64,000 bases of DNA from Eledone cirrhosa (taxonomy: Eukaryota): the NCBI GenBank assembly GCA_964016885.1, contig OZ024753.1:26784001-26848000 (forward strand). The letters are read 5' to 3'. The position numbers and the translations under genes were made by a program. Below, piece after piece: positions 1 through 64,000 of this stretch; position 1 is the first letter of the stretch, and every line of letters starts with the position of its first letter. The notes under the pieces were generated by a model. That model was not told where the DNA came from, did no database searches, and worked only from the letters and a program-made list of their open reading frames with translations.

Positions 1-3000
1 ACTATGCAGGGGCATGTCCCGATAGAGAGGGGTGCAACAGCCTCAAGGGGTTACTCGGCCGATTTGACCTGGCCGATAGATTTCGACAAGATTTTCCGAC
101 GGTGCCAATCTGGTCTTGGTCAAATCGCAGCGGATCATCTAGGTCGTACCTAGATAGGTTTTTAGTTAGAAATAAGGACAGGGACTTTTTAAGTTGTCCA
201 GAAATGCTCATGGTTGGCTATTCAGACCACAAGTTGGTGACCTGCATGGTCAACCTTGATAGAATGCATAGACAGGGCCCCGGTTACTGGAAGCTCAACT
301 TGTCCTTGCCGGCAAGCAGAGCTTACAGGGATCGGATTAGTACGTTAGTTAAGGAACGGTTGACTGGAGCGATCGTCAACAGTAGGTGGTGGGTATCTCT
401 AAAGAGAGAGATTAGAGTAGTCTCGATAGAATTTAGTAAGGTTCTAGCTGCGGATAGGATTAGGAAGGAAAGGGAGCTAATAGATAGAGTAGAAGAGGCA
501 ATTAGAAGCTGCGACGTGGCCAGAGTGCTAGCGTCGAGAACGGCTTTGAGCCAGTTTTTCGACTCGAAGCACGAAGGCTGCGTTGTCCGAAGTAAAATAC
601 GTGCTCTAGGGAACGAGGGGACCAAAGCTGTTAGCTGGGCCCACGTGACAGAGGCCAACAGTGGAACTAAATCCGCCATCCGGTCTTTGCGAGACCAGGA
701 TGGACGGGCGATTCTTGAGCCTAAGCAGATGTGTGAGGCCTTTCAAAGGCACTTTGCCCGATTGTTCGGAACGAGCGGGGAGCCGGTTGGGGATGTGGAC
801 TTCGGTCCATACCTCGACGGCCTGCCGCGTCTCTCGGACAGGGAGGCGAAGTCCTGCGAGGAGCCGATTTCGGCCGCTGAGATAGAGGACATGCTGAGCC
901 AATGTGGCAAACGCAAATCCCCGGGTCTCGATGGTCTTCCATACGAATTATATCTAGCTATGCCGGACTTGTTCCCCGATCTCCTCGAGGCGGTCTACTG
1001 CAACTGGCAACAGAACGGGAGAATTCCCTGTACTGTGACCAAGGGCGTAGTCACGCTAGTGAGGAAGGACGAGAACAAGGGGGACAAAATAAGTAACTTC
1101 AGGCCCATAACTCTGCTAAATACAGAGTTACAGATTTTGGCCAAGGTGCTAGCAAAGAGGTTGGCGCTTGTCGTGGGCAACCTGGTGGGAGATGCGCAGA
1201 CATGTGCTATCCCGTCCAGGTCCATCCACGACAACCTCCACCTCATGCGATACATCATAGAGAGGGTTGGGAACGAACCCGGCTTTGGTGGGGCTCTGAT
1301 CAACTTGGATCAATCTAAGGCGTTCGATAGGGTCGACCATGGTTACCTGGATGCGGTGCTAGCGGCGGCAGGCTTCGGACCCGTTTTCAGGGGCTGGATC
1401 ACTGCTATGCACAGCAGCCGCATCTGCTGTAGGGTCAAGGTGAACGGCTACCTCTCGAAGCCGTTCAAAATCGCGCGGTCCTTCCGACAAGGGTGCCCTC
1501 TCTCCTCCCTTCTGTATGTGTTGACTCTCGAGCCACTACTGCGGAAGTTGGAGTTGTTGCAGGGCATCCCTTTGGAACCGGGATTGCGGAAAGCAGTGTC
1601 GGCCTACGCCGATGACGTGACAGTAATGGTGTCGACGGCCTCCGAAATCGGGGCGGTCGGCACCTTACTGGAGGAGTACGAAAGGTTCACAGGGGCTAAG
1701 CTGAACCGGGACAAGTCGATCGGTTTGCAACTCGGCACGTGGAGGGGCAGACCGATGCCCTCCGATGGCGCCGTCGGACGCTGGACGGAGGGCCCGGTGA
1801 AGTTGCTTGGGGTCTGGTTCGGACCGGACCTCCAGGTGGAGAAGAACTGGGCGGAGGTTACGAACAGGGTGTTTGCACTGACCCAGAAGTGGGCCAGTTG
1901 CAAACTATCCCTGAAAGGTCGGGCGGAGGTGGCGAACACCTATATAGTGTCCGTCATCTACTACCGCCTGACCGTAGTGCCCTGCCCATGGGAAACCCTC
2001 GCCAAGATGGAGCGCGCGCTCTTCCAATTCCTTTGGAAGAGGCGGGCTCCTATGGTGAGGAGTTCCATCTGCTGTCAACACCCTTCGAAAGGAGGGCTGG
2101 GGATACCGTGGCTAATGATGCGTAAATACGCATTAAGGCTACGGCACCTCTACGTATTCCTCACCGGTCAACCGGTGTGGGCCTCGTTTGTGAGACGAAC
2201 CTTTCCCAGACTCGTCTCACTCACCGAGCTGCAATCCTGGGTCAAGCAAAGACCGAGAAAACTGGGCGCCTGGCACACTGAGTGTGCCCAGGCGCTCACC
2301 GCCCTCTGGCAGGCGGATCCAGTTATCAGTGGAGACTCCACCGCAACATTCTATAGAGGGCTGGTACGCAGCAGGTGCGACGACGCCCTCGGAGAAGCCC
2401 TAGACATGGAGGAGGACGAACTGGCGAGCCTGTTCGGTAGGACATTCAGCCCGGGACCTATGGACAACTTCCAGAAGTCCCTGGCCTGGCAGTGCTACCG
2501 AGGGGCTCTACCCATTCGAGAAAAGCTCTACAGACACGGGCACCCGAGTAGGGACCCCTCGAAAAAGATCTGTCCCAGATGCGTGTGCGACGAGGAAACC
2601 GTTGCACATGCATTGGTACACTGCTCGGTCATTGCTGATCTGTGGGGCTATGTCGAACAACTGCTGTCAAGGGTGGGACCGATCTGGTTGACCACCGAGT
2701 CTATTGTAACGATCAACCCGCCCCCCCCCCCCCCCCCCTTCCTTCAAAAATGAAGTAGAGGCGGTGTTTCTGTGCGTAATAGCCATGGCGAAAGAGGTTG
2801 TATGGTGGACGCTTCTGAAAGGACTGAGGTCAGACACCTTTTTCTCTGGCCAACAACTGGTCCGTTTCTTCCGATATCATTTCGGAAGAAGGATCAGGAT
2901 GGAGAGAGAGGTGCTGCACCCCAGTCGTTTTTATGAAAGGTGGGTGAAAGTGGCGAGAATGGCCCGTGTGAATGGGCCTTCATTCTACATCAGACAGGTG

Positions 3001-3258
3001 AGGAAGATGAAAGACCAAGGGAGCACCCCTTCTCTGTGCTCCTGAGGAAAAGGGTTGCACACTTTTTTCTGAGTGGAGTGCGACCCCCAAGGCGCCTCCT
3101 CTCTATTGAGGATTTTGTTATATATTTTATTCTGTTATATTTTATTTTATTTTTATATTTTGTTATTGCCTCCTCCTTATTGAGGACGCCTTGTTTTGTA
3201 AACTCCCCCCTTTGTACTTGTCCCACTTTTGATACCCTGGTGGCAAATAAAAGAAACA
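1..3258 (+). mobile_element. Tx1/L1-clade non-LTR retrotransposon, copy A (5' part outside window): end of APE endonuclease, RT, C-terminal Cys finger, 3' UTR
   Basis: ORF 102-2753 has YLDRFLV/SDH (APE end), GPGYWKLN, KSPGLDGLP, FRPITLLN, LDQSKAFDRVDH, RQGCPLS, AYADDV and CPRC..EETVAHALVHC. It continues out of frame at a poly-C run into 2764-3045. The element ends ...GTGGCAAATAAAAGAAACA directly on the satellite. Confidence 0.93.
102..3045 (+). pseudogene. Tx1-like ORF2 (endonuclease/reverse transcriptase), frameshifted at poly-C 2721-2738
   Basis: ORF track 102..2753 plus 2764..3045, with RT motifs as above. Confidence 0.88.
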
Positions 3259-6200
3259 TATCTCTGTGTAAATATAGAAGTGTATATTACTATAGTACTC
3301 TAGCCATCTCTGTGTAAATATAGAAGTTTATATTACTATAGTTCTCTAGCCACATCTGTGTAAATATAGAAGTGTATATTACTACAGTTTTCTAGCCATC
3401 TCTGTGTAAATATAGAAGTGTATATTACTACAGTTTTCTAGCTATCTCTGTAAATATAGAAGTGTATATTACTATAGTTCTCTAGCTATCTCTGTAAATA
3501 TAGAAGTGTATATTACTACAGTTTTCTAGCAATCTCTGTGTAAATATAGAAGTGTATATTACCATAGTTCTCTAGCCATCTCTGTGTAAATATAGAAGTG
3601 TATATAACTATAGTTCTCTAGCTATCTCTATGTAAATATAGAAGTGTATATTACTATAGTTCTCTAGCTATCTCTGTGTAAATATAGAAGTGTATATTAC
3701 TATAGTTTTCTAGCTATCTCTGCGTAAATATAGAAGTGTATATTACTATAGTTCTATAGCTATCTCTGTGTATATTACTATAGTTCTCTAGCCAGCTCTG
3801 TGTAAATATAGAAGTGTATATTACTATAGTTCTCTACCTATCTCTCGGTAAATATAGAAGTGTATATTACTATAGTTCTTTAGCTATCTCTGTGTAAATA
3901 CAGAAGTGTATATTACTATAGTTCTCTAGCCACCTCTGTGTAAATATAGAAATGTATATTACTATAGTTCTATAACTATCTCTGTGTAAATATAGAAGTG
4001 TATATTACTATAGTTCTCTAGCCACCTCTGTGTAAATATAGAAGTGTATATTACTATAGTTCTCTACCTATCTCTCGGTAAATATAGAAGTGTATATTAC
4101 TATAGTTCTCTAACCATCTCTGTGTAAATATAGAAGTGTATATTACTATAGTTCTCTAACCATCTCTGTGTAAATATAGAAGTGTATATTACTATAGTTC
4201 TCTAGCTATCTCTGTGTAAATATAGAAGTGTATATTACTATAGTTCTCTAACCATCTCTGTGTAAATATAGAAGTGTATATTACTATAGTTCTCTAGGTA
4301 TCTCTGTGTAAATATTGAAGTGGATATTGCTATAGTTCTCTAGCCACCTCTGTGTAAATATTGAAGTGGATATTGCTATAGTTCTCTAGCCAGCTCTGTG
4401 TAAATATTGAAGTGTATATATATACACTTCTATATTTACATAGGGCTGGCTAGAGAACTATAGTAATATACACTTCTATATTTACACAGAGATAGCTAGA
4501 GAACTATAGTAATATACACTTCTATATTTACACAGAGCTGGACAGAGGGCCCGGTGAAGTTGCTCGGGGTCTGGTTCGGACCGGACCTCCAGGTGGAGAA
4601 AAACTGGGCGGAGGTTACGAACAGGGTGTTTGCACTGACCCAGAAGTGGGCCAGTTGCAAACTATCCCTGAAAGGTCGGGCGGAGGTGGCGAACACCTAC
4701 ATAGCGTCCGTCATCTACTACCGCCTGACCGTAGTGCCCTGCCCAAGGGAAACCCTCACCAAGATGGAGCGCGCACTCTTCCAATTCCTTTGGAAGAGGC
4801 GGGCTACTATGGTGAGGAGATCCAGCTATCTCTGTGTAAATAAAGAAGTGTATATAACTATAGTATTCTAGCAATCTCTGTGTAAATATAGAAGTGTATA
4901 TTACTATAGTTCTCTAGCGACCTCTATGTAAATATAGAAGTGTATATTACTATAGTTTTCTAGCAATCTCTGTGTAAATATAGAAGTGTATATTACTATA
5001 GTTCTCTAGCCAGTTCTGTGTAAATATAGAAGTGTATATTACTATAGTTCTTTAGCCATCTCTGTGTAAATATAGAAGTGTATATTACTATAGTTCTCTA
5101 GCCACCTCTGTGTAAATATAGAAGTGTATATTAATATAGTTCTCTACCCACCTCTGTGTAAATATAGAAGTGTATATTACTATAGTTTTCTAGCTATCTC
5201 TGTGTAAATATAGAAATGTATATAACTACAGTTTTCTAGCAATCTCTGTGTAAATATAGAAGTGTATATTACCATAGTTCTCTAGCTATCTCTGTGTAAA
5301 TATAGAAGTGTATATAACTATAGTTTTCTAGCCATCTCTGTGTAAATATAGAAGTGTATATAACTATAATTCTCTAGCCAGCTCTGTGTAAATATTGAAG
5401 TGTATATTGCTATAGTTCTCTAGCCAGTTCTGTGTAAATATAGAAGTGTATATTACTATAGTTCTTTAGCCATCTCTGTGTAAATATAGAAGTGTATATT
5501 ACTATAGTTCTCTAGCCACCTATGTGTTAATATAGAAGTGTATATAACTACAGTTTTCTAGCTATCTCTGTGTAAATATAGAAGTGTATATTGCTATAGT
5601 TCTCTAGCCAGTTCTGTGTAAATATAGAAGTGTATATTACTATAGTTCTCTAGCTATCTCTATGTAAATATAGAAGTGTATATTACTATAGTTCTATAGC
5701 TATCTCTGTGTATATTACTATAGTTCTCTAGCCAGCTCTGTGTAAATATAGAAGTGTATATTACTATAGTACTCTAGCCACCTCTGTGTAAATATAGAAG
5801 TGTATATTACTATAGTTCTCTAGCTATCTCTGTGTAAATATAGAAGTGTATATTACTATAGTTCTCTAGCCACCTCTGTGTAAATATAGAAGTGTATATT
5901 ACTATAGTTTTCTAGCCATCTCTGTGTAAATATAGAAGTGTATATTACTATAGTTTTCTAGCTATCTCTGTGTAAATAAAGAAGTGTATATAACTATAGT
6001 TTTCTAGCTATCTCTGTGTAAATATAGAAGTGTATATAACTATAGTTTTCTAGCCATCTCTGTAAATATAGAAGTGTATATAACTATAGTTTTCTAGCTA
6101 TCTCTGTGTAAATATAGAAGTGTATATAACTATAGTTTTCTAGCTATCTCTGTGTAAATAAAGAAGTGTATATAACTATAGTTTTCTAGCCATCTCTGTG

Positions 6201-8300
6201 TAAATATAGAAGTGTATATAACTATAGTTTTCTAGCCAGCTCTGTGTATATATTGAAGTGTATATTACTATAGTTCTCTAGCTATCTCTGTGTAAATATA
6301 GAAGTGTATATAACTATAGTTCTCTAGCCAGTTCTGTGTAAATATAGAAGTGTATATAACTATAGTTCTCTAGCCAGTTCTGTGTAAATATAGAAGTGTA
6401 TATTACTATAGTTCTCTAACCAGCTCTGTGCAAATATAGAAGTGTATATTACTATAGTTCTCTAGCCATCTCTGTGTAAATATAGAAGTGTATATTACTA
6501 TAGTTCTCTAGCCACCTATGTGTTAATATAGAAGTGTATATAACTACAGTTTTCTAGCTATCTCTGTGTAAATATAGAAGTGTATATTGCTATAGTTCTC
6601 TAGCCAGTTCTGTGTAAATATAGAAGTGTATATTACTATAGTTCTCTAGCTATCTCTATGTAAATATAGAAGTGTATATTACTATAGTTCTATAGCTATC
6701 TCTGTGTATATTACTATAGTTCTCTAGCCAGCTCTGTGTAAATATAGAAGTGTATATTACTATAGTACTCTAGCCACCTCTGTGTAAATATAGAAGTGTA
6801 TATTACTATAGTTCTCTAGCTATCTCTGTGTAAATATAGAAGTGTATATTACAATAGTTCTCTAGCCACCTCTGTGTAAATATAGAAGTGTATATTACTA
6901 TAGTTTTCTAGCCATCTCTGTGTAAATATAGAAGTGTATATTACTATAGTTTTCTAGCTATCTCTGTGTAAATAAAGAAGTGTATATAACTATAGTTTTC
7001 TAGCTATCTCTGTGTAAATATAGAAGTGTATATAACTATAGTTTTCTAGCCATCTCTGTAAATATAGAAGTGTATATAACTATAGTTTTCTAGCTATCTC
7101 TGTGTAAATATAGAAGTGTATATAACTATAGTTTTCTAGCTATCTCTGTGTAAATAAAGAAGTGTATATAACTATAGTTTTCTAGCCATCTCTGTGTAAA
7201 TATAGAAGTGTATATAACTATAGTTTTCTAGCCAGCTCTGTGTATATATTGAAGTGTATATTACTATAGTTCTCTAGCTATCTCTGTGTAAATATAGAAG
7301 TGTATATAACTATAGTTCTCTAGCCAGTTCTGTGTAAATATAGAAGTGTATATAACTATAGTTCTCTAGCCAGTTCTGTGTAAATATAGAAGTGTATATT
7401 ACTATAGTTCTCTAACCAGCTCTGTGCAAATATAGAAGTGTATATTACTATAGTTCTCTAGCCAGTTCTGTGTAAATATAGAAGTGTATATTACTATAGT
7501 TCTCTAACCAGCTCTGTGTAAATATAGAAGTGTATTTTACTATAGTTGTCGAGCTATCTCTGTGTAAATATAGAAGTGTATATTACTATAGTACTCTAGC
7601 CACATCTGTGTAAATATAGAAGTGTATATTACTATAGTTCTCTATTACTATAGTTGTCTAGCTATCTCTGTGTAAATATAGAAGTGTATATTACTATAGT
7701 ACTCTAGCCACATCTGTGTAAATATAGAAGTGTATATTACTATAGTTGTCTAGCTATCTCTGTGTAAATATAGAAGTGTATATTACTATAGTTCTCTAGC
7801 CATATTTGTGTAAATATAGAAGTGTATATTACTATAGTTCTCTAGCCAGCTCTCTGTAAATATAGAAGTGTATATTACTATAGTTCTCTACCTATCTATC
7901 GGTAAATATAGAAGTGTATATTACTATAGTTCTCTAACCATCTCTGTGTAAATATAGAAGTGTATATTACTATAGTTCTCTAACCATCTCTGTGTAAATA
8001 TAGATGTGTATATAACTATAGCTCTCTAGCCAGCTCTGTGTAAATATAGAAGTGTATATTACTATAGTTCTCTAGCTATCTCTGTGTAAATATAGAAGTG
8101 TATATTACTATAGTTCTCTAGCCATCTCTGTGTAAATATAGAAGTGTATATAACTATAGTTTTCTAGCTATCTCTGTGTAAATATAGAAATGTATATAAC
8201 TATAGTTTTCTAGCTATCTCTGTGTAAATATAGAAGTGTATATTACTATAGTTCTCTAGCCATCTCTGAGTAAATATAGAAGTGTATATAACTATAGTTT
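3259..8300 (+). repeat. 46-bp satellite array, block 1 (monomer ~ATCTCTGTGTAAATATAGAAGTGTATATTACTATAGTTCTCTAGCC/T)
   Basis: TAGCC recurs at 3301 and 3347 (period 46). About 100 degenerate monomers; ~996-bp higher-order duplication (5515 vs 6511, 5691 vs 6687). Confidence 0.98.
4537..4819 (+). mobile_element. Internal Tx1 RT-region fragment embedded in the satellite, next to a local satellite inversion (4420-4540)
   Basis: Nearly identical to 1780-2063 (VKLLGVWFGPDLQVEKNW...). Confidence 0.92.
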
Positions 8301-8592
8301 AAAATAATAATAATAATGAAATTATTGTGTACAGTGCTCAGGTGCACTACAACTCATCAAAGGTGCATGTATAGTACATAGAATAATGTACAAATGTCAG
8401 GAAAATAAACAGTGTATGAGTCATGATATAATAACAATAACAATAATGAAATATTGTGTACAGTGCCCAGGTGCACCACAACTCATCAAAAAAGTGCATG
8501 TACAGTACATAGGGCAATGCACAAACATCAGTAAAATGAACAGTGCATGAGTCATGATACACACATGTGTGCATGTGTATGGAAGGGGTACA

Positions 8593-10371
8593 TCAGGTGT
8601 AGTTTTGGCGTATTTCGGGAAGCATGAGTGTCTTAAAGGATGCAGTGTCTCGGCAGCTAACAATTGACGCAGGCAGTTTGTTCCATGCTTCAGCAACTCT
8701 GAGCGTGAAAAAATGTCTGCGAAAGTCATGGGAGCTGTGCTGTTTTCTTATCTTGTAGGCATGTCCACGTGTGTTAGACACATGGAGATCAAAGAGGCGC
8801 TCAGGGTTGCAGTTGGCGAGATGGTTAAAAACTTTGTGGGTATTCACCAAGTCCATTGCCAGACGTCGGAGCTTCAATGAATCCATGCCCAGGGAAGCAA
8901 GGCGTTCAGAGTATGGTAGGTGTCTGATGGAGGGTATGCGCTTGGTTGCACGTCTCTGAACAGTTTCCAGGAGGTCAATGTTCCGAGCAAGATAGGGGTT
9001 CCAGACTGATGATGCGAATTCCAAGAGTGGTCGCACCATAGCTGTATACAGTTTTAAATAGATGGCTGGAGAGCGGCTAACAAAGGTCTTGCTGAGTGAT
9101 GCCAAGACACCCTCGGCCTTCTTGACAATCTTAGAGACATGCTTTGTCCAACGCAAATCGTTGCTGACAGTAATGCCCAGGTCACGTTCACAAGAGGACT
9201 TTTTGATGTCAGTGTTGTGGAGGGAGTATGTGGACGCTGGATTTTTCCTTCCAAAATGCATGGTGGTACACTTGTCCACAGCCAGCTTCAGTTGCCAGTC
9301 TGTGATCCATTGCTGCATTGTGTCCATGTCTGATTGTAGGAAAGAGTTGTAAATTTCAGGATCAGTCCTTTTGATTTCAAGGTACAGCTTGATGTCATCT
9401 GCATATTTTAATACCGTGGCATTCTGTAAGTTGGCATCTATGTCATTAATATATGCCACAAACAAAAGAGGACCAAGAACAGATCCCTGTGGTACACCAG
9501 ATGACATCTCATATGGTGAAGAATGCTGTCCTAGAACCGTGACTACTTCCTTTCGGCTGAGAATGAAGGATTTCAGCCAGTCGAAAAGATCATTCCTCAC
9601 ACCCATTGCAGAGAGTTTTGCCATAAGTCTTTTGTGTGGCACAGAATTAAAAGCCTTAGCAAAGTCAAGGTAAACAACATCCACCCATGAGCCGCTGTCA
9701 GTGATCCGGGTGATGTCCTCAAGGAACTCGATAAGCTGATCACAGCAGCTGGAGTTAGGGATAAATCCAAACTGTGAGGGCCGGATGAGGCTGTGAGAGC
9801 TCCAGAAGTTCCAAAGTGTTTCTCTGACACAGGATTCCATCAGTTTGGCCATACAGCTAGTAAGACTGACTGAACGATAGTTGACAGGTGACATGCGGTT
9901 GCCCTTTTTGAACAGGGGAATGACACTGGCAGTTTTCCACTGCTCCGGAGTAGCACCATTGCTGAGACAGTATTGAAAGAAAAAAGAAAGCTGGCGCAAA
10001 AGGAAATCCCCGCCACGTTTGAGAAGCAGGTATGTCACACCATCAAGACCAGGGGAGGCATAGTTGCGCTTATTCTTAAGGTGACGTCGCAACATTGCAG
10101 GTGTAAATTCCATAGTTGTTATGGAATTTGATGTTAGAGATGGTGGAGATGGTACATTCTGGTTTTCAACAGTAAAAATACTTGCATAGCACTCAGCAAT
10201 GAGTTCTGCGCATTCCTTGGGATCGTCAGTGATCTGGCTTGTGTGGGGATTGCGAAGAGGACCAACTGGAGAGTGAGGTCTCTGCTTTGAATGAACATAT
10301 TTCCAGAACACCTTACTGTCAGGATTGGTTGCGATGCACTGTTCAAATTCAAGCACTGCCTTCTTTGTCAC
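8593..10371 (-). CDS. CR1-clade reverse transcriptase (ORF2 C-terminal part)
   Basis: Canonical non-LTR RT motifs. Separated from the endonuclease frame by a stop and a frameshift near 10500-10545. Confidence 0.9.
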   Translation of the reverse strand: MTKKAVLEFEQCIATNPDSKVFWKYVHSKQRPHSPVGPLRNPHTSQITDDPKECAELIAECYASIFTVENQNVPSPPSLTSNSITTMEFTPAMLRRHLKNKRNYASPGLDGVTYLLLKRGGDFLLRQLSFFFQYCLSNGATPEQWKTASVIPLFKKGNRMSPVNYRSVSLTSCMAKLMESCVRETLWNFWSSHSLIRPSQFGFIPNSSCCDQLIEFLEDITRITDSGSWVDVVYLDFAKAFNSVPHKRLMAKLSAMGVRNDLFDWLKSFILSRKEVVTVLGQHSSPYEMSSGVPQGSVLGPLLFVAYINDIDANLQNATVLKYADDIKLYLEIKRTDPEIYNSFLQSDMDTMQQWITDWQLKLAVDKCTTMHFGRKNPASTYSLHNTDIKKSSCERDLGITVSNDLRWTKHVSKIVKKAEGVLASLSKTFVSRSPAIYLKLYTAMVRPLLEFASSVWNPYLARNIDLLETVQRRATKRIPSIRHLPYSERLASLGMDSLKLRRLAMDLVNTHKVFNHLANCNPERLFDLHVSNTRGHAYKIRKQHSSHDFRRHFFTLRVAEAWNKLPASIVSCRDTASFKTLMLPEIRQNYT

Positions 10372-10541
10372 TTGCTTGAGATGGTTAAAAGATTTATTCC
10401 GCTTTTTTCTGTTGGCATCTGATCTATGCAGTTTATATTCCCGTTCAGCGTTCCGACGTTCTTTCCTGGCAAGTCGGACCGCTGAAGTTTCCCAGATTGC
10501 ACTTTTGGGTTATTTTTCCGCTTCCGTGGCACTGATGCTGC

Positions 10542-11354
10542 TCACGCTATCCATATTGAGTCCAGGATGCTCTGGAGTATAGAGTTCACATCTCCAGAGT
10601 TATAGATCTCATGCCAGTTTGGGCGCTGTAGCTCAGTGCAGTACAAGTTCCAATCCGCCCTCTTCCAATCAAAGCAAGCAGATTGGAGATGGCTCTGGTT
10701 TTTGTTGTTGCCCTCAAGTGCCAAATTGGCATTGATCATAGCATGATCAGAGTCGCCTAGAGGTTCCTCAGTAGTACAACTGATAACCACTTCAGGAGTA
10801 GTGGTGAAGATCAGGTCCAAAGTGTTGTCACCTCTTGTTGGAGAGGTGACTACTTGTGACCAGTTTGAGTCCAGCACTAGTTCAAGGAAATCATTTGCAC
10901 CCTGTGGCCAACGGAAGGTTTCCCAATCGATCTCAGGATGATTGAAGTCACCTGCAATAAACACATAAGTGGCTGTTTTCTTGGCAGCAACTCTGAGGAT
11001 ATCGCAAAGCTGTGTGTCCTGATGGTAGTTTGGGGGGCGATAAACAACACCAAGCAGAAGTGTTGACATGGTCATACGTATGTCACAGAAAAAAACTTCT
11101 TCCTGTGATTCGTTCAAATCAACGCAAGGAATTACCGAAATGTTTGAACAAACGTAGACCATCACACCACCACCACGGCGGTTATTGCGGTCCTTGCGGA
11201 AAAGGTTGTACCCAGTAATGATGAAAACCCCATCACAGAGTAAGGAATGTGCCCATGTTTCCGTGACTGTGATGAAGTCAGGGTCGATGCTTCTGACGTA
11301 GGATTCGAACAGATGTATCTTGTTGCATAAACTGCGAGCATTTAAGGACAACAA
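10542..11354 (-). CDS. CR1-clade APE endonuclease (ORF2 N-terminal part, prematurely stopped)
   Basis: LSLNARS, ETW, YRPP, GDFN, PTRGDNTLDL and SDH motifs. Confidence 0.88.
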   Translation of the reverse strand: MLSLNARSLCNKIHLFESYVRSIDPDFITVTETWAHSLLCDGVFIITGYNLFRKDRNNRRGGGVMVYVCSNISVIPCVDLNESQEEVFFCDIRMTMSTLLLGVVYRPPNYHQDTQLCDILRVAAKKTATYVFIAGDFNHPEIDWETFRWPQGANDFLELVLDSNWSQVVTSPTRGDNTLDLIFTTTPEVVISCTTEEPLGDSDHAMINANLALEGNNKNQSHLQSACFDWKRADWNLYCTELQRPNWHEIYNSGDVNSILQSILDSIWIA

Positions 11355-11410
11355 TTTGTACCCTGCTCGCAGTTTATGATGGTGTGTAGAGGGTGGCAGG
11401 TTGTTCTGGT

Positions 11411-12043
11411 TTAGTTTCCCAGAGTTGTAGCAGTTTTTACATTGCCAGTTATTGTGGGTAGATCACACTCAGACCAGCTGGTATCTCTCTTCCACGTTTC
11501 ACCAGCCTTGACAAACCTCCAGATCCGCCCATCATCACGTAGACTGAAACTTTCATCTTGTGCTGAGTTCCGATTCAAGGAAGCTGCAGCACGTAGTTTT
11601 GGACGTACATGGGGTGGTAGGCCTGGGCGTGTTCGGAAGGTAATCCGATTTTCACGCCCAGCTTTAGCAGAGGCCAGATGATATGAGGTTGCCTCTGCGG
11701 GGTCCGAGAAAGACAGCCTGATGAGTCTGGGTTTTGGACCAGGTCGACCAAGGTGGAGGGCACCCTTTGGGGGAACACAGCCTAGGTTTTTGGCTGAGCT
11801 GGCAGCAAATGCCTGAAGATCAGCCTTGTCCTCTGGTGCCCCAATGGCAATCACTTCATGGGTAGCAGATTCCGCAGTCTTTTCCGTCTTTCCAGCAAGA
11901 GGTACAGGGAGATTCTTTAGCAAGGCATTCCGATAAGACCCCTCATTGTGGAGTCCTACCCGAATGCTTGCCTCTATTCCTGCAACTTCCCTTCTCAGAG
12001 CAGAAATCATTAGCTGCAGTTCCGCAAAATCTGTACTGGTCAG

Positions 12044-12140
<97 letters not shown>

Positions 12141-12765
12141 TGCTGCTGTCGTTGTTGGTGATGATGATGTTCCTCCACGGGAATGGCAGGGGAGGACACA
12201 GTCGCAGGTTGTTGCTGTTGTTGGTGATGATGATGTTCCTCCACGGGAATGGTAGGGGAAGACACAGTCACCAGTTGTTGGTGTCGAGATGTACTGGGAG
12301 TGGAAGACATGGGTTGTTGTTGTTTCTGATGTTCTCCCACAGGAATAACAGTAGAAGCCAGTGTCATAGGTTTTTGCCGTTGTTCAGTAACAATGGTAGA
12401 GGAAGACACAGTCATTGGTTTTTCAATAACATTAATAACATTCGTGGAGGCAGGCACACAGGCCAGACACTGAAAGGACCAGGATTTTAGCTGGACCATC
12501 TCCCATATTCCATCCATCATAGCATTATGATGTCTCTTTTTTTGGCCTGGGATCCTCCGGAAGCCTTTGGCGCATTGAAGGCAGACAGAGATGCGACAGG
12601 TTCCACATTCGACCCAGCGATTACGGAACGAGTTTTCGGGTTCCGCACAGATATGGCAGATGTGATTTTCTGGGCAATGTTCTATCTGGGGACATCAGCC
12701 GGTTTTGTCGCATATTTCATCGATGGATATCACCATGGCAATTTTGTTATTTCTACCCATCCGTA
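11411..12765 (-). CDS. CR1 ORF1 with a PHD-like Cys finger (frameshifted near 12525) and a 35-Gln tract
   Basis: Manual minus-strand translation upstream of 12520 gives CHIC...WVECGTC...VCLQC, completed by WSFQCLAC in ORF 11411..12520. (CAA/CAG)35 at 12044-12148. Confidence 0.75.
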
Positions 12766-13680
12766 GAAAAACACAGAATGTAAACAATATAGGTTTAGCG
12801 CACTTGATTACGATAGAAATAAAATGTCTGTTTGTTTGTGTATTTTGTTTCCGTTTTCCTAAATGTTGTGTGTGTACAGAAGAGTCTGAATTACATTACA
12901 TGTAAACAAATAAATATGCTGCGTAAGTTAAATGAAACGTACTGTAGAAGGCAGTTGTTTATTAACAGCGAAATAAGGTTTTTTTTTTTTTTTAGCCATC
13001 TCTGTGTAAATATAGAAGTGTATATTGCTATAGTTCTCTAGCCAGCTCTGTGTAAATATTGAAGTGTATATTGCTATAGTACTCTAGCCACCTCTGTGTA
13101 AATATAGAAGTGTATATAACTATAGTTCTCTAGCTATCTCTATGTAAATATAGAAGTGTATATTACTATAGTTCTATCTAAGTGTATATTACTATAACTA
13201 TCTCTGTGTAAATATAGAAGTGTATATTACTATAGTTCTCTAGCCACCTCTGTGTAAATATAGAAGTGTATATTACTATAGTTCTCTAGCCACCTCTGTA
13301 GATATAGAAGTGTATATTACTATAGTTCTCTAGCCATCTCTGTGTAAATATAGAAGTGTATATAACTATAGTTCTCTAGCTATCTCTATGTAAATATAGA
13401 AGTGTATATTACTATAGTTCTATCTAAGTGTATATTACTATAACTATCTCTGTGTAAATATAGAAGTGTATATTACTATAGTTCTCTAGCCACCTCTGTG
13501 TAAATATAGAAGTGTATATTACTATAGTTCTCTAGCCACCTCTGTAGATATAGAAGTGTATATTACTATAGTTCTCTAGCCATCTCTGTGTAAATATAGA
13601 AGTGTATATAACTATAGTTCTCTAGCCACCTCTGTAGATATAGAAGTGTATATTACTATAGTTCTCTAGCTATCTCTGTG

Positions 13681-15686
13681 TGTAGCGGTTGTCTCCCTTG
13701 TTTTGATTAGGATCTAGACGGGAAGTGGAACCCTTTCTGCAACTTCCGGTCAGAGCCCTATAAAACTAACAACTTTGGGCTTCCTCTCTCTCTTTGCCTT
13801 TTCGGCACCAGGTCAAGAGTCTTCTCATTTGGCTCTGCCATTAATTTGGCCAACAGGCGCCTGGCTAAGGCCAGGCGCCCTCTGCCAGTCGCATTTGCCT
13901 GGCAATCAAAACGGTAACTACTAACTTTGTTTCATTCTAACATCTATCTTTGACATGTCAAGTATTCTATCTACCGTTAATTAAATATTATATACACAAA
14001 CACCACTCGTTTTGTTACATTCATTCAACCAGTAATCACGCTATATTGGTAACCCTGACGTGATACGAACACGCAGCCGTTCATCGCTATAAGTGGTCAC
14101 CCCCAAAAAAAGAAAAAAATAGCACATCTGGTTTTGTGAGTAACATTACGAATACACAGCAAATTTAGCGACAAACTATGAAAATACTCAAGGACACGCA
14201 CACACGCACATGTGGAATTCGCACAGACATACTTTTTCTCTCACGCATCAATTAACTGTCGCATTTCACCAATATATATATATATGTTTCTCGTTTCTTA
14301 CAACGAACACTTTCAAAACAAAAAAAAAACATTTCACGATATATATATATATATGTTTCTCGTTTCTTACAACGAACTCTTTCAAAACACAAAAAAAAAA
14401 AAAAAAAGTTCTAGTTTTTTGTTTTTTTCCAAAGTTCACACCTATAATTATGCTGATTGAAGCCTTTCTTTTTCATCATGGTCACTTTCAAAATTGCACT
14501 ATCATTTTCTCGCGCGTTAGAAATATTTTTTTTCAACCTTGTATTGGCACGTGTAGGCAGCATAAATTCTCGATTCACTGAGATGTCTCTTACTCACAGA
14601 CAGCCGCACGCCAGAGATAGCATTTCTCCCCCAAGGATTCTTCAGCCTTAAGCTATATTCTTCTATTTGCCGGTTTATAAGTTTACAATGTAAATTTACC
14701 GTTGATAACCGCGCATTTATTAAGAATGCTTATTTCTCTGGTCGCTGGCCTCTTGACCCTTCCAGGTCAACGCATTCTCAACATCGACCATCAACTTCGG
14801 CTGCTATTTCTAGCACTTTGCGCAACTCATTTTTTTTCTAAAAAAAAAATTTTTTACTGTGAATTTAAACACCGAATACGCTCACTCAGCGAGACAACAG
14901 CAGCAGCAACAGCAATACAGCTTCACCAAAGCCAGAGAATTCATTTTTGCAGCACTCTTCCTGTGAGAAAATCCATTCGGAGGTTGGAAATTTCACGATG
15001 TACCACAGAACAGAAACCACCTGCATTCATTCTCTGGAGCACACTTTCTTTCCAGCTGTCATGTGATTGCACACCTGTGAACTATATTTTGAACTTTGAG
15101 CTCTTCTATTACTTTTACTTTATTACATTGTATCTTTGGGTGATGGATAGATGGATGTCCAGTCGTTCTCTGGCCAAGAGCGGTTGGCTACCTTGATATC
15201 TATCATTGATTTTTCCAAACATTCTTTTGTCGTAATTTTCATGCCTGTTACAACATTCTCGCCAACTTGCTACATATTTTCATTTCGATTTTTATACACT
15301 AAAATTCTGGCGGGAGGTTATGTAGCGGTTGTCTCCCTTGTTTTGATTAGGATCTAGACGGGAAGTGGAACCCTTTCTGCAACTTCCGGTCAGAGCCCTA
15401 TAAAACTAACAACTTTGGGCTTCCTCTCTCTCTTTGCCTTTTCGGCACCAGGTCAAGAGTCTTCTCATTTGGCTCTGCCATTAATTTGGCCAACAGGCGC
15501 CTGGCTAAGGCCAGGCGCCCTCTGCCAGTCGCATTTGCCTGGCAATCAAAACGGTAACTACTAACTTTGTTTCATTCTAACATCTATCTTTGACATGTCA
15601 AGTATTCTATCTACCGTTAATTAAATATTATATACACAAACATTGTCTCGTTTTGTTACATTCAAACAACCAGTAATCCCGCTATA
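13681..15686 (+). mobile_element. Non-autonomous LTR retrotransposon (TRIM/LARD-like); LTRs 13681-14045 and 15321-15686
   Basis: ~365-bp direct repeats TGTAGCG...CGCTATA; PBS at 14047; purine tract GGCGGGAGG just before 15321; no gag/pol motifs in the interior. Confidence 0.92.
14047..14078 (+). promoter_or_regulatory. Primer-binding site complementary to the 3' end of tRNA-Trp
   Basis: TGGTAACCCTGACGTGATACGAACACGCAGCC versus the reverse complement of the metazoan tRNA-Trp 3' end as I recall it (TGGTGACCCCGACGTGATTCGAACACGCAGCC). Confidence 0.85.
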
Positions 15687-15750
15687 GTTCTCTAGCTATC
15701 TCTGTGTAAATATAGAAGTGTATATTACTATAGTTCTATCTAAGTGTATA

Positions 15751-15875
15751 TTACGCAGCATATTTATTTGTTTACATTACATGTAAACAAATAAATATGC
15801 TGCGTAAGTTAAATGAAACGTACTGTAGAAGGCAGTTGTTTATTAACAGCGAAATAAGGTTTTTTTTTTTTTTTT
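15751..15875. repeat. Foldback insert: 27-bp perfect hairpin plus a copy of the CR1 5' terminus; repeated at 17201-17324 and 17792-17916
   Basis: TTACGCAGCATATTTATTTGTTTACAT-tac-ATGTAAACAAATAAATATGCTGCGTAA followed by the sequence of 12927-12993. Confidence 0.93.
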
Positions 15876-18800
15876 AGCCATCTCTGTGTAAATATAGAAG
15901 TGTATATTGCTATAGTTCTCTAGCCAGCTCTGTGTAAATATTGAAGTGTATATTGCTATAGTACTCTAGCCACCTCTGTGTAAATATAGAAGTGTATATA
16001 ACTATAGTTCTCTAGCTATCTCTATGTAAATATAGAAGTGTATATAACTATAGTTCTCTAGCCACCTCTGTGTAGATATAGAAGTGTATATTACTATAGT
16101 TCTCTAGCCAGCTCTGTGTAAATATAGAAGTGTATATTACTATAGTTCTCTAGCGACCTCTGTGTAAATATAGAAGTGTATATTACTATAGTTTTCTAGC
16201 AATCTCTGTGTAAATATAGAAGTGTATATTACTATAGTTCTCTAGCTATCTCTGTGTAAATATAGAAGTGTATATTACTATAGTTCTCTAGCTATCTCTG
16301 TGTAAATATAGAAGTTTATATTACTATAATTCTCTAGCTATCTGTGTAAATATAGAAGTGTATATTACTATAGTTCTCTAACCAGCTCTGTGTAAATATA
16401 GAAGTGTATATAACTATAGTTCTCTAGCCATCTCTATATAAATATAGAAGTGTATATTACTATAGTTCTCTAGCTATCTCTGTGTAAATATAGAAGTGTA
16501 TATTACTATAGTTCTCTAGCCATCTCTGTGTAGATATAGAAGTGTATATAACTATAGTTCTCTAGCTATCTCTATGTAAATATAGAAGTGTATATTACTA
16601 TAGTTCTCTAGCTATCTCTGTGTAAATTACTATAGTTCTCTAGCCATCTCTGTGTAAATATAGAAGTGTATATTACTATAGTTCTCTAGCTATCTCTATG
16701 TAAATATAGAAGTGTATATGACTATAGTTCTCTAGCTATGTCTGTGTAAATATAGAAGTGTATATTACTATAGTTCTATAACTATCTCTGTGTAAATATA
16801 GAAGTTTATATTACTATAGTTCTCTAGCTATCTCTGTGTAAATATAGAAGTGTATATTACCATAGTTCTCTAGCTATCTCTATGTAAATATAGAAATGTA
16901 TATTACTATAGTTCTATAACCATCTCTGTGTAAATATAGAAGTGTATATTACTATAGTTCTCTAGCCACCTCTGTGTAAATATAGAAGTGTATATTACTA
17001 TAGTTCTCTAGCCACCTCTGTAGATATAGAAGTGTATATTACTATAGTTCTCTAGCCATCTCTGTGTAAAGATAGAAGTGTATATAACTATAGTTCTCTA
17101 GCCACCTCTGTAGATATAGAAGTGTATATTACTATAGTTCTCTAGCTATCTCTGTGTAAATATAGAAGTGTATATTACTATAGTTCTATCTAAGTGTATA
17201 TTACGCAGCATATTTATTTGTTTACATTACATGTAAACAAATAAATATGCTGCGTAAGTTAAATGAAACGTACTGTAGAAGGCAGTTGTTTATTAACAGC
17301 GAAATAAGGTTTTTTTTTTTTTTTAGCCATCTCTGTGTAAATATAGAAGTGTATATTGCTATAGTTCTCTAGCCAGCTCTGTGTAAATATTGAAGTGTAT
17401 ATTGCTATAGTTCTCTAGCTATCTCTGTGTAAATATAGAAGTGTATATTACCATAGTTCTCTAGCTATCTCTATGTAAATATAGAAATGTATATTACTAT
17501 AGTTCTATAACTATCTCTGTGTAAATATAGAAGTGTATATTACTATAGTTCTCTAGCCACCTCTGTGTAAATATAGAAGTGTATATTACTATAGTTCTCT
17601 AGCCACCTCTGTAGATATAGAAGTGTATATTACTATAGTTCTCTAGCCATCTCTGTGTAAATATAGAAGTGTATATAACTATAGTTCTCTAGCCACCTCT
17701 GTAGATATAGAAGTGTATATTACTATAGTTCTCTAGCTATCTCTGTGTAAATATAGAAGTGTATATTACTATAGTTCTATCTAAGTGTATATTACGCAGC
17801 ATATTTATTTGTTTACATTACATGTAAACAAATAAATATGCTGCGTAAGTTAAATGAAACGTACTGTAGAAGGCAGTTGTTTATTAACAGCGAAATAAGG
17901 TTTTTTTTTTTTTTTTAGCCATCTCTGTGTAAATATAGAAGTGTATATTGCTATAGTTCTCTAGCCAGCTCTGTGTAAATATTGAAGTGTATATTGCTAT
18001 AGTTTTCTAGCTATCTCTGTGTAAATATAGAAGTGTATATTACTATAGTTCTCTAGCCACCTCTGTGTAAATATAGAAGTGTATATTACTATAGTTCTCT
18101 ACCTATCTCTCGGTAAATATAGAAGTGTATATTACTATAGTTCTCTAGCCACCTCTGTGTAGATATAGAAGTGTATATTAATATAGTTCTCTAGCCACCT
18201 CTGTGTAAATATAGAAGTGTATATAACTATAGTTCTCTAGCTATCTCTATGTAAATATAGAAGTGTATATAACTATAGTTCTCTAGCCACCTCTGTGTAG
18301 ATATAGAAGTGTATATTACTATAGTTCTCTAACCACCTCTGTAAATATAGAAGTGTATATTACTATAGTTCTCTAACCAGCTCTGTGTAAATATAGAAGT
18401 GTATATTACTATAGTTCTTTAGCTATCTGTGTGTAAATATAGAAGTGTATATTACTATAGTTCTGTGTAAATATAGAAGTGTATATTACTATAGTTCTCT
18501 AACCAGCTCTGTGTAAATATAGAAGTCTATATTACTATAGTACTCTAGCCACCTCTGTAAATATAGAAGTGTATATTACTATAGTTCTCTAGCCATCTCT
18601 ATATAAATATAGAAGTGTATATAACTATAGTTCTTTAGCCAGCTCTGTGTAAATATAGAAGTGTATATTACTATAGTTCTCTAGCCATCTCTGTGTAAAT
18701 ATAGAAGTGTATATTACTATAGTTCTCTAGCTATCTCTGTGTAAATATAGAAGTGTATATAACTATAGTTCTCTAGCCATCTCTATATAAATATAGAAGT

Positions 18801-20726
18801 GTATATAACTATAGTTCTTTAGCCAGCTCTGTGTAAATATAGAAGTGTATATTACTATAGTTCTCTAGCCATCTCTGTGTAAATATAGAAGTGTATATTA
18901 CTATAGTTCTCTAGCTATCTCTGTGTAAATATAGAAGTATATGTTACTATAGTTCTCTAGCTATCTCTGTGTAAATATAGAAGTGTATATTACTATAGTT
19001 CTATAGCTATCTCTGTGTAAATATAGAAGTGTATATAACTATAGTTCTCTAGCCATCTCTGTGTAAATATAGAAGTGTATATTACTATAGTTCTCTAGCC
19101 ATCTCTGTGTAAATATAGAAGTGTATATTACTATAGTTCTCTAGCCATCTCTGTGTAAATATAGAAGTGTATATTACTATAGTTCTCTAGCCACCTCTGT
19201 GTAAATATAGAAGTGTATATTACTATAGTTCTCTAGCCATCTCTGTGTAAATATAGATGTGTATATTACTATAGTTCTCTAGCTATCTCTGTGTAAATAT
19301 AGAAGTGTATATTACTATAGTTCTCTAGCCATCTCTGTGTAAATATAGAAGTGTATATTACTATAGTTCTCTAGCCATCTCTGTATTAATATAGAAGTGT
19401 ATATTACTATAGTTCCTAGCTATCTCTGTGTAAATATAGAAGTGTATATTACTATAGTTCTATAACTATCTCTGTGTAAATATAGAAGTGTATATGACTA
19501 TAGTTCTCTAGCCATCTCTGTGTAAATATAGAAGTGTATATTACTATAGTTCCTAGCTATCTCTGTGTATATTACTATAGTTCTCTAGCTACCTCTGTGT
19601 AAATATAGAACTGTATATTACTATAGGTCTTTAGCCATCTCTGTAAATATAGAAGTGTATATTACTATAGTCCTCTACCTATCTCTGTGTAAATATAGAA
19701 GTGTATATTACTATAGTTCTCTAGCCATCTCTGTGTAAATATTGAAGTGTATATTACTATAGTTTTCTAGCTATCTCTGTGTAAATATAGAAGTGTATAT
19801 TACTATAGTTCTATAACTATCTCTGTGTAAATATAGAAGTGTATATGACTATAGTTCTCTAGCTATCTCTGTGTAAATATAGAAGTGTATATTACCATAG
19901 TTCTCTAGCTATCTCTATGTAAATATAGAAATGTATATTACTATAGTTCTATAACTATCTCTATGTAAATATAGAAGAGTATATTACTATAGTTCTCTAG
20001 CCACCTCTGTGTAAATATAGAAGTGTATATTACTATAGTTTTCTAGCTATCTCTGTGTAAATATAGAAGTGTATATTACTATAGTTCTCTAGCTATCGCT
20101 GTGTAAATATAGAAGTGTATATTACTATAGAACTCTAGCCACCTCTGTGTAAATATAGAAGTGTATATTACTATAGTTCCTAGCTATCTCTGTGTAAATT
20201 ACTATAGTTCTCTAGCTATCTCTATGTAAATATAGAAGTGTATATTTCTATAGTTCTCTAGCTATCTCTATGTAAATATAGAAGTGTATATTACTATAGT
20301 TCTCTAGCTATCTCTGTGTATATTACTATAGTTCTCTAGCTACCTCTGTGTAAATATAGAACTGTATATTACTATAGGTCTTTAGCCATCTCTGTAAATA
20401 TAGAAGTGTATATTACTATAGTCCTCTACCTATCTCTGTGTAAATATAGAAGTGTATATTACTATAGTTCTCTAGCCATCTCTGCGTAAATATAGAAGTG
20501 TATATTACTATAGTTCTCTAGCTATCTCTGTGTAAATTACTATAGTTCTCTAGCCATCTCTGTGGAAATATAGAAGTGTATATAACTATAGTTCTCTACC
20601 TATCTCTGTGTAAATATAGAAGTGTATATTACTATAGTTCTCTAGCCATCTCTGTGTAAATATAGAAGTGTATATTACTATAGTTCTCTAGCTATCTGTG
20701 TAAATATAGAAGTGTATATTACTATA

Positions 20727-21450
20727 CACACTTGGAATTCACATCATCAGTCTGGAACCCCTATCTTGCTCAGAACATTGACCTCCTGGAAACTGTTCAG
20801 AGACGTGCAACCAAGCGCATACCCTCCATCAGACACCTACCATACTCTGAACGCCTTGCTTCCCTGGGCATGGATTCATTGAAGCTCCGACGTCTGGCAA
20901 TGGACTTGGTGAATACCCACAAAGTTTTTAACCATCTCGCCAATTGCAACCCTGAGCGCCTCTTTGATCTCCATGTGTCTAACACACGTGGACATGCCTA
21001 CAAGATCAGAAAACAGCACAGCTCCCATGACTTTCGTAGGCATTTTTTCACGCTCAGAGTTGCTGAAGCATGGAACAAACTGCCTGCGTCAGTTGTTAGC
21101 TGCCGAGACACTGCATCCTTTAAGACACTCATGCTTCCCGAAATACGCCAAAACTACACCTGATGTACCCCTTCCATACACATGCACACGTGTGTATCAT
21201 GACTCGTGCACTGTTCATTTTACTGATGTTTGTGCATTGCCCTATGTACTGTACATGCACTTTTTTGATGAGTTGTGGTGCACCTGGGCACTGTACACAA
21301 TATTTCATTATTGTTATTATTATTATATCATGACTCATACACTGTTCATTTTCCTGACATTTGTACATTATTCTATGTACTATACATGCACCTTTGATGA
21401 GTTGTAGTGCACCTGAGCACTGTACACAATAATTTCATTATTATTATTAT
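20727..21450 (+). mobile_element. 5'-truncated CR1 copy (RT C-terminus + 3' UTR) in the satellite
   Basis: Near-identical reverse complement of ~8304-9025; ORF 20732..21163; (ATT)n tail. Confidence 0.93.
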
Positions 21451-21606
21451 AGTTCTCTAGCTATCGCTGTGTAAATATAGAAGTGTATATTACTATAGTT
21501 CTCTAGCTATCTCTGTGTAAATATAGAAGTGTATATTACTATAGTTCTCTCGCTATCTCTGTGTAAATATAGAAGTGGATATTACTATAGTTCTCTAGCT
21601 ATCTCT

Positions 21607-21671
21607 CGGAAAGCGGTGTCGGCCTACGCCGATGACGTGACAGTAATGGTGTTGACGGCCTCCGAAATCGG
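21607..21671 (+). mobile_element. 65-bp Tx1 RT fragment (encodes RKAVSAYADDVTVMV) inside the satellite
   Basis: Matches 1587-1651. Confidence 0.9.
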
Positions 21672-21926
21672 CCTCTGTGTAAATATAGAAGTGTATATAA
21701 CTATAGTTCTCTTGCTGGGGATGGACACACGCGTATAACTTGCTGAGTAAGTTCTGTTTAAATTTCTATAGAAATTCTTGTCTGTAAACTTTAATTTTTG
21801 TACCATTTTGTAGAGGGACTGCCAGGTCAAACTTTGATCTGGTCAATCTCTCAAAATATTCTACGCCTTTAGGCGAAATAGTTAAACAAAAAGGGTTTTT
21901 TTGTTGAAAAGTTAACATTTTTTTAA

Positions 21927-23619
21927 ATGGCTGAAACTTCTTCACCAAAATTCGAAGGAGGAAAGGGGAAGATAAGCTTACAGCTTCCCCCTGCCACTGT
22001 CACAGTAGCAGAGGTCAAAAACAAAGGTCAGCCAGAGGAAGGATTTTCTCCACTTGCTGACCGACAACTTGACGTTGCCATGGCAACAAACCAAAGAACC
22101 AGTGGCACCAGCAATAACAACAACAACAACAATGCTATGGACGAAAACAACACCAATAACAATACCAACAACAACAAGACCAATAACTGTGATAACAACA
22201 ACAGCAACACAAACAAGGAAAAAGTCTCCTTCGCCCAGACGGCAAGGAAAACCCTAGACTATCTGCCAGTAGATATAACCAAAGCGAAGGAGCTACTAGC
22301 AGAGGCAAAAAAATACATAATGTATGGGGAGAATGGTGCGTTTTCGACCCCCCCCCCCCCCCGGAGCTAAAAAGCAAGAGACTCCTAAACACTGTCATGT
22401 TTAGGACAATCTCAAATAAAAGCAAAAAACCAGCTCAACCATCACAGAGTGAGATAGAGCTGGTTTTAAAGGACGTCATGAGCGACGTCACATTCATCCA
22501 GAAGGATAGACTCTACGGGAGTCTATCCATTCTCATGAAGGACAGGGACACAGCAGTGAAACTGTCCATCAAACCAATCACATCCACCGCATACACCTTC
22601 TACCCTACCTACATGGGTAGAAGGACACAAAAAATAAAAATCCACACCATCCTGCCGATTATGGACATATGGTGGGTTTTGACAGGTTTCCTGAACCTGG
22701 ATGATGACATGCTGGTGTCCATGGGAAAGGCATCGGGTGACGCGTTCAGTGGAACGAGCCTCGAACTTGTAGTTCAAATGAGGCCCGAAAGGATCGCCCA
22801 GATCCCTGAACGCGTCATACTGGATGATCGAACTTTCATCAACATTACTGTTGAGGGTAGGCGGCCCTCATGTTACCTCTGTGGAACCAGAGGTCACCTG
22901 AGGGCTGTCTGTCCCCAACTTGATAAGAAAACCCCAATCCTGCCTACACCACCAACAACTGCACAACCAACACAATCACCACAACTACCACTACAAAAAC
23001 AACAACCACAGCTCAAACCAAAACAAAACAATGTCCAACACATCCCCCCCACTAAAAAAAAAACAATTTGAAAAACACCCGCACTGCAAACACAACCCGA
23101 AAATATACCCCTCCCCTCCAACGCGGAAGATGACCCTAGTTTGTCGTCAGACGAGGAGGAGCACTTCCACACAATCAAAAGAAAAAAAAGAGCTCACAAC
23201 AACAGCAAACAAAAAACACCACACAAAAACAAAAACATGCATACACATACATAAACACAAGAAACAAAAAACTGTTAAACATTGTGTACAACAACAATTT
23301 AATAAAAACCCAAGGGCCTAACTTCACCCAGGCAGGGGATTTCCTCCACCTCAAAATGATTAAGGCCCCACAGGACACTTATAAAACTTGAAAAAACAAC
23401 TTTAAAGAGGACGTGGGTCCCTCCTGCGTCAGGCACATTAACCGCGTCCTCCTTAAAAACTACCTCACACCCTCCCCAAACACCCACACAACTCCAAACA
23501 CCCCAACCACACAACACACTGGTGCCCCTACACTTCCACAAACCACCACCCCACCCAACAACCCATCCCCCACCCTCATGGAAATTGAGCAGCCCGATAC
23601 CCGGGATGCAGAGAGGTAA
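21927..23619 (+). pseudogene. Tx1 ORF1 (gag-like, CCHC zinc knuckle), frameshifted
   Basis: ORFs 21927..22370, 22397..23071 and 23413..23619; CX2CX4HX4C at ~22871-22912. Confidence 0.8.
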
Positions 23620-23644
23620 GTGCCTTTTCTCTTCACCACCAACA

Positions 23645-26600
23645 TGGCTATGCTAAGAGTAGGCTGTTTAAATGCGCATGGCCTGGGCTCAACTTGGAAG
23701 CAAGCAATGCTTCTAAATGACCTCAGGTCACAACGTATAGATGTGATGGTTATTTGCGAGGCCCGGATCAGCAACGTGCGACTTTAAGATGCACGCATCT
23801 CTCTGTCAGCCCGGAGGTGGGGATGGGGTTGTCGTTCCGCTGCAAAAACATCTGGGTCTCGCAACACCGTCGGTACATTTGGACCCGGAGGGTTGACTAG
23901 TGGTTTTGGACCTTGGCAGTGGTGAAGGCGGAGCGTTTAGGTTGGTAGCCGCCTACGGCCCTTTCGGGTCAATGCGGCCGGACTTCTTCCATCGTCTGGA
24001 GACTTTTCTAGGGACGTCCCGCTCCTTGCTATTAGTGGGGGACTGGAATGGTATCCTAGATGCACGCTGGGACTACGTAGGGGCCTGTCCCGATAGAGAG
24101 GGGTGTAATAGCCTCAAAGGGTTAATCTGTCGATTTGACCTGGCCGATAGATATCGACTAGATTTTCCGACTGCGCCAACCTGGACTTGGGCAAATCGCA
24201 GCGGATCATCTAGGTCGTACCTAGATAGGTTCTTAGTTAGAAATAAGGATAAGGACTTTTTAAGTTATCCAAAAATGAGCATGGTTGGCTATTCAGACCA
24301 CAAGTTAGTGAGCTGCATGGTCAACCTTGACAGAACGCATAGACAGGGACCCGGTTACTGGAAGCTCAACTTGTCCTTACCGGCAAGTAAGGCTTACAGG
24401 GACCGGATTAGCACTTTAGTTAAGGAGCGGTTGACGGGCGTCATCGTCAACAGCATGTGGTGGGGATCTCTCAAAAGAGAGATTAGAGTAGTCTCTATAG
24501 AATTTAGTAAGGAGTTAGCCTCAAATAGAAATAGGAATGAAAGGGAGCTGGTAGATAGTGTAGAAGAGGCAATTAGAAGCGGCGACGTGTCCAGAGTGCT
24601 AGCGTCGAGAACGGCCCTGAGCCAGTTCTTCGACGCGAAACACGAAGGCTGCATCGTCCGAAGCAAAATACGTGCTCTGGGAAACGAGGGGACCAAAGCT
24701 GTTAGCTGGGCCCGCGTGACAGAAGCCAAAAGAGGGAGCAGATCCACTATCCGGTCTTTGCGAGACCAGGATGGACGGGTGATCCTTGAACCTAAGCAGA
24801 TGTGCGAGGCTTTTCAAAAGCACTTTGCCGGATTGTTCGGAAGGGGCGGGGAGCCGGTTGGGGATGTGGACTTCGGTCCATACCTCGACGGCCTGCCGCG
24901 TCTCTCGGAGAGGGAGGCGAAGTCCTGCGAGGAGCCGATTTCAGCCGCTGAGATAGAGGACATGCTGAGCCCATGCGGCAAACGCAAATCCCCGGGTCTC
25001 GATGGTCTTCCATACGAACTGTATCTAGCTATGCCGGACTTGTTCCCCGATCTCCTCGAGGCGGTCTACTGCAACTGGCAACAGAACGCGAGAATTCCCT
25101 GTGCTGTGACCAAGGGCGTAGTCATACTAGTGAGGAAGGACGAGAACAAGGGGGACGATATAAATAATTTCAGGCCCATTACAGATTTTGGCCAAGGTGC
25201 TAGCAAAGAGGTTGGCGCTTGTTGTGGGCAACCTGGTGGGAGATGCGCAGACATGTGCTATCCCGGCCAGGTCCATCCACGACAACCTCCACCTCATGCG
25301 ATACATCATAGAGAGGGTTAGGAACGAACCCGGCTTTGGTGGGGCCCTGATCAACTTGGATCAATCTAAGGCGTTCGATAGGGTCGACCATGGTTACCTG
25401 GATGCGGTGCTAGCGGCGGCAGGCTTCGGACCCGTTTTCAGGGGCTGGATCAATGCCATGCACAGCAGCCGCATCTGCTCTAGGGTCAAGGTGAACGGCT
25501 ACCTCTCGGAGCTGTTCGAAATCGCGCGGTCCATCCGACAAGGGTGCCCTCTCTCCTCCCTTCTGTATGTGATGACTCTAGAGCCACTGCTGCGGAAGTT
25601 GGAGTTGTTGCAGGGCATCCCATTGGAACCGGGATTGCGGAAAGCGGTTTCGGCCTACGCCGACGATGTAACAGTAATGGTGTCGACGGCCTCGGAAATC
25701 GGGGCGGTCGGCACCTTACTGGAGGAGTACGAAAGGTTTACAGGGGCTAAGCTAAACCGGGACAAGTCGATCGGTCTGCAACTCGGCACGTGGAGGGGCA
25801 GATCAATGCCCTCCAAAGGTGTCGTCGGGCGCTGGACGGAGGGCCCGGTGAAGTTGCTCGGGGTCTGGTTTGGACCAGACCTCCAGGTGGAGAAGAACTG
25901 GGCGGAGGTTACGAACAGGGTGTTTGCACTGACCCAGAAGTGGGCCAGTTGCAAACTATCCCTGAAAGATCGGGCGGAGGTGGCGAACACCTATATAGCG
26001 TCCGTTATCTACTACCACGTGACAGTCGTGCCTTGCCCATGGGAAACCCTCGCCAAGATGGAGCGCACGCTCTTCCAATTCCTTTGGAAGAGGCGGGCTC
26101 CTTTGGTGAGGAGTTCCATCTGCTGTCAACACCCTTCAAAAGGAGGGCTGGGGATGCCGTGGCTAATGATGCATAAACACGCATTAAGGCTACGGCACCT
26201 CCACGTATTCCTCACCGGTCAACCGGTGTGGGCCTCGTTTGTGAGACGAACCTTTCCCAGACTCGTCTCACTCACCGAGCTGCAATCCTGGGTCAAGCAA
26301 AGACTGAGAAAACTGGGCGCCTGCCACACTGAGTGTGCCCAGGCGCTCACCGACCTCTGGCAGGCGGATCCGGTTATCAGTGGAGACTCCACTGCAACAT
26401 TCTATAGAGGGCTGGTATGCAGCAGGTGCAACAACGCCCTCGGAGAAGCCCTAGACATGGATGAAGACGAACTGGCCAGCCTGTTCGGTAGGACATTCAG
26501 CCCGGGACCTATGGACAACTTCCAGAAGTCCCTGGCCTGGCAGTGCTACCGAGGGGCTCTACCCGTTCGAGAAAAGCTCTACAGACACGGGCGCCCGGGT

Positions 26601-27094
26601 AGGGACCCCGCCAAAAAGATCTGTCCCAGATGCGTGTGCGACAAGGAAACCGTTGCACACGCATTGGTACACTGCTCGGGCGTAGCCGATCTGTGGGGCT
26701 ATGTCGAACAACTGCTGTCAAGAGTGGGACCGATCCGGTTGACCACCGAGTCTATTGTAACGATCAACCCGCCCCCCCCCCCCCTTCCTTCAAAAATGAA
26801 GTAGAGGCGGTGTTTCTGTGCGTAATAGCCATTGGGAAAGAGGTTGTATGGTGGACGCGTCTGAAAGGACTGAGGTCAGGCACCTTTCTCTCTGGCCAAC
26901 AACTGGTCCGTTTCTTCCGATATCATTTCGGAAGAAGGATCAGGATGGAGAGAGAGGTGCTGCACCCCAGTCATTTTTATGAAAGGTGGGTGAAAGTGGC
27001 GAGAATGGCCCGTGTGAATGGGCCTTCTCTTTACATAAGCCTGTCGGTGGAAAAGAGGAAGGAACGAGGGAGCACCCTCTCTCTGTGCTCCTGA
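23645..27094 (+). pseudogene. Tx1 ORF2 (APE-RT-Cys finger), frameshifted near 23800, 25180 (deletion relative to copy A) and 26772-26784
   Basis: ORFs 23900..25321, 25188..26804 and 26630..27094; GDWN, YLDRF, SDH and YADD motifs. Confidence 0.88.
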
Positions 27095-27252
27095 GGAGAA
27101 GGGGTTGCACACTTTTTTATTGAGGACTTATTATTAAGTTTATTGTTAATTTTATATTTGTTATATATTTTCTTTACTCGCCTTTTCATGTAAACTCCCC
27201 CCATTGTACTTGTCCCACTTTTTGATGCCCTGGTGGCAAATAAAAAGAAACA

Positions 27253-27412
27253 TATCTCTGTGTAAATATAGAAGTGTATATAACTATAGTTCTCTAGCTA
27301 TCTCTCTGTAAATATAGAAGTGTATATCACTCTAGTTTTCTAGCTATCTCTGTGTAAGTATTACTATATTTCATATTACTATAGTTTTCTAGCCAACTCA
27401 GTGTAAATATTT
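27253..27412 (+). repeat. Terminal decaying monomers of the 46-bp satellite
   Basis: About 3-4 monomers fading into intronic sequence ~50 bp before the 3' splice site. Confidence 0.85.
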
Positions 27413-27463
27413 CATAATTATTCCATAATTCAACATGTAATCTACTATTTTGTTTTTTTGCAG

Positions 27464-27551
27464 GTCTGGTGGTGTGGAGGTATTTGCTCAACAAGGAAAA
27501 ATCAAAGTAGTCAATACTTTGGACAAAAGGCTAGACCTCATTAGCCAACAG
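27464..27551 (+). CDS. ATP6V1E: V-type proton ATPase subunit E, penultimate coding exon (SGGVEVFAQQGKIKVVNTLDKRLDLISQQ)
   Basis: TTTTTTTGCAG acceptor and GTAAG donor; 88-nt exon. The peptide resembles V-ATPase E (human [29 protein letters not shown], recalled). Confidence 0.92.
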
Positions 27552-28081
27552 GTAAGACAGCTTACTTCCTCTATCATATTAGAAATTTTAGGTACATTTC
27601 TTTATATTACATACTATGTTTATCATTTAAACCAGCCTAATCTGGCCAGAATTCTCTCCTCTTTCTGTTCAAACCAGCTGTAACCAGCCACTCATAATGA
27701 TGTTAAGGTATTGTTCTCAAAATAAATAATATCAAAATCTCATAGATTTGATATTATGTGAAAATACAATAGTATATATAGAGTAATGTAAATGTGTGAG
27801 TGTGTATGTATATATATATAGGATAACAAGGTATCGTTTAAGGTAATCTAGCTAGAGGTTATGAGTACTCTGTGTCGAGGGTAGTTTTAACATATGCCGT
27901 TGTTTGACTCAACAAGAAGTTTCCTTAGTCAGGTGGCTGGTTTAAGAAAGTTCCTAGGCAGGCGATTCTTGGTGTAATAATAGCAAAAGAATGAAGAATA
28001 ACATGTTCGACTGTACAATAGGGTTGTTCTTCATTCTTTTGCTATATATATATATATATATGTGTAAGCATTTTTTAATAC

Positions 28082-28279
28082 TTAAGGCTTTAGCATTCAC
28101 ATTTTTCAAGGTAAAGGTTTTATCTTACATAATTATCTCACATAATATTGAATCTATGAGATTTTGATATTATTTATTTTGATAACAATACCTTAACATC
28201 AGTATGAGTGGCCAGTTTGAACAGAAAGAGGTGAGAGTATTCTGGCCAGATATGGTCAGTTTAAATGCTAAAGGGTTAA
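28082..28279 (-). mobile_element. Short TTAA-bounded, piggyBac-like MITE; opposite-orientation copies at ~27625-27790 and ~28930-29134
   Basis: Ends ...CTAAAGGGTTAA; shared core TGTTAAGGTATTGTTCTCAAAATAAATAATATCAAAATCTCATAGATT. Confidence 0.6.
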
Positions 28280-28422
28280 GATAAACGGCAATTTTCAAAA
28301 CTTGTACTAAGAAAGAGGACAAGATGTATTTAATACCTGCTTTTATAGCAAGTTTATACAGATGTTTATCCCCTACCCACTTCAACTGTTATTACATGCA
28401 ATTGAAAAAGAAACCCACATTA

Positions 28423-28732
28423 TAATAATAATAATAATGAAATTGTGTACAGTGCTCAGGTGCACTACAACTCATCAAAGGTGCATGTATGGTACATAGA
28501 ATAATATACAAATGTCAGGGAAGTGAGTCATGATATACATGTGTGCATGTGTATGGGAGGGCAATATTAGGTGTAGTGTTGGCGAATCTCAGGAAGCATG
28601 GAGGTTCTAAAGGATGCAGTGTCTCGACAGCTAATAACTGATGCAGGTAGTTTGTTCAGTTATTAGCTGTTGAGACACTGCATCCTTTAAACCTCCATGC
28701 TTCCTGAGATTCGCCAACACTACACCTAATAT
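28423..28732 (-). mobile_element. Diverged CR1 3'-end fragment with an inverted duplication forming a ~77-bp hairpin
   Basis: Similar to 8304-8690; 28564-28641 is the inverse of 28656-28732. Confidence 0.8.
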
Positions 28733-29163
28733 TTATGAAATGACTCAATATATATTCTAAATTAATAATAATAATAATACAGATACATATAAGCAAGACA
28801 GGGCTCTGGACCTGACTTGTCTCATAATGTGACAACCTATCTAACCCATGTAAGTGTAGAAAATGGACATTAAACGATGATGATGATAATTAAGAATTTA
28901 GATAAATACTTTAAAAAATAATGTTTGTTTAATCATTTAGTATTTAAACTGGCCGTATCTGGTCAGAATTCTCTCACTTCTTCCTGTTTAAACTGGCTGC
29001 TCATACTGTTGTTAAGGTATTGTTCTCAAAATAAATAATATCAAAATCTCATAGATTCGATATTATGTGAGGTAAAGCCTTTACTGTGAAAATACAATAA
29101 TAAATATAGAGTAATATAAATACTAAAGGGTTAATAATGTTTTCTTTGTCTTTTCCATTCCAG

Positions 29164-29226
29164 ATGTTGCCTCAGCTGAGAGAAATACTTTTTGCGAAGA
29201 ATGTTAATCGCAGATTCTTGAATTAA
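29164..29226 (+). CDS. ATP6V1E: V-type proton ATPase subunit E, last coding exon (MLPQLREILFAKNVNRRFLN*)
   Basis: Pyrimidine tract + CAG acceptor, in frame with the previous exon. Resembles the V-ATPase E C-terminus (human [20 protein letters not shown], recalled). Confidence 0.92.
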   Translation: MLPQLREILFAKNVNRRFLN

Positions 29227-30149
29227 TTACCTTTTTTTCAATTGACTTTTCAAAAGCATTCCGTTAATTATAATCACTAGTCAGATAAAATGGCATTTAT
29301 TATTGAAACCATTATTATTATTTTATATTATATCAAGTCAGTCTGATTAATTCTGGACATTATACATATCTATTATTAGTCTTCATTGTTTTGGAAATTG
29401 GTTGAATCAGAAAAAAAATGTGTGTGTATATATAAATATGTATACACGTGTGAGTGTGACTACGTATGTATGACCTAATGATCAATAAGAGGAGAGAGTG
29501 CTCTGTATCCAGCAGTAGAGCTAATAATGTTTACTTATAACTTGTACTGCACAATATAACATCATTGGCTACCAATGGTTTCATAACCTGACAGAGCTTA
29601 CATAATATGCAAACGTTGTCTGTTGTGTGCACAAGTTATAAGTAAATATACATATATTACTCTATCACGCGTTCCAGCCGACAAGCTGAGGCCATGCTGG
29701 GGCACCATGATTATATATGTGTGTGTATATACATATATATGTATATATAATTTCCTTTTTGATTCTGCGTAAACTTTTCGTTTTTTCTTTCAACACAAAT
29801 TCTATTTTTCATTCAAATAATTTTCTGTCAAACAAAAATAAAAACCTTACATGATTTCTTTCTTTATTTTATTGTTTATGGTAAAATGAAATGTAAAAAG
29901 TGAATATTACCCTTTCCAGTAATTATCTAGATAATTAGCAATAATTATATTGATGGAATTAGTTTTCTATTTAATGTAAATCTTTTGTCACTTTCAAAGT
30001 CCATTGTTTGTTAAATTTGAAAATAAAAAATACTTGTTGATATCTGACCATGAATATATTGTTTTGTTTGAATTGCAGATAATTAATTTCAATCAAGTTT
30101 TCAAATTGGTGACAATATTGCTTGCTAATGAAATACAGATAGATTAGAC

Positions 30150-30535
30150 TTAGACGTAACACTGCCACGTCTTGAGACACATGAGGCAACCAAAGTGTTC
30201 CAATGTTCACCATGGTCAGTTGCATCTATAAATGCATCGTTCCAACTTTTCATCTACATTCAGGACCTGATTATCATGTCTTGAGACTTAGAAACTCTCA
30301 CGTCTTTGACACAGAGGCAACCAAATTACTCCAATGTCCACTACGGTCAGTTGCATCTATCAATACATCGTTCAAACGTTTGTTTTCTTAACGGGTTTTG
30401 TTAATGATGTACCCATCAGATCGCGAAAGCAATTAAAGTCATGTATGAGAACACTTCATGTCTTGTAATGATGCCAGAAGCTGCCACGTTTTGAGACACA
30501 TGAGGCAACCAAAGTGCTCCAGCAACCACTAAGGT
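30150..30535 (-). repeat. Tandemly repeated RTE-like 3'-end sequence; inverted paralog at ~58560-59130
   Basis: Repeats of GAGACACATGAGGCAACCAAAGTG; paralog encodes GRGRPKMNWCQTIERDL (58602..58784). Confidence 0.6.
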
Positions 30536-31888
30536 CATCATCATCATCATCATCATCACCGTTTTACGTCCGTTCTTCCACGCTAATATGGGTTAGATGG
30601 GTTGTCCTGTTGTGGGCAGTGTCTGGTCGGCTGACCATGCCTTGCTCATACAGGAACTGATTTGGCTTGATTTCTACAGCTGGATGCCCTTCCTAACACC
30701 AACCTCATTTACAGTGAGTGCTGGGTGCTTTTTCGTGGCGCCTACACGTCCACTTTACAGTGTGGGCTGGGTGCTTTTTTGCCGTGGCACCTCCATGACC
30801 ACCTTGCAGTGGGAAGGTGTGGGGGCATATTGTCTATATGCTTCAGCTTGTACCCATGGGAGGTCGGGTACTCTGTATTACTGCGTGACGCCAGAGGTCA
30901 CGGTCGTGTGTCATCGCCTTTGAGAGGTGTAATTGGGTAAGGTCGGCTTTTATCACCTCATCCCAGGTCATCTTGGGTCTCCCCACTCCGCGGTTTCCAT
31001 CGACTTCTAGTGCTCTGCACCTTTTTATGCAGCTGTCATCCTTCATACGCATCACATGTCCATACCAACGCATCCGCCTCTCCTGCACACAGCATTTGAT
31101 TCCTCTTATGCTCAGTCTCTCTCTCAATTCATTTATGCTTTGTCGTTCGCGTATATTACTATTACACATCCATCGGAGCATGCAGGCTTCGTTTCTCTCT
31201 AATCTACGTAAGTCTTCCACCTTCAGCGCCCACGTCTCACTACCATGTAACATTGCTGTTCGGATACACGCATCATACAGTCTGCCTTTCATTTTGATGG
31301 AGAAGCCTTTTGCAGCTAGCAGTGGTAGTAGTTCCCTGAACTTCTTCCATCCCGTTCTTACCCTAGTTATTGTACTTTTTGAACACCCACCTCCGCTGCT
31401 AATTCGGTCACCTAGGTAGTAGAAGCTGACTACTGTCTCTACAGAGCCCTCCCAGAGATTGGTGGTATTTGTTTCCTGTGGCTGTTTGCTGCCCCAGTAC
31501 AGCTGCTGCATGTGAAGCCTACATTCTTAATTAAGATTCCTGAGATCCCGCTACATCTCTTGTGTACCCATTGTTTGCATTTGGGGCAGAGAATGGAGTT
31601 CCTACCTACACCTTTCCTACATACTGAGCAAGGCCATTTCCCTGAGGGGATCTGGGTTCTGTTTTCTCGTCTACTTACAAGGACCTTAGTCTTTGTCATG
31701 TTGACTTTGAGACCCTTTCTTTCTAGTCCCTGCTTCCAAGTTTGGAATTTCTTCTCTAGTTCTACCATAGATTCAGCTATAAGTGCGAAGTCATCAGCAT
31801 ACAGGAGTGCCCATGGGCATCCGGTCTTAAACTCCTCCGTTATTGCCTGCAGGACTATGATGAACAGGAGAGGGCTAAGAACAGAGCC
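30536..31888 (-). mobile_element. 5'-truncated RTE-clade LINE with PHD-like finger and (TGA)n tail
   Basis: GSVLSPLLF, LLYADDFALIA, CSVC...CPKC..WVHKRC, MLHGSETW, RRMRWYGHV, GRPKMTW; (CAT)n at 30536-30557 on the + strand. Confidence 0.9.
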
Positions 31889-33849
31889 ATCGTTCCAACT
31901 TCTATTTTGTTGACGGGTCTCTGTCGATTGTCTGTCGCCAATTCATCTTGGGACACACTTTATTTCACGTTGCTCCTTGTCTGGATTTGCGATCGACAGA
32001 TAGCAAATAGCAATTGGAAAGAGTAATGGAAACATTGTTTCCTCGGTCCGATTTGACGAGCTCTACCCGACTCGTTAAACGAATGAAGTCTTGGATCTTG
32101 TTGATATATATATATATATATATATGCATGTGTGTGTGATGCATACAATTTACTGAAATAAAGTTTAGCATAGATTTTTTTGTCTGGCACCAGTACATTT
32201 GTGGACATCCTCTTCGCCTCTTTCCACAAGAGGTGGGTACCAATACAGATTTAAAAAGAACAGACTCTTTGGGTCCTACTCTCTCTTTCGACCAAACCAG
32301 CGAAGTTCTTTACATCAACAGAAATATGGTAAATACAACTTTAATAATACTTTTACAAACAAACCCATCTTAACAAAAAACGTCACACGATTCATCTATG
32401 TTCATTTCTTTCTTCCTCGTATTTTCATATAACTTCGGCGTAAATTATATTTAATAAATTAGAAACATACCGGCTTTGTGATATTGTTGTTTCTTTTATA
32501 TATTTCATTTTCTGTGTGATCAAGGAACCAACATATCTTAATAATGAACACTCATTTCATTTTTTCTTTTTACACTTTCACTCGCTATATATATATATCA
32601 ATAAAAAATCCGAGGTCATATTTATTTGGTTTTGGTTTATTAAAATCCGTAATTTCACAACCGACAGATCATTATGTAGTCTGCACACCCTTGTTTAATT
32701 GTCAATGTATAAGTTTAAAAATTTTTATTGACAGCGTATGTAAATGATTTTCATAGTTTTTCTTATTTCATTTTTCTTACAGAGTCCAGCCTTCTCGGTC
32801 AGATGCTGTGTTGTTTGCCGTAACCACTGAGGGAATGTTTTTACAAGTCAAAGTTTTTTGAACAGTGATGAAGTGTCTGTTAATAAAAAAAATGTTTACA
32901 TATTATTTACGAAATGTAGGAAAAAAGATTTTAATAAAAAAATCCTTACACATTATTTACGAGTTGTGTTCAGTATATTTTGACAAAAACTATATTAAAA
33001 TTTCTACATATTGTATACGAGTTGTGTTGTTACTTTGACAATGAAAAAAATTAGCCTAATAAATGGCTTCTAATTACTTCTCTTTGTAAAAAGTAAAGAG
33101 AAGCTACTCTTCAGCATTTTTCTTCCATTCAATCGCAGAAGGGGCCGGGCCCCCGTTAATTTTTTATTTTATTTCTCCACTTTAGCGACATCAGTTCCCC
33201 GATCCAGGCTCTTAAACATGCATGAGTATCTGATGTCTCTAAAGTGAAGAAATAAAAAAAAAAATGGCGTCCCGGTTCATAAATTTTTTTTTAGACATTT
33301 TCAAAAACATTCTTAGCTTCTTTATTTATAAACTTCATATACACTTACGTTCTTTAGAGTACGTCTTACTCAGTTTCTTGAAGGCTCTTGATTTCTTTAT
33401 TCATTTTTGGCAAAATAAACTGTATATAATATGTAATTTTTCCTTTATTAACAGAAACTACGCCATTCCCACTTGTTACGGCAAACAACACAGCATATCA
33501 ACTTGAAGGCTGGACATCTGTAAAAAGAAATGAAAGTCATTTACATACGTTATCAATAAAAAGAATATTAAACTTTATAAAATTCACCCGATTTTGTCTT
33601 TTCTTATATATATATTTAAATAGAGGAAACTAAGAATGTATATGAAGTTTCTTAAAGAAAGAAAATAAGAATGGTTATTGGTTATGTAGATTAACAGTTA
33701 AAGCGATATCGATCTGGTTAATATTTGATTACGATGATGATATCTAACAAAAAAACAACAGCAACAACTAAGAATCTAGACGAGTTTCTAAAGAAAGAAA
33801 CTTCATCTACATTCTTAATTGTTTTTTAGGAATGACAATGACGAAAAAA

Positions 33850-35590
33850 GAAACTAAGAATGTAAATGAAGTGTTGAAAAGGAACAAAGAAAGTAAATGA
33901 ACTTTCGTAAGAAGAAAGTAAGAATGTAAATGGTTCTATGTTACGTGGGTTAAAGTGATATCGATCTAGTTAACACTGATCAACAGTTAAGTATCGAAAA
34001 GGAAAAAAGAATGTAAATGGTTCCATGTTACGTGTGTTAATTTGATATCAATCTAGTTAACACTAATTAACAGTTAAGTGTTGAAAAGGAACAAAGAATC
34101 GTAAGAAGAATGTAAATGATTCTATGTTACGTGGGTTAATGTGATATCGATCTAGTTAACACTAACTAACAGTTAAGTGTTGAAAAGGAACAAAGAATCG
34201 TAAGAAGAAACTAAGAATGTAAATGGTTCTATGTGATATCGATCTAGTTAACACTGACTAACAGTAAAGATTTGAAAAGGAACAAAGAATCGTAAGAAGA
34301 ATGTAAATGGTTCTATGTTACGTGGGTTAATGTGATATCGATCGAGTTAACACTAACTAACAGTTAAGTGTTGAAAAAGAACGAAGAACCGTAAGAAGAA
34401 ACTAAGAATGTAAATGAAGTGTTGAAAAGGAACAAAGAAAGTAAATAAACTTTCGTAAGAAGAAACTAAGAATGTAAATGGTTCTATGTTACGTGGGTTA
34501 AAGTGATATCGATCTAGTTAACACTGATCAACAGTTAAGTATCGAAAAGGAACAAAGAATGTAAATGGTTCTATGTTACGTGTGTTAATTTGATATCAAT
34601 CTAGTTAACACTAATTAACAGTTAAGTGTTGAAAAGGAACAAAGAATCGTAAGAAGAATGTAAATGATTCTATGTTACGTGGGTTAATGTGATATCGATC
34701 TAGTTAACACTGATCAACAGTTAAGTGTTGAAAAGGAACAAAGAATCGTAAGAAGAAACTAAGAATGTAAATGGTTCTATGTTACGTGGGTTAATTTGAT
34801 ATCGATCTAGTTAACACTAACTAATAGTTAAGTGTTGAAAAGGAACAAAGAATCGTAAGAAGAATGTAAATGGTTCTATGTTACGTGGGTTAATGTGATA
34901 TCGATCTAGGGCGATATCCAATTTTAGCGGCCTAAATGCCGCTTACTTGCTGTAGTTGCTGCTTACTTCAATGTATGAGGCTATTCCAACAAATTTACAT
35001 TCCCCTTTTTTTAGCCGTTAAAAGAAATATAGATTTATTTATTGTTTTTTTTTTTTGCGATTTATTTGCCACTGGGGCATAGATTTCTTTATTTGCCACG
35101 TTTTTGTTTGTTTGTTTTTTTGCGATTTAATAGCCTTTTGGGGTCCCCCCCCCCCCCCCCCCGTAGAAAGTGTGCGACCTTTCTGCCAGGGAGCACAGAG
35201 AGAGGGGGTGCTCCCTTCTTCTCTTACCTGTACAAACCATTTGTTGGCCGGCGACATATCCCCACAGTTTCCTCGTTCTGCGAATGTAAATTTGTTGGAA
35301 TAGCCTCATACATTGAAGTAAGCAGCAACTACAGCAAGTAAGCGGCATTTAGGCCGCTAAAATTGGATATCGCCCGATCTAGTTAACACTAACTAACAGT
35401 TAAGTGTTGAAAATGAACGAAGAACCGTAAGAAGCTAAGAATGTAAATGGTTCTATGTTACGTGGGTTAAAGTGATATCGATCTAGTTAACACTGATCAA
35501 CAGTTAAGTGTTGAAAAGGAACAAAGAATGTAAATGTTTCTATGTGATATCGATCTAGTTAACACTAACTAACAGTTAAGTGTTGAAAAT
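33850..35590 (+). repeat. Second tandem array (~80-105-bp units: AAGAATGTAAATGGTTCTATGTTACGTGGGTTAAAGTGATATCGATCTAGTTAACAC...); paralog at 44370-45320
   Basis: More than a dozen visible units. Confidence 0.92.
34909..35375. mobile_element. MITE-like element with 94-bp perfect TIRs and 6-bp TSD (GATCTA), carrying a Tx1-like 3' end
   Basis: 34909-35002 is the reverse complement of 35282-35375; GATCTA at 34903-34908 and 35376-35381. Confidence 0.9.
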
Positions 35591-35591
35591 T

Positions 35592-35900
35592 GTGAGATTG
35601 TGTCGCTGCATGTGGCATCCCAGACGAGAGGTTTACCACCGTGGAACGGGAAGATGGTCATGACATCTGGCCTGTTGCCGTCCCCTCGGTCCAACTAGGA
35701 AGGAAAGCCTGCAGCATCCAAGCCATGCTTGATGACCTCGTTGAGAGCAGCATAGCGTGGTAGGCGACCAGCACTGTAGCGACATTTGTAAGGTGGTCTG
35801 TTGCCATCCAAGATCGTCAAACTTGATGTTGCATATCTCCTCAGTTGCCGCTCAGATACAAGTGTCAAGGTCAGCAAGGAGAGATGCATGGCATGGCTCT
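35592..35900 (-). mobile_element. CRE-clade non-LTR fragment (RLE region)
   Basis: CRYSAGRLPRYAALNEVIKHGLDAAGFPS; similar to 62830-63450. Confidence 0.65.
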
Positions 35901-36207
35901 AAGCAGGCACTGACTACAAAAAGTATGTCCTTAAACTGTTCCTTTCGCACTCTAAGCAGCACTTACTATGGTTTAGCTGGCCGTAGAGGATCCTACCAAA
36001 ATATTCCTTTGTCCTGTCTGTGCACTCACAATTGATGGACAACTATAAGTGCACTCATATATAAGCCAGACGACCCATGCAAGCGTGGGAGATACTATGG
36101 GACATTGACCCTGGTTTTACGTGGCCGTAGGAGATGCTATGTGAAGTATATGCCCTAAAACTGCTTCTTTCGCAATCTAAGCTTACGATGATCGTAGGAG
36201 ATACTCT

Positions 36208-36522
36208 GGGACATATACACTCTAAACAAGACTAGGATCCTATAGGACATATACACTCTAAACAAGACTAAGATCCTATGGGACATATACACTCTAAACA
36301 AGACTAAGATCCTATGGGACATATACACTCTAAACAAGACTAAGATCCTATAGGACATATACACCCTGAATAAAACTAAGATCCCATAGGACATATACAC
36401 CCTGAATAAAACTAAGATCCCATAGGACATATACACCCTGAATAAAAATAACATCCTATCTGACATACACCCTAAACAAAAATAACATCCTATCTGACAT
36501 ATACACCCTAAATAAAACTAAG
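36208..36522 (+). repeat. 36-bp minisatellite (GGACATATACACTCTAAACAAGACTAAGATCCTAT...), ~9 copies
   Basis: Direct reading; explains the repetitive ORF 36155..36466. Confidence 0.9.
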
Positions 36523-37009
36523 AGTGTAAATCAAGTTTCTAAAGAAAGAAACTAAGAATGTTACGCAAGTTAAAGCGATATCGATCTAGTTAACACTGAT
36601 CAACAGTTAATCTTTGATTACGGTGATCATATCTAAAAAAAATCGTCCAAAACTTACGATTATGGCCAAAACGAGTTATTTACAAACTTAAATGATAAAC
36701 AAAAATACGCTATTCGTGACAGGGGTGTTGTATTACATTAGAATGTAAGATATGACAGAAGCTAAACAAAACTAACGTTTAAATAATTATTACTGACATT
36801 ATGGAGGGCAATAAACAGAAACTGTTTCATAAAATAAAGCTTTACTTTACCTCCGCAAAAATAGTAAAATCCAAGTTTTTAACGTCTTTTATTCACGTTG
36901 GAAAACATGAAGTTCTTCCCGTGGCCATTTTATTTTTCCTAAACAGAGTTATCCGAAGTACGCATGCGCATTCTAAGTGGACATCAATGCGCATGCGCGA
37001 AGTATTTGT

Positions 37010-37125
37010 GTGATGTGGTCGGCCTTTACAATCGTGAGTTCGATTCTCAGACCAGGCTTTGCGTTGTGTTCTTGAGCAAGACACTTTATTTCAAGTTGCT
37101 CCGAATCACACAGCAGTAGAAATTA
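37010..37125 (+). mobile_element. tRNA-derived SINE head (B-box-like GAGTTCGATTC followed by TTGAGCAAGACACTTTATTTC); related copies at ~38590-38785(-), 39300-39415(-), 45372-45447(+), 59325-59412(+)
   Basis: Repeated motif with pol III B-box resemblance. Confidence 0.65.
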
Positions 37126-37421
37126 GTTGGACAACAAAAGGTTTCTAGCTACGTACAAGAGGACGTGTGTGCAAGAAATGAAGCTGCCATGCTTCGTTGT
37201 GTGTGTAAGAAATAGAGAAGATAATAAAAATGTAGCTGTATATAGAGGTATTTTCCTGTGTAGGGGGTTTATATATTTTTTTTTAGTAGAAAGTATAGAG
37301 GTTTGTATGTATGTCTCTAAAAAGAGAAGATAATAAAACGTATTTTTGTGTCTCGTGAATATCTGCTAGTGTTGACAAGGTTTACAACGTATTCAATAAA
37401 GAAAGATCTACAGAATGAGGT

Positions 37422-37603
37422 TGTAGCGGTTGTCTCCCTTGTTTTGATTAGGATCTAGACGGGAAGTAGAACCCTTTCTGCAACTTCCGGTCAGAACCCT
37501 ATAAAACTAACAACTTTACTATCTACCATTGTTAATTAAATATTATCTACAAACAAACAATGTATTCCTTGTTACATTCATACAACCCAGTATTCTCGCT
37601 ATA
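37422..37603 (+). mobile_element. Solo LTR (internally shortened) of the 13681 family with 4-bp TSD AGGT
   Basis: TGTAGCGG...CGCTATA; AGGT at 37418-21 and 37604-07; empty site in the paralog at 45725-45748. Confidence 0.9.
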
Positions 37604-38206
37604 AGGTTTATAGAGAGAAATTTGTGTTATATTTCTTAGAAGAGGTAACTTTATTTGTATGTGTATTTTTTTTTAGTTTATAAAGAAAGCATGTGTCGAG
37701 TGGATGAAGATGTACCAGAAAGCCACAGAAGATACATCTTCACATGAACACAATATCCAATGTGAGTGTATAGAGAGGTTTAGAGATAGCCCTAGTATAC
37801 AGCAAAGAAAACATTACATACTCTTTTACATGACCACAATATCCAATGTGAGTGTATAGAGAGGTTTAGAGATAGCCCTAGTATACAGCAAAGAAAACAT
37901 TACATACTCTTTTACATTAAAACAATATCCTATTGTGATTTATGTAAAAAAGACCAGTAATTTTCAAAAGGCCTCTACAATACGGTAGAAATATTTGAAT
38001 GTCAAATGATGACAAATGAAAGAAAATTAAGTAATATTTTATTCAGTGTATTTCTTCAAATATGGAGCTGAATCAGTTCTAAACAAAACAGTTAATGTCC
38101 TTATCCTCAACTGACTTGCTTGTATGCAATACGGTAATGAATTCTCAAATGCGTGTTAGAGACATGGAGGCCAGTTAAGGACTTGTTACCATATATATAT
38201 ATATAT

Positions 38207-38466
38207 TGTGGTTAGAAAAAGCTATCTCACTTACCGCTTTTCACAGGCGCCGCTAAATTCCGCTGCAGGTACTTCTCTTCCACGTGCGTCCGACTGCTTA
38301 ACACCGGGAGCTGCCCAAAACTCGCGTCCACACCGTGTGCTGGTCACCACTAGAGAGAGGCCCTCTCCTGGCCCTTCCGGTCGAGCATCCTTCCGGCCAA
38401 AGACCCCTTCCGGTCGAGCACTCCCCCCCCCCGCCTCCGGCCACCGCACGCCACACCATACCCACA
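38207..38466. mobile_element. Probable solo LTR (TGTGG...CCACA) in a (TA)n tract
   Basis: GC-rich 260-bp island with TG..CA ends and TATAT on both sides (TSD ambiguous inside the microsatellite). Confidence 0.5.
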
Positions 38467-39613
38467 TATATATATATTGCTTTGGCCCCACATGGTCACG
38501 AATGACCATGGTTTTGCACCTAGAAAGTTTCTCTCCGAGGCACAAGCCTGGGCAGTTTGTTTTTGTCGAAGACCAGCAGTCGCCCATGCATACGAGTCTC
38601 CCCTCTCCACGCCTCTGATGTTGACACTGACCGATACAGCTTGGCACCAGTGATGTCGCAACTCATTTCTACAGCTGAGTAAACTGTGAAATAAAGTGTC
38701 TTGCTCAAGGACAACGCATCACCCGGTCAGAGAATTGAACTCACAACCTCTCAATTGCAACCCCAATGCTCTAACCACTAACCCATATATATAGTCATGG
38801 CTTCGGCAGTTTGTCGTGTTTTTGTACAACACGCGCGATTTAACGTTGCTCTTTTATGATAGAGCTGGAAACCCTTTCATTAAAACATGATGAACGAGAT
38901 GCAATCTCATATAAGGCCAAAATAGAAAATTCTACATACAAGTGAGCTGTATATTTTATTGATTTATTTCAGAGTCACTAAAGATTTAGAATCTTTAACA
39001 TATTATTTTTTGAAATTCAAAAAAGAAAGAGAATATAAAATAGATTACTGTTCCAGCACTTTATTGTTTTAATCATCATCATCATCATCATCATTTTACG
39101 TCCGCTTTTCTCTGCTTGCTAGGGTGGGACAGGAACTGATTCTGACTTGATTTCTACCAACCTCATTTATAGTGAGTGCTGGGTGCTTTTTTTTCCGTGG
39201 CGCCTACACGTCCACTTTACAGTGTGGGCTGGGTGCTTTTTTGCCGTGGCACCTCCACGACCACTTTGCAATGGAATGATAGGGAACCCAGTCCTATCAT
39301 CTAATTTCTACAGTAAGTAAACTGGAGCAATGTGAAATAAAGTGTCTTGCTCAAGGAAACAACACATCACCTGGTCTGAGAACTGAACTCACAACCTTTC
39401 GATTGCAAGGCCAAACTAAACGAGATGCCTCCATTAATATCCAAATATATTTCCTTTCTCTTTGAAGTGTCTAAATCTATTGTTTTAATTAAGAGTTATG
39501 TTTTAATCTTTAATAAATTAAAACTGAAACAACATTTTAAATTTTCAGAAAAGAACAACTAATACTTTCAAAAGTGTTTTTATAAACTAAAAAATGTATT
39601 TATACACTTTTTA

Positions 39614-39654
<41 letters not shown>

Positions 39655-39679
39655 AACAAAAGATGGTTAAAAGAGTTCC

Positions 39680-39740
39680 ATGTATTTCAAAAACAAATAT
39701 CATCATGCAATAATATTTGTGTTTTCATCAGATAAAATAG
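39680..39740 (-). ncRNA. Partial hammerhead ribozyme (CUGAUGA-long stem II-GAAA; 3' strand of stem I missing)
   Basis: Minus strand ctattttat CTGATGA AAACACAAATATTA...TGATATTTGTTTTT GAAA. Confidence 0.45.
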
Positions 39741-42040
39741 GAAGACATGATATGAAGGTTAAAAAACACTTGTGGATAGTGCAGTTTTAAATCAACATAT
39801 GAAAAGTAGTTTTAGATTGATGTGTGATATTGGGAAAAATATTTTTTTTAGGGGGGGGGGGGGGGATTAAAAAGAGGAGGAGTTGAGAGTAAAAAGTGGA
39901 GAGGGAGGAGTATAATGAGGAAGGATGAGATAGGAGGAGAGATGGGTGATAGCTTTTATAACTGAGAAAGAAAGAGATAGCTTTTATAACTGAGAAAAAT
40001 ATATTGTTTTACATAGAGAGGTTGAAAAGCCGTTGGAAGATAATGTATAAATTAAAAGAATTTGAAAATTAACGAAGAGAAAAATAATGTAAAGTTAAGG
40101 TTTGTATATTGAAGGGTTTAATAATATGTGCGATGGAAAGAAAATGTTAATATGTATTAAGAATAATATTTAAGGGTTTAATAATATGTGCGATGGAAAG
40201 AAAATGTTGATATGTATTATTAAAAAGAACAACAAGTAATGTAAGTAAGGATATATTGTGAGATGAGCATGAGTAAGTTAGATGAAAGGGAGAAAAAAAT
40301 AATGAATTGAGGATGAATAATCTAACGTCAAAAAATGTTTATGTTTACGAAGGATTTTTACAAGGTGATGTAAAGTAAGAATGTATTGTATTGCGTAATA
40401 ATTGTTTCTATGTTAGGCAACAGTGAGAAAAGGTACAGATTAGGGGTTAGACATTAAAAGAAAAAGAGAAGAAAGGGAAGTGATAAATAGGAGTGATATA
40501 GAATGAGTAACAAGTATTATATAATGTATAATAAATAACTTTGAAATAAGGTAGAAAGATGGGTATATTTTTAAAGAAGTATATATATATATGTGCCTTT
40601 GAGAAAAATATTCTAAATTGATAAAGTTTTGGATATTAGCTGTATACTTTGTGGAATGTTTTGTGGAATTTATGCAAGCAGAGAGAAAACAAGTCAGTGC
40701 GTCTATTTATTATAGAATCTAAATTAGATATAATGGTAAATTTTTCATTTTGACAGAGATTGCAAATCTTGGATAGAGAACTGTTCAATGGCCCACCAAT
40801 GCCTGTACCATGCTACCCATCACGGCTGTGGCAGTCAGCCGAGAGCCAGAGGGGATGGGAGAGTGTTTTTACAGATCATAATACTACCTCTCACTAAGCG
40901 TTGACGGTACGACTGACCATCACCTTATAAGGGAAAATAAACTTATTCTAGGTATCATGGTTTTACGTTGGAAGTTAAGAGTGAGAGTTGGAAATAAAAA
41001 TTAAAATCCTAAATCAAATATCAGAAATTATAAATTAAACAATTAAGAAATTAACAATTAGAAATTAAAGAATTAAAAAAAGAATTTAAAAAATTCTTTT
41101 CAGGTGATAATTCGGATTGAGGTGAGTAAAAATATAGACTGAAGTGAGTAAATAATATGGAGAGAGATGTTTAAGTAATATGTTCTGAGAGGGATTCTAG
41201 TGTCACAGTTACTCTATCCACATATTGAACGACAGTGCCGTACATTATAACTACAGGGCTCCAGGCATTTGTGAATCTGGTACACAGTCCTAATTTCCAT
41301 CACATGGAACAAAATCAAAGAAAAACAGACATAAAGTACACAAAAGAAAAGAACAGAACCAATAGTGAATAAATGCAAAAACACAGAGTACATATATGCA
41401 AAATGATCCATATGATTGTCCATGTATAGATTGAATTGAGGGGGCCTCTGTTCAAATGCGATTTGGTGCAGGAAAATAGGGGTTTATCCTATTATTTGTT
41501 TCCGCGTATTTATCCTGCCGAAAGTTACTATTATGTCCGTCCAGTGTAAGGGGTTTCCATCCCCATGGTAGAGGGAATTTCCGGGGTAGCTTATGGTTGG
41601 TTCCTCTCTTCTCCACCATATCGGTTACATCGTAAAGCGCTCAACTAATTGGAGCTAAATTATTAGGGTAAACATTGATGCAATTCAATTCAAGCACTCA
41701 ACGTACTTTTTCCACATAGGAGTGATGGAGTAAATATCGAATAAGGAAAAGCGAAGTAGTTTCAGATGTTTAAGTCCTACCGTGATGGGTAGCAGTAAAA
41801 TATGGTACAGGCATTGGTGGGCCATTGTTTTGGCTGATAGGGTGAACTGACTAAGCAAATTTCGTTGAAATCTGCGGTGGCTAATGGTCAACTTCCTTCG
41901 GACATGCGCTTGCGCAGGCCGGTGGGGGTGAATTGGTACTCACAAGGGAGCGGATGAAAAACCCCAAAACACGCAATTCATCCGTTCCCATGTCGATCCA
42001 ATTTGGATTGCCTCGGAAACATAACCTTATTATGTAACAA

Positions 42041-42114
42041 GCTGTCTGATGATGACACGACACTCGCACACAGAACAGTGTGGCCAGTGTCGTCACTGAA
42101 ATATATATCACAGC
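42041..42114 (+). ncRNA. Minimal type I hammerhead ribozyme (Penelope-type)
   Basis: GCTGT CTGATGA TGACACGACACT...AGTGTCGTCAct GAAA TATATA TC ACAGC: stem I GCTGT/ACAGC, palindromic stem III, AUC triplet. Confidence 0.7.
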
Positions 42115-43384
42115 ATTATTATTAAAGGACTTGAACATCTGAAACTACTTCGCTTTTCCTTATTCTATATATATATATATAGTGTGTTAGTTCACTATTT
42201 TCAGGAAGCCCTGATGATTTCTCCCGAATGAAACAGTTCTAGTCCTGTAGAAGCCTTTTCTATATTAAATATATATATATATAACAAGACTAGAAACGAT
42301 CGTAAAGCAGTGTAGTATTTTCCTAATGACTTGAATTTTTATTTCATTGTTTTAACTTATATATAAGTGCCTACTTAGAGGGCGTAAACATCCTCTACAG
42401 CCAGCTAAACCCTGGTCACTAAAACCACTCTCCTCCACAATTTGTGAATTCCAGGTGAGAGGGCGATTGAAGCAGTTTAAGGCCAGCTAAACCTTGGTTA
42501 GATGGTGAAATAAGCAGTTTAAGGCCGTATACTTCTCGTGGGATCATCTACGGCCAGCTAAACCATGACCAGTACCTGTTTAGAGGGTGTAAACATCTCG
42601 TAGGAACCTCTACAGCCAGCTAAACCCTGTTCAATGTTGTGAGAGAGCGATTGAAGCACTTTAAGGGCGTAAACTTCTCGTACGATAATCTCTGGTCAGA
42701 GGGTGAAAGAAGCAGTTTTAGAATGCATACTTCCCATAGTATTTCCTACAGCCAGCTGAACCCTAGTCACTACAAGCTTAGAGGGCGAGAGAAGCATATA
42801 CTTCACATAGTATCTCCTATGGCCAAAGAAGCAGTTTTATAGCGTATACGTCCCATATGATGTCCTACGGCCAACTAAACGCTGGTCAGTACCAGTTAAG
42901 AGGACGAAAGAAGCAAGTCATTAATGTTGCTGGACTGTCGTCTAAACGGAGGTAAGAGATTGAATGAATGGAGGTAATTCGTTCGTTTTTTGTATATGCG
43001 TACCTCGGATAACTCTGTTTAAATAATTATTTAAACGTTTCTGAAGAGAGAAACTAAGAATGTATATCAAGTCTCTAAAGAATGATGAAGTGTCTTAAGA
43101 CGACGCTGTCAAGTGCATTTCTAAACTTTGCAGTTTTGACACATCTATACGTTGTATCCCTGCTGCCCTCAATATATACATACACACGTATGTATGTGCA
43201 TAAGTATATATATACTCATATATTTACGCCTGTATATATATATATATATATACACACAGCATGTGTACGCTGGGAGGTTCAGCATATACACACATTCGTA
43301 ATAAAATTCTAATTACCAAAATAGGTATCTGAAATTCTAATTACTAAAATCTAAGGTTTGCATCTTATTTCCAGAAACAAAATT

Positions 43385-46300
43385 ACTTTATATATAGAAA
43401 CGGAATGAGAGTGAGATAACACACGAAATATATTTTGAGACGAGTTATCTCCCTTTCCGTTTCTATATATATATTTTTTTAAATAAATAAAATTTTACCT
43501 ATAAGTATGACTAATTCACTCAGTATAATTGCGGCTTGGCGTGGCAATGCGCGCAGCGGCTCGGACTTCGTCGGCTACGTATGTATGTGTCGCAAATTCG
43601 AAGTGTTGTGGTGTGCATGTGGCTACGGCGGGTGGGACATTTAGATTCTTAATTTCTTTTTCTTTTAGACACTTCATTTAGTTTCTTAGTTTTAGACACT
43701 GTTCAAGGGAGATAACTCTTACCTCCCTTTACTTTTTCGACATTTTCAAAATCATTCTTAGCTTTTTTATTTAGAAACTTCATATACACTTACGTTCTTT
43801 ATAGTACGTCTTACTCAGTTTCTTGTAGACTCTTGATTTCTTTATTCATTTTTTGTCAAAATAAACTGAACACAATTCGTATATAAGATGTAAACTTTCT
43901 TTATTCATTTTTGGCAAAATAAACTGAATACAATTCGTATATAATATGTAAATTTTCTTCATTAACAGAAACTACGCCATTCCCACTTGCTACGGCAAAC
44001 AACACAGCATATGAACTTGAAGGCTGGACATCTGTAAAAAGAAATGAAAGTCATTTACGTACGTTATCAATAAAAAGAATATTAAACTTTATAAAATTCA
44101 CCCGATTTTGTCTTTTCTTATATATATATTTAAATAGAGGAAACTAAGAATGTATATGAAGTTTCTTAAAGAAAGAAAGAAAATAAGAATGGTTATTGGT
44201 TACGTAGATTAACAGTTAAAGCGATATCGATCTGGTTAATATTTGATTACGATGATGATATCTAACAAAAAAACAACAGCAACAACTAAGAATCTAGACG
44301 AGTTTCTAAAGAAAGAAACTTCATCTACATTCTTAATTGTTTTTTAGGAATGACAATGACGAAAAAAGAAACTAAGAATGTAAATGAAGTGTTGAAAAGG
44401 AACAAAGAAAGTAAATGAACTTTCGTAAGAAGAAACTAAGAATGTAAATGGTTCTATGTTACGTGGGTTAAAGTGATATCGATCTAGTTAACACTGATCA
44501 ACAGTTAAGTATCGAAAAGGAACAAAGAATGTAAATGGTTCCATGTTACGTGTGTTAATTTGATATCAATCTAGTTAACACTAATTAACAGTTAAGTGTT
44601 GAAAAGGAACAAAGAATCGTAAGAAGAATGTAAATGATTCTATGTTACGTGGGTTAAAGTGATATCTATCTAGTTAACACTGATCAACAGTTAACTATCG
44701 AAAAGGAACAAAGAATGTAAATGGTTCTGTGTTACGTGGGTTAATGTGATATCAACAGTTAAGTGTTGAAAAGGAACAAAGAAACATAACAAATATGTTT
44801 TTAATATATACATAAATAACATTACAAATGCTTCGATAACATTATAAATAGCTCTCGATTCTTTCAGAAAGATATATTCTTTTAATGTTACAATATTAAA
44901 GAAGATGTAAAGGAAGGGGTGAACAACCGAGCGAACACCAGAGCAGAAGACAGCAGCGTCGCGAGGAGTACTGCGCAACCTATCTAATGATTTTTGAGGC
45001 AAGCCAGCACTCTGGCAGCGTTGCCTCGGGTGATGGTGAGGCTGATGCGCTGAAACAGCCAAGCGCCCTCGCGAGATTCGCCAGTGAAGAGAGGAACCTC
45101 GCAGTCAGCAGCCCGACTCCCACAAACATCTCGAAAGCCACAGAAGAAACTAAGAATGTAAATGGTTCTATGTTACGTGGGTTAAAGAGATATCGATCTA
45201 GTTAACACTGATCAACAGTTGAAAAGGAACAAAGAACCGTAAGAAGAAACTAAGAATGTAAATGGTTCTATGTTACGTGGGCTAATGTGATATCGATCTA
45301 GTTAACACTGATCAACAGTTAATCTTTGATTACGATGATGATATCTAAAAAAAATTCGTTCAAAACTTAAGTCGTCGGGCTTTGCAATCGTAAGTTCGAT
45401 TCTCAGACCGGACTTTGCGTTGTGTTCTTGAGCAAGACACTTTATTTAGCAATTAGTTGGACAACAAAAGGTTTCTTTCTACGTACAAGAGAAATGAAGC
45501 TGCCATGCTTCATTGGGTGTGAAAGAAATAGAGATAATAAAAATGTAGCTGTATATAGAGGTTTCTTAGAAGGAAAGGTATATTCCTTTATAGAGAAGGT
45601 TTACATATTTTTCTTAGTAGACAGTATAGAGCAAAAAGAGAAGATAGTAAAACCTATTTTTGTGTCGCAAGAATATCTGCTAGTGTTGACAAGGTTTACT
45701 ATGTATTCAATAAAGAAAGATCTACAGAATGATGTTTATAGAGAGAAATTTGAGTTATATTTCTCAGAAAGTATGTGTCGAGATGACTTAGTTTAGTTTC
45801 TTAGAAGAGGTAACACTATTTGTATGTGTAGTTTTTTTTATTTATATATTTAAAAGAAAGCATGTGTCTAGTGGGTGAAGATGTTCCAGAAAGCCACATA
45901 AAATACCTCTTCACGTGAAGACAATATCCAAAGTGTGAGAGTTATTGACATAAAATGTGTATTTAGTAAAATGTAAGATAGTTCGAGTATAGAGCAAAGA
46001 AAAGATTACATACCTCCATACATGAGGAAAGTAATATCCAAAATGAATTTTTTTCAAAGAACCGGAAGTGAATAAAAAAAAAGAGAAGAGTTCCATAAAG
46101 CAGAGGTAACTCTAAATAAAGGGAAAGCAAAAATAATTACTTGCAAACAGTTCCGGCTGCCGAGTACGCGATTCGATCTCCCGACACATAGAACGGCCAC
46201 GCCATACATAAGTAGGCGATAAAGTCCGAACCGCTACACGCGAAACAACAATAATACTCTTTAAATTAGTCATATTTATAGCTAAAATTTTGTTTGTTTT

Positions 46301-46395
46301 TTAAAAAGAATATAGAAGCGGAAAGAAAGGTAGATAACACGCTTCAAAATATATTCTGTATGTTACCTTACTCTCATTCCGTTTCTATATATAAA
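43385..46395. mobile_element. ~3-kb non-autonomous DNA element with ~200-bp imperfect TIRs and an internal tandem array
   Basis: 43389-43590 matches the reverse complement of ~46200-46392; interior paralogous to 33270-37920. Confidence 0.65.
44906..45142. mobile_element. Probable solo LTR, TG...CA, 5-bp TSD GAAGA
   Basis: GAAGA at 44901-05 and 45143-47 flanking a GC-richer 237-bp insert. Confidence 0.7.
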
Positions 46396-47689
46396 TTAAT
46401 TTAAAAACTATTAGTATTTAGTAAGATATATGCCGAACAATTAATATGTAAGTTAATATACATGTTTCTGTAAATTGAAAAATTAGTATATATATATAAA
46501 GTTTGTCCTAAGTTTATCATTGGGTTTCCTTGTTGTTAAGTGTCTCAGAGTACAAGACTCTCCCTTAATAGGATTTACTCCCTAACTACTGAGTGTACTG
46601 GAACAACATGAAATAAAGTTTTTTTTCTTTTACACTTGAGTGTGTTGGCTGCTAACAACACAGAAAGAAGTATACAGCAGATTTCTTCCAGAGAAAGCTT
46701 TTAACAAAGTCCCCGAGGTTTAACTGGCCGTGGGAGATCCTACGAGAAGTTTATAATCTTAAACTGTTTATTTCGCCATCTGACCTGGCATTGACCAAGA
46801 TTTAGTTAGCCCTAGAAAAGCCTACAAGCAAACCACGCCCTAAAGCCATTACTTTCATCCTCTAATCTGGCATTGACCAGGATTTAGTTGGCTGTAAGGA
46901 AGTATACACCTTAAAACTGCTTCTTTCAACCTCTCACATTGTTTAGCTGGCTGTAGAAGATCCTTAAACCTGCATTTTTTGCTTGCTAACACACCATCGA
47001 CCACGTTTTATCTGACCATAGGCAATCACATGAGAAGCCTTAAAACTGTCTCTTTCACCTGGTATTCACTGAGGTTAACCTGGCTGTAGAAGATTCTATG
47101 AGAAGTATTTGCCCTGAAATTGCTTTTTTCACCTTCTATTACTTTAGCCTGGCAATGACATAATTTGACTTTGTAACATATATATGTACTCTTACTAGTA
47201 AAAAGAATTCTGGCTAAACCTATTTCTGATTCATAGTTTATGAAAAAATATGTCATATATCTGTCTTCCAAACAGATTACTTCCATTCATTTCGTTTACA
47301 TATATATTATATACATATATATATTATTTTCCACAAATTAAAAATATAGACTACTTACCTCCATATAGATGTCAGTCCATCCACACTGACATTTATTAGT
47401 AAGTGGAAGACAACAAATATGTTAACAAATGTGAATAATACATAAATGGTTAATTAAACTGATATTTTTTATTAGTGTTCTATATGTTAGTGAAGGACAG
47501 GTACACTGGTTCTCAACAACACCCAGATGTTGGCATGCTAAACTTAGTGAGTGGTGGGACAATTGGAGCGAAGATGGGCACTGTCAAATATTTCTAAAGC
47601 TCGCTGAACTGTCATGATGGAAACACAGTAAAACATATAGAATAGCACCCCAACAGCTGACTGCACCAGCTATGGGAAACTGATGTATA

Positions 47690-48105
47690 TTAGGGCTCCC
47701 ACTAATTCTGCATAATGTTCAGTTGAGTAACATTTACAATACATATGGTCACTAACATGCAGCATTGCTGCTTGTTTACACGCATCATACAATATGCCCT
47801 TCATTCTGAGGGAAAACCTTTTGTAGCTAGCAGTGGTAGTAGCTCCCTGGACTTTTTCTATCCCGTTCTCATTCTGGCTACTGTACTTTTGAAACACTCT
47901 CCTCCACTGATTTGGTCATCCAGGTAATGGAAACAGTTGACTATTTCTACAGAGCCCTCTGGGCATTTTAAGGAGTTCTTGCAACTTAATGCACCTGAGA
48001 TTCCACTAAATCTCTTGTGCACCCATAGTTTGCATTTGGAACATAGGAAGATATTTCTACCTACTCCTTTTCTGCACACAGAGAAAGGCCATTCCCCAAC
48101 AAATG
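47690..48105 (-). mobile_element. Degraded RTE fragment (same family as 30536 and 60760)
   Basis: WPFSVCRKGVGRN..CSKCKLWVHKR; FSLRMKGILYDAC. Confidence 0.8.
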
Positions 48106-48686
48106 CCAAGTAGAAGGATTTACCTTTTAACTAGGTACTATATGCTGTGTTGTTTGCCGTAACCACTGAGGGAATATTTTTACAAGTCGAACTTTCCTGA
48201 ACAGTGTTGAAGTGTCTGTTAATAAAAAAATATTTACATATTATTTACGAAATGTCTGAAAAAAGATTTTGTTAATAAAAAATTCTTTACACATTATTTA
48301 CGAGTTGTGTTCAGTATATTTTGACAAAAAATATATTAAAAATTCTACATATTGTATACGAGTTGTTACTTTGACAATGAAAAAAATTAGCCTAATAAAT
48401 GACTTGGTTTCTGAAGCACATTTTGTAAATGAACCTTTGGAATCTTCCAAACTCTATCACGATTAAATCTGAAACATAAGTATTACATGTGTAAAGTTTG
48501 AAAACAGTCAGTTGGGTGGTTCTCGAGTTTTAGGGATTCGAACTCACACACACACAGACAGACATCCTCATATAGATGTGTGTGTTAAGTAATTATATAT
48601 ATAGAAGCTATCCAGCAGGAAGCTCCAACCGTTAAGGTTGTCTTTTTTTCCGGGTATGTCAATATTTATTTATAAAACAAATCTGT

Positions 48687-48750
48687 ATTTTATCTGATGA
48701 AAGCGCACCATAATTTGCCTTGGTTGCCCTTGAAATATGTATAATAAAAT
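48687..48750 (+). ncRNA. Minimal type I hammerhead ribozyme
   Basis: ATTTTAT CTGATGA AAGCGCACCA...TGGTTGCCCTT GAAA TATGTA TA ATAAAAT; 7-bp stem I, AUA triplet. Confidence 0.65.
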
Positions 48751-49435
48751 AAATATGGTTTAAAAATATAGTTTCCATTTATTAATATATATATATATTT
48801 AGTTATATATATATATATATTTAGTTCTATATGATTTTTTTCTTACCCTGTGTAAAACTTTATACTATTTGTTAACCTTGAATTAATTATATATATGATG
48901 TAATTTTGTATATCTTTTGATGCCAATATATTATAATATTGTTATTATAATGTTTTTATATTGTTTATGCACACTGACAGCGAATTATATATTATATTTT
49001 ATTTTTATTTTTATCTTTATTCTTATTTTTATCTATATTATATTATACTGTAAACAATATATACATATATATTTAAATACTTAATAAGTGTTAGTTTGTG
49101 TTTGTACTAATGTATGTATGTATAGATATATATATATATGCATATATTAAGCTTTTTATTATCACCATCTATTATACTATATTATATTCTATATCGTACT
49201 GTAATTCTCGCATTATATTGCCATTTGTGTTTCAAGTTTTTGCATTATATAATATTTACAATGTGGGTTCAACATGTTAATCACTTCCTTGCTATTTGGT
49301 CTATATCTATGTTTGTAACTGCTCGCTCTTAATCTTAGCCTACTTTTCCTTGATATCCTTCCTAGGCTTTAATAGATGTATACTCCATATTCTTCTGAGT
49401 TTTTGGCTTGTATTAGCCGATAGTGCTTCTTGTAG

Positions 49436-49489
49436 CTTTACTTGCCCTGATGAGTCCTTAATAGGACGAAACATTGTTGGCTAATAAAG
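49436..49489 (+). ncRNA. Minimal type I hammerhead ribozyme
   Basis: CTTTACTTGCC CTGATGA GTCC TTAATA GGAC GAAA C ATT GTT GGCTAATAAAG; perfect core and stem II, GUU triplet, 9/11-bp stem I. Confidence 0.78.
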
Positions 49490-50340
49490 ACTTTTGATGT
49501 ATTGAAGGCTTCTTTTTTTTTTTTTTTATAATTCTTCGGCTCTGTTTAATTACATTGAGCTATATCTTATACTGTCATTTCTATATGAAGAGTGTGTTTA
49601 ACTCCAACACACTCTAGTATTTTAATTCTTATATATATATATATATATTCGATTTTACTGATTTTCAATTATATTATATTATATTATATATATATATATT
49701 CGATTTTACTGATTTCCAATTATATTATTCTCCTAGATTTAATAATTAACTAATTAATTTAATTAGACAATTCTGTTGATTGGTTAATTATTAGTGTTTG
49801 TTTTATAACATCTAGTCGAGAGCTTATCATGATGATTAGCGGAAATTTAAAATATTTCCTTTCGCTAACATTTTGAATGAACCGCCTGGGACCAGGGGTT
49901 ATTTCCCTCGCCGGAATTAACACGTGATAATTATAGATACGATAAGCAGCTTATAGCAGCAACATATAATTTATCACTCCAATCCTAGGAAGAGCGATAA
50001 ACCTGTTGATAAACTGAATCCTACGTTCGATCACCAATACCATGAGCTTGCCTTTCAAGTAAGTCTGATATTTGATTTCGGATTCAAAGAAACACTTTAA
50101 ACGATTGTTCGTTTAATTTGTCCAGGTGTACTTTTCTCAACCTGATTAGTTCTATCGTTACTTTGGTATGTATTGTGTGTTTGTTTAGCCTACCACAATG
50201 TTCGATTTGTCAAGCTATTTAAACGTATGTTATTACTCTAAGGCCCTACCTTATCGAGTGCTTTGCTAACTCATCACTTCATATAAGTAGGCCGAATTTA
50301 CTTGCAAACCGCCAGAGATTCGATTTTACTGATTTCCAAT

Positions 50341-50372
<32 letters not shown>

Positions 50373-50457
50373 CATATAAATATATGTTCATACATACATA
50401 CAATCATACATAAAAGACGTTCATTATTAAAACTTTTTTTCACCCATTTTTGCGATT

Positions 50458-50727
50458 GAGAAATTTGGAGAACTGATGTCGCTAAATCGTCAAATTATTT
50501 ACCTGCCCCGTTGCATCATGGGAGAGGTAATGGCTGATTTTTTTTTTTTTTTCAATGACGGCAAAGTTTTTTAATTTCATTCCCGGCATCTTATTCTATG
50601 TTTGATATAAGTAAATAAATAAAACTTTAAATTAAAAAAATAAAATTTAGCTATTATCCCTCCCATGATGCAATGGGAGCAGGTAAATAATTTGACGATT
50701 TAGCGACATCAGTTCCTTAAATTTCTC
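50458..50727. mobile_element. MITE with ~75-bp TIRs; partial copy at ~53490-53650
   Basis: GAACTGATGTCGCTAAATCGTCAAATTATTTACCTG...TTGCATCATGGGAG is mirrored at 50655-50727. Confidence 0.7.
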
Positions 50728-50864
50728 CGAGCCGAATTAGCCATCGAAACGGCTTGAGCTCTGCCGTCGGGGTCATACTTTTTCCTATTACCCACTCTAC
50801 TACCCTAAGTATTGAGTACTCTGGTGCATTATGGTCCATCTGGTTCCTTACCACAACTTCTTCG

Positions 50865-50927
<63 letters not shown>

Positions 50928-50941
50928 TCTCCAATCGGATG

Positions 50942-50972
<31 letters not shown>

Positions 50973-51136
50973 TCACATATAACAACTATGATAACAATAG
51001 AGAGGACATTGTGCTATTAGTCAAATTCTTAGGAAAAATAGGAATTCTCACAATTATTTAAAATTCAATTATAATATTCTGTATTTACATTTGGTATTAC
51101 TGTATACTGCTAGTAATATATATATATATATACATA

Positions 51137-51312
51137 TATATCAACTAGAAATTGATTGACATGTATATATATCTAAATTAAACACATGAAACAATCACAG
51201 GGGATAATTTGTAAAGTGTGTAAGGACACTTTACAAATTATCCCTTGTGATTGTTTCATGTGTTTAATTTAGATATATATATATATATGTCAATCAATTT
51301 CTAGTTGATATA
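51137..51312. repeat. ~83-bp-arm foldback palindrome with 6-nt loop
   Basis: Arms 51137-51219 and 51226-51312 are near-perfect inverses. Confidence 0.9.
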
Positions 51313-51403
51313 AAATGGTCGGATCTATTCATTGGAATCTTTGAGCATATTCTACAGTGGATATGGTGCATGTCTCGGACATGACACCCTTAATTTAATT
51401 TTG

Positions 51404-51435
<32 letters not shown>

Positions 51436-52193
51436 CTATAATTAGTTTTAAATAAAGTTCACATTTTTTTTCCCCGCAGATATTTAATTGCACTTTTTTG
51501 TTTCTAGTTATGTATTTTATTGAAAATGTTTATTCATTATAAAAATTAAATGATAGCATTCTATATATGGGTGGGCCCCCTTCATCTCCTGGCAAACAAT
51601 ACTTTTAGACCCAGTCCTCCACAGCACATAACATATATCACTCTAACACTACACATTTATTGCTATCTTTTTACATATACATAAATAGTTTCTGATTTAG
51701 GAACAAGGCCAGAAATTTGGGGTCTGATGGGGTTTGATAATTTGATTAAATCAACCCCAATATTTCACTAATATATTTCATCATAAAGGATCTTGTGATG
51801 CATATTCACCTTGTTATGAAGCTCACTAGGCTAACCTCTAATTTAGCAAGGAATATGGTATTAGAATGCTTGTTGAGTTGTTGAAACATTTCCAAAAGAT
51901 TGTCATTAATTAAAATAATTCCAATCATTGTAAATATTTATAAGTGGGATTGCAGATATAGAAGAGTACTACTTATCTTGTAGCTATACATTCTGTGAGT
52001 GTGTTTCCATGAAACATATATACATAAACACCAGGTTCAAACACAGAAGAATTGAAATCCCACTATCACTACTTCTGTCTCTCTTGTTCTCCCCATCTCT
52101 CACTATTATGAGCAAATGGGGGCCCACGCACTGGCCTCCCTGCATCCCCAGTGGACTGGCTGCCCTGAAGCCCAGAATTGTACTTATCTCCAA

Positions 52194-52482
52194 CATGCTC
52201 AGAGTTACTGAAGCATGGAACAAACTACCTGCATCAGTTGTTAGCTGTCAAGACACTGCACCCTTTAAAACCTCCATAAAACAAACTATCTGCATCAGTT
52301 ATTAGCTGTCGAGACACTGCATCCTTTAAAACCTCAATAGAACAAACTACCTGCATCAGTTGTTAGCTGTCGAGACACTGCACCCTTTAAAACCTCCATA
52401 AAACAAACTACCTTATTAGCTGTCGAGACACTGCATCCTTTAAAACCTCCATGGAACAAACTGCCTGCATCAGTTATTAGTT
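52194..52482 (+). repeat. CR1 3'-derived ~60-bp tandem repeat (about 4.5 units)
   Basis: AACAAACTACCTGCATCAGTTGTTAGCTGTCGAGACACTGCA units match the CR1 RT end (WNKLPASVVSCRDTA). Confidence 0.8.
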
Positions 52483-52873
52483 TTAGGGATTCACACACAC
52501 ACACAGACATCCTCAAGGAAGTGACGTAATGCAGACAGTCAGACATACAGACAGATATTATAAGAGCGCGACGTTATAAGTATGTATCTATCTAAAAAGA
52601 GAAAGACTAAGAATTATAGAGCGAGATCGCTAAATCGCCTAATGTGGTCCCTGGGTCATAGAAAATTTGAAATTATTTTTACTCAGAACACTCCCTGAAA
52701 CATAAGTATTACATGTGTAAAGTTTGAAAACAGTCAGTTGGGATTCGAACTCACACACACACAGACAGACATCCTCAGTTTTATATATATAGACTAACAG
52801 AAAACCGCCCACCGTGTGGTTTTCTGCTAGTATATATATATATATTACACACACAGAAATGTATATATACTTC

Positions 52874-52904
<31 letters not shown>

Positions 52905-53809
52905 TACACACACAGAAATGTATATATATTTCTGTGTGTGTATATATATATATATATATTACACACACACAGAAATGTATATATGTTTCTGTAGCACTCC
53001 TCAATCCCCCCCTCTCTCCCCCCCTCTCTCCCTCCCGCTATCCCCCTCTGTCTCTTTCTTTCACTCTCACTCTCTCTCTACGCATGCGCAAAAAACATTC
53101 ACACGCGCGCACGTGTTTTAGCGTCTATTCACTCTCCCTCTCTCCCTCCCGCTATCCCTCTCTCGTAGTCTGTCTCTTTCTTTCACTCTCACTCTCTCTC
53201 TACGCGTGCGCAAAATATATTCGCACGCGCGCACGTGTTTCCACTGTCGGACAGAGAGACAGAAATTGCTGGTTATATATTATTATAAGGAGATGTGTGT
53301 GTTAAGTAATTATATATATTATATATATATATACAGAGAGAGAGATAGAGAGAGACAATCATACATACATAAAAGACGTTCACTATTAAAACTTTTTTGC
53401 ACCCATTTTTGCGATTAAATAAAAACAGAGTTTTTAAATAAACAGAGTTTTTAAATAAACAGAGTTTTAAATAAAAACTTGAGATTTTCGGCTCAGAGAA
53501 ATTTGGGGAACTGATGTCGCTAAATCGTCAAAGTTGCATCGCGGAGAGGGTAAAGGGTCAATTTTGATTTTCGTAACGACGGCAAATTTTTTAATTTCTT
53601 TCCCGGTATCTTGTTCCTTGCTTGATATAAGTAAATAAATAAAACAATTAATTTACTCCTCACCTCTCTTTAATCTGAAAATCATATTACCGTGGGGGCG
53701 AAGGGGTCAACGTAAAGCCCTCACGGTAATTTGATGTTTAGATTAACTAGAATGGAAAATAGATGTAAAACGATGATGATATATTATGTATTTATTTTTT
53801 TAATTGCAG

Positions 53810-53908
53810 GTGCTGTATGTGCTGGAATAGTTGGATAAAAAATGTCCAGATATTGTCTGTCTGGAGACACTGTTAATACAGCATCAAGGATGGAATCTCG
53901 TGGCCATC
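53810..53908 (+). pseudogene. Orphan exon of a guanylyl cyclase catalytic domain with an in-frame stop ([31 protein letters not shown])
   Basis: TTGCAG acceptor and GT donor, 99 nt. Matches the GC signature [30 protein letters not shown], with TAA, P>S and F>S lesions. Confidence 0.85.
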
Positions 53909-54701
53909 GTAACAATCTTATTTTTATTAATTCTGTTTTATTATAGTTTTAATCCTTTCAATACCAATCTGCCAGAAACCACCCCTGGTTCTATGATATA
54001 AGGTTGTTTATTTCAAAATGTTTATATTTATCTAAAAGCCCTATTGTTAATACTCTGCTGGCAATGGACATATCTAATCATTGTTGTTGTGTGCATCACA
54101 CACACATGCATATATATATATATATAATTAATACAATAACAGAGATAGTTTAAAGCTAAACTCTGACTGGTATCCATCTCACTCAACAAACATTAGGCTA
54201 TATTTAAATATAAACCCAATTTAAGTGTTTGGGGTGCTAACAATATGTATAATGTGGAAAAACCAGTTGTATTATTTTATGAGATATAATTAAAGTTAAA
54301 ATACATCTCTCTTTCCAAACAATTGTTTCATTATAAGTTTTCTACAAGTTGGGAGAATATTTCCAGTTTATGTAGAAGCCTAATATATATTCATATAAGA
54401 ATATATTTAGGTGGGCACTTATAAATCATCAGTGGAAGCCCATTAAACTTTGATATAAGAAAGAAATTCTTACCGCAGTCAAAAATCGTGTCTGTTAAGT
54501 TGCTCTTTCTCGCATCAAATGACCGCCAAATTTGAAATTCCAGCAGTTCTAGACTGAGGAAGTATCATAGCGACACGAAGCGGGAAGGGGAGACAACTAC
54601 GATCCACAAAAGGAGGAAAAAAATAATAATATACACGCGGGTTAATTAGTTTTTTCGAAAACATTATCAATCCATTACCGTGGGGGCGAAGGGGTCAACG
54701 G

Positions 54702-54793
<92 letters not shown>

Positions 54794-54972
54794 ATCTACC
54801 AAAATATACGGTAGTGTCCAATCCGTATGAAGAACTCAATGTAATCCAAATATCATGAAAAGAGAAGATGTATTCAAAATTTTTTCGATGAAAAACACAG
54901 GAAAACAGAGTCAAGATAAATTAATAAAAATAAGGAATAAAAACAAAGAAACAGTTCTTTATATTAAAAAAT

Positions 54973-55079
54973 TCATCATTTTACGATCGTTTCTAGGATA
55001 TATATGTGTGTGTTGGTATGTATATCATATAGATCTATGTAAAATCTACACATATATATGCTGTCTTCAGAAATAATGA
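54973..55079 (-). ncRNA. Hammerhead ribozyme in the PLE pseudo-LTR (second copy 57420-57557, +)
   Basis: TCATTATTT CTGAAGA [extended stem II ATATATATGTGT/ACACATATATAT] GAAA CGATCG TA AAATGATGA; base of stem II imperfect. Confidence 0.65.
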
Positions 55080-55889
55080 TATGTGTTTATTGAAAAAAAA
55101 CAACAAAGATTTAATATAATAGGTCTGTTTGGGAACAGGTTTTGAATTGACCAATAGAAAGGTAGTAAGTGGTCAAGATGATAGAATAGTAGTAATAGAA
55201 ATTTAATTTAGGGGTAGAGGAAAGCAGACTTCAGTTTTGAATGGAAAGAGTATTTTGAATGAAAAGATTACTTTGGGATGAAAATAGGTCAAGCCGGTGA
55301 AAGGTACACGAAAATTTGATGTTATAAAAGAATAATGCTAATGTTAAAATCTAAGGAGAATAAAATTTTACGATAAATGTGTTAGTGAAAAATATCAATC
55401 TTATTTAAAACATAAGGAATTTACATCTATAAAAAGAAAATAAATTAATTTAATTGATAGGTATATTTATATTGATAAATTTATATTAATTCATATAGAT
55501 ATGATAAATAAGAGTTAGATGTAATTGAAGAATGTTGTTTTAAAAAAAAATGGGGGGGGGGGGGATAAATGTATTAGTGAGAAATAACAAATTTATATAG
55601 ATTACAAGGAATATAGATTCATAACCTTTTATAAGGCAGCTTTAGCTAGAAGCGGCCACAAAAACAAATTAGTATATATACCTTGTACCAATAATACTAC
55701 AAATAATATTACCAACAAACACCAAATGAAATATACACACCTAAATGCCACTCACACTATACCCCAAAATACCAACTTAAAACTTAATTTCTCTAACTCT
55801 ATTATACAATATAATAACTTTCAAAAAACCATTCATCCTAATATTCCAATATATGTTAATAACAAAATTCCTAATAATCACCTAAATCA

Positions 55890-56864
55890 GTGAATCTAAC
55901 TAAAAATATGTGTAATAAAATCACTAATACTAATTCTCTTAGAAAACATCAGGATATATCGTATAAAAATAAAAAACAACATCGAAACCGTAATAGACGA
56001 GTTACTTGGTATAATGCTCCATTTAATCTACAAATTAAAGATAATATACCTAAAAAAATTGTTACTATCCTAGAGAAAAACTTCCCGCCAAAGCATAAAT
56101 GCCATCAAATTTTAAATAGATCAACGGTCAAATTCTCCTACTCAACAACTAAAAATATACAACAAAATATAAGTGCCTATAATGCATATAAATGTAAAAA
56201 AAAAACCATGAATATACCACCAATACATCAAACTAATCATAATACTAAAATAAACCACAGCAAACCACCATCTCATTCACATACAACAAGTCGAGAAAAT
56301 TCCACACCTAATTTGACTATCTCCTCTGATACAACATTCACGAAAGGTTGTAACTGTAGAAACAAAGCAAATTGCCCATTAAAAGGAAATTGCCTTATTA
56401 ATAACATAGTATATAAATGTAAAATTAACACTAAGGACTCAACTTATTCATATATAGGAGCTACTTCTAACCAATTTAAAGTAAGATTTAATACCCACAA
56501 ACACAGTTTAAAAAATGCCGCATTAGCTAATACAACATCCTTAGCTGAAATAATTAATAATTATAGAAAAAAGAATATCGATTATAACCTGACCTGGAGT
56601 GTGCTCAAAAGGGCCACCCCTTATCAAAATAATAGGTATGAATGTAGATTATGTTCCCAGGAACTTTTTGAAATAATGAAATCTAAGGATATCCTATTAA
56701 ATAAGCGACAAGAATTAATTATATCATGTAATCATAAAATTAGAAGAACTTTTAAATATTATAAACCTAATTTTGTAATCTATATAAAGTTGTTATTTCT
56801 CACTAATACATTTATCCCCCCCCCCCCATTTTTTTTAAAAACAACATTCTTCAATTACATCTAA
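55890..56864 (+). CDS. Penelope-like RT thumb remnant + GIY-YIG endonuclease (5'-truncated)
   Basis: NIVYKC...YIGATSNQFKVRFNTHKHS and Cys clusters typical of PLE endonucleases. Confidence 0.8.
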   Translation: MNLTKNMCNKITNTNSLRKHQDISYKNKKQHRNRNRRVTWYNAPFNLQIKDNIPKKIVTILEKNFPPKHKCHQILNRSTVKFSYSTTKNIQQNISAYNAYKCKKKTMNIPPIHQTNHNTKINHSKPPSHSHTTSRENSTPNLTISSDTTFTKGCNCRNKANCPLKGNCLINNIVYKCKINTKDSTYSYIGATSNQFKVRFNTHKHSLKNAALANTTSLAEIINNYRKKNIDYNLTWSVLKRATPYQNNRYECRLCSQELFEIMKSKDILLNKRQELIISCNHKIRRTFKYYKPNFVIYIKLLFLTNTFIPPPPFFLKTTFFNYI

Positions 56865-57312
56865 CTCTTATTTATCATATCTATATAAATTAATATAAAT
56901 TTATCAATATAAATATACCTATCAATTAAATTAATTTATTTTCTTTTTATAGATGTAAATTCCTTATGTTTTAAATAAGATTGATATTTTTCACTAACAC
57001 ATTTATCGTAAAATTTTATTCTCCTTAGATTTTAACATTAGCATTATTCTTTTATAACATCAAATTTTCGTGTACCTTTCACCGGCTTGACCTATTTTCA
57101 TCCCCAAAGTAATCTTTTCATTCAAAATACTCTTTCCATTCAAAACTGAAGTCTGCTTTCCTCTACCCCTAAATTAAATTTCTATTACTACTATTCTATC
57201 ATCTTGACCACTTACTACCTTTCTATTGGTCAATTCAAAACCTGTTCCCAAACAGACCTATTATATTAAATCTTTGTTGTTTTTTTTTCAATAAACAAAT
57301 ATCATTATTTCT

Positions 57313-57428
57313 AAAAATCCCGCCGAGGTTAACTTTGCCTTTCATCCTTACGGGGTCGATAAAATAAAGTACCAGTAATGCACTGGATAATTGCTGGCCT
57401 TGTGCCTAAAGTAGAAACAATTATTTCT
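57313..57428 (+). mobile_element. SINE fragment inserted into the PLE right arm with TSD ATTATTTCT-like
   Basis: Absent from the left arm; ATTATTTCT at both ends. Confidence 0.7.
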
Positions 57429-57608
57429 GAAGACAGCATATATATATGAGTAGGTATGTATATTCCCTCTGATAGTTTGTAAAGATTTTACATAGATCTA
57501 TATGATATACATACCAACACACACATATATATCCTAGAAACGATCGTAAAATGATGAATCTTTTAATATAAGGAACTGTTTCTTTGTTTTTATTCATTAT
57601 TTTTATTA

Positions 57609-57649
<41 letters not shown>

Positions 57650-59889
57650 ATACATTAACAGAGAGAGCTTTAAGCAATACTCAGACCGGCTTCCGTCTCA
57701 CTCAACAAACATTAGGATATACCTTAGTATAATCCCAATTATACGTTTGGGGTGCTAACTATACGTATTTTGCGGATAGCCAGTTGTATTATTTTATATG
57801 AGACATAATTAAAATACATCTCTCTTTCCAAACGATCGTTTCATTATAAGTTTTCTACAAATTGGGAAAATAATGTCCAGGTTATGTAGAAGCCTACACA
57901 TAGTCCGTAGGAATATATGTAGGTGGGTACTTATAAATCATCAGTGGATGCCCGACAAATATCGATATTAAAAAAAAAAAACCTTACCGATATTAATGTT
58001 CAGCGATGGCACCCAAATGACCGCCAAATGACTGCCAAAATGACCGCCAAATTTGAAATTCCAGCAGTCTCACAATGAGAAATCTCACACTGCCATCAAG
58101 CGGAAATATATATATATATCGATAAGACTACATTCGCTTAACGAGTGGGATAGAGCTCGTCAAATCGGACCGAAGAAACAATGTTTCCATTGCTCATATT
58201 ATCTGTCGGTCGCAAATCCAGACAGAAGGAGCAACGGGAAATAAAGTGTATATATATCTTTTGATACATCACCAATCTGACGAGCAGATCGATACTGGAG
58301 TGGGGTCCATAACTCCTATGGGTCATTTTCAGCCAATCCTCTGCGAAACGCGTGCAATAAATATTTTTCATATGTAAACGAAACTTGCTCGTTTTTTTTC
58401 TATTATATATATACTGAAATATGTAGGGAGGTGTTGTATTATATTAGAAATACATTAACACGGGAGAAGGGTTGCAATAGCTAAACAAAACTATCGTTTA
58501 ATTATGTATCTCACAACATGGGAGTTTTAAGTCGAATCTATCTGTCTGTCCGTTCATCTCTCACGATTCCCAAATGTGAGACATGCTAACCAAGTTCTGT
58601 ATTGGGAAGGGGACGACCCAAGATGAACTGGTGCCAGACAATTGAAAGAGACCTGAAACCCGTCAACAAAAGTTGGAACGATGTAGTATTAATAGATGCA
58701 ACTGACCGTAGTGGTCATTGGATCACTTTGGTTGCCTCATGTGTCTCAAAACGTGGCAGCTTCTGGCATCATTACAAGACATGAAGTGTTCTCATACATG
58801 ACTTTAATTGCTTTCGCGATCTAATGGGGTACCCCGTTAACAAAACAAACATTTGAACGATGTATTGATAGATGCAACTAACCGCAACATGATAATCAGG
58901 TCCTGTATTGGTATCCCCCTCCCAAGAAGGTAGATGAAGTGTCTAAAAAAGAAACTAAGAATGTAGATGAAAAGTTGGAACGATGTATTGATAGATGCAA
59001 CTGACCATGGTGAACATTGGAACACTTTGGTTGCCTCATGTATCTCAAGTCACGGCAGTTTTAAGTTTAATCTGTCTGTCCATTCATCTCACACGACTCC
59101 CAAGTGAAAGACATGTTAACCAGGTCCTGTATTGTTACCCCTTCATAAGAAAGTTGTTAGTGCGTTGGTGTCAAGACGATGTTTTTAATAATTTCATAAT
59201 TTAAAGAAAAAATCCAGAGATCAAATCCCTCAACGTCCCAAGATGATCTGGCGCCCAACAGCTGTGCCCATAGTAGAAACAATTATTTAAATCAAAACAT
59301 TTTTTGGAGTTTACATACAATTGTGAAGGCGCATCGCCGAGGTTGTAAGTTCAATTTTTGAACTGGGTGATGCGTTATGTCCTTGAACAAGACTTTTTAT
59401 TTCACGTTGCTCCTTCTGTAGATGTTATCAGCAATGGAAACATTGTTTCCTTGGTCTGTTTTGACGAGATCCACCCCACTCGGGAGATAATGAGGTCTGA
59501 GATCTATCGATCGATCAGAACGAGGGATTATATATATATGTATAGTGTTTTTGTGGTCGCCCTGTATATTGAAATACGTGAGGAGGGGTAGCAATAGCTA
59601 AACAAAACTATCGTTTAATTAGTTATTGGTGACATTATGGAGGGAAATAAATATACATTATTTCCATAAAAGACTTCAACATAAAATAAAGCTTTACTTT
59701 ACCTTCGTAAAAAATGTAAAAATTCAAGTTTTTAACGTTTATATTTTCTACGTGTTGGAAAATACGTCTAAAATTTAAGCAGCCATTTTTTTTCTGAAAT
59801 ATTTACAGCAATCGCGCATGCACCAAAAAATTAAACGCCAGTACGTATGCCCATAGAATTTTTCAACATACACGCATCTATCTATCTAG

Positions 59890-60740
59890 GGCGCTAACAG
59901 TCTTCTGGCAAGCGGGCACGGCAATCAGTGGAGACTCCACTTCGACATTCTATAGAGGATTAATACGTTACAAGGGCGACGACGTGCTCGGAGAGACTCT
60001 GGGCGTCGAAGACTACGAGCTCACCAGTCTGTTTGCTAGGACTTTCAGAGGTCCCTGGCCTGGCAGTGCTACCGAGAAGCTCTACCAGTGCGAGACAAGA
60101 TCTACAGGAACGGACGCCCCGGCAGGGATCCTTCCAAGAGGACGTGTCCAAGATGCGAGCAAGACATTGAAACCGTCTTGCACGCAATTGTATACTGCCC
60201 GGGCGTAATCGACCTGTGGAACTACGCAGAACAACTGCTGTCGCGTATGGGACAAATCCAGTTGACTGCCGAGTCCATAGTAAGGACCGTCACCCTCTTT
60301 CAAAAACGAAAGAGAGGCGGGTTTTCCTCTGTATAGTGGCTCCAGTGAAAGAGGTTATATGGTGGACAAGATTGAGAGGACTGAGGACAGATGCCTTTCT
60401 CTCTGGACAACAACTTATTCCCTTCTTTAGATACCACTTTAGAAGAAGGATCAGAGTGGAGAGAGAGGCACTGCACCCCAGTAAATTTACTGAAAGGTGG
60501 GTGAATGCAGCAAAAATGGCCCGACTGATTGGGCCTTCTCTGTATATAAACCTGACGCTCCTGGAGTTGAGGGTTGTTCTATCTACGGGGTATTAAACAA
60601 CCCATTTGTAACACCTCCCCCCTATTGGGGATTTCGATTGTTGAATTTGTTTGTTAAAAGTTTTCTTTTTACACGATTGTATGTAAAATCCCCGGCATAT
60701 GTCCTTGTATTGTCCCCTTTTCTTGTAACAACGAATATAG
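59890..60740 (+). mobile_element. Diverged 3' fragment of a Tx1-like LINE
   Basis: ISGDSTSTFYRGL, CPRCEQDIETVLHAIVYC and FFRYHFRRRIRVERE, related to copies A and B. Confidence 0.85.
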
Positions 60741-60759
60741 TGAAGAGTTTAGCATAAAA

Positions 60760-62205
60760 GTTGGTGTTCATCAGGGCTCCGTTCTTAGCCCCCTACTATT
60801 TATTATTGCCCTTCAGGCTATAACAGTGGAGTTCAAGACCGGCTGCCCATCGGAACTCCTATACGCAGATGAGCTAACACTCATAGCTGAATCAATGGCC
60901 GAACTAGACAAGAAATTCCAAACATGGAAGCATGGCCTAGAATCAAAAGGCCTTAAAATTAACCTGTCTAAGACCAAAGTTCTAGTTTGTAGGAAGGAAA
61001 ATAGGGCACTGGTCCCATCCAGGAAATGGCCATGCTCAGTGTGTAGGAAAGGAGTAGGTAGGAACTCCATTTTATGTCCCAAATGCAAAGTATGGGTGCA
61101 TAAAAGATGTAGTGGGATCACAGGTAAGCTAACTAAGAACATAGATTTTATATGTGGCCGATGCTCTGGTGCAATAAGTAGCTGCAAGTGCCCACAGAAT
61201 ACTAGCTCATTCCATTGCACAGATGGTTCTATAGAAATAGTGAACAGCTTCCGTTACCTGGGTGACAAAATCAGCAGTGGTGGAGGGTGCTCTGAAAGTA
61301 CAGTAGCTAGAGTCAGAACTGGATGGAAAAGGTTCAGAGAGCTTATACCACTATTAGCTGCTAAAGGGTTCTCTCTAAAAATGAAAGGCAGGCTGTATGA
61401 TGCCTGCATACGAACAGCAATATTACATGGCAGTGAGACCTGGGCATTGTGTGCAGAGGATATACGCAGACTGGAGAGGAACGAAGCTTGCATGCTCCGC
61501 TGGATGTGTAATAGTAATATACGTGAACGGCAAAGCATAAACGAACTAAGGGAAAAATTAGAAATAAGAGGGATCAGATGTTGTTTACTCGAGAGAAGAC
61601 TACGTTGGTATGGTCACGTGATGTACATGAAAAACGACAGCTGTATAAAAAAGTGCAGGGCAATAAAAATAGACGGTAGCCACGGAGTAGGCAGACCCAG
61701 AAAAACCTGGGACGACTTGATAAATTCCAACCTCACACACTTACACCTCTCCAAGACAATGTCACTGGACCGAGATCTTTGGCGCTACACAGTAATAGAG
61801 AAGACCCACCTTACCTAAGTACAAAGTGAAACCTACTACAGTCAGTAGGCACCTCTAACAAAATACACCCCCGTCCCACTACCCCCACCCCATCCACAGC
61901 ACCCCTTTCAATGTAAAGTTATGTTGGTACCACAACATCCAGCCCGAAACAAATGAGGTCGTGTAGGTGTCACGACAAAAAACACGCAGTCCACGCTGTA
62001 ATGTGGCCGTGTAGGTAACACAGTAAAAACCTCCCAGTTGCACACTGTAAATGTTGTTGGTGTTAGGAAGGGCATCCAGCCGTAGAAAACCTGCCAGACA
62101 GTCCTATGCGAGCAAGACAACCACTCTTGCCTCAAGTGGGAAAACTCCCGTCCAAACCCATGCAAGCGTGGAAGATGGACGTTAAACGATGATGATGATG
62201 ATGAT
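60760..62205 (+). mobile_element. 5'-truncated RTE-clade LINE with PHD-like finger and (TGA)n tail
   Basis: GVHQGSVLSPLLF; ORF 60826..61818; tail GATGATGATG at ~62188-62205. Confidence 0.9.
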
Positions 62206-62224
62206 ATCTATCTAGGACGGGTAA

Positions 62225-62497
62225 AATTCCCGAGATCCATGGACAAGTTCTCTTCAGCGGTCTCTGTCCCTCATCATCGCTGCCATGTCCTGCGTCTCCA
62301 AGAGACCAGTGTCTGTTCTTAAGGCATCAACATATGTCAACCTCGGTCTCCCTCTTCCAGTGTGTTCATGCAGGGGCTCCCACAGGAGCACTGAGTTCAG
62401 TGTCAACTCTGGATGTCGGTGAGCAGGTCCAGCTAACCTCAGTCTCCTCTCTGCTACTCTAGAGCTGACTTTTGGGAGGCTCCGGTACAGCTCTGAG
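62225..62497 (-). mobile_element. 3' end of a different RTE-like LINE
   Basis: Minus-strand translation ELYRSLPKVSSRVAERRLRLAG...LLWEPLH..GRGRPRLTYVD. Confidence 0.7.
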
Positions 62498-62504
62498 TAA
62501 AATT

Positions 62505-63600
62505 ACACACACATGTACACTAGGTCCGAACACAGACGAACCAAACTCCCACTATCATCGCCTCCATCTCTCTCGCCCTCCCCATCTATTACTATTATGA
62601 GCAAATGGAATTCCACGAGCTGGCCACCCCGCGGACAGAATAGAGAGGTATTTCCCCGGAGGATGGTAAGGAAGATGCGCTGGAAGAGTCATTCCATCTC
62701 GCGATGCTCACACATGCGGCTAGCCAGTGCTCGACTGCAAACCTGTCGGAGAGTCTCCGATATTTGGAGAGTTTACCCTCCTCAGCCTGAAGTGCAGGAG
62801 AGCCTGGTTTAGTCACAGACTACACCAGGTTGCCATTGGAGAATGTGTTGCTGCCAATGGCATCCCAGACGAGAGGTTTATCATCGTAGAACAGGAAAAT
62901 GGTCATGCCATCTGGCCTTTTGCTCTCCCCTCCGTCCAGCCCCATCGGCTCCAGCTAGGAGGGGAAGCCTGCAGCATCCAAGCCGTGCTTGATGACCTCG
63001 TTGAGAGCAGGATGGCGTGGAAGGCGACATTTTTGTGGCTTGTATATCCGGAGGCCGAGTCTCGGGGAAACCTCGATACGCAGGCTATCATTATCCAGCT
63101 GCGTGCCAGTTTAAAAGTGGGGTTGCGAAGCTGAGTGAAAACATGTGAAGCAGTGCTGGTCTAGCTGGCGCTCTAGTCTGTCTGAGGCCATGTTGCACTA
63201 GATGGCATCCCATATGCTCTGGGGGGATTTGACGTCAACAGTGGGAAAAGGAGAAAGGACGTCTACTGGGCTGAATCTGAGCCGGTTCCAAGTCTTGCAG
63301 GCGGCCTCATGTTCCTCGTTCACAGTGGGTTCCATTGTGTTGCCATCCAAGGTCGTCAAACCTGATGTTGCATATCACCTCAGCTGCCACTCAGATACAG
63401 GTGTCAAGGTCAGCAAGGAGAGATGTGTGGCTGTAGCAAGGAGCACTACAAAGTGTGTAGAGGAGCTTCAACATGCCGAATGTGTGCGTGAGGGTCATGA
63501 GCTCCTGGAACCTAGACCCGATGGTGGAGCGGATCAGCGACCGGAGGATGAGGACATCCTCTTTAGGGATCACCTGCACCTTTAAGAGAATGGATCTTCA
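62505..63600 (-). mobile_element. Degenerate CRE-clade (restriction-like endonuclease) non-LTR retrotransposon 3' region
   Basis: GTQLDNDSLRI..RLG, RH.ALNEVIK..L..AGFPS*LEPMGL...KRPDGMTIF....KPLVWD; 3' UTR similar to 52010-52170. Confidence 0.72.
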
Positions 63601-64000
63601 CTCTAGTGGTTCTCTACCCCTTATAACTGAAAACATATCTCTTTTTGTTTTCCTCTCTATATACTGTTTTATTAAGAGTCCGCTACTTATTCCCTGAGCT
63701 CATTAAATTACAGGGGATTAACGCGAGTCTTTCATTTGATATTTTGGCTCCTAATTTCTTCGTTAGTTGAGCTTTTTAAGTTGAATGGTTATAGGCTGCC
63801 ATTTCTAGTGGTTTCTTGATCCATTCAAGCCACTATGTACTGTCTGGTGCGCATGTTTTCGTTTCTCTCACCATATGTGTTTTTTTCAGTTGTCTAAAAT
63901 CTCTTTAGAAATGTTGACTATCTTCTTTACACCTGTTGATAAGCCCTGAGAAGGTATGGTATCAACATTGTCTATGACGAAACATTCTTTTCTTTGAGAT

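Follow-up and report, generated by a model that had tools for sequence, protein, structure and literature searches.

Two Tx1-type LINE copies at one position of a 46-bp minisatellite in Eledone cirrhosa, and a possible (TATC)n target

Why do two diverged LINE copies end at exactly the same base of a 46-bp repeat? The question arises from a 64,000-bp stretch of the Eledone cirrhosa genome (the window), in which an array of 46-bp minisatellite monomers, identified with TRF, extends on the plus strand from 3,259 to 21,716 together with other inserts. A further 3.4 monomers (27,253 to 27,410, plus strand, TRF) form the 3′ flank of the second LINE and the end of the array. The array accounts for 10,522 bp of the 64,000 bp, with an AGC(T/C)|ATCT site in each monomer (216 plus-strand site cores), and 176 of its units are spaced exactly 46 bp apart, with a mean pairwise difference of 9.05%. 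The word CTATCT is found 109 times across the array region, compared with 27 in the 36,590 bp past its end. CR1 and LTR elements as well as templated inserts break up the array, and blocks of 136–137 bp at 100% identity represent local duplications within it. An exon of V-type ATPase subunit E with AG and GT bounds follows at 27,463 to 27,550 on the plus strand (PF01991, E 1.3e-6, model positions 161–188 of 199); the array and both LINEs lie upstream of it, likely in the preceding intron. Rfam at gathering score returned no match in the 64-kb window, and thus gave no sign that the monomer belongs to an RNA gene. Folding of a monomer dimer was no better than that of shuffles (z 0.63), and the monomer was not found in viral contigs.

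Copy A (1 to 3,259, plus strand), whose 5′ part lies beyond the window, carries an ORF of 916 aa (3 to 2,753). It comprises ORF2 from the APE C-terminus to the reverse transcriptase (RVT_1, E 4e-25) and zinc finger (zf-RVT, E 9e-6), with a frameshift in a C-run near 2,730–2,740, followed by a 3′ UTR ending in GAAACA(T). Copy B (21,717 to 27,253, plus strand) is full length by sequence and ORF reading and contains stops, frameshifts and a 20-bp deletion at 25,179; the missing 20 bases are present in other copies from public sequencing runs. Translations place its ORF1, which is frameshifted and possibly longer at its 3′ side, at 21,927 to 23,071 (plus strand). A CCHC knuckle, CYLCGTRGHLRAVC, was recognized there by eye, and a Pfam search of this ORF1 gave no match; an ORF1 with a CCHC zinc knuckle is typical of the Tx1 clade. 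ORF2 of B (23,645 to an approximate end at 27,050, plus strand) encodes APE, reverse transcriptase and zinc finger, the APE matching PF03372 at E 1e-4, under the curated cut-off, with the motifs N, E, Y, GDWN, D and SDH identified by eye.

The combination of ORF1 with an ORF2 containing an N-terminal APE, a reverse transcriptase and a C-terminal zinc finger is that of the L1 group (L1/Tx1). Among solved structures the best match is human L1 ORF2p (152 bits, compared with 74 bits for R2). Against L001 and five of the six named Tx1-type proteins from fish, copy A scored 261–316 bits; against Q76IM7 it scored 210 bits. We take Q76IM5 and Q76IM7 to be the Kibi/Koshi deposits. Domains and protein scores thus support the sequence-only reading of this DNA, which had called the element an APE-RT LINE of Tx1 type. 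In a reverse transcriptase tree containing no L1 rows and rooted only on long-branch CR1, the A/B family forms a branch with its 40–70% relatives (support 98/100), separate from that of the (TC)n-flanked L001, to which it is ~29% identical. Among named proteins, one from Argonauta hians is closest (62%), and cluster look-ups returned named proteins only from Argonauta and Paramuricea. A protein-alignment scan yielded 109 candidate stretches and 5 loci, all distant (24–29%) and none in the A/B family. The ESM Atlas held generic reverse transcriptase clusters only, ORF2 was not found in viral contigs, and the exact 3′-end pattern had 0 matches in metagenome contigs.

At the satellite, both elements end in GAAACA|TATCT. 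The shared junction noted in the sequence-only reading was confirmed at 3258/3259 (A) and 27252/27253 (B), where both copies show the common sequence GGCAAATAAAA(A)GAAACA|TATCTCTGTGTAAATATAG at the same monomer position; the 3′-end motif of the two lineages is GTGGCAAATAAA. Equally, the 5′ junction of B, ...CTATAGTTCTCTTGCT|GGGG, proved to be the adjoining, upstream half of the same 46-bp monomer, position 21,716 being the final flank T. The monomer site is AGCT|ATCT, and relative to CT|ATCT the three A/B junctions have phases of 0, 0 and −1/0. As had also been noted, poly-A is absent at both 3′ junctions and there is no obvious target duplication, that of B proving to be a 1-bp T or none. By comparison, the junction phases of the CR1 and LTR inserts in the same array are spread from −16 to +10. 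The chance of a random second insertion in the array falling in the same register and strand, calculated post hoc, is ~0.002, which supports the earlier suggestion of sequence-directed targeting. Folding of the A and B 3′ termini was no better than that of shuffles (z 0.87 and 0.05).

A shared junction would also be expected if an old segmental duplication had copied a dead element together with its flanks, giving A and B. Local duplications occur in the array, and the uniform-divergence check set by the sequence-only reading agrees with this explanation in the overall figures, the A–B divergence of 9.3% equalling the mean monomer divergence. Within ORF2, however, divergence ranges from 3% to 14%, and two large indels separate the 3′ UTRs in their middle, yet their final ~70 nt are nearly identical. 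Over 892 codons of ORF2, dN is 0.045 and dS 0.149 (dN/dS 0.30; Fisher p 3.6e-14), with 44, 38 and 95 differences at the three codon positions and dN/dS below 0.5 in all four sub-regions. Because of this ORF2 dN/dS, A and B are not duplicates of a dead copy, and we regard that explanation as largely refuted and highly improbable. A duplicated CR1 piece, with 8 differences over 434 nt of which 4 are synonymous, is too short to serve as a neutral control. Thus, from sequence comparison, A and B are likely two independent insertions of lineages that diverged under selection.

We then consider the family outside the window. It is abundant in public runs, of which X1, X2, X4 and X9 were used as evidence, indicating high copy number in related organisms; the best runs contain at most 0.43 of B's words and may represent other species. 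In run X9, 1 of 167,012 family raw reads crosses the satellite-flanked ends where ~966–970 would be expected, the figure of ~966 (from a depth of 1,789 at 27,242) being rough because RAD read starts are not uniform. Contigs crossing the satellite flanks number 11 of 25,529 in run X4, 0 of 3,582 in X1 and 0 of 69,676 in X2, and the end bins of the public-run family sequences show no depth spike. These sequences include close relatives, with A-type letters at 24,729 and 3,344 X4 contigs at 99%+ likeness. Carriage of the satellite by 3′ transduction was rejected, given the in-register 5′ flank of B and the failure of reads to continue; the related proposal that 3′ read-through spreads the satellite is not supported, family reads and contigs almost never continuing past the flanks.

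A different flank appears in these runs. In X9, a joint from 27,245 to 25,974 (78 reads, 1 start) has GAAACA and (TATC)5T between its sides, matching the register of A and B; a further element piece follows, represented by 22 letters. In X4, a loose end before 26,454 consists of a 13-letter TATC/TGTC-type run followed by element-like letters, although its far letters may come from a single one of 3 contigs. This end and a diverged relative in the window, copy C (59,890 to 60,722, plus strand; 72% to B by sequence comparison), are two weaker 5′ junctions that also lie in TATC-type repeats, C being 5′-truncated directly after the sole (ATCT)3 of the 64-kb window. Junctions were read for 15 of 1,211 joints, for 12 of 214 rows of between-letters and for 24 of 7,043 loose ends, too few to estimate what fraction of copies lies in TATC.

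We therefore favor, as the more probable reading, an endonuclease that cuts the short word CT|ATCT of (TATC)n, with an array of look-alike sites hit separately by A and B. The two copies would then likely share a monomer position because the family aims at a word also found in the 46-bp repeat. The join GAAACA|TATCT is common to A, B and one outside copy (n = 3). The case for TATC targeting is thin, drawing on few outside junctions, possibly of other species: one 3′ junction with a single read start, whose second element side is just 22 letters long, and one loose end. If integration proceeds as in other APE LINEs, by target-primed reverse transcription, a bottom-strand nick would fall opposite CT|ATCT. 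The exposed end would then anneal to an RNA that lacks poly-A and perhaps continues for a few bases of UAUC repeat, and cDNA synthesis would start there. A top-strand cut 0–1 nt away would leave no clear duplication, and the array would act as a decoy dense in look-alike sites.

Three other readings have to be weighed against this one. The A/B lineages could be specific for the satellite in their own species, perhaps having shifted away from an ancestral TATC target. The window's two canonical copies sit in the array in the same register, 11 X4 contigs do cross the ends, the runs compared may be from other species, and satellite-targeting Tx1 families exist (accessible text of PMC4494074). However, even close relatives almost never cross the flanks, the end bins lack a depth spike, and the only outside 3′ junction among the matches listed is (TATC)n; the satellite-specific family of the sequence-only reading is thus rather unlikely. 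Slightly less plausible still is that the element itself carries (TATC)n as its 3′ tail, which pairs with any nicked TATCT after loose cleavage. The missing poly-A, the TATCT start of three of three canonical 3′ junctions and the (GAT)n tail of an RTE in the window fit such a tail, as does the correlation of RTE tail repeats with target bases in the accessible text of PMC6007223. Yet A and B have just TATCT ahead of satellite letters, and a tail leaves the TATC-type runs 5′ of truncated copies (26,454 and C) inexplicable. Finally, the register could be chance, there being just two canonical insertions, noticed post hoc, in an array that has also trapped CR1 and LTR elements; given the low calculated probability, the scattered phases of other inserts and the recurrence of the GAAACA|TATCT join outside, we consider this quite improbable.

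The A/B family is likely, then, not a satellite specialist but a new addition to an already known class of targeted elements. Like Tx1L and satellite-targeting Tx1 elements, A and B occupy a fixed position in a repeated unit. The family differs from the latter in that the satellite is seemingly not its general target, and from Tx1L, whose target duplication is 23 bp, in its duplication of 0–1 bp. In the accessible text of PMC4494074 (Kojima 2015), Tx1 of Xenopus inserts into Tx1D and "Sat" is one Tx1 target class, so that an undescribed kind of element was too strong a claim. Microsatellite preference is described there and in the accessible text of PMC3812793 for Kibi (TC)n, Koshi (TTC)n and crocodilian (TTCC)n/(TTTC)n Tx1 families. 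These share with the A/B family a two-ORF APE-RT architecture and, likely, a microsatellite preference, whereas the A/B junctions read TATCT and the likely target is (TATC)n, with no (TC)n/(TTC)n target and no close reverse transcriptase kinship to Kibi/Koshi; the A/B family is also probably an octopod one. YURE elements occasionally insert into U2_sat carrying their target motif (accessible text of PMC4640811), as A and B inserted in a motif-bearing satellite; they differ in endonuclease class (RLE versus APE), and U2_sat derives from the U2 gene. For Octopus vulgaris, PMC13282606 reports 421 insertions belonging to 13 recently active L1-Tx1 families, and the A/B family may already be one of these families; the accessible text gives no target sites.

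Microsatellite- and satellite-targeting Tx1 elements are already known, and no new kind of system is opened here. If the (TATC)n target is true, it would add a new microsatellite class to the targets of APE-type site-specific LINEs and provide a natural test of endonuclease word length, a non-microsatellite look-alike having been hit twice at the same base. It would also be relevant to how such elements change targets and to the use of site-specific retrotransposons as tools for insertion. The literature searched contains no TATC/GATA-targeting Tx1; Repbase, subscription papers and the supplements of PMC4494074, beyond its reach, may list one. A more elaborate picture, which we hold doubtful, is that a cephalopod Tx1 lineage with an endonuclease reading just the six-base word CT|ATCT made this intronic minisatellite a hotspot, with seamless integration, repeated nicks seeding templated pieces and inversions, and an ongoing shift from (TATC)n to the satellite in this species.

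Copy C is fused to an RTE piece reaching 62,204, and the pair is flanked by a 12-bp direct repeat, TATCTATCTAGG. This duplication is unlike the 0–1 bp of B, and the site of C was possibly chosen by the fused RTE.

Templated pieces might also mark endonuclease nicks, but their phases (−7, +6 and +1) are not distinct from those of the CR1/LTR junctions. An internal ORF2 piece of the A lineage (4,548 to 4,820, plus strand; over 272 nt it has 8 differences from A but 17 from B) lies within the array beside two inverted monomers and is likely a templated insertion. The same origin is likely for a 65-bp internal reverse transcriptase piece (21,607 to 21,671, plus strand) 45 bp from B, which by eye is nearer to A (2 differences, versus 6 to B) despite adjoining B.

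Two Tx1-type LINE copies lie in the 46-bp minisatellite array: copy A reaches from the start of the window to 3258/9, with its 3' end in satellite, and copy B extends from 21717 to 27252/3, with satellite on both flanks. Their 3' ends are identical in form, GGCAAATAAAA(A)GAAACA|TATCTCTGTG, and the 5' flank of copy B ends with TTCTCTTGCT, ahead of GGGG, and this flank matches the monomer's upstream half apart from one change. The common 3' junction and the adjoining 5' junction described in the sequence-only reading are thus borne out. Relative to the point CT|ATCT in the monomer, the junctions fall at phases 0, 0 and -1/0 and therefore imply a 1-bp duplication or none; poly-A is absent at the junctions of both copies, and that reading had likewise seen no tail and no obvious target site duplication. 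In copy B, ORF1 is frameshifted and has a CCHC knuckle, and ORF2 shows the order APE-RT-zinc finger with stops and frameshifts. The terminal ~70 nt are kept between the two copies and fold no better than shuffles.

The satellite totals 10,522 bp, and 176 units with exact 46-bp spacing differ pairwise by 9.05%. Because an exon of V-ATPase subunit E (27463-27550; PF01991, E 1.3e-6) follows 3' of the array, the array is likely intronic. AGCT|ATCT is present in the T variant of the monomer (TAGCTATCTC, 59/216 cores), and 109 CTATCT words lie in the array region, vs. 27 in the 36,590 bp that follow.

Bit scores of copy A are 261-316 with a metagenome element (L001) and with five of six named Tx1-type proteins from fish, 210 with the sixth fish protein, and 152 with human L1 ORF2p; among named proteins the closest comes from Argonauta hians (62%), which makes an octopod host likely. 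Copy A branches separately, together with relatives of 40-70% (support 98/100), in a tree lacking L1 rows, so Tx1 membership of the family is no more than likely. L001 (1-5678) is a complete Tx1-type element with two ORFs (ORF2 about 1,300 aa) and (TC)n on both sides, 47-51% identical to the named fish proteins; it is Kibi-like and likely derived from fish DNA within the metagenome. In the available portions of the sources, Tx1 targets comprise Tx1D, U2, (TC)n, (TTC)n, (TTCC)n/(TTTC)n and transposons, to which the legend of Fig. 3 adds "Sat, satellites" (Kojima, 2015; PMC4494074), and ACAY, AC, TC, TTC and TAA (PMC3812793); U2-derived satellites hold YURE (PMC4640811), and 13 recently active L1-Tx1 families were counted in O. 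vulgaris without targets (PMC13282606). The corresponding portions of PMC3747384, PMC8869645, PMC10294476 and PMC8967140 held no further target information. No TATC-targeting Tx1 element was found in the literature searched, Repbase lying outside that search.

Copies A and B are 90.7% identical, about the figure between monomers, which alone would suit the old segmental duplication with uniform divergence that the sequence-only reading had named as a danger. The codon test contradicts this (892 codons, dS 0.149, dN 0.045, ratio 0.30, Fisher p 3.6e-14), and since dN/dS is 0.21-0.46 in all four ORF2 sub-regions as well, the two lineages diverged while active; a duplication is scarcely credible. 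A short CR1 pair tried as neutral control was uninformative. The chance of a random second insertion falling in the array with matching register and strand is ~0.002 (calculated post hoc), and phases between -16 and +10 are seen among the other array inserts (CR1, LTR and templated pieces); we consider a register shared by chance very unlikely. The feature is genuine and directed by sequence, and each copy inserted independently of the other.

That the satellite itself is the target is doubtful for this species. Four of the 11 listed public sequencing runs were compared with 21672-27310, both ends of which are satellite. The family is abundant in organisms labelled B and D and present in organism A, and its depth climbs toward the 3' end, as predicted from 5' truncation. 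If 3' ends generally entered the 46-mer, ~966 raw reads would be expected across the right end (from depth 1,789 at 27242, assuming uniform starts, which RAD starts are not), but only 1/167,012 crossed either satellite end, as did 11/25,529, 0/3,582 and 0/69,676 contigs in the other three runs, and depth does not spike in the end bins. The runs may be from related species, because the best contain only 0.43 of copy B's words and the raw-read run was chosen by species label; the run with the 11 crossing contigs has 3,344 contigs with 99%+ likeness and copy-A-typical letters at 24729. The proposal of a satellite-specific family is thus not borne out, nor is a LINE spreading its satellite supported.

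Instead, the LINE is most likely a microsatellite-targeting Tx1 type with a (TATC)n target, with few junctions behind that target. One of 12 between-joint letter rows listed (of 214) covers the 3' end: GAAACA leads into (TATC)5T, after which come 22 letters from another element piece at 25974 (78 reads with a single start). The join is that of copies A and B, except that it enters a microsatellite; that (TATC)n is the element's own tail seems unlikely. Among the 24 loose ends listed (of 7,043), 22 are diverged element sequence by eye against copy B, one (23782) is probably element sequence missing from copy B, and one, before 26454, has by eye a TATC/TGTC run as flank. A diverged relative (59890-60722, plus strand; 72% to copy B) is truncated directly after the window's only (ATCT)3 tract; it is ambiguous as target evidence, and RTE may have chosen the site, because an RTE piece is joined to it and copies of TATCTATCTAGG at 59879 and 62205 enclose the two. 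This Tx1 3' fragment joined to a 5'-truncated RTE (59879-62216) has a (GAT)n tail and a 12-bp direct repeat as bracket, and is possibly a chimeric retrotransposition via template switch. A family reading CTATCT would enter the array in register and need not be specific for the satellite.

APE LINEs integrate by target-primed reverse transcription, and a CT|ATCT-directed form of it is the reading we favor, with some reservation. The endonuclease's nick would lie in the bottom strand, opposite CT|ATCT; the 3' end of the element RNA, without poly-A and perhaps extending into UAUC, would anneal to the end that this frees, and a top-strand cut 0-1 nt off would give a seamless join.

The array also holds a CR1-type LINE (8300-12992, minus strand; 20727-21441, plus strand) with two ORFs and long open frames (APE 306 aa, RT 638 aa, and a poly-Q tract in ORF1), accompanied by an inverted 3' piece (98% identical); both CR1 3' ends are close to the monomer's ACTATAGT palindrome. 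At 13682-15681, likewise inserted within the array, two LTR-like 360-bp direct repeats (98%) flank ~1.3 kb in which no ORF was recognized, and a related piece lies near 37420-37600. Three identical 136-137-bp inserts (15738-15874, 17188-17323 and 17779-17915) are copies of the 5' end of CR1 that open with a fold-back (hairpin); they reflect either local template switching and later tandem duplication or an artefact of assembly. Pieces from within A-lineage ORF2 (4430-4820 and 21607-21671) show short microhomologies at their monomer joins, and one adjoins two inverted monomers. Elsewhere, a 99/191-bp tandem repeat is interrupted by an element (34910-35375) that has terminal inverted repeats of ~100 bp and, on the minus strand, a piece resembling the Tx1 3' UTR and two GTGGCAAATAAA motifs. 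A 328-aa open frame (55878-56864, plus strand) had no Pfam match and looks akin to the GIY-YIG region at the C-terminus of Penelope-like elements.

Follow-up and report, generated by a model that had tools for sequence, protein, structure and literature searches.

A probably intronic minisatellite with nested retrotransposons beside the last V-ATPase subunit E exons of an octopod

We analysed a 64-kb stretch of octopod DNA (the window) in which an array of 46-bp monomers, interrupted by transposable elements (TEs), precedes exons of the V-ATPase subunit E gene (Table 1). The array is likely a young, single-locus minisatellite in an intron of this gene with retrotransposons nested in it, and its inserts would have arrived through cut sites present in each monomer and through instability of the array; a putative role in defence is unsupported.

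Table 1. Features of the window, with positions counted from its first base
Feature	Position	Strand	Remarks
Tx1-like LINE copy A	1..3258	+	5' part beyond window; ORF2 open 3-2753
46-bp minisatellite array	3259..27410	+	~10.4 kb of repeat, broken up by inserts
Inverted satellite stretch (foldback), 121 bp	4421..4541	-	directly 5' of the 282-bp Tx1 piece
Internal Tx1 ORF2 piece, 282 bp	4542..4823	+	96.5% to copy A, 93.3% to copy B
Higher-order tandem duplication, 996 bp	5467..7464	+	1 mismatch in 1002 bases
CR1-type LINE, near full-length	8301..12992	-	ORF1 11411-12694
LTR element, non-coding	13681..15686	+	LTRs 13681-14045 and 15321-15686
Hairpin insert 1	15755..15874	+	5'-most 100 bp of local CR1 (100% identical) plus short foldback
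Hairpin insert 2	17205..17323	+	copy of hairpin 1 event, same flanks
Hairpin insert 3	17796..17915	+	copy of hairpin 1 event, flanks shared
5'-truncated CR1	20727..21447	+	98.2% to 3' 723 bp of long CR1; opposite orientation
Internal Tx1 RT piece, 65 bp	21607..21671	+	A type, differing from A at 2 positions and from B at 6
Tx1-like LINE copy B	21713..27252	+	near full-length; ORF1 with CCHC knuckle
V-ATPase subunit E, penultimate coding exon	27464..27551	+	residues 178-206, AG/GT sites
V-ATPase subunit E, last coding exon	29164..29226	+	residues 207-226 plus stop

Satellite sequence accounts for 10,415 of the 24,154 bases of the array span, with 196 full-length monomers that carry a mean of 2.5 mismatches each and fall into 101 distinct versions. 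The monomer folds no better than its shuffles (z -0.3), and no second 46-bp array was found anywhere in the window. The inserts measure from 65 bp to 5.5 kb (the longest, 5,540 bp) and adjoin the repeat at monomer positions 1, 3, 7, 10, 32, 36, 37, 40, 43 and 44. All those listed by the sequence-only reading (CR1, truncated CR1, LTR element, Tx1, Tx1 pieces and hairpins) were found in place, although the CR1 and Tx1 that it called full are near full-length with broken frames rather than intact, and its 283-bp Tx1 reverse transcriptase (RT) piece measures 282 bp of ORF2. It had overlooked the second Tx1 (1-3258), the 121-bp inverted satellite and the 996-bp tandem duplication. Rfam gave 0 matches at gathering threshold across the 64 kb, and ARAGORN found 0 in the window.

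The two exons downstream belong to V-ATPase subunit E; they encode the orthologous protein, 226 aa in length, and have canonical splice sites. The penultimate exon is identical to O. vulgaris P0121 at 29/29 residues, and both exons together match it at 49 of 50, with the junction overlap excluded; the exception is a single Gly-to-Ala difference in the last exon, where all 8 homologues that cover the site have Gly. The match to PF01991 scores 30 bits (cut-off 24.2). The acceptor lies at 27463, and the array indeed ends about 50 bp 5' of it, as had been noted. Likewise, tblastn with four cephalopod orthologues against the window found no V-ATPase E exon earlier than 27464, which bears out the earlier observation that no preceding exon is visible; the window carries just the last two coding exons. 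The claim that the array is intronic holds as probable, by inference to an upstream exon beyond the window. Young TE pairs within the array have an excess of CpG transitions (10/101 versus 8/571 sites, p 6e-5), whereas pairs downstream of the gene do not (33/309 versus 225/2036), the pairs counted not all being independent of each other. Since octopus gene bodies are methylated (PMC9476566), this excess fits a position of the array in a long V-ATPase E intron, which is probably where it sits; octopus satellites are also relatively methylated (PMC9476566), and the CpG signal is therefore no proof of an intron.

The repeat appears low-copy, likely single-locus and likely young. Its mass in run X1, which is possibly the source sample, corresponds to a rough estimate of 300 monomer equivalents, where the 10.4 kb of repeat in the window would account for about 226, and minisatellite is thus a better name for it than high-copy satellite. 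In another organism (B), a contig covers the orthologous acceptor region (27381-27636) with 21 differences, and the depth over the repeat is at single-copy level only; the repeat is amplified neither there nor in a third organism (C). It is highly improbable that the array is partly an assembly artefact or that both exons are a silent partial duplicate of V-ATPase E. Such a reading could draw on the near-perfect 996-bp duplication (a recent expansion or an assembly overlap), on frame breaks within homopolymer runs, on the Gly-to-Ala change at a conserved site and on bins near the last exon with 2-4 times the single-contig depth. However, it has to face the diversity of the monomers, an assembled length that roughly fits the repeat mass, a 404-bp contig from X1 that links the last monomers to the exon with 0 differences, and exons whose frames are open, whose splice sites are canonical and whose orthologue is present in organism B.

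One type of LINE at the locus is taken to be Tx1-like from its architecture. It has a CCHC ORF1 and an ORF2 with an APE endonuclease, RT and a C-terminal zinc motif of L1 type, as in the Tx1 clade. In Pfam, RVT_1 and zf-RVT were matched, while zf-CCHC (E 0.023) and Exo_endo_phos (E 1e-4) did not reach the cut-off; the best match among solved structures was human L1 ORF2p (E 1e-43), and none of the 120 matches listed was a named Tx1 reference. Of the candidate relatives of the C-terminal region, 2 from viral contigs and 36 from prokaryote genomes, none held up. The 18-base motif of the Tx1 3' end occurred at 29 metagenome loci, none aligning to the window past 32 bases, which we took as chance. 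Copies A and B are independent insertions from different source lineages. They are 90.7% identical, with a dN/dS of 0.30 across 898 codons (p 3.6e-14) that excludes an origin of copy B by duplication of copy A, and the length variants of their 3' ends are common alleles within the family. ORF2 of copy B is broken by a 20-bp deletion near 25179.

Despite this independence, the two copies share the base and strand of their 3' ends on the monomer, for which the chance is 1 in 92. Copy A adjoins the first monomer at position 1; the repeat stops at position 43 to the left of copy B and restarts at position 1 to its right. Both full Tx1 3' ends in the window (2/2) lie at ^TATCTC. Both internal pieces rejoin the repeat within 3 nt of the shared site, the 282-bp piece at position 44, after a left junction with 5-nt microhomology, and the 65-bp piece at position 3, its left flank having stopped at position 7. 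In a third cassette (59890-62216), which is ambiguous, the right flank likewise starts with TATCT. These junctions point tentatively to a Tx1 endonuclease that may favour a short motif near AGC^TATCT, a reading we hold to be quite possible; the motif is present more than 100 times in the array. The base for such a preference comprises two full insertions, two fragments and the one ambiguous cassette. A preference for short motifs is a known trait of Tx1 elements.

The legend to Fig. 3 of PMC4494074 includes satellite-targeting Tx1 families, and two independent copies at one monomer base could also indicate a satellite-specific Tx1 family that uses the 46-bp repeat as a safe harbour. We give this almost no credence. 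PMC4494074 calls a Tx1 element target-specific when over 20% of its flanks belong to a single sequence type, whereas the family's 3'-end depth carried into the repeat is 0.17% in X1, 0.015% in X13 (a RAD library) and 0.003% in X5, as summed-contig depths rather than copy numbers, from a depth display that omits loose ends at this terminus. For example, X13 has 1,782 reads at 27242 and about 43 read-bases in the following bin. Moreover, the copy number of the repeat looks low, and in organism B, which has no amplified version of it, the family abounds. Read depth led us to reject strict satellite targeting, which is largely refuted at the family level and would survive just for a small subfamily hidden among reads that are 85% alike. 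With no more than 0.2% of the family's 3' ends entering the repeat, any preference would therefore be for a short motif.

Insertion with no sequence preference, by chance or by general fragility plus weak selection in an array that is AT-rich and bears palindromes, would make the shared Tx1 site a coincidence. We consider this unlikely, even though every junction falls within monomer positions 32-10 and the 5' junction of a CR1 also lies at 43-44, so that the clustering may mark a stretch of the monomer that is prone to breakage in general. With two same-family pairs available, the 1-in-92 coincidence becomes about 1 in 46, and other TE pieces (at least three RTE, one Penelope-like, one Tx1 and two CR1) occur in 36.6 kb of sequence beyond the array. 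However, the four Tx1-derived inserts all have the same strand and return to the repeat within positions 44-3, and the 10.4 kb of repeat hold two Tx1 copies, above a rough expectation of 0.002-0.1 (P 0.005 or less), an enrichment inflated by the choice of the window for its unusual look. In the literature searched, which covered few subscription papers and no Repbase entries, no study of Tx1 target choice in octopus or of this V-ATPase E intron came up; the short-motif preference, if real, would be the first described for octopus as far as that literature shows.

In the long CR1, endonuclease (10542-11462) and RT (8593-10509) domains were matched, ORF2 is broken, and the 3' UTR has a 131-bp duplicated segment and an (ATT)n tail. 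By eye, we also read a possible PHD-like cysteine pattern and what may be the CR1 C-terminal motif; Pfam PHD had no match. The LTR element is flanked by a 20-bp target duplication, and a related solo LTR (~37422-37603) by one of 4 bp. Its two LTRs are identical through the first 322 bp, and they were set aside for dating the element, since the 7 columns that differ all fall in the last 44 of 366.

The three hairpins had been read as CR1-5' inserts, and they are, but not as separate captures: they are 100% identical with both flanks in common, and hence represent one local foldback copied three times. The 27-bp stem is perfect (folding z -13), and both switches of the foldback have short microhomologies. 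Foldbacks of a similar kind occur outside the array, and the next ordinary intron likewise carries high-copy repeats and a CR1 foldback. Foldback insertions of this kind have been described in yeast (PMC11724301).

TEs occupy 56.6% of the array span, much as in O. vulgaris (mean 53.8 kb per 100 kb, or 53.8%), while LINEs reach 48% against 12.9% in the annotation of that other species (PMC13282606). The idea that the array acts as a trap thus has modest support from its LINE share and from the two Tx1 copies above expectation, and none from a total TE share that equals the genome mean. The proposal of a repeat-spacer memory is unsupported: instead of unique, uniform spacers at one register, as in CRISPR, insert sizes and register are irregular, the hairpins are a single event in triplicate, the TE share is ordinary, and the next intron is also repeat-rich. 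Relative to the V-ATPase strand, 8,614 bp of TE sequence are sense and 5,051 bp antisense (63% sense), the reverse of a uni-strand piRNA cluster with TEs mostly antisense to the precursor.

The locus could still be a piRNA or endo-siRNA source, in which the sense, antisense and hairpin TE RNA of the pre-mRNA would be processed against resident CR1 and Tx1. Young TEs lie both ways round, LINEs are enriched and the hairpins are perfect; mollusc piRNA clusters are rich in young TEs, with piRNAs in soma and germline (PMC6128900), and intronic TEs of transcribed D. virilis genes may yield piRNAs (PMC7911463). Nonetheless, we judge such a source very unlikely, given the average TE share, the sense bias, the single origin of the hairpins, the spacers without regular register, the lack of amplification in organisms B and C, the similar foldbacks off-array, and the hundreds to thousands of other CR1 and Tx1 copies that could serve as sources. 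Similarly improbable is a self-made TE trap, in which Tx1 sites multiplied over 100 times in a highly expressed housekeeping intron would capture whole elements and internally primed RT fragments, array turnover would copy them, and their sense, antisense and hairpin RNA would feed the piRNA pathway as a new cluster born from a tandem repeat.

Returning to the minisatellite, we infer that in this octopod lineage its unit arose by amplification of intron DNA close to the acceptor. Two Tx1 copies share a 3' base and strand, which an endonuclease preference near AGC^TATCT may explain. The two internal Tx1 pieces may derive from repair templated through microhomology near the Tx1 site, with aberrant LINE priming an equal alternative, and both CR1s and the LTR element would be ordinary insertions into AT-rich DNA. 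Block duplications tripled the CR1-end foldback, probably following template switching and unequal exchange. As intron, the entire array would be transcribed and then spliced out. The locus would thus illustrate how a tandem repeat ages within a gene, with insertions, foldbacks and block duplications imitating a repeat-spacer array, and could serve as a natural target assay, since it hints at a short motif into which an octopod Tx1-like family of high abundance inserts. Small RNAs mapping to the array would make it a case of a minisatellite turned piRNA source.

Among known systems, the mollusc piRNA clusters of Lymnaea and Crassostrea (PMC6128900) and the trap model (PMC9254008) similarly pool young TEs in one transcribed region. 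Those clusters are defined by small-RNA output, whereas this array is described from its DNA, and TEs in total make up no more of it than they do on average in the genome of a related octopus. The target-preferring Tx1-clade LINEs of PMC4494074 (Tx1L, Keno, Kibi, Koshi and the crocodilian Tx1-Mar) share with our copies an L1-like ORF2 with endonuclease, RT and C-terminal zinc motif, a CCHC ORF1, the absence of a long poly(A) tail and the reuse of one base within a repeat. They differ in that our host is an octopod, the repeat takes at most 0.2% of insertions, far below the 20% criterion, a short motif would be the putative target, and our copies are assigned to the clade by architecture. The microhomology-mediated foldbacks and templated insertions at breaks in PMC11724301 also have a short inverted duplication beside the junction and inserts copied from near or distant DNA with few-base microhomologies, whereas here the setting is an animal germline array and the process is deduced from its sequence. 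Finally, the introns of D. virilis Ranbp16 and CG8578 (PMC7911463) resemble this one in that the gene is conserved while its intron varies between species and spans tens of kilobases filled with young TEs, the matrix here being instead a 46-bp minisatellite.

The 46-bp repeat contributes 10,415 of the 24,154 bases of the array span, including 196 full-length monomers of 101 kinds. A tblastn search of the 64 kb with four cephalopod orthologues found only the last two exons of V-ATPase E; hence, the intron that holds the array would exceed 27 kb, provided that the gene is intact. At the site of the Gly-to-Ala change, in the last exon, Gly is found in 8 of the 8 homologues covering it, and the letter encoding Ala is backed, with 0 differences, by a contig of X1, a sequencing run that may be the source sample. 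All inserts named in the sequence-only reading were located in the array, although the CR1 and Tx1 it had called full are near full-length with broken frames. It had proposed an intronic trap for transposable elements (TEs) that keeps a small-RNA "memory" of them; the intron and a modest trap are supported, the remainder is not. The locus is probably an intronic minisatellite, unstable and restricted to its lineage, whose inserts are partly ordinary and partly repair-derived; in addition, the Tx1-like family resident there likely prefers a short motif.

Features of the window (window positions); the names Tx1, CR1, RTE and Penelope are assigned provisionally from domain architecture, not from trees
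Feature	Position	Strand	Remarks
Tx1-like LINE, copy A	1-3258	+	
46-bp repeat array	3259-27410		
Tx1 pieces	4542-4823; 21607-21671		282 bp; 65 bp
Long CR1	8301-12992	-	5' end (12979-12992): run of ~14 A (element orientation), 2-base target loss, no duplication
LTR element	13681-15686	+	
Primer-binding-like sequence	14047-14064		Directly 3' of 5' LTR; presumably resembles tRNA-Trp site
Hairpin inserts	15755; 17205; 17796		
Tx1-like LINE, copy B	21713-27252	+	
V-ATPase E exons	27464-27551; 29164-29226		Residues 178-226 of O. vulgaris P0121, one Gly-to-Ala change
CR1 3' piece	28419-28733		Next intron, outside array; 172-bp foldback at 28563-28733
Second tandem-repeat family	33846-35590; 44364-45322		Two related blocks, units 31-191 bp
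Inverted-end element	~34910-35375		Breaks first block; carries 50-bp Tx1 3' UTR piece
CR1 3' piece	52194-52480		Outside array; 61-bp tandem repeat derived from CR1 segment
Exon-like piece	53810-53908		After good acceptor; translation, with in-frame stop, taken to resemble guanylate/adenylate cyclase catalytic segment; 24-aa part without Pfam match
328-aa frame	55066-57315		Resembles Penelope GIY-YIG end by eye, without Pfam match; between 560-bp inverted arms, 97.7% alike
Tx1-RTE cassette	59890-62216		Within one 12-bp target duplication

The 3' end of copy A directly abuts the start of the array, and the two Tx1-like copies share both their terminal site in the monomer, position 1, and their strand (chance 1 in 92, post hoc); after the two Tx1 pieces the repeat is rejoined at positions 44 and 3 (also post hoc). 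The CR1 5' junction lies at positions 43-44 too, which weakens the case for Tx1 site specificity. The copies are 90.7% identical, and their dN/dS of 0.30 (88 synonymous and 89 non-synonymous differences, 898 codons, p 3.6e-14) indicates that they derive from different active sources; among the matches listed, Argonauta hians supplies the nearest named relative of the Tx1-like ORF2 (62%), which, together with the V-ATPase E exons matching O. vulgaris, marks the window as octopod DNA. Strict targeting of the 46-bp repeat was rejected. In the four of 15 listed runs compared with 21560-30100 at 85% likeness, depth collapses between the Tx1 3' bin and the next bin of repeat plus exon (256,868 vs 439 in X1, 516,415 vs 13 in X5, 2,483 vs 0 in X6 and 1,024 vs 0.15 in X13), with the caveats that summed contig depth does not measure copy number, that X13 is a RAD library, that X1 may come from the source sample, and that the loose ends displayed were a minority. 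The family is therefore abundant yet almost never continues into the repeat. The repeat mass in X1 is ~300 monomers (single-copy depth taken as 9) close to the ~226 implied by 10.4 kb of repeat, and organism B, another organism among the runs, has the orthologous acceptor region with the repeat unamplified.

If the family has 434-28,541 copies (a rough estimate) in a genome taken as 2.8 Gb, 0.002-0.1 Tx1 copies are expected per 10.4 kb of repeat; two were observed. The family likely prefers a short motif, which would account for both this excess and the rarity of family-repeat junctions. The + strand of the array span contains 115 instances of TATCT; in the rest of the window the frequency is one per 671 bases. 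Tx1 elements are known for preferring particular targets, among them microsatellites, transposons and satellites (PMC4494074). Outside the array, a third Tx1, 5'-truncated and diverged (72% to copy B), directly joined to a 5'-truncated RTE within a 12-bp target duplication that likewise starts with TATCT, is a candidate chimeric retrotranscript or nested insertion, where the site may have been the choice of the RTE instead of the Tx1.

TEs make up 56.6% of the array span, close to the O. vulgaris mean of 53.8 kb per 100 kb (PMC13282606). LINEs reach 48%, vs 12.9% in that other species, pointing to an excess of long retroelements. Of the TE bases, 63% are sense to the V-ATPase E gene. The next intron likewise holds high-copy repeats and a CR1 3' piece, and several LINE pieces lie downstream of the array. 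Four young TE pairs in the array show transitions at 10/101 CpG vs 8/571 other C/G sites (p 6e-5); the CpG-transition ratio is 2.0 for all pairs before 29300 and 0.97 for pairs after 30200, not all pairs being mutually independent. This excess would support the intronic position indirectly: in O. bimaculoides, highly expressed gene bodies are the main methylation site, satellites being relatively methylated too (PMC9476566). Nothing in the array anatomy would demand small-RNA output. Some output is possible, given the widespread mollusc piRNA production, with clusters biased to young TEs, and the D. virilis intronic TEs that may give piRNAs (PMC6128900 and PMC7911463).

The inserts, 65-5,540 bp in size, join the monomer at numerous different positions, which is not how a repeat-spacer array is built. 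The target duplication of the LTR element (20 bp, vs 4 bp at a related solo LTR near 37422) suggests that repair or later rearrangement was involved. By sequence type the two Tx1 pieces belong with copy A, even the 65-bp piece 41 bp from copy B; they have 12 differences from copy A in total, seven of them CpG transitions; the donor of the 282-bp piece may be a third copy, since some of its private changes are synonymous. Nor are the three hairpins separate captures: each matches the first 100 bp of the adjacent CR1 at 100%, and they have in common one rare monomer on the left and identical variant monomers on the right; they are one event, multiplied. The blocks bearing them match one another exactly over stretches of 193-281 bp. 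A switch back to the end of the CR1, with a short foldback on few-base microhomologies, would have produced the hairpin, which block duplication then raised to three copies. The 282-bp piece is preceded by a 121-bp inverted satellite with a 5-nt microhomology at the junction. A pattern of foldback plus templated insert has been described at yeast DNA breaks (PMC11724301), and that of the array is alike.
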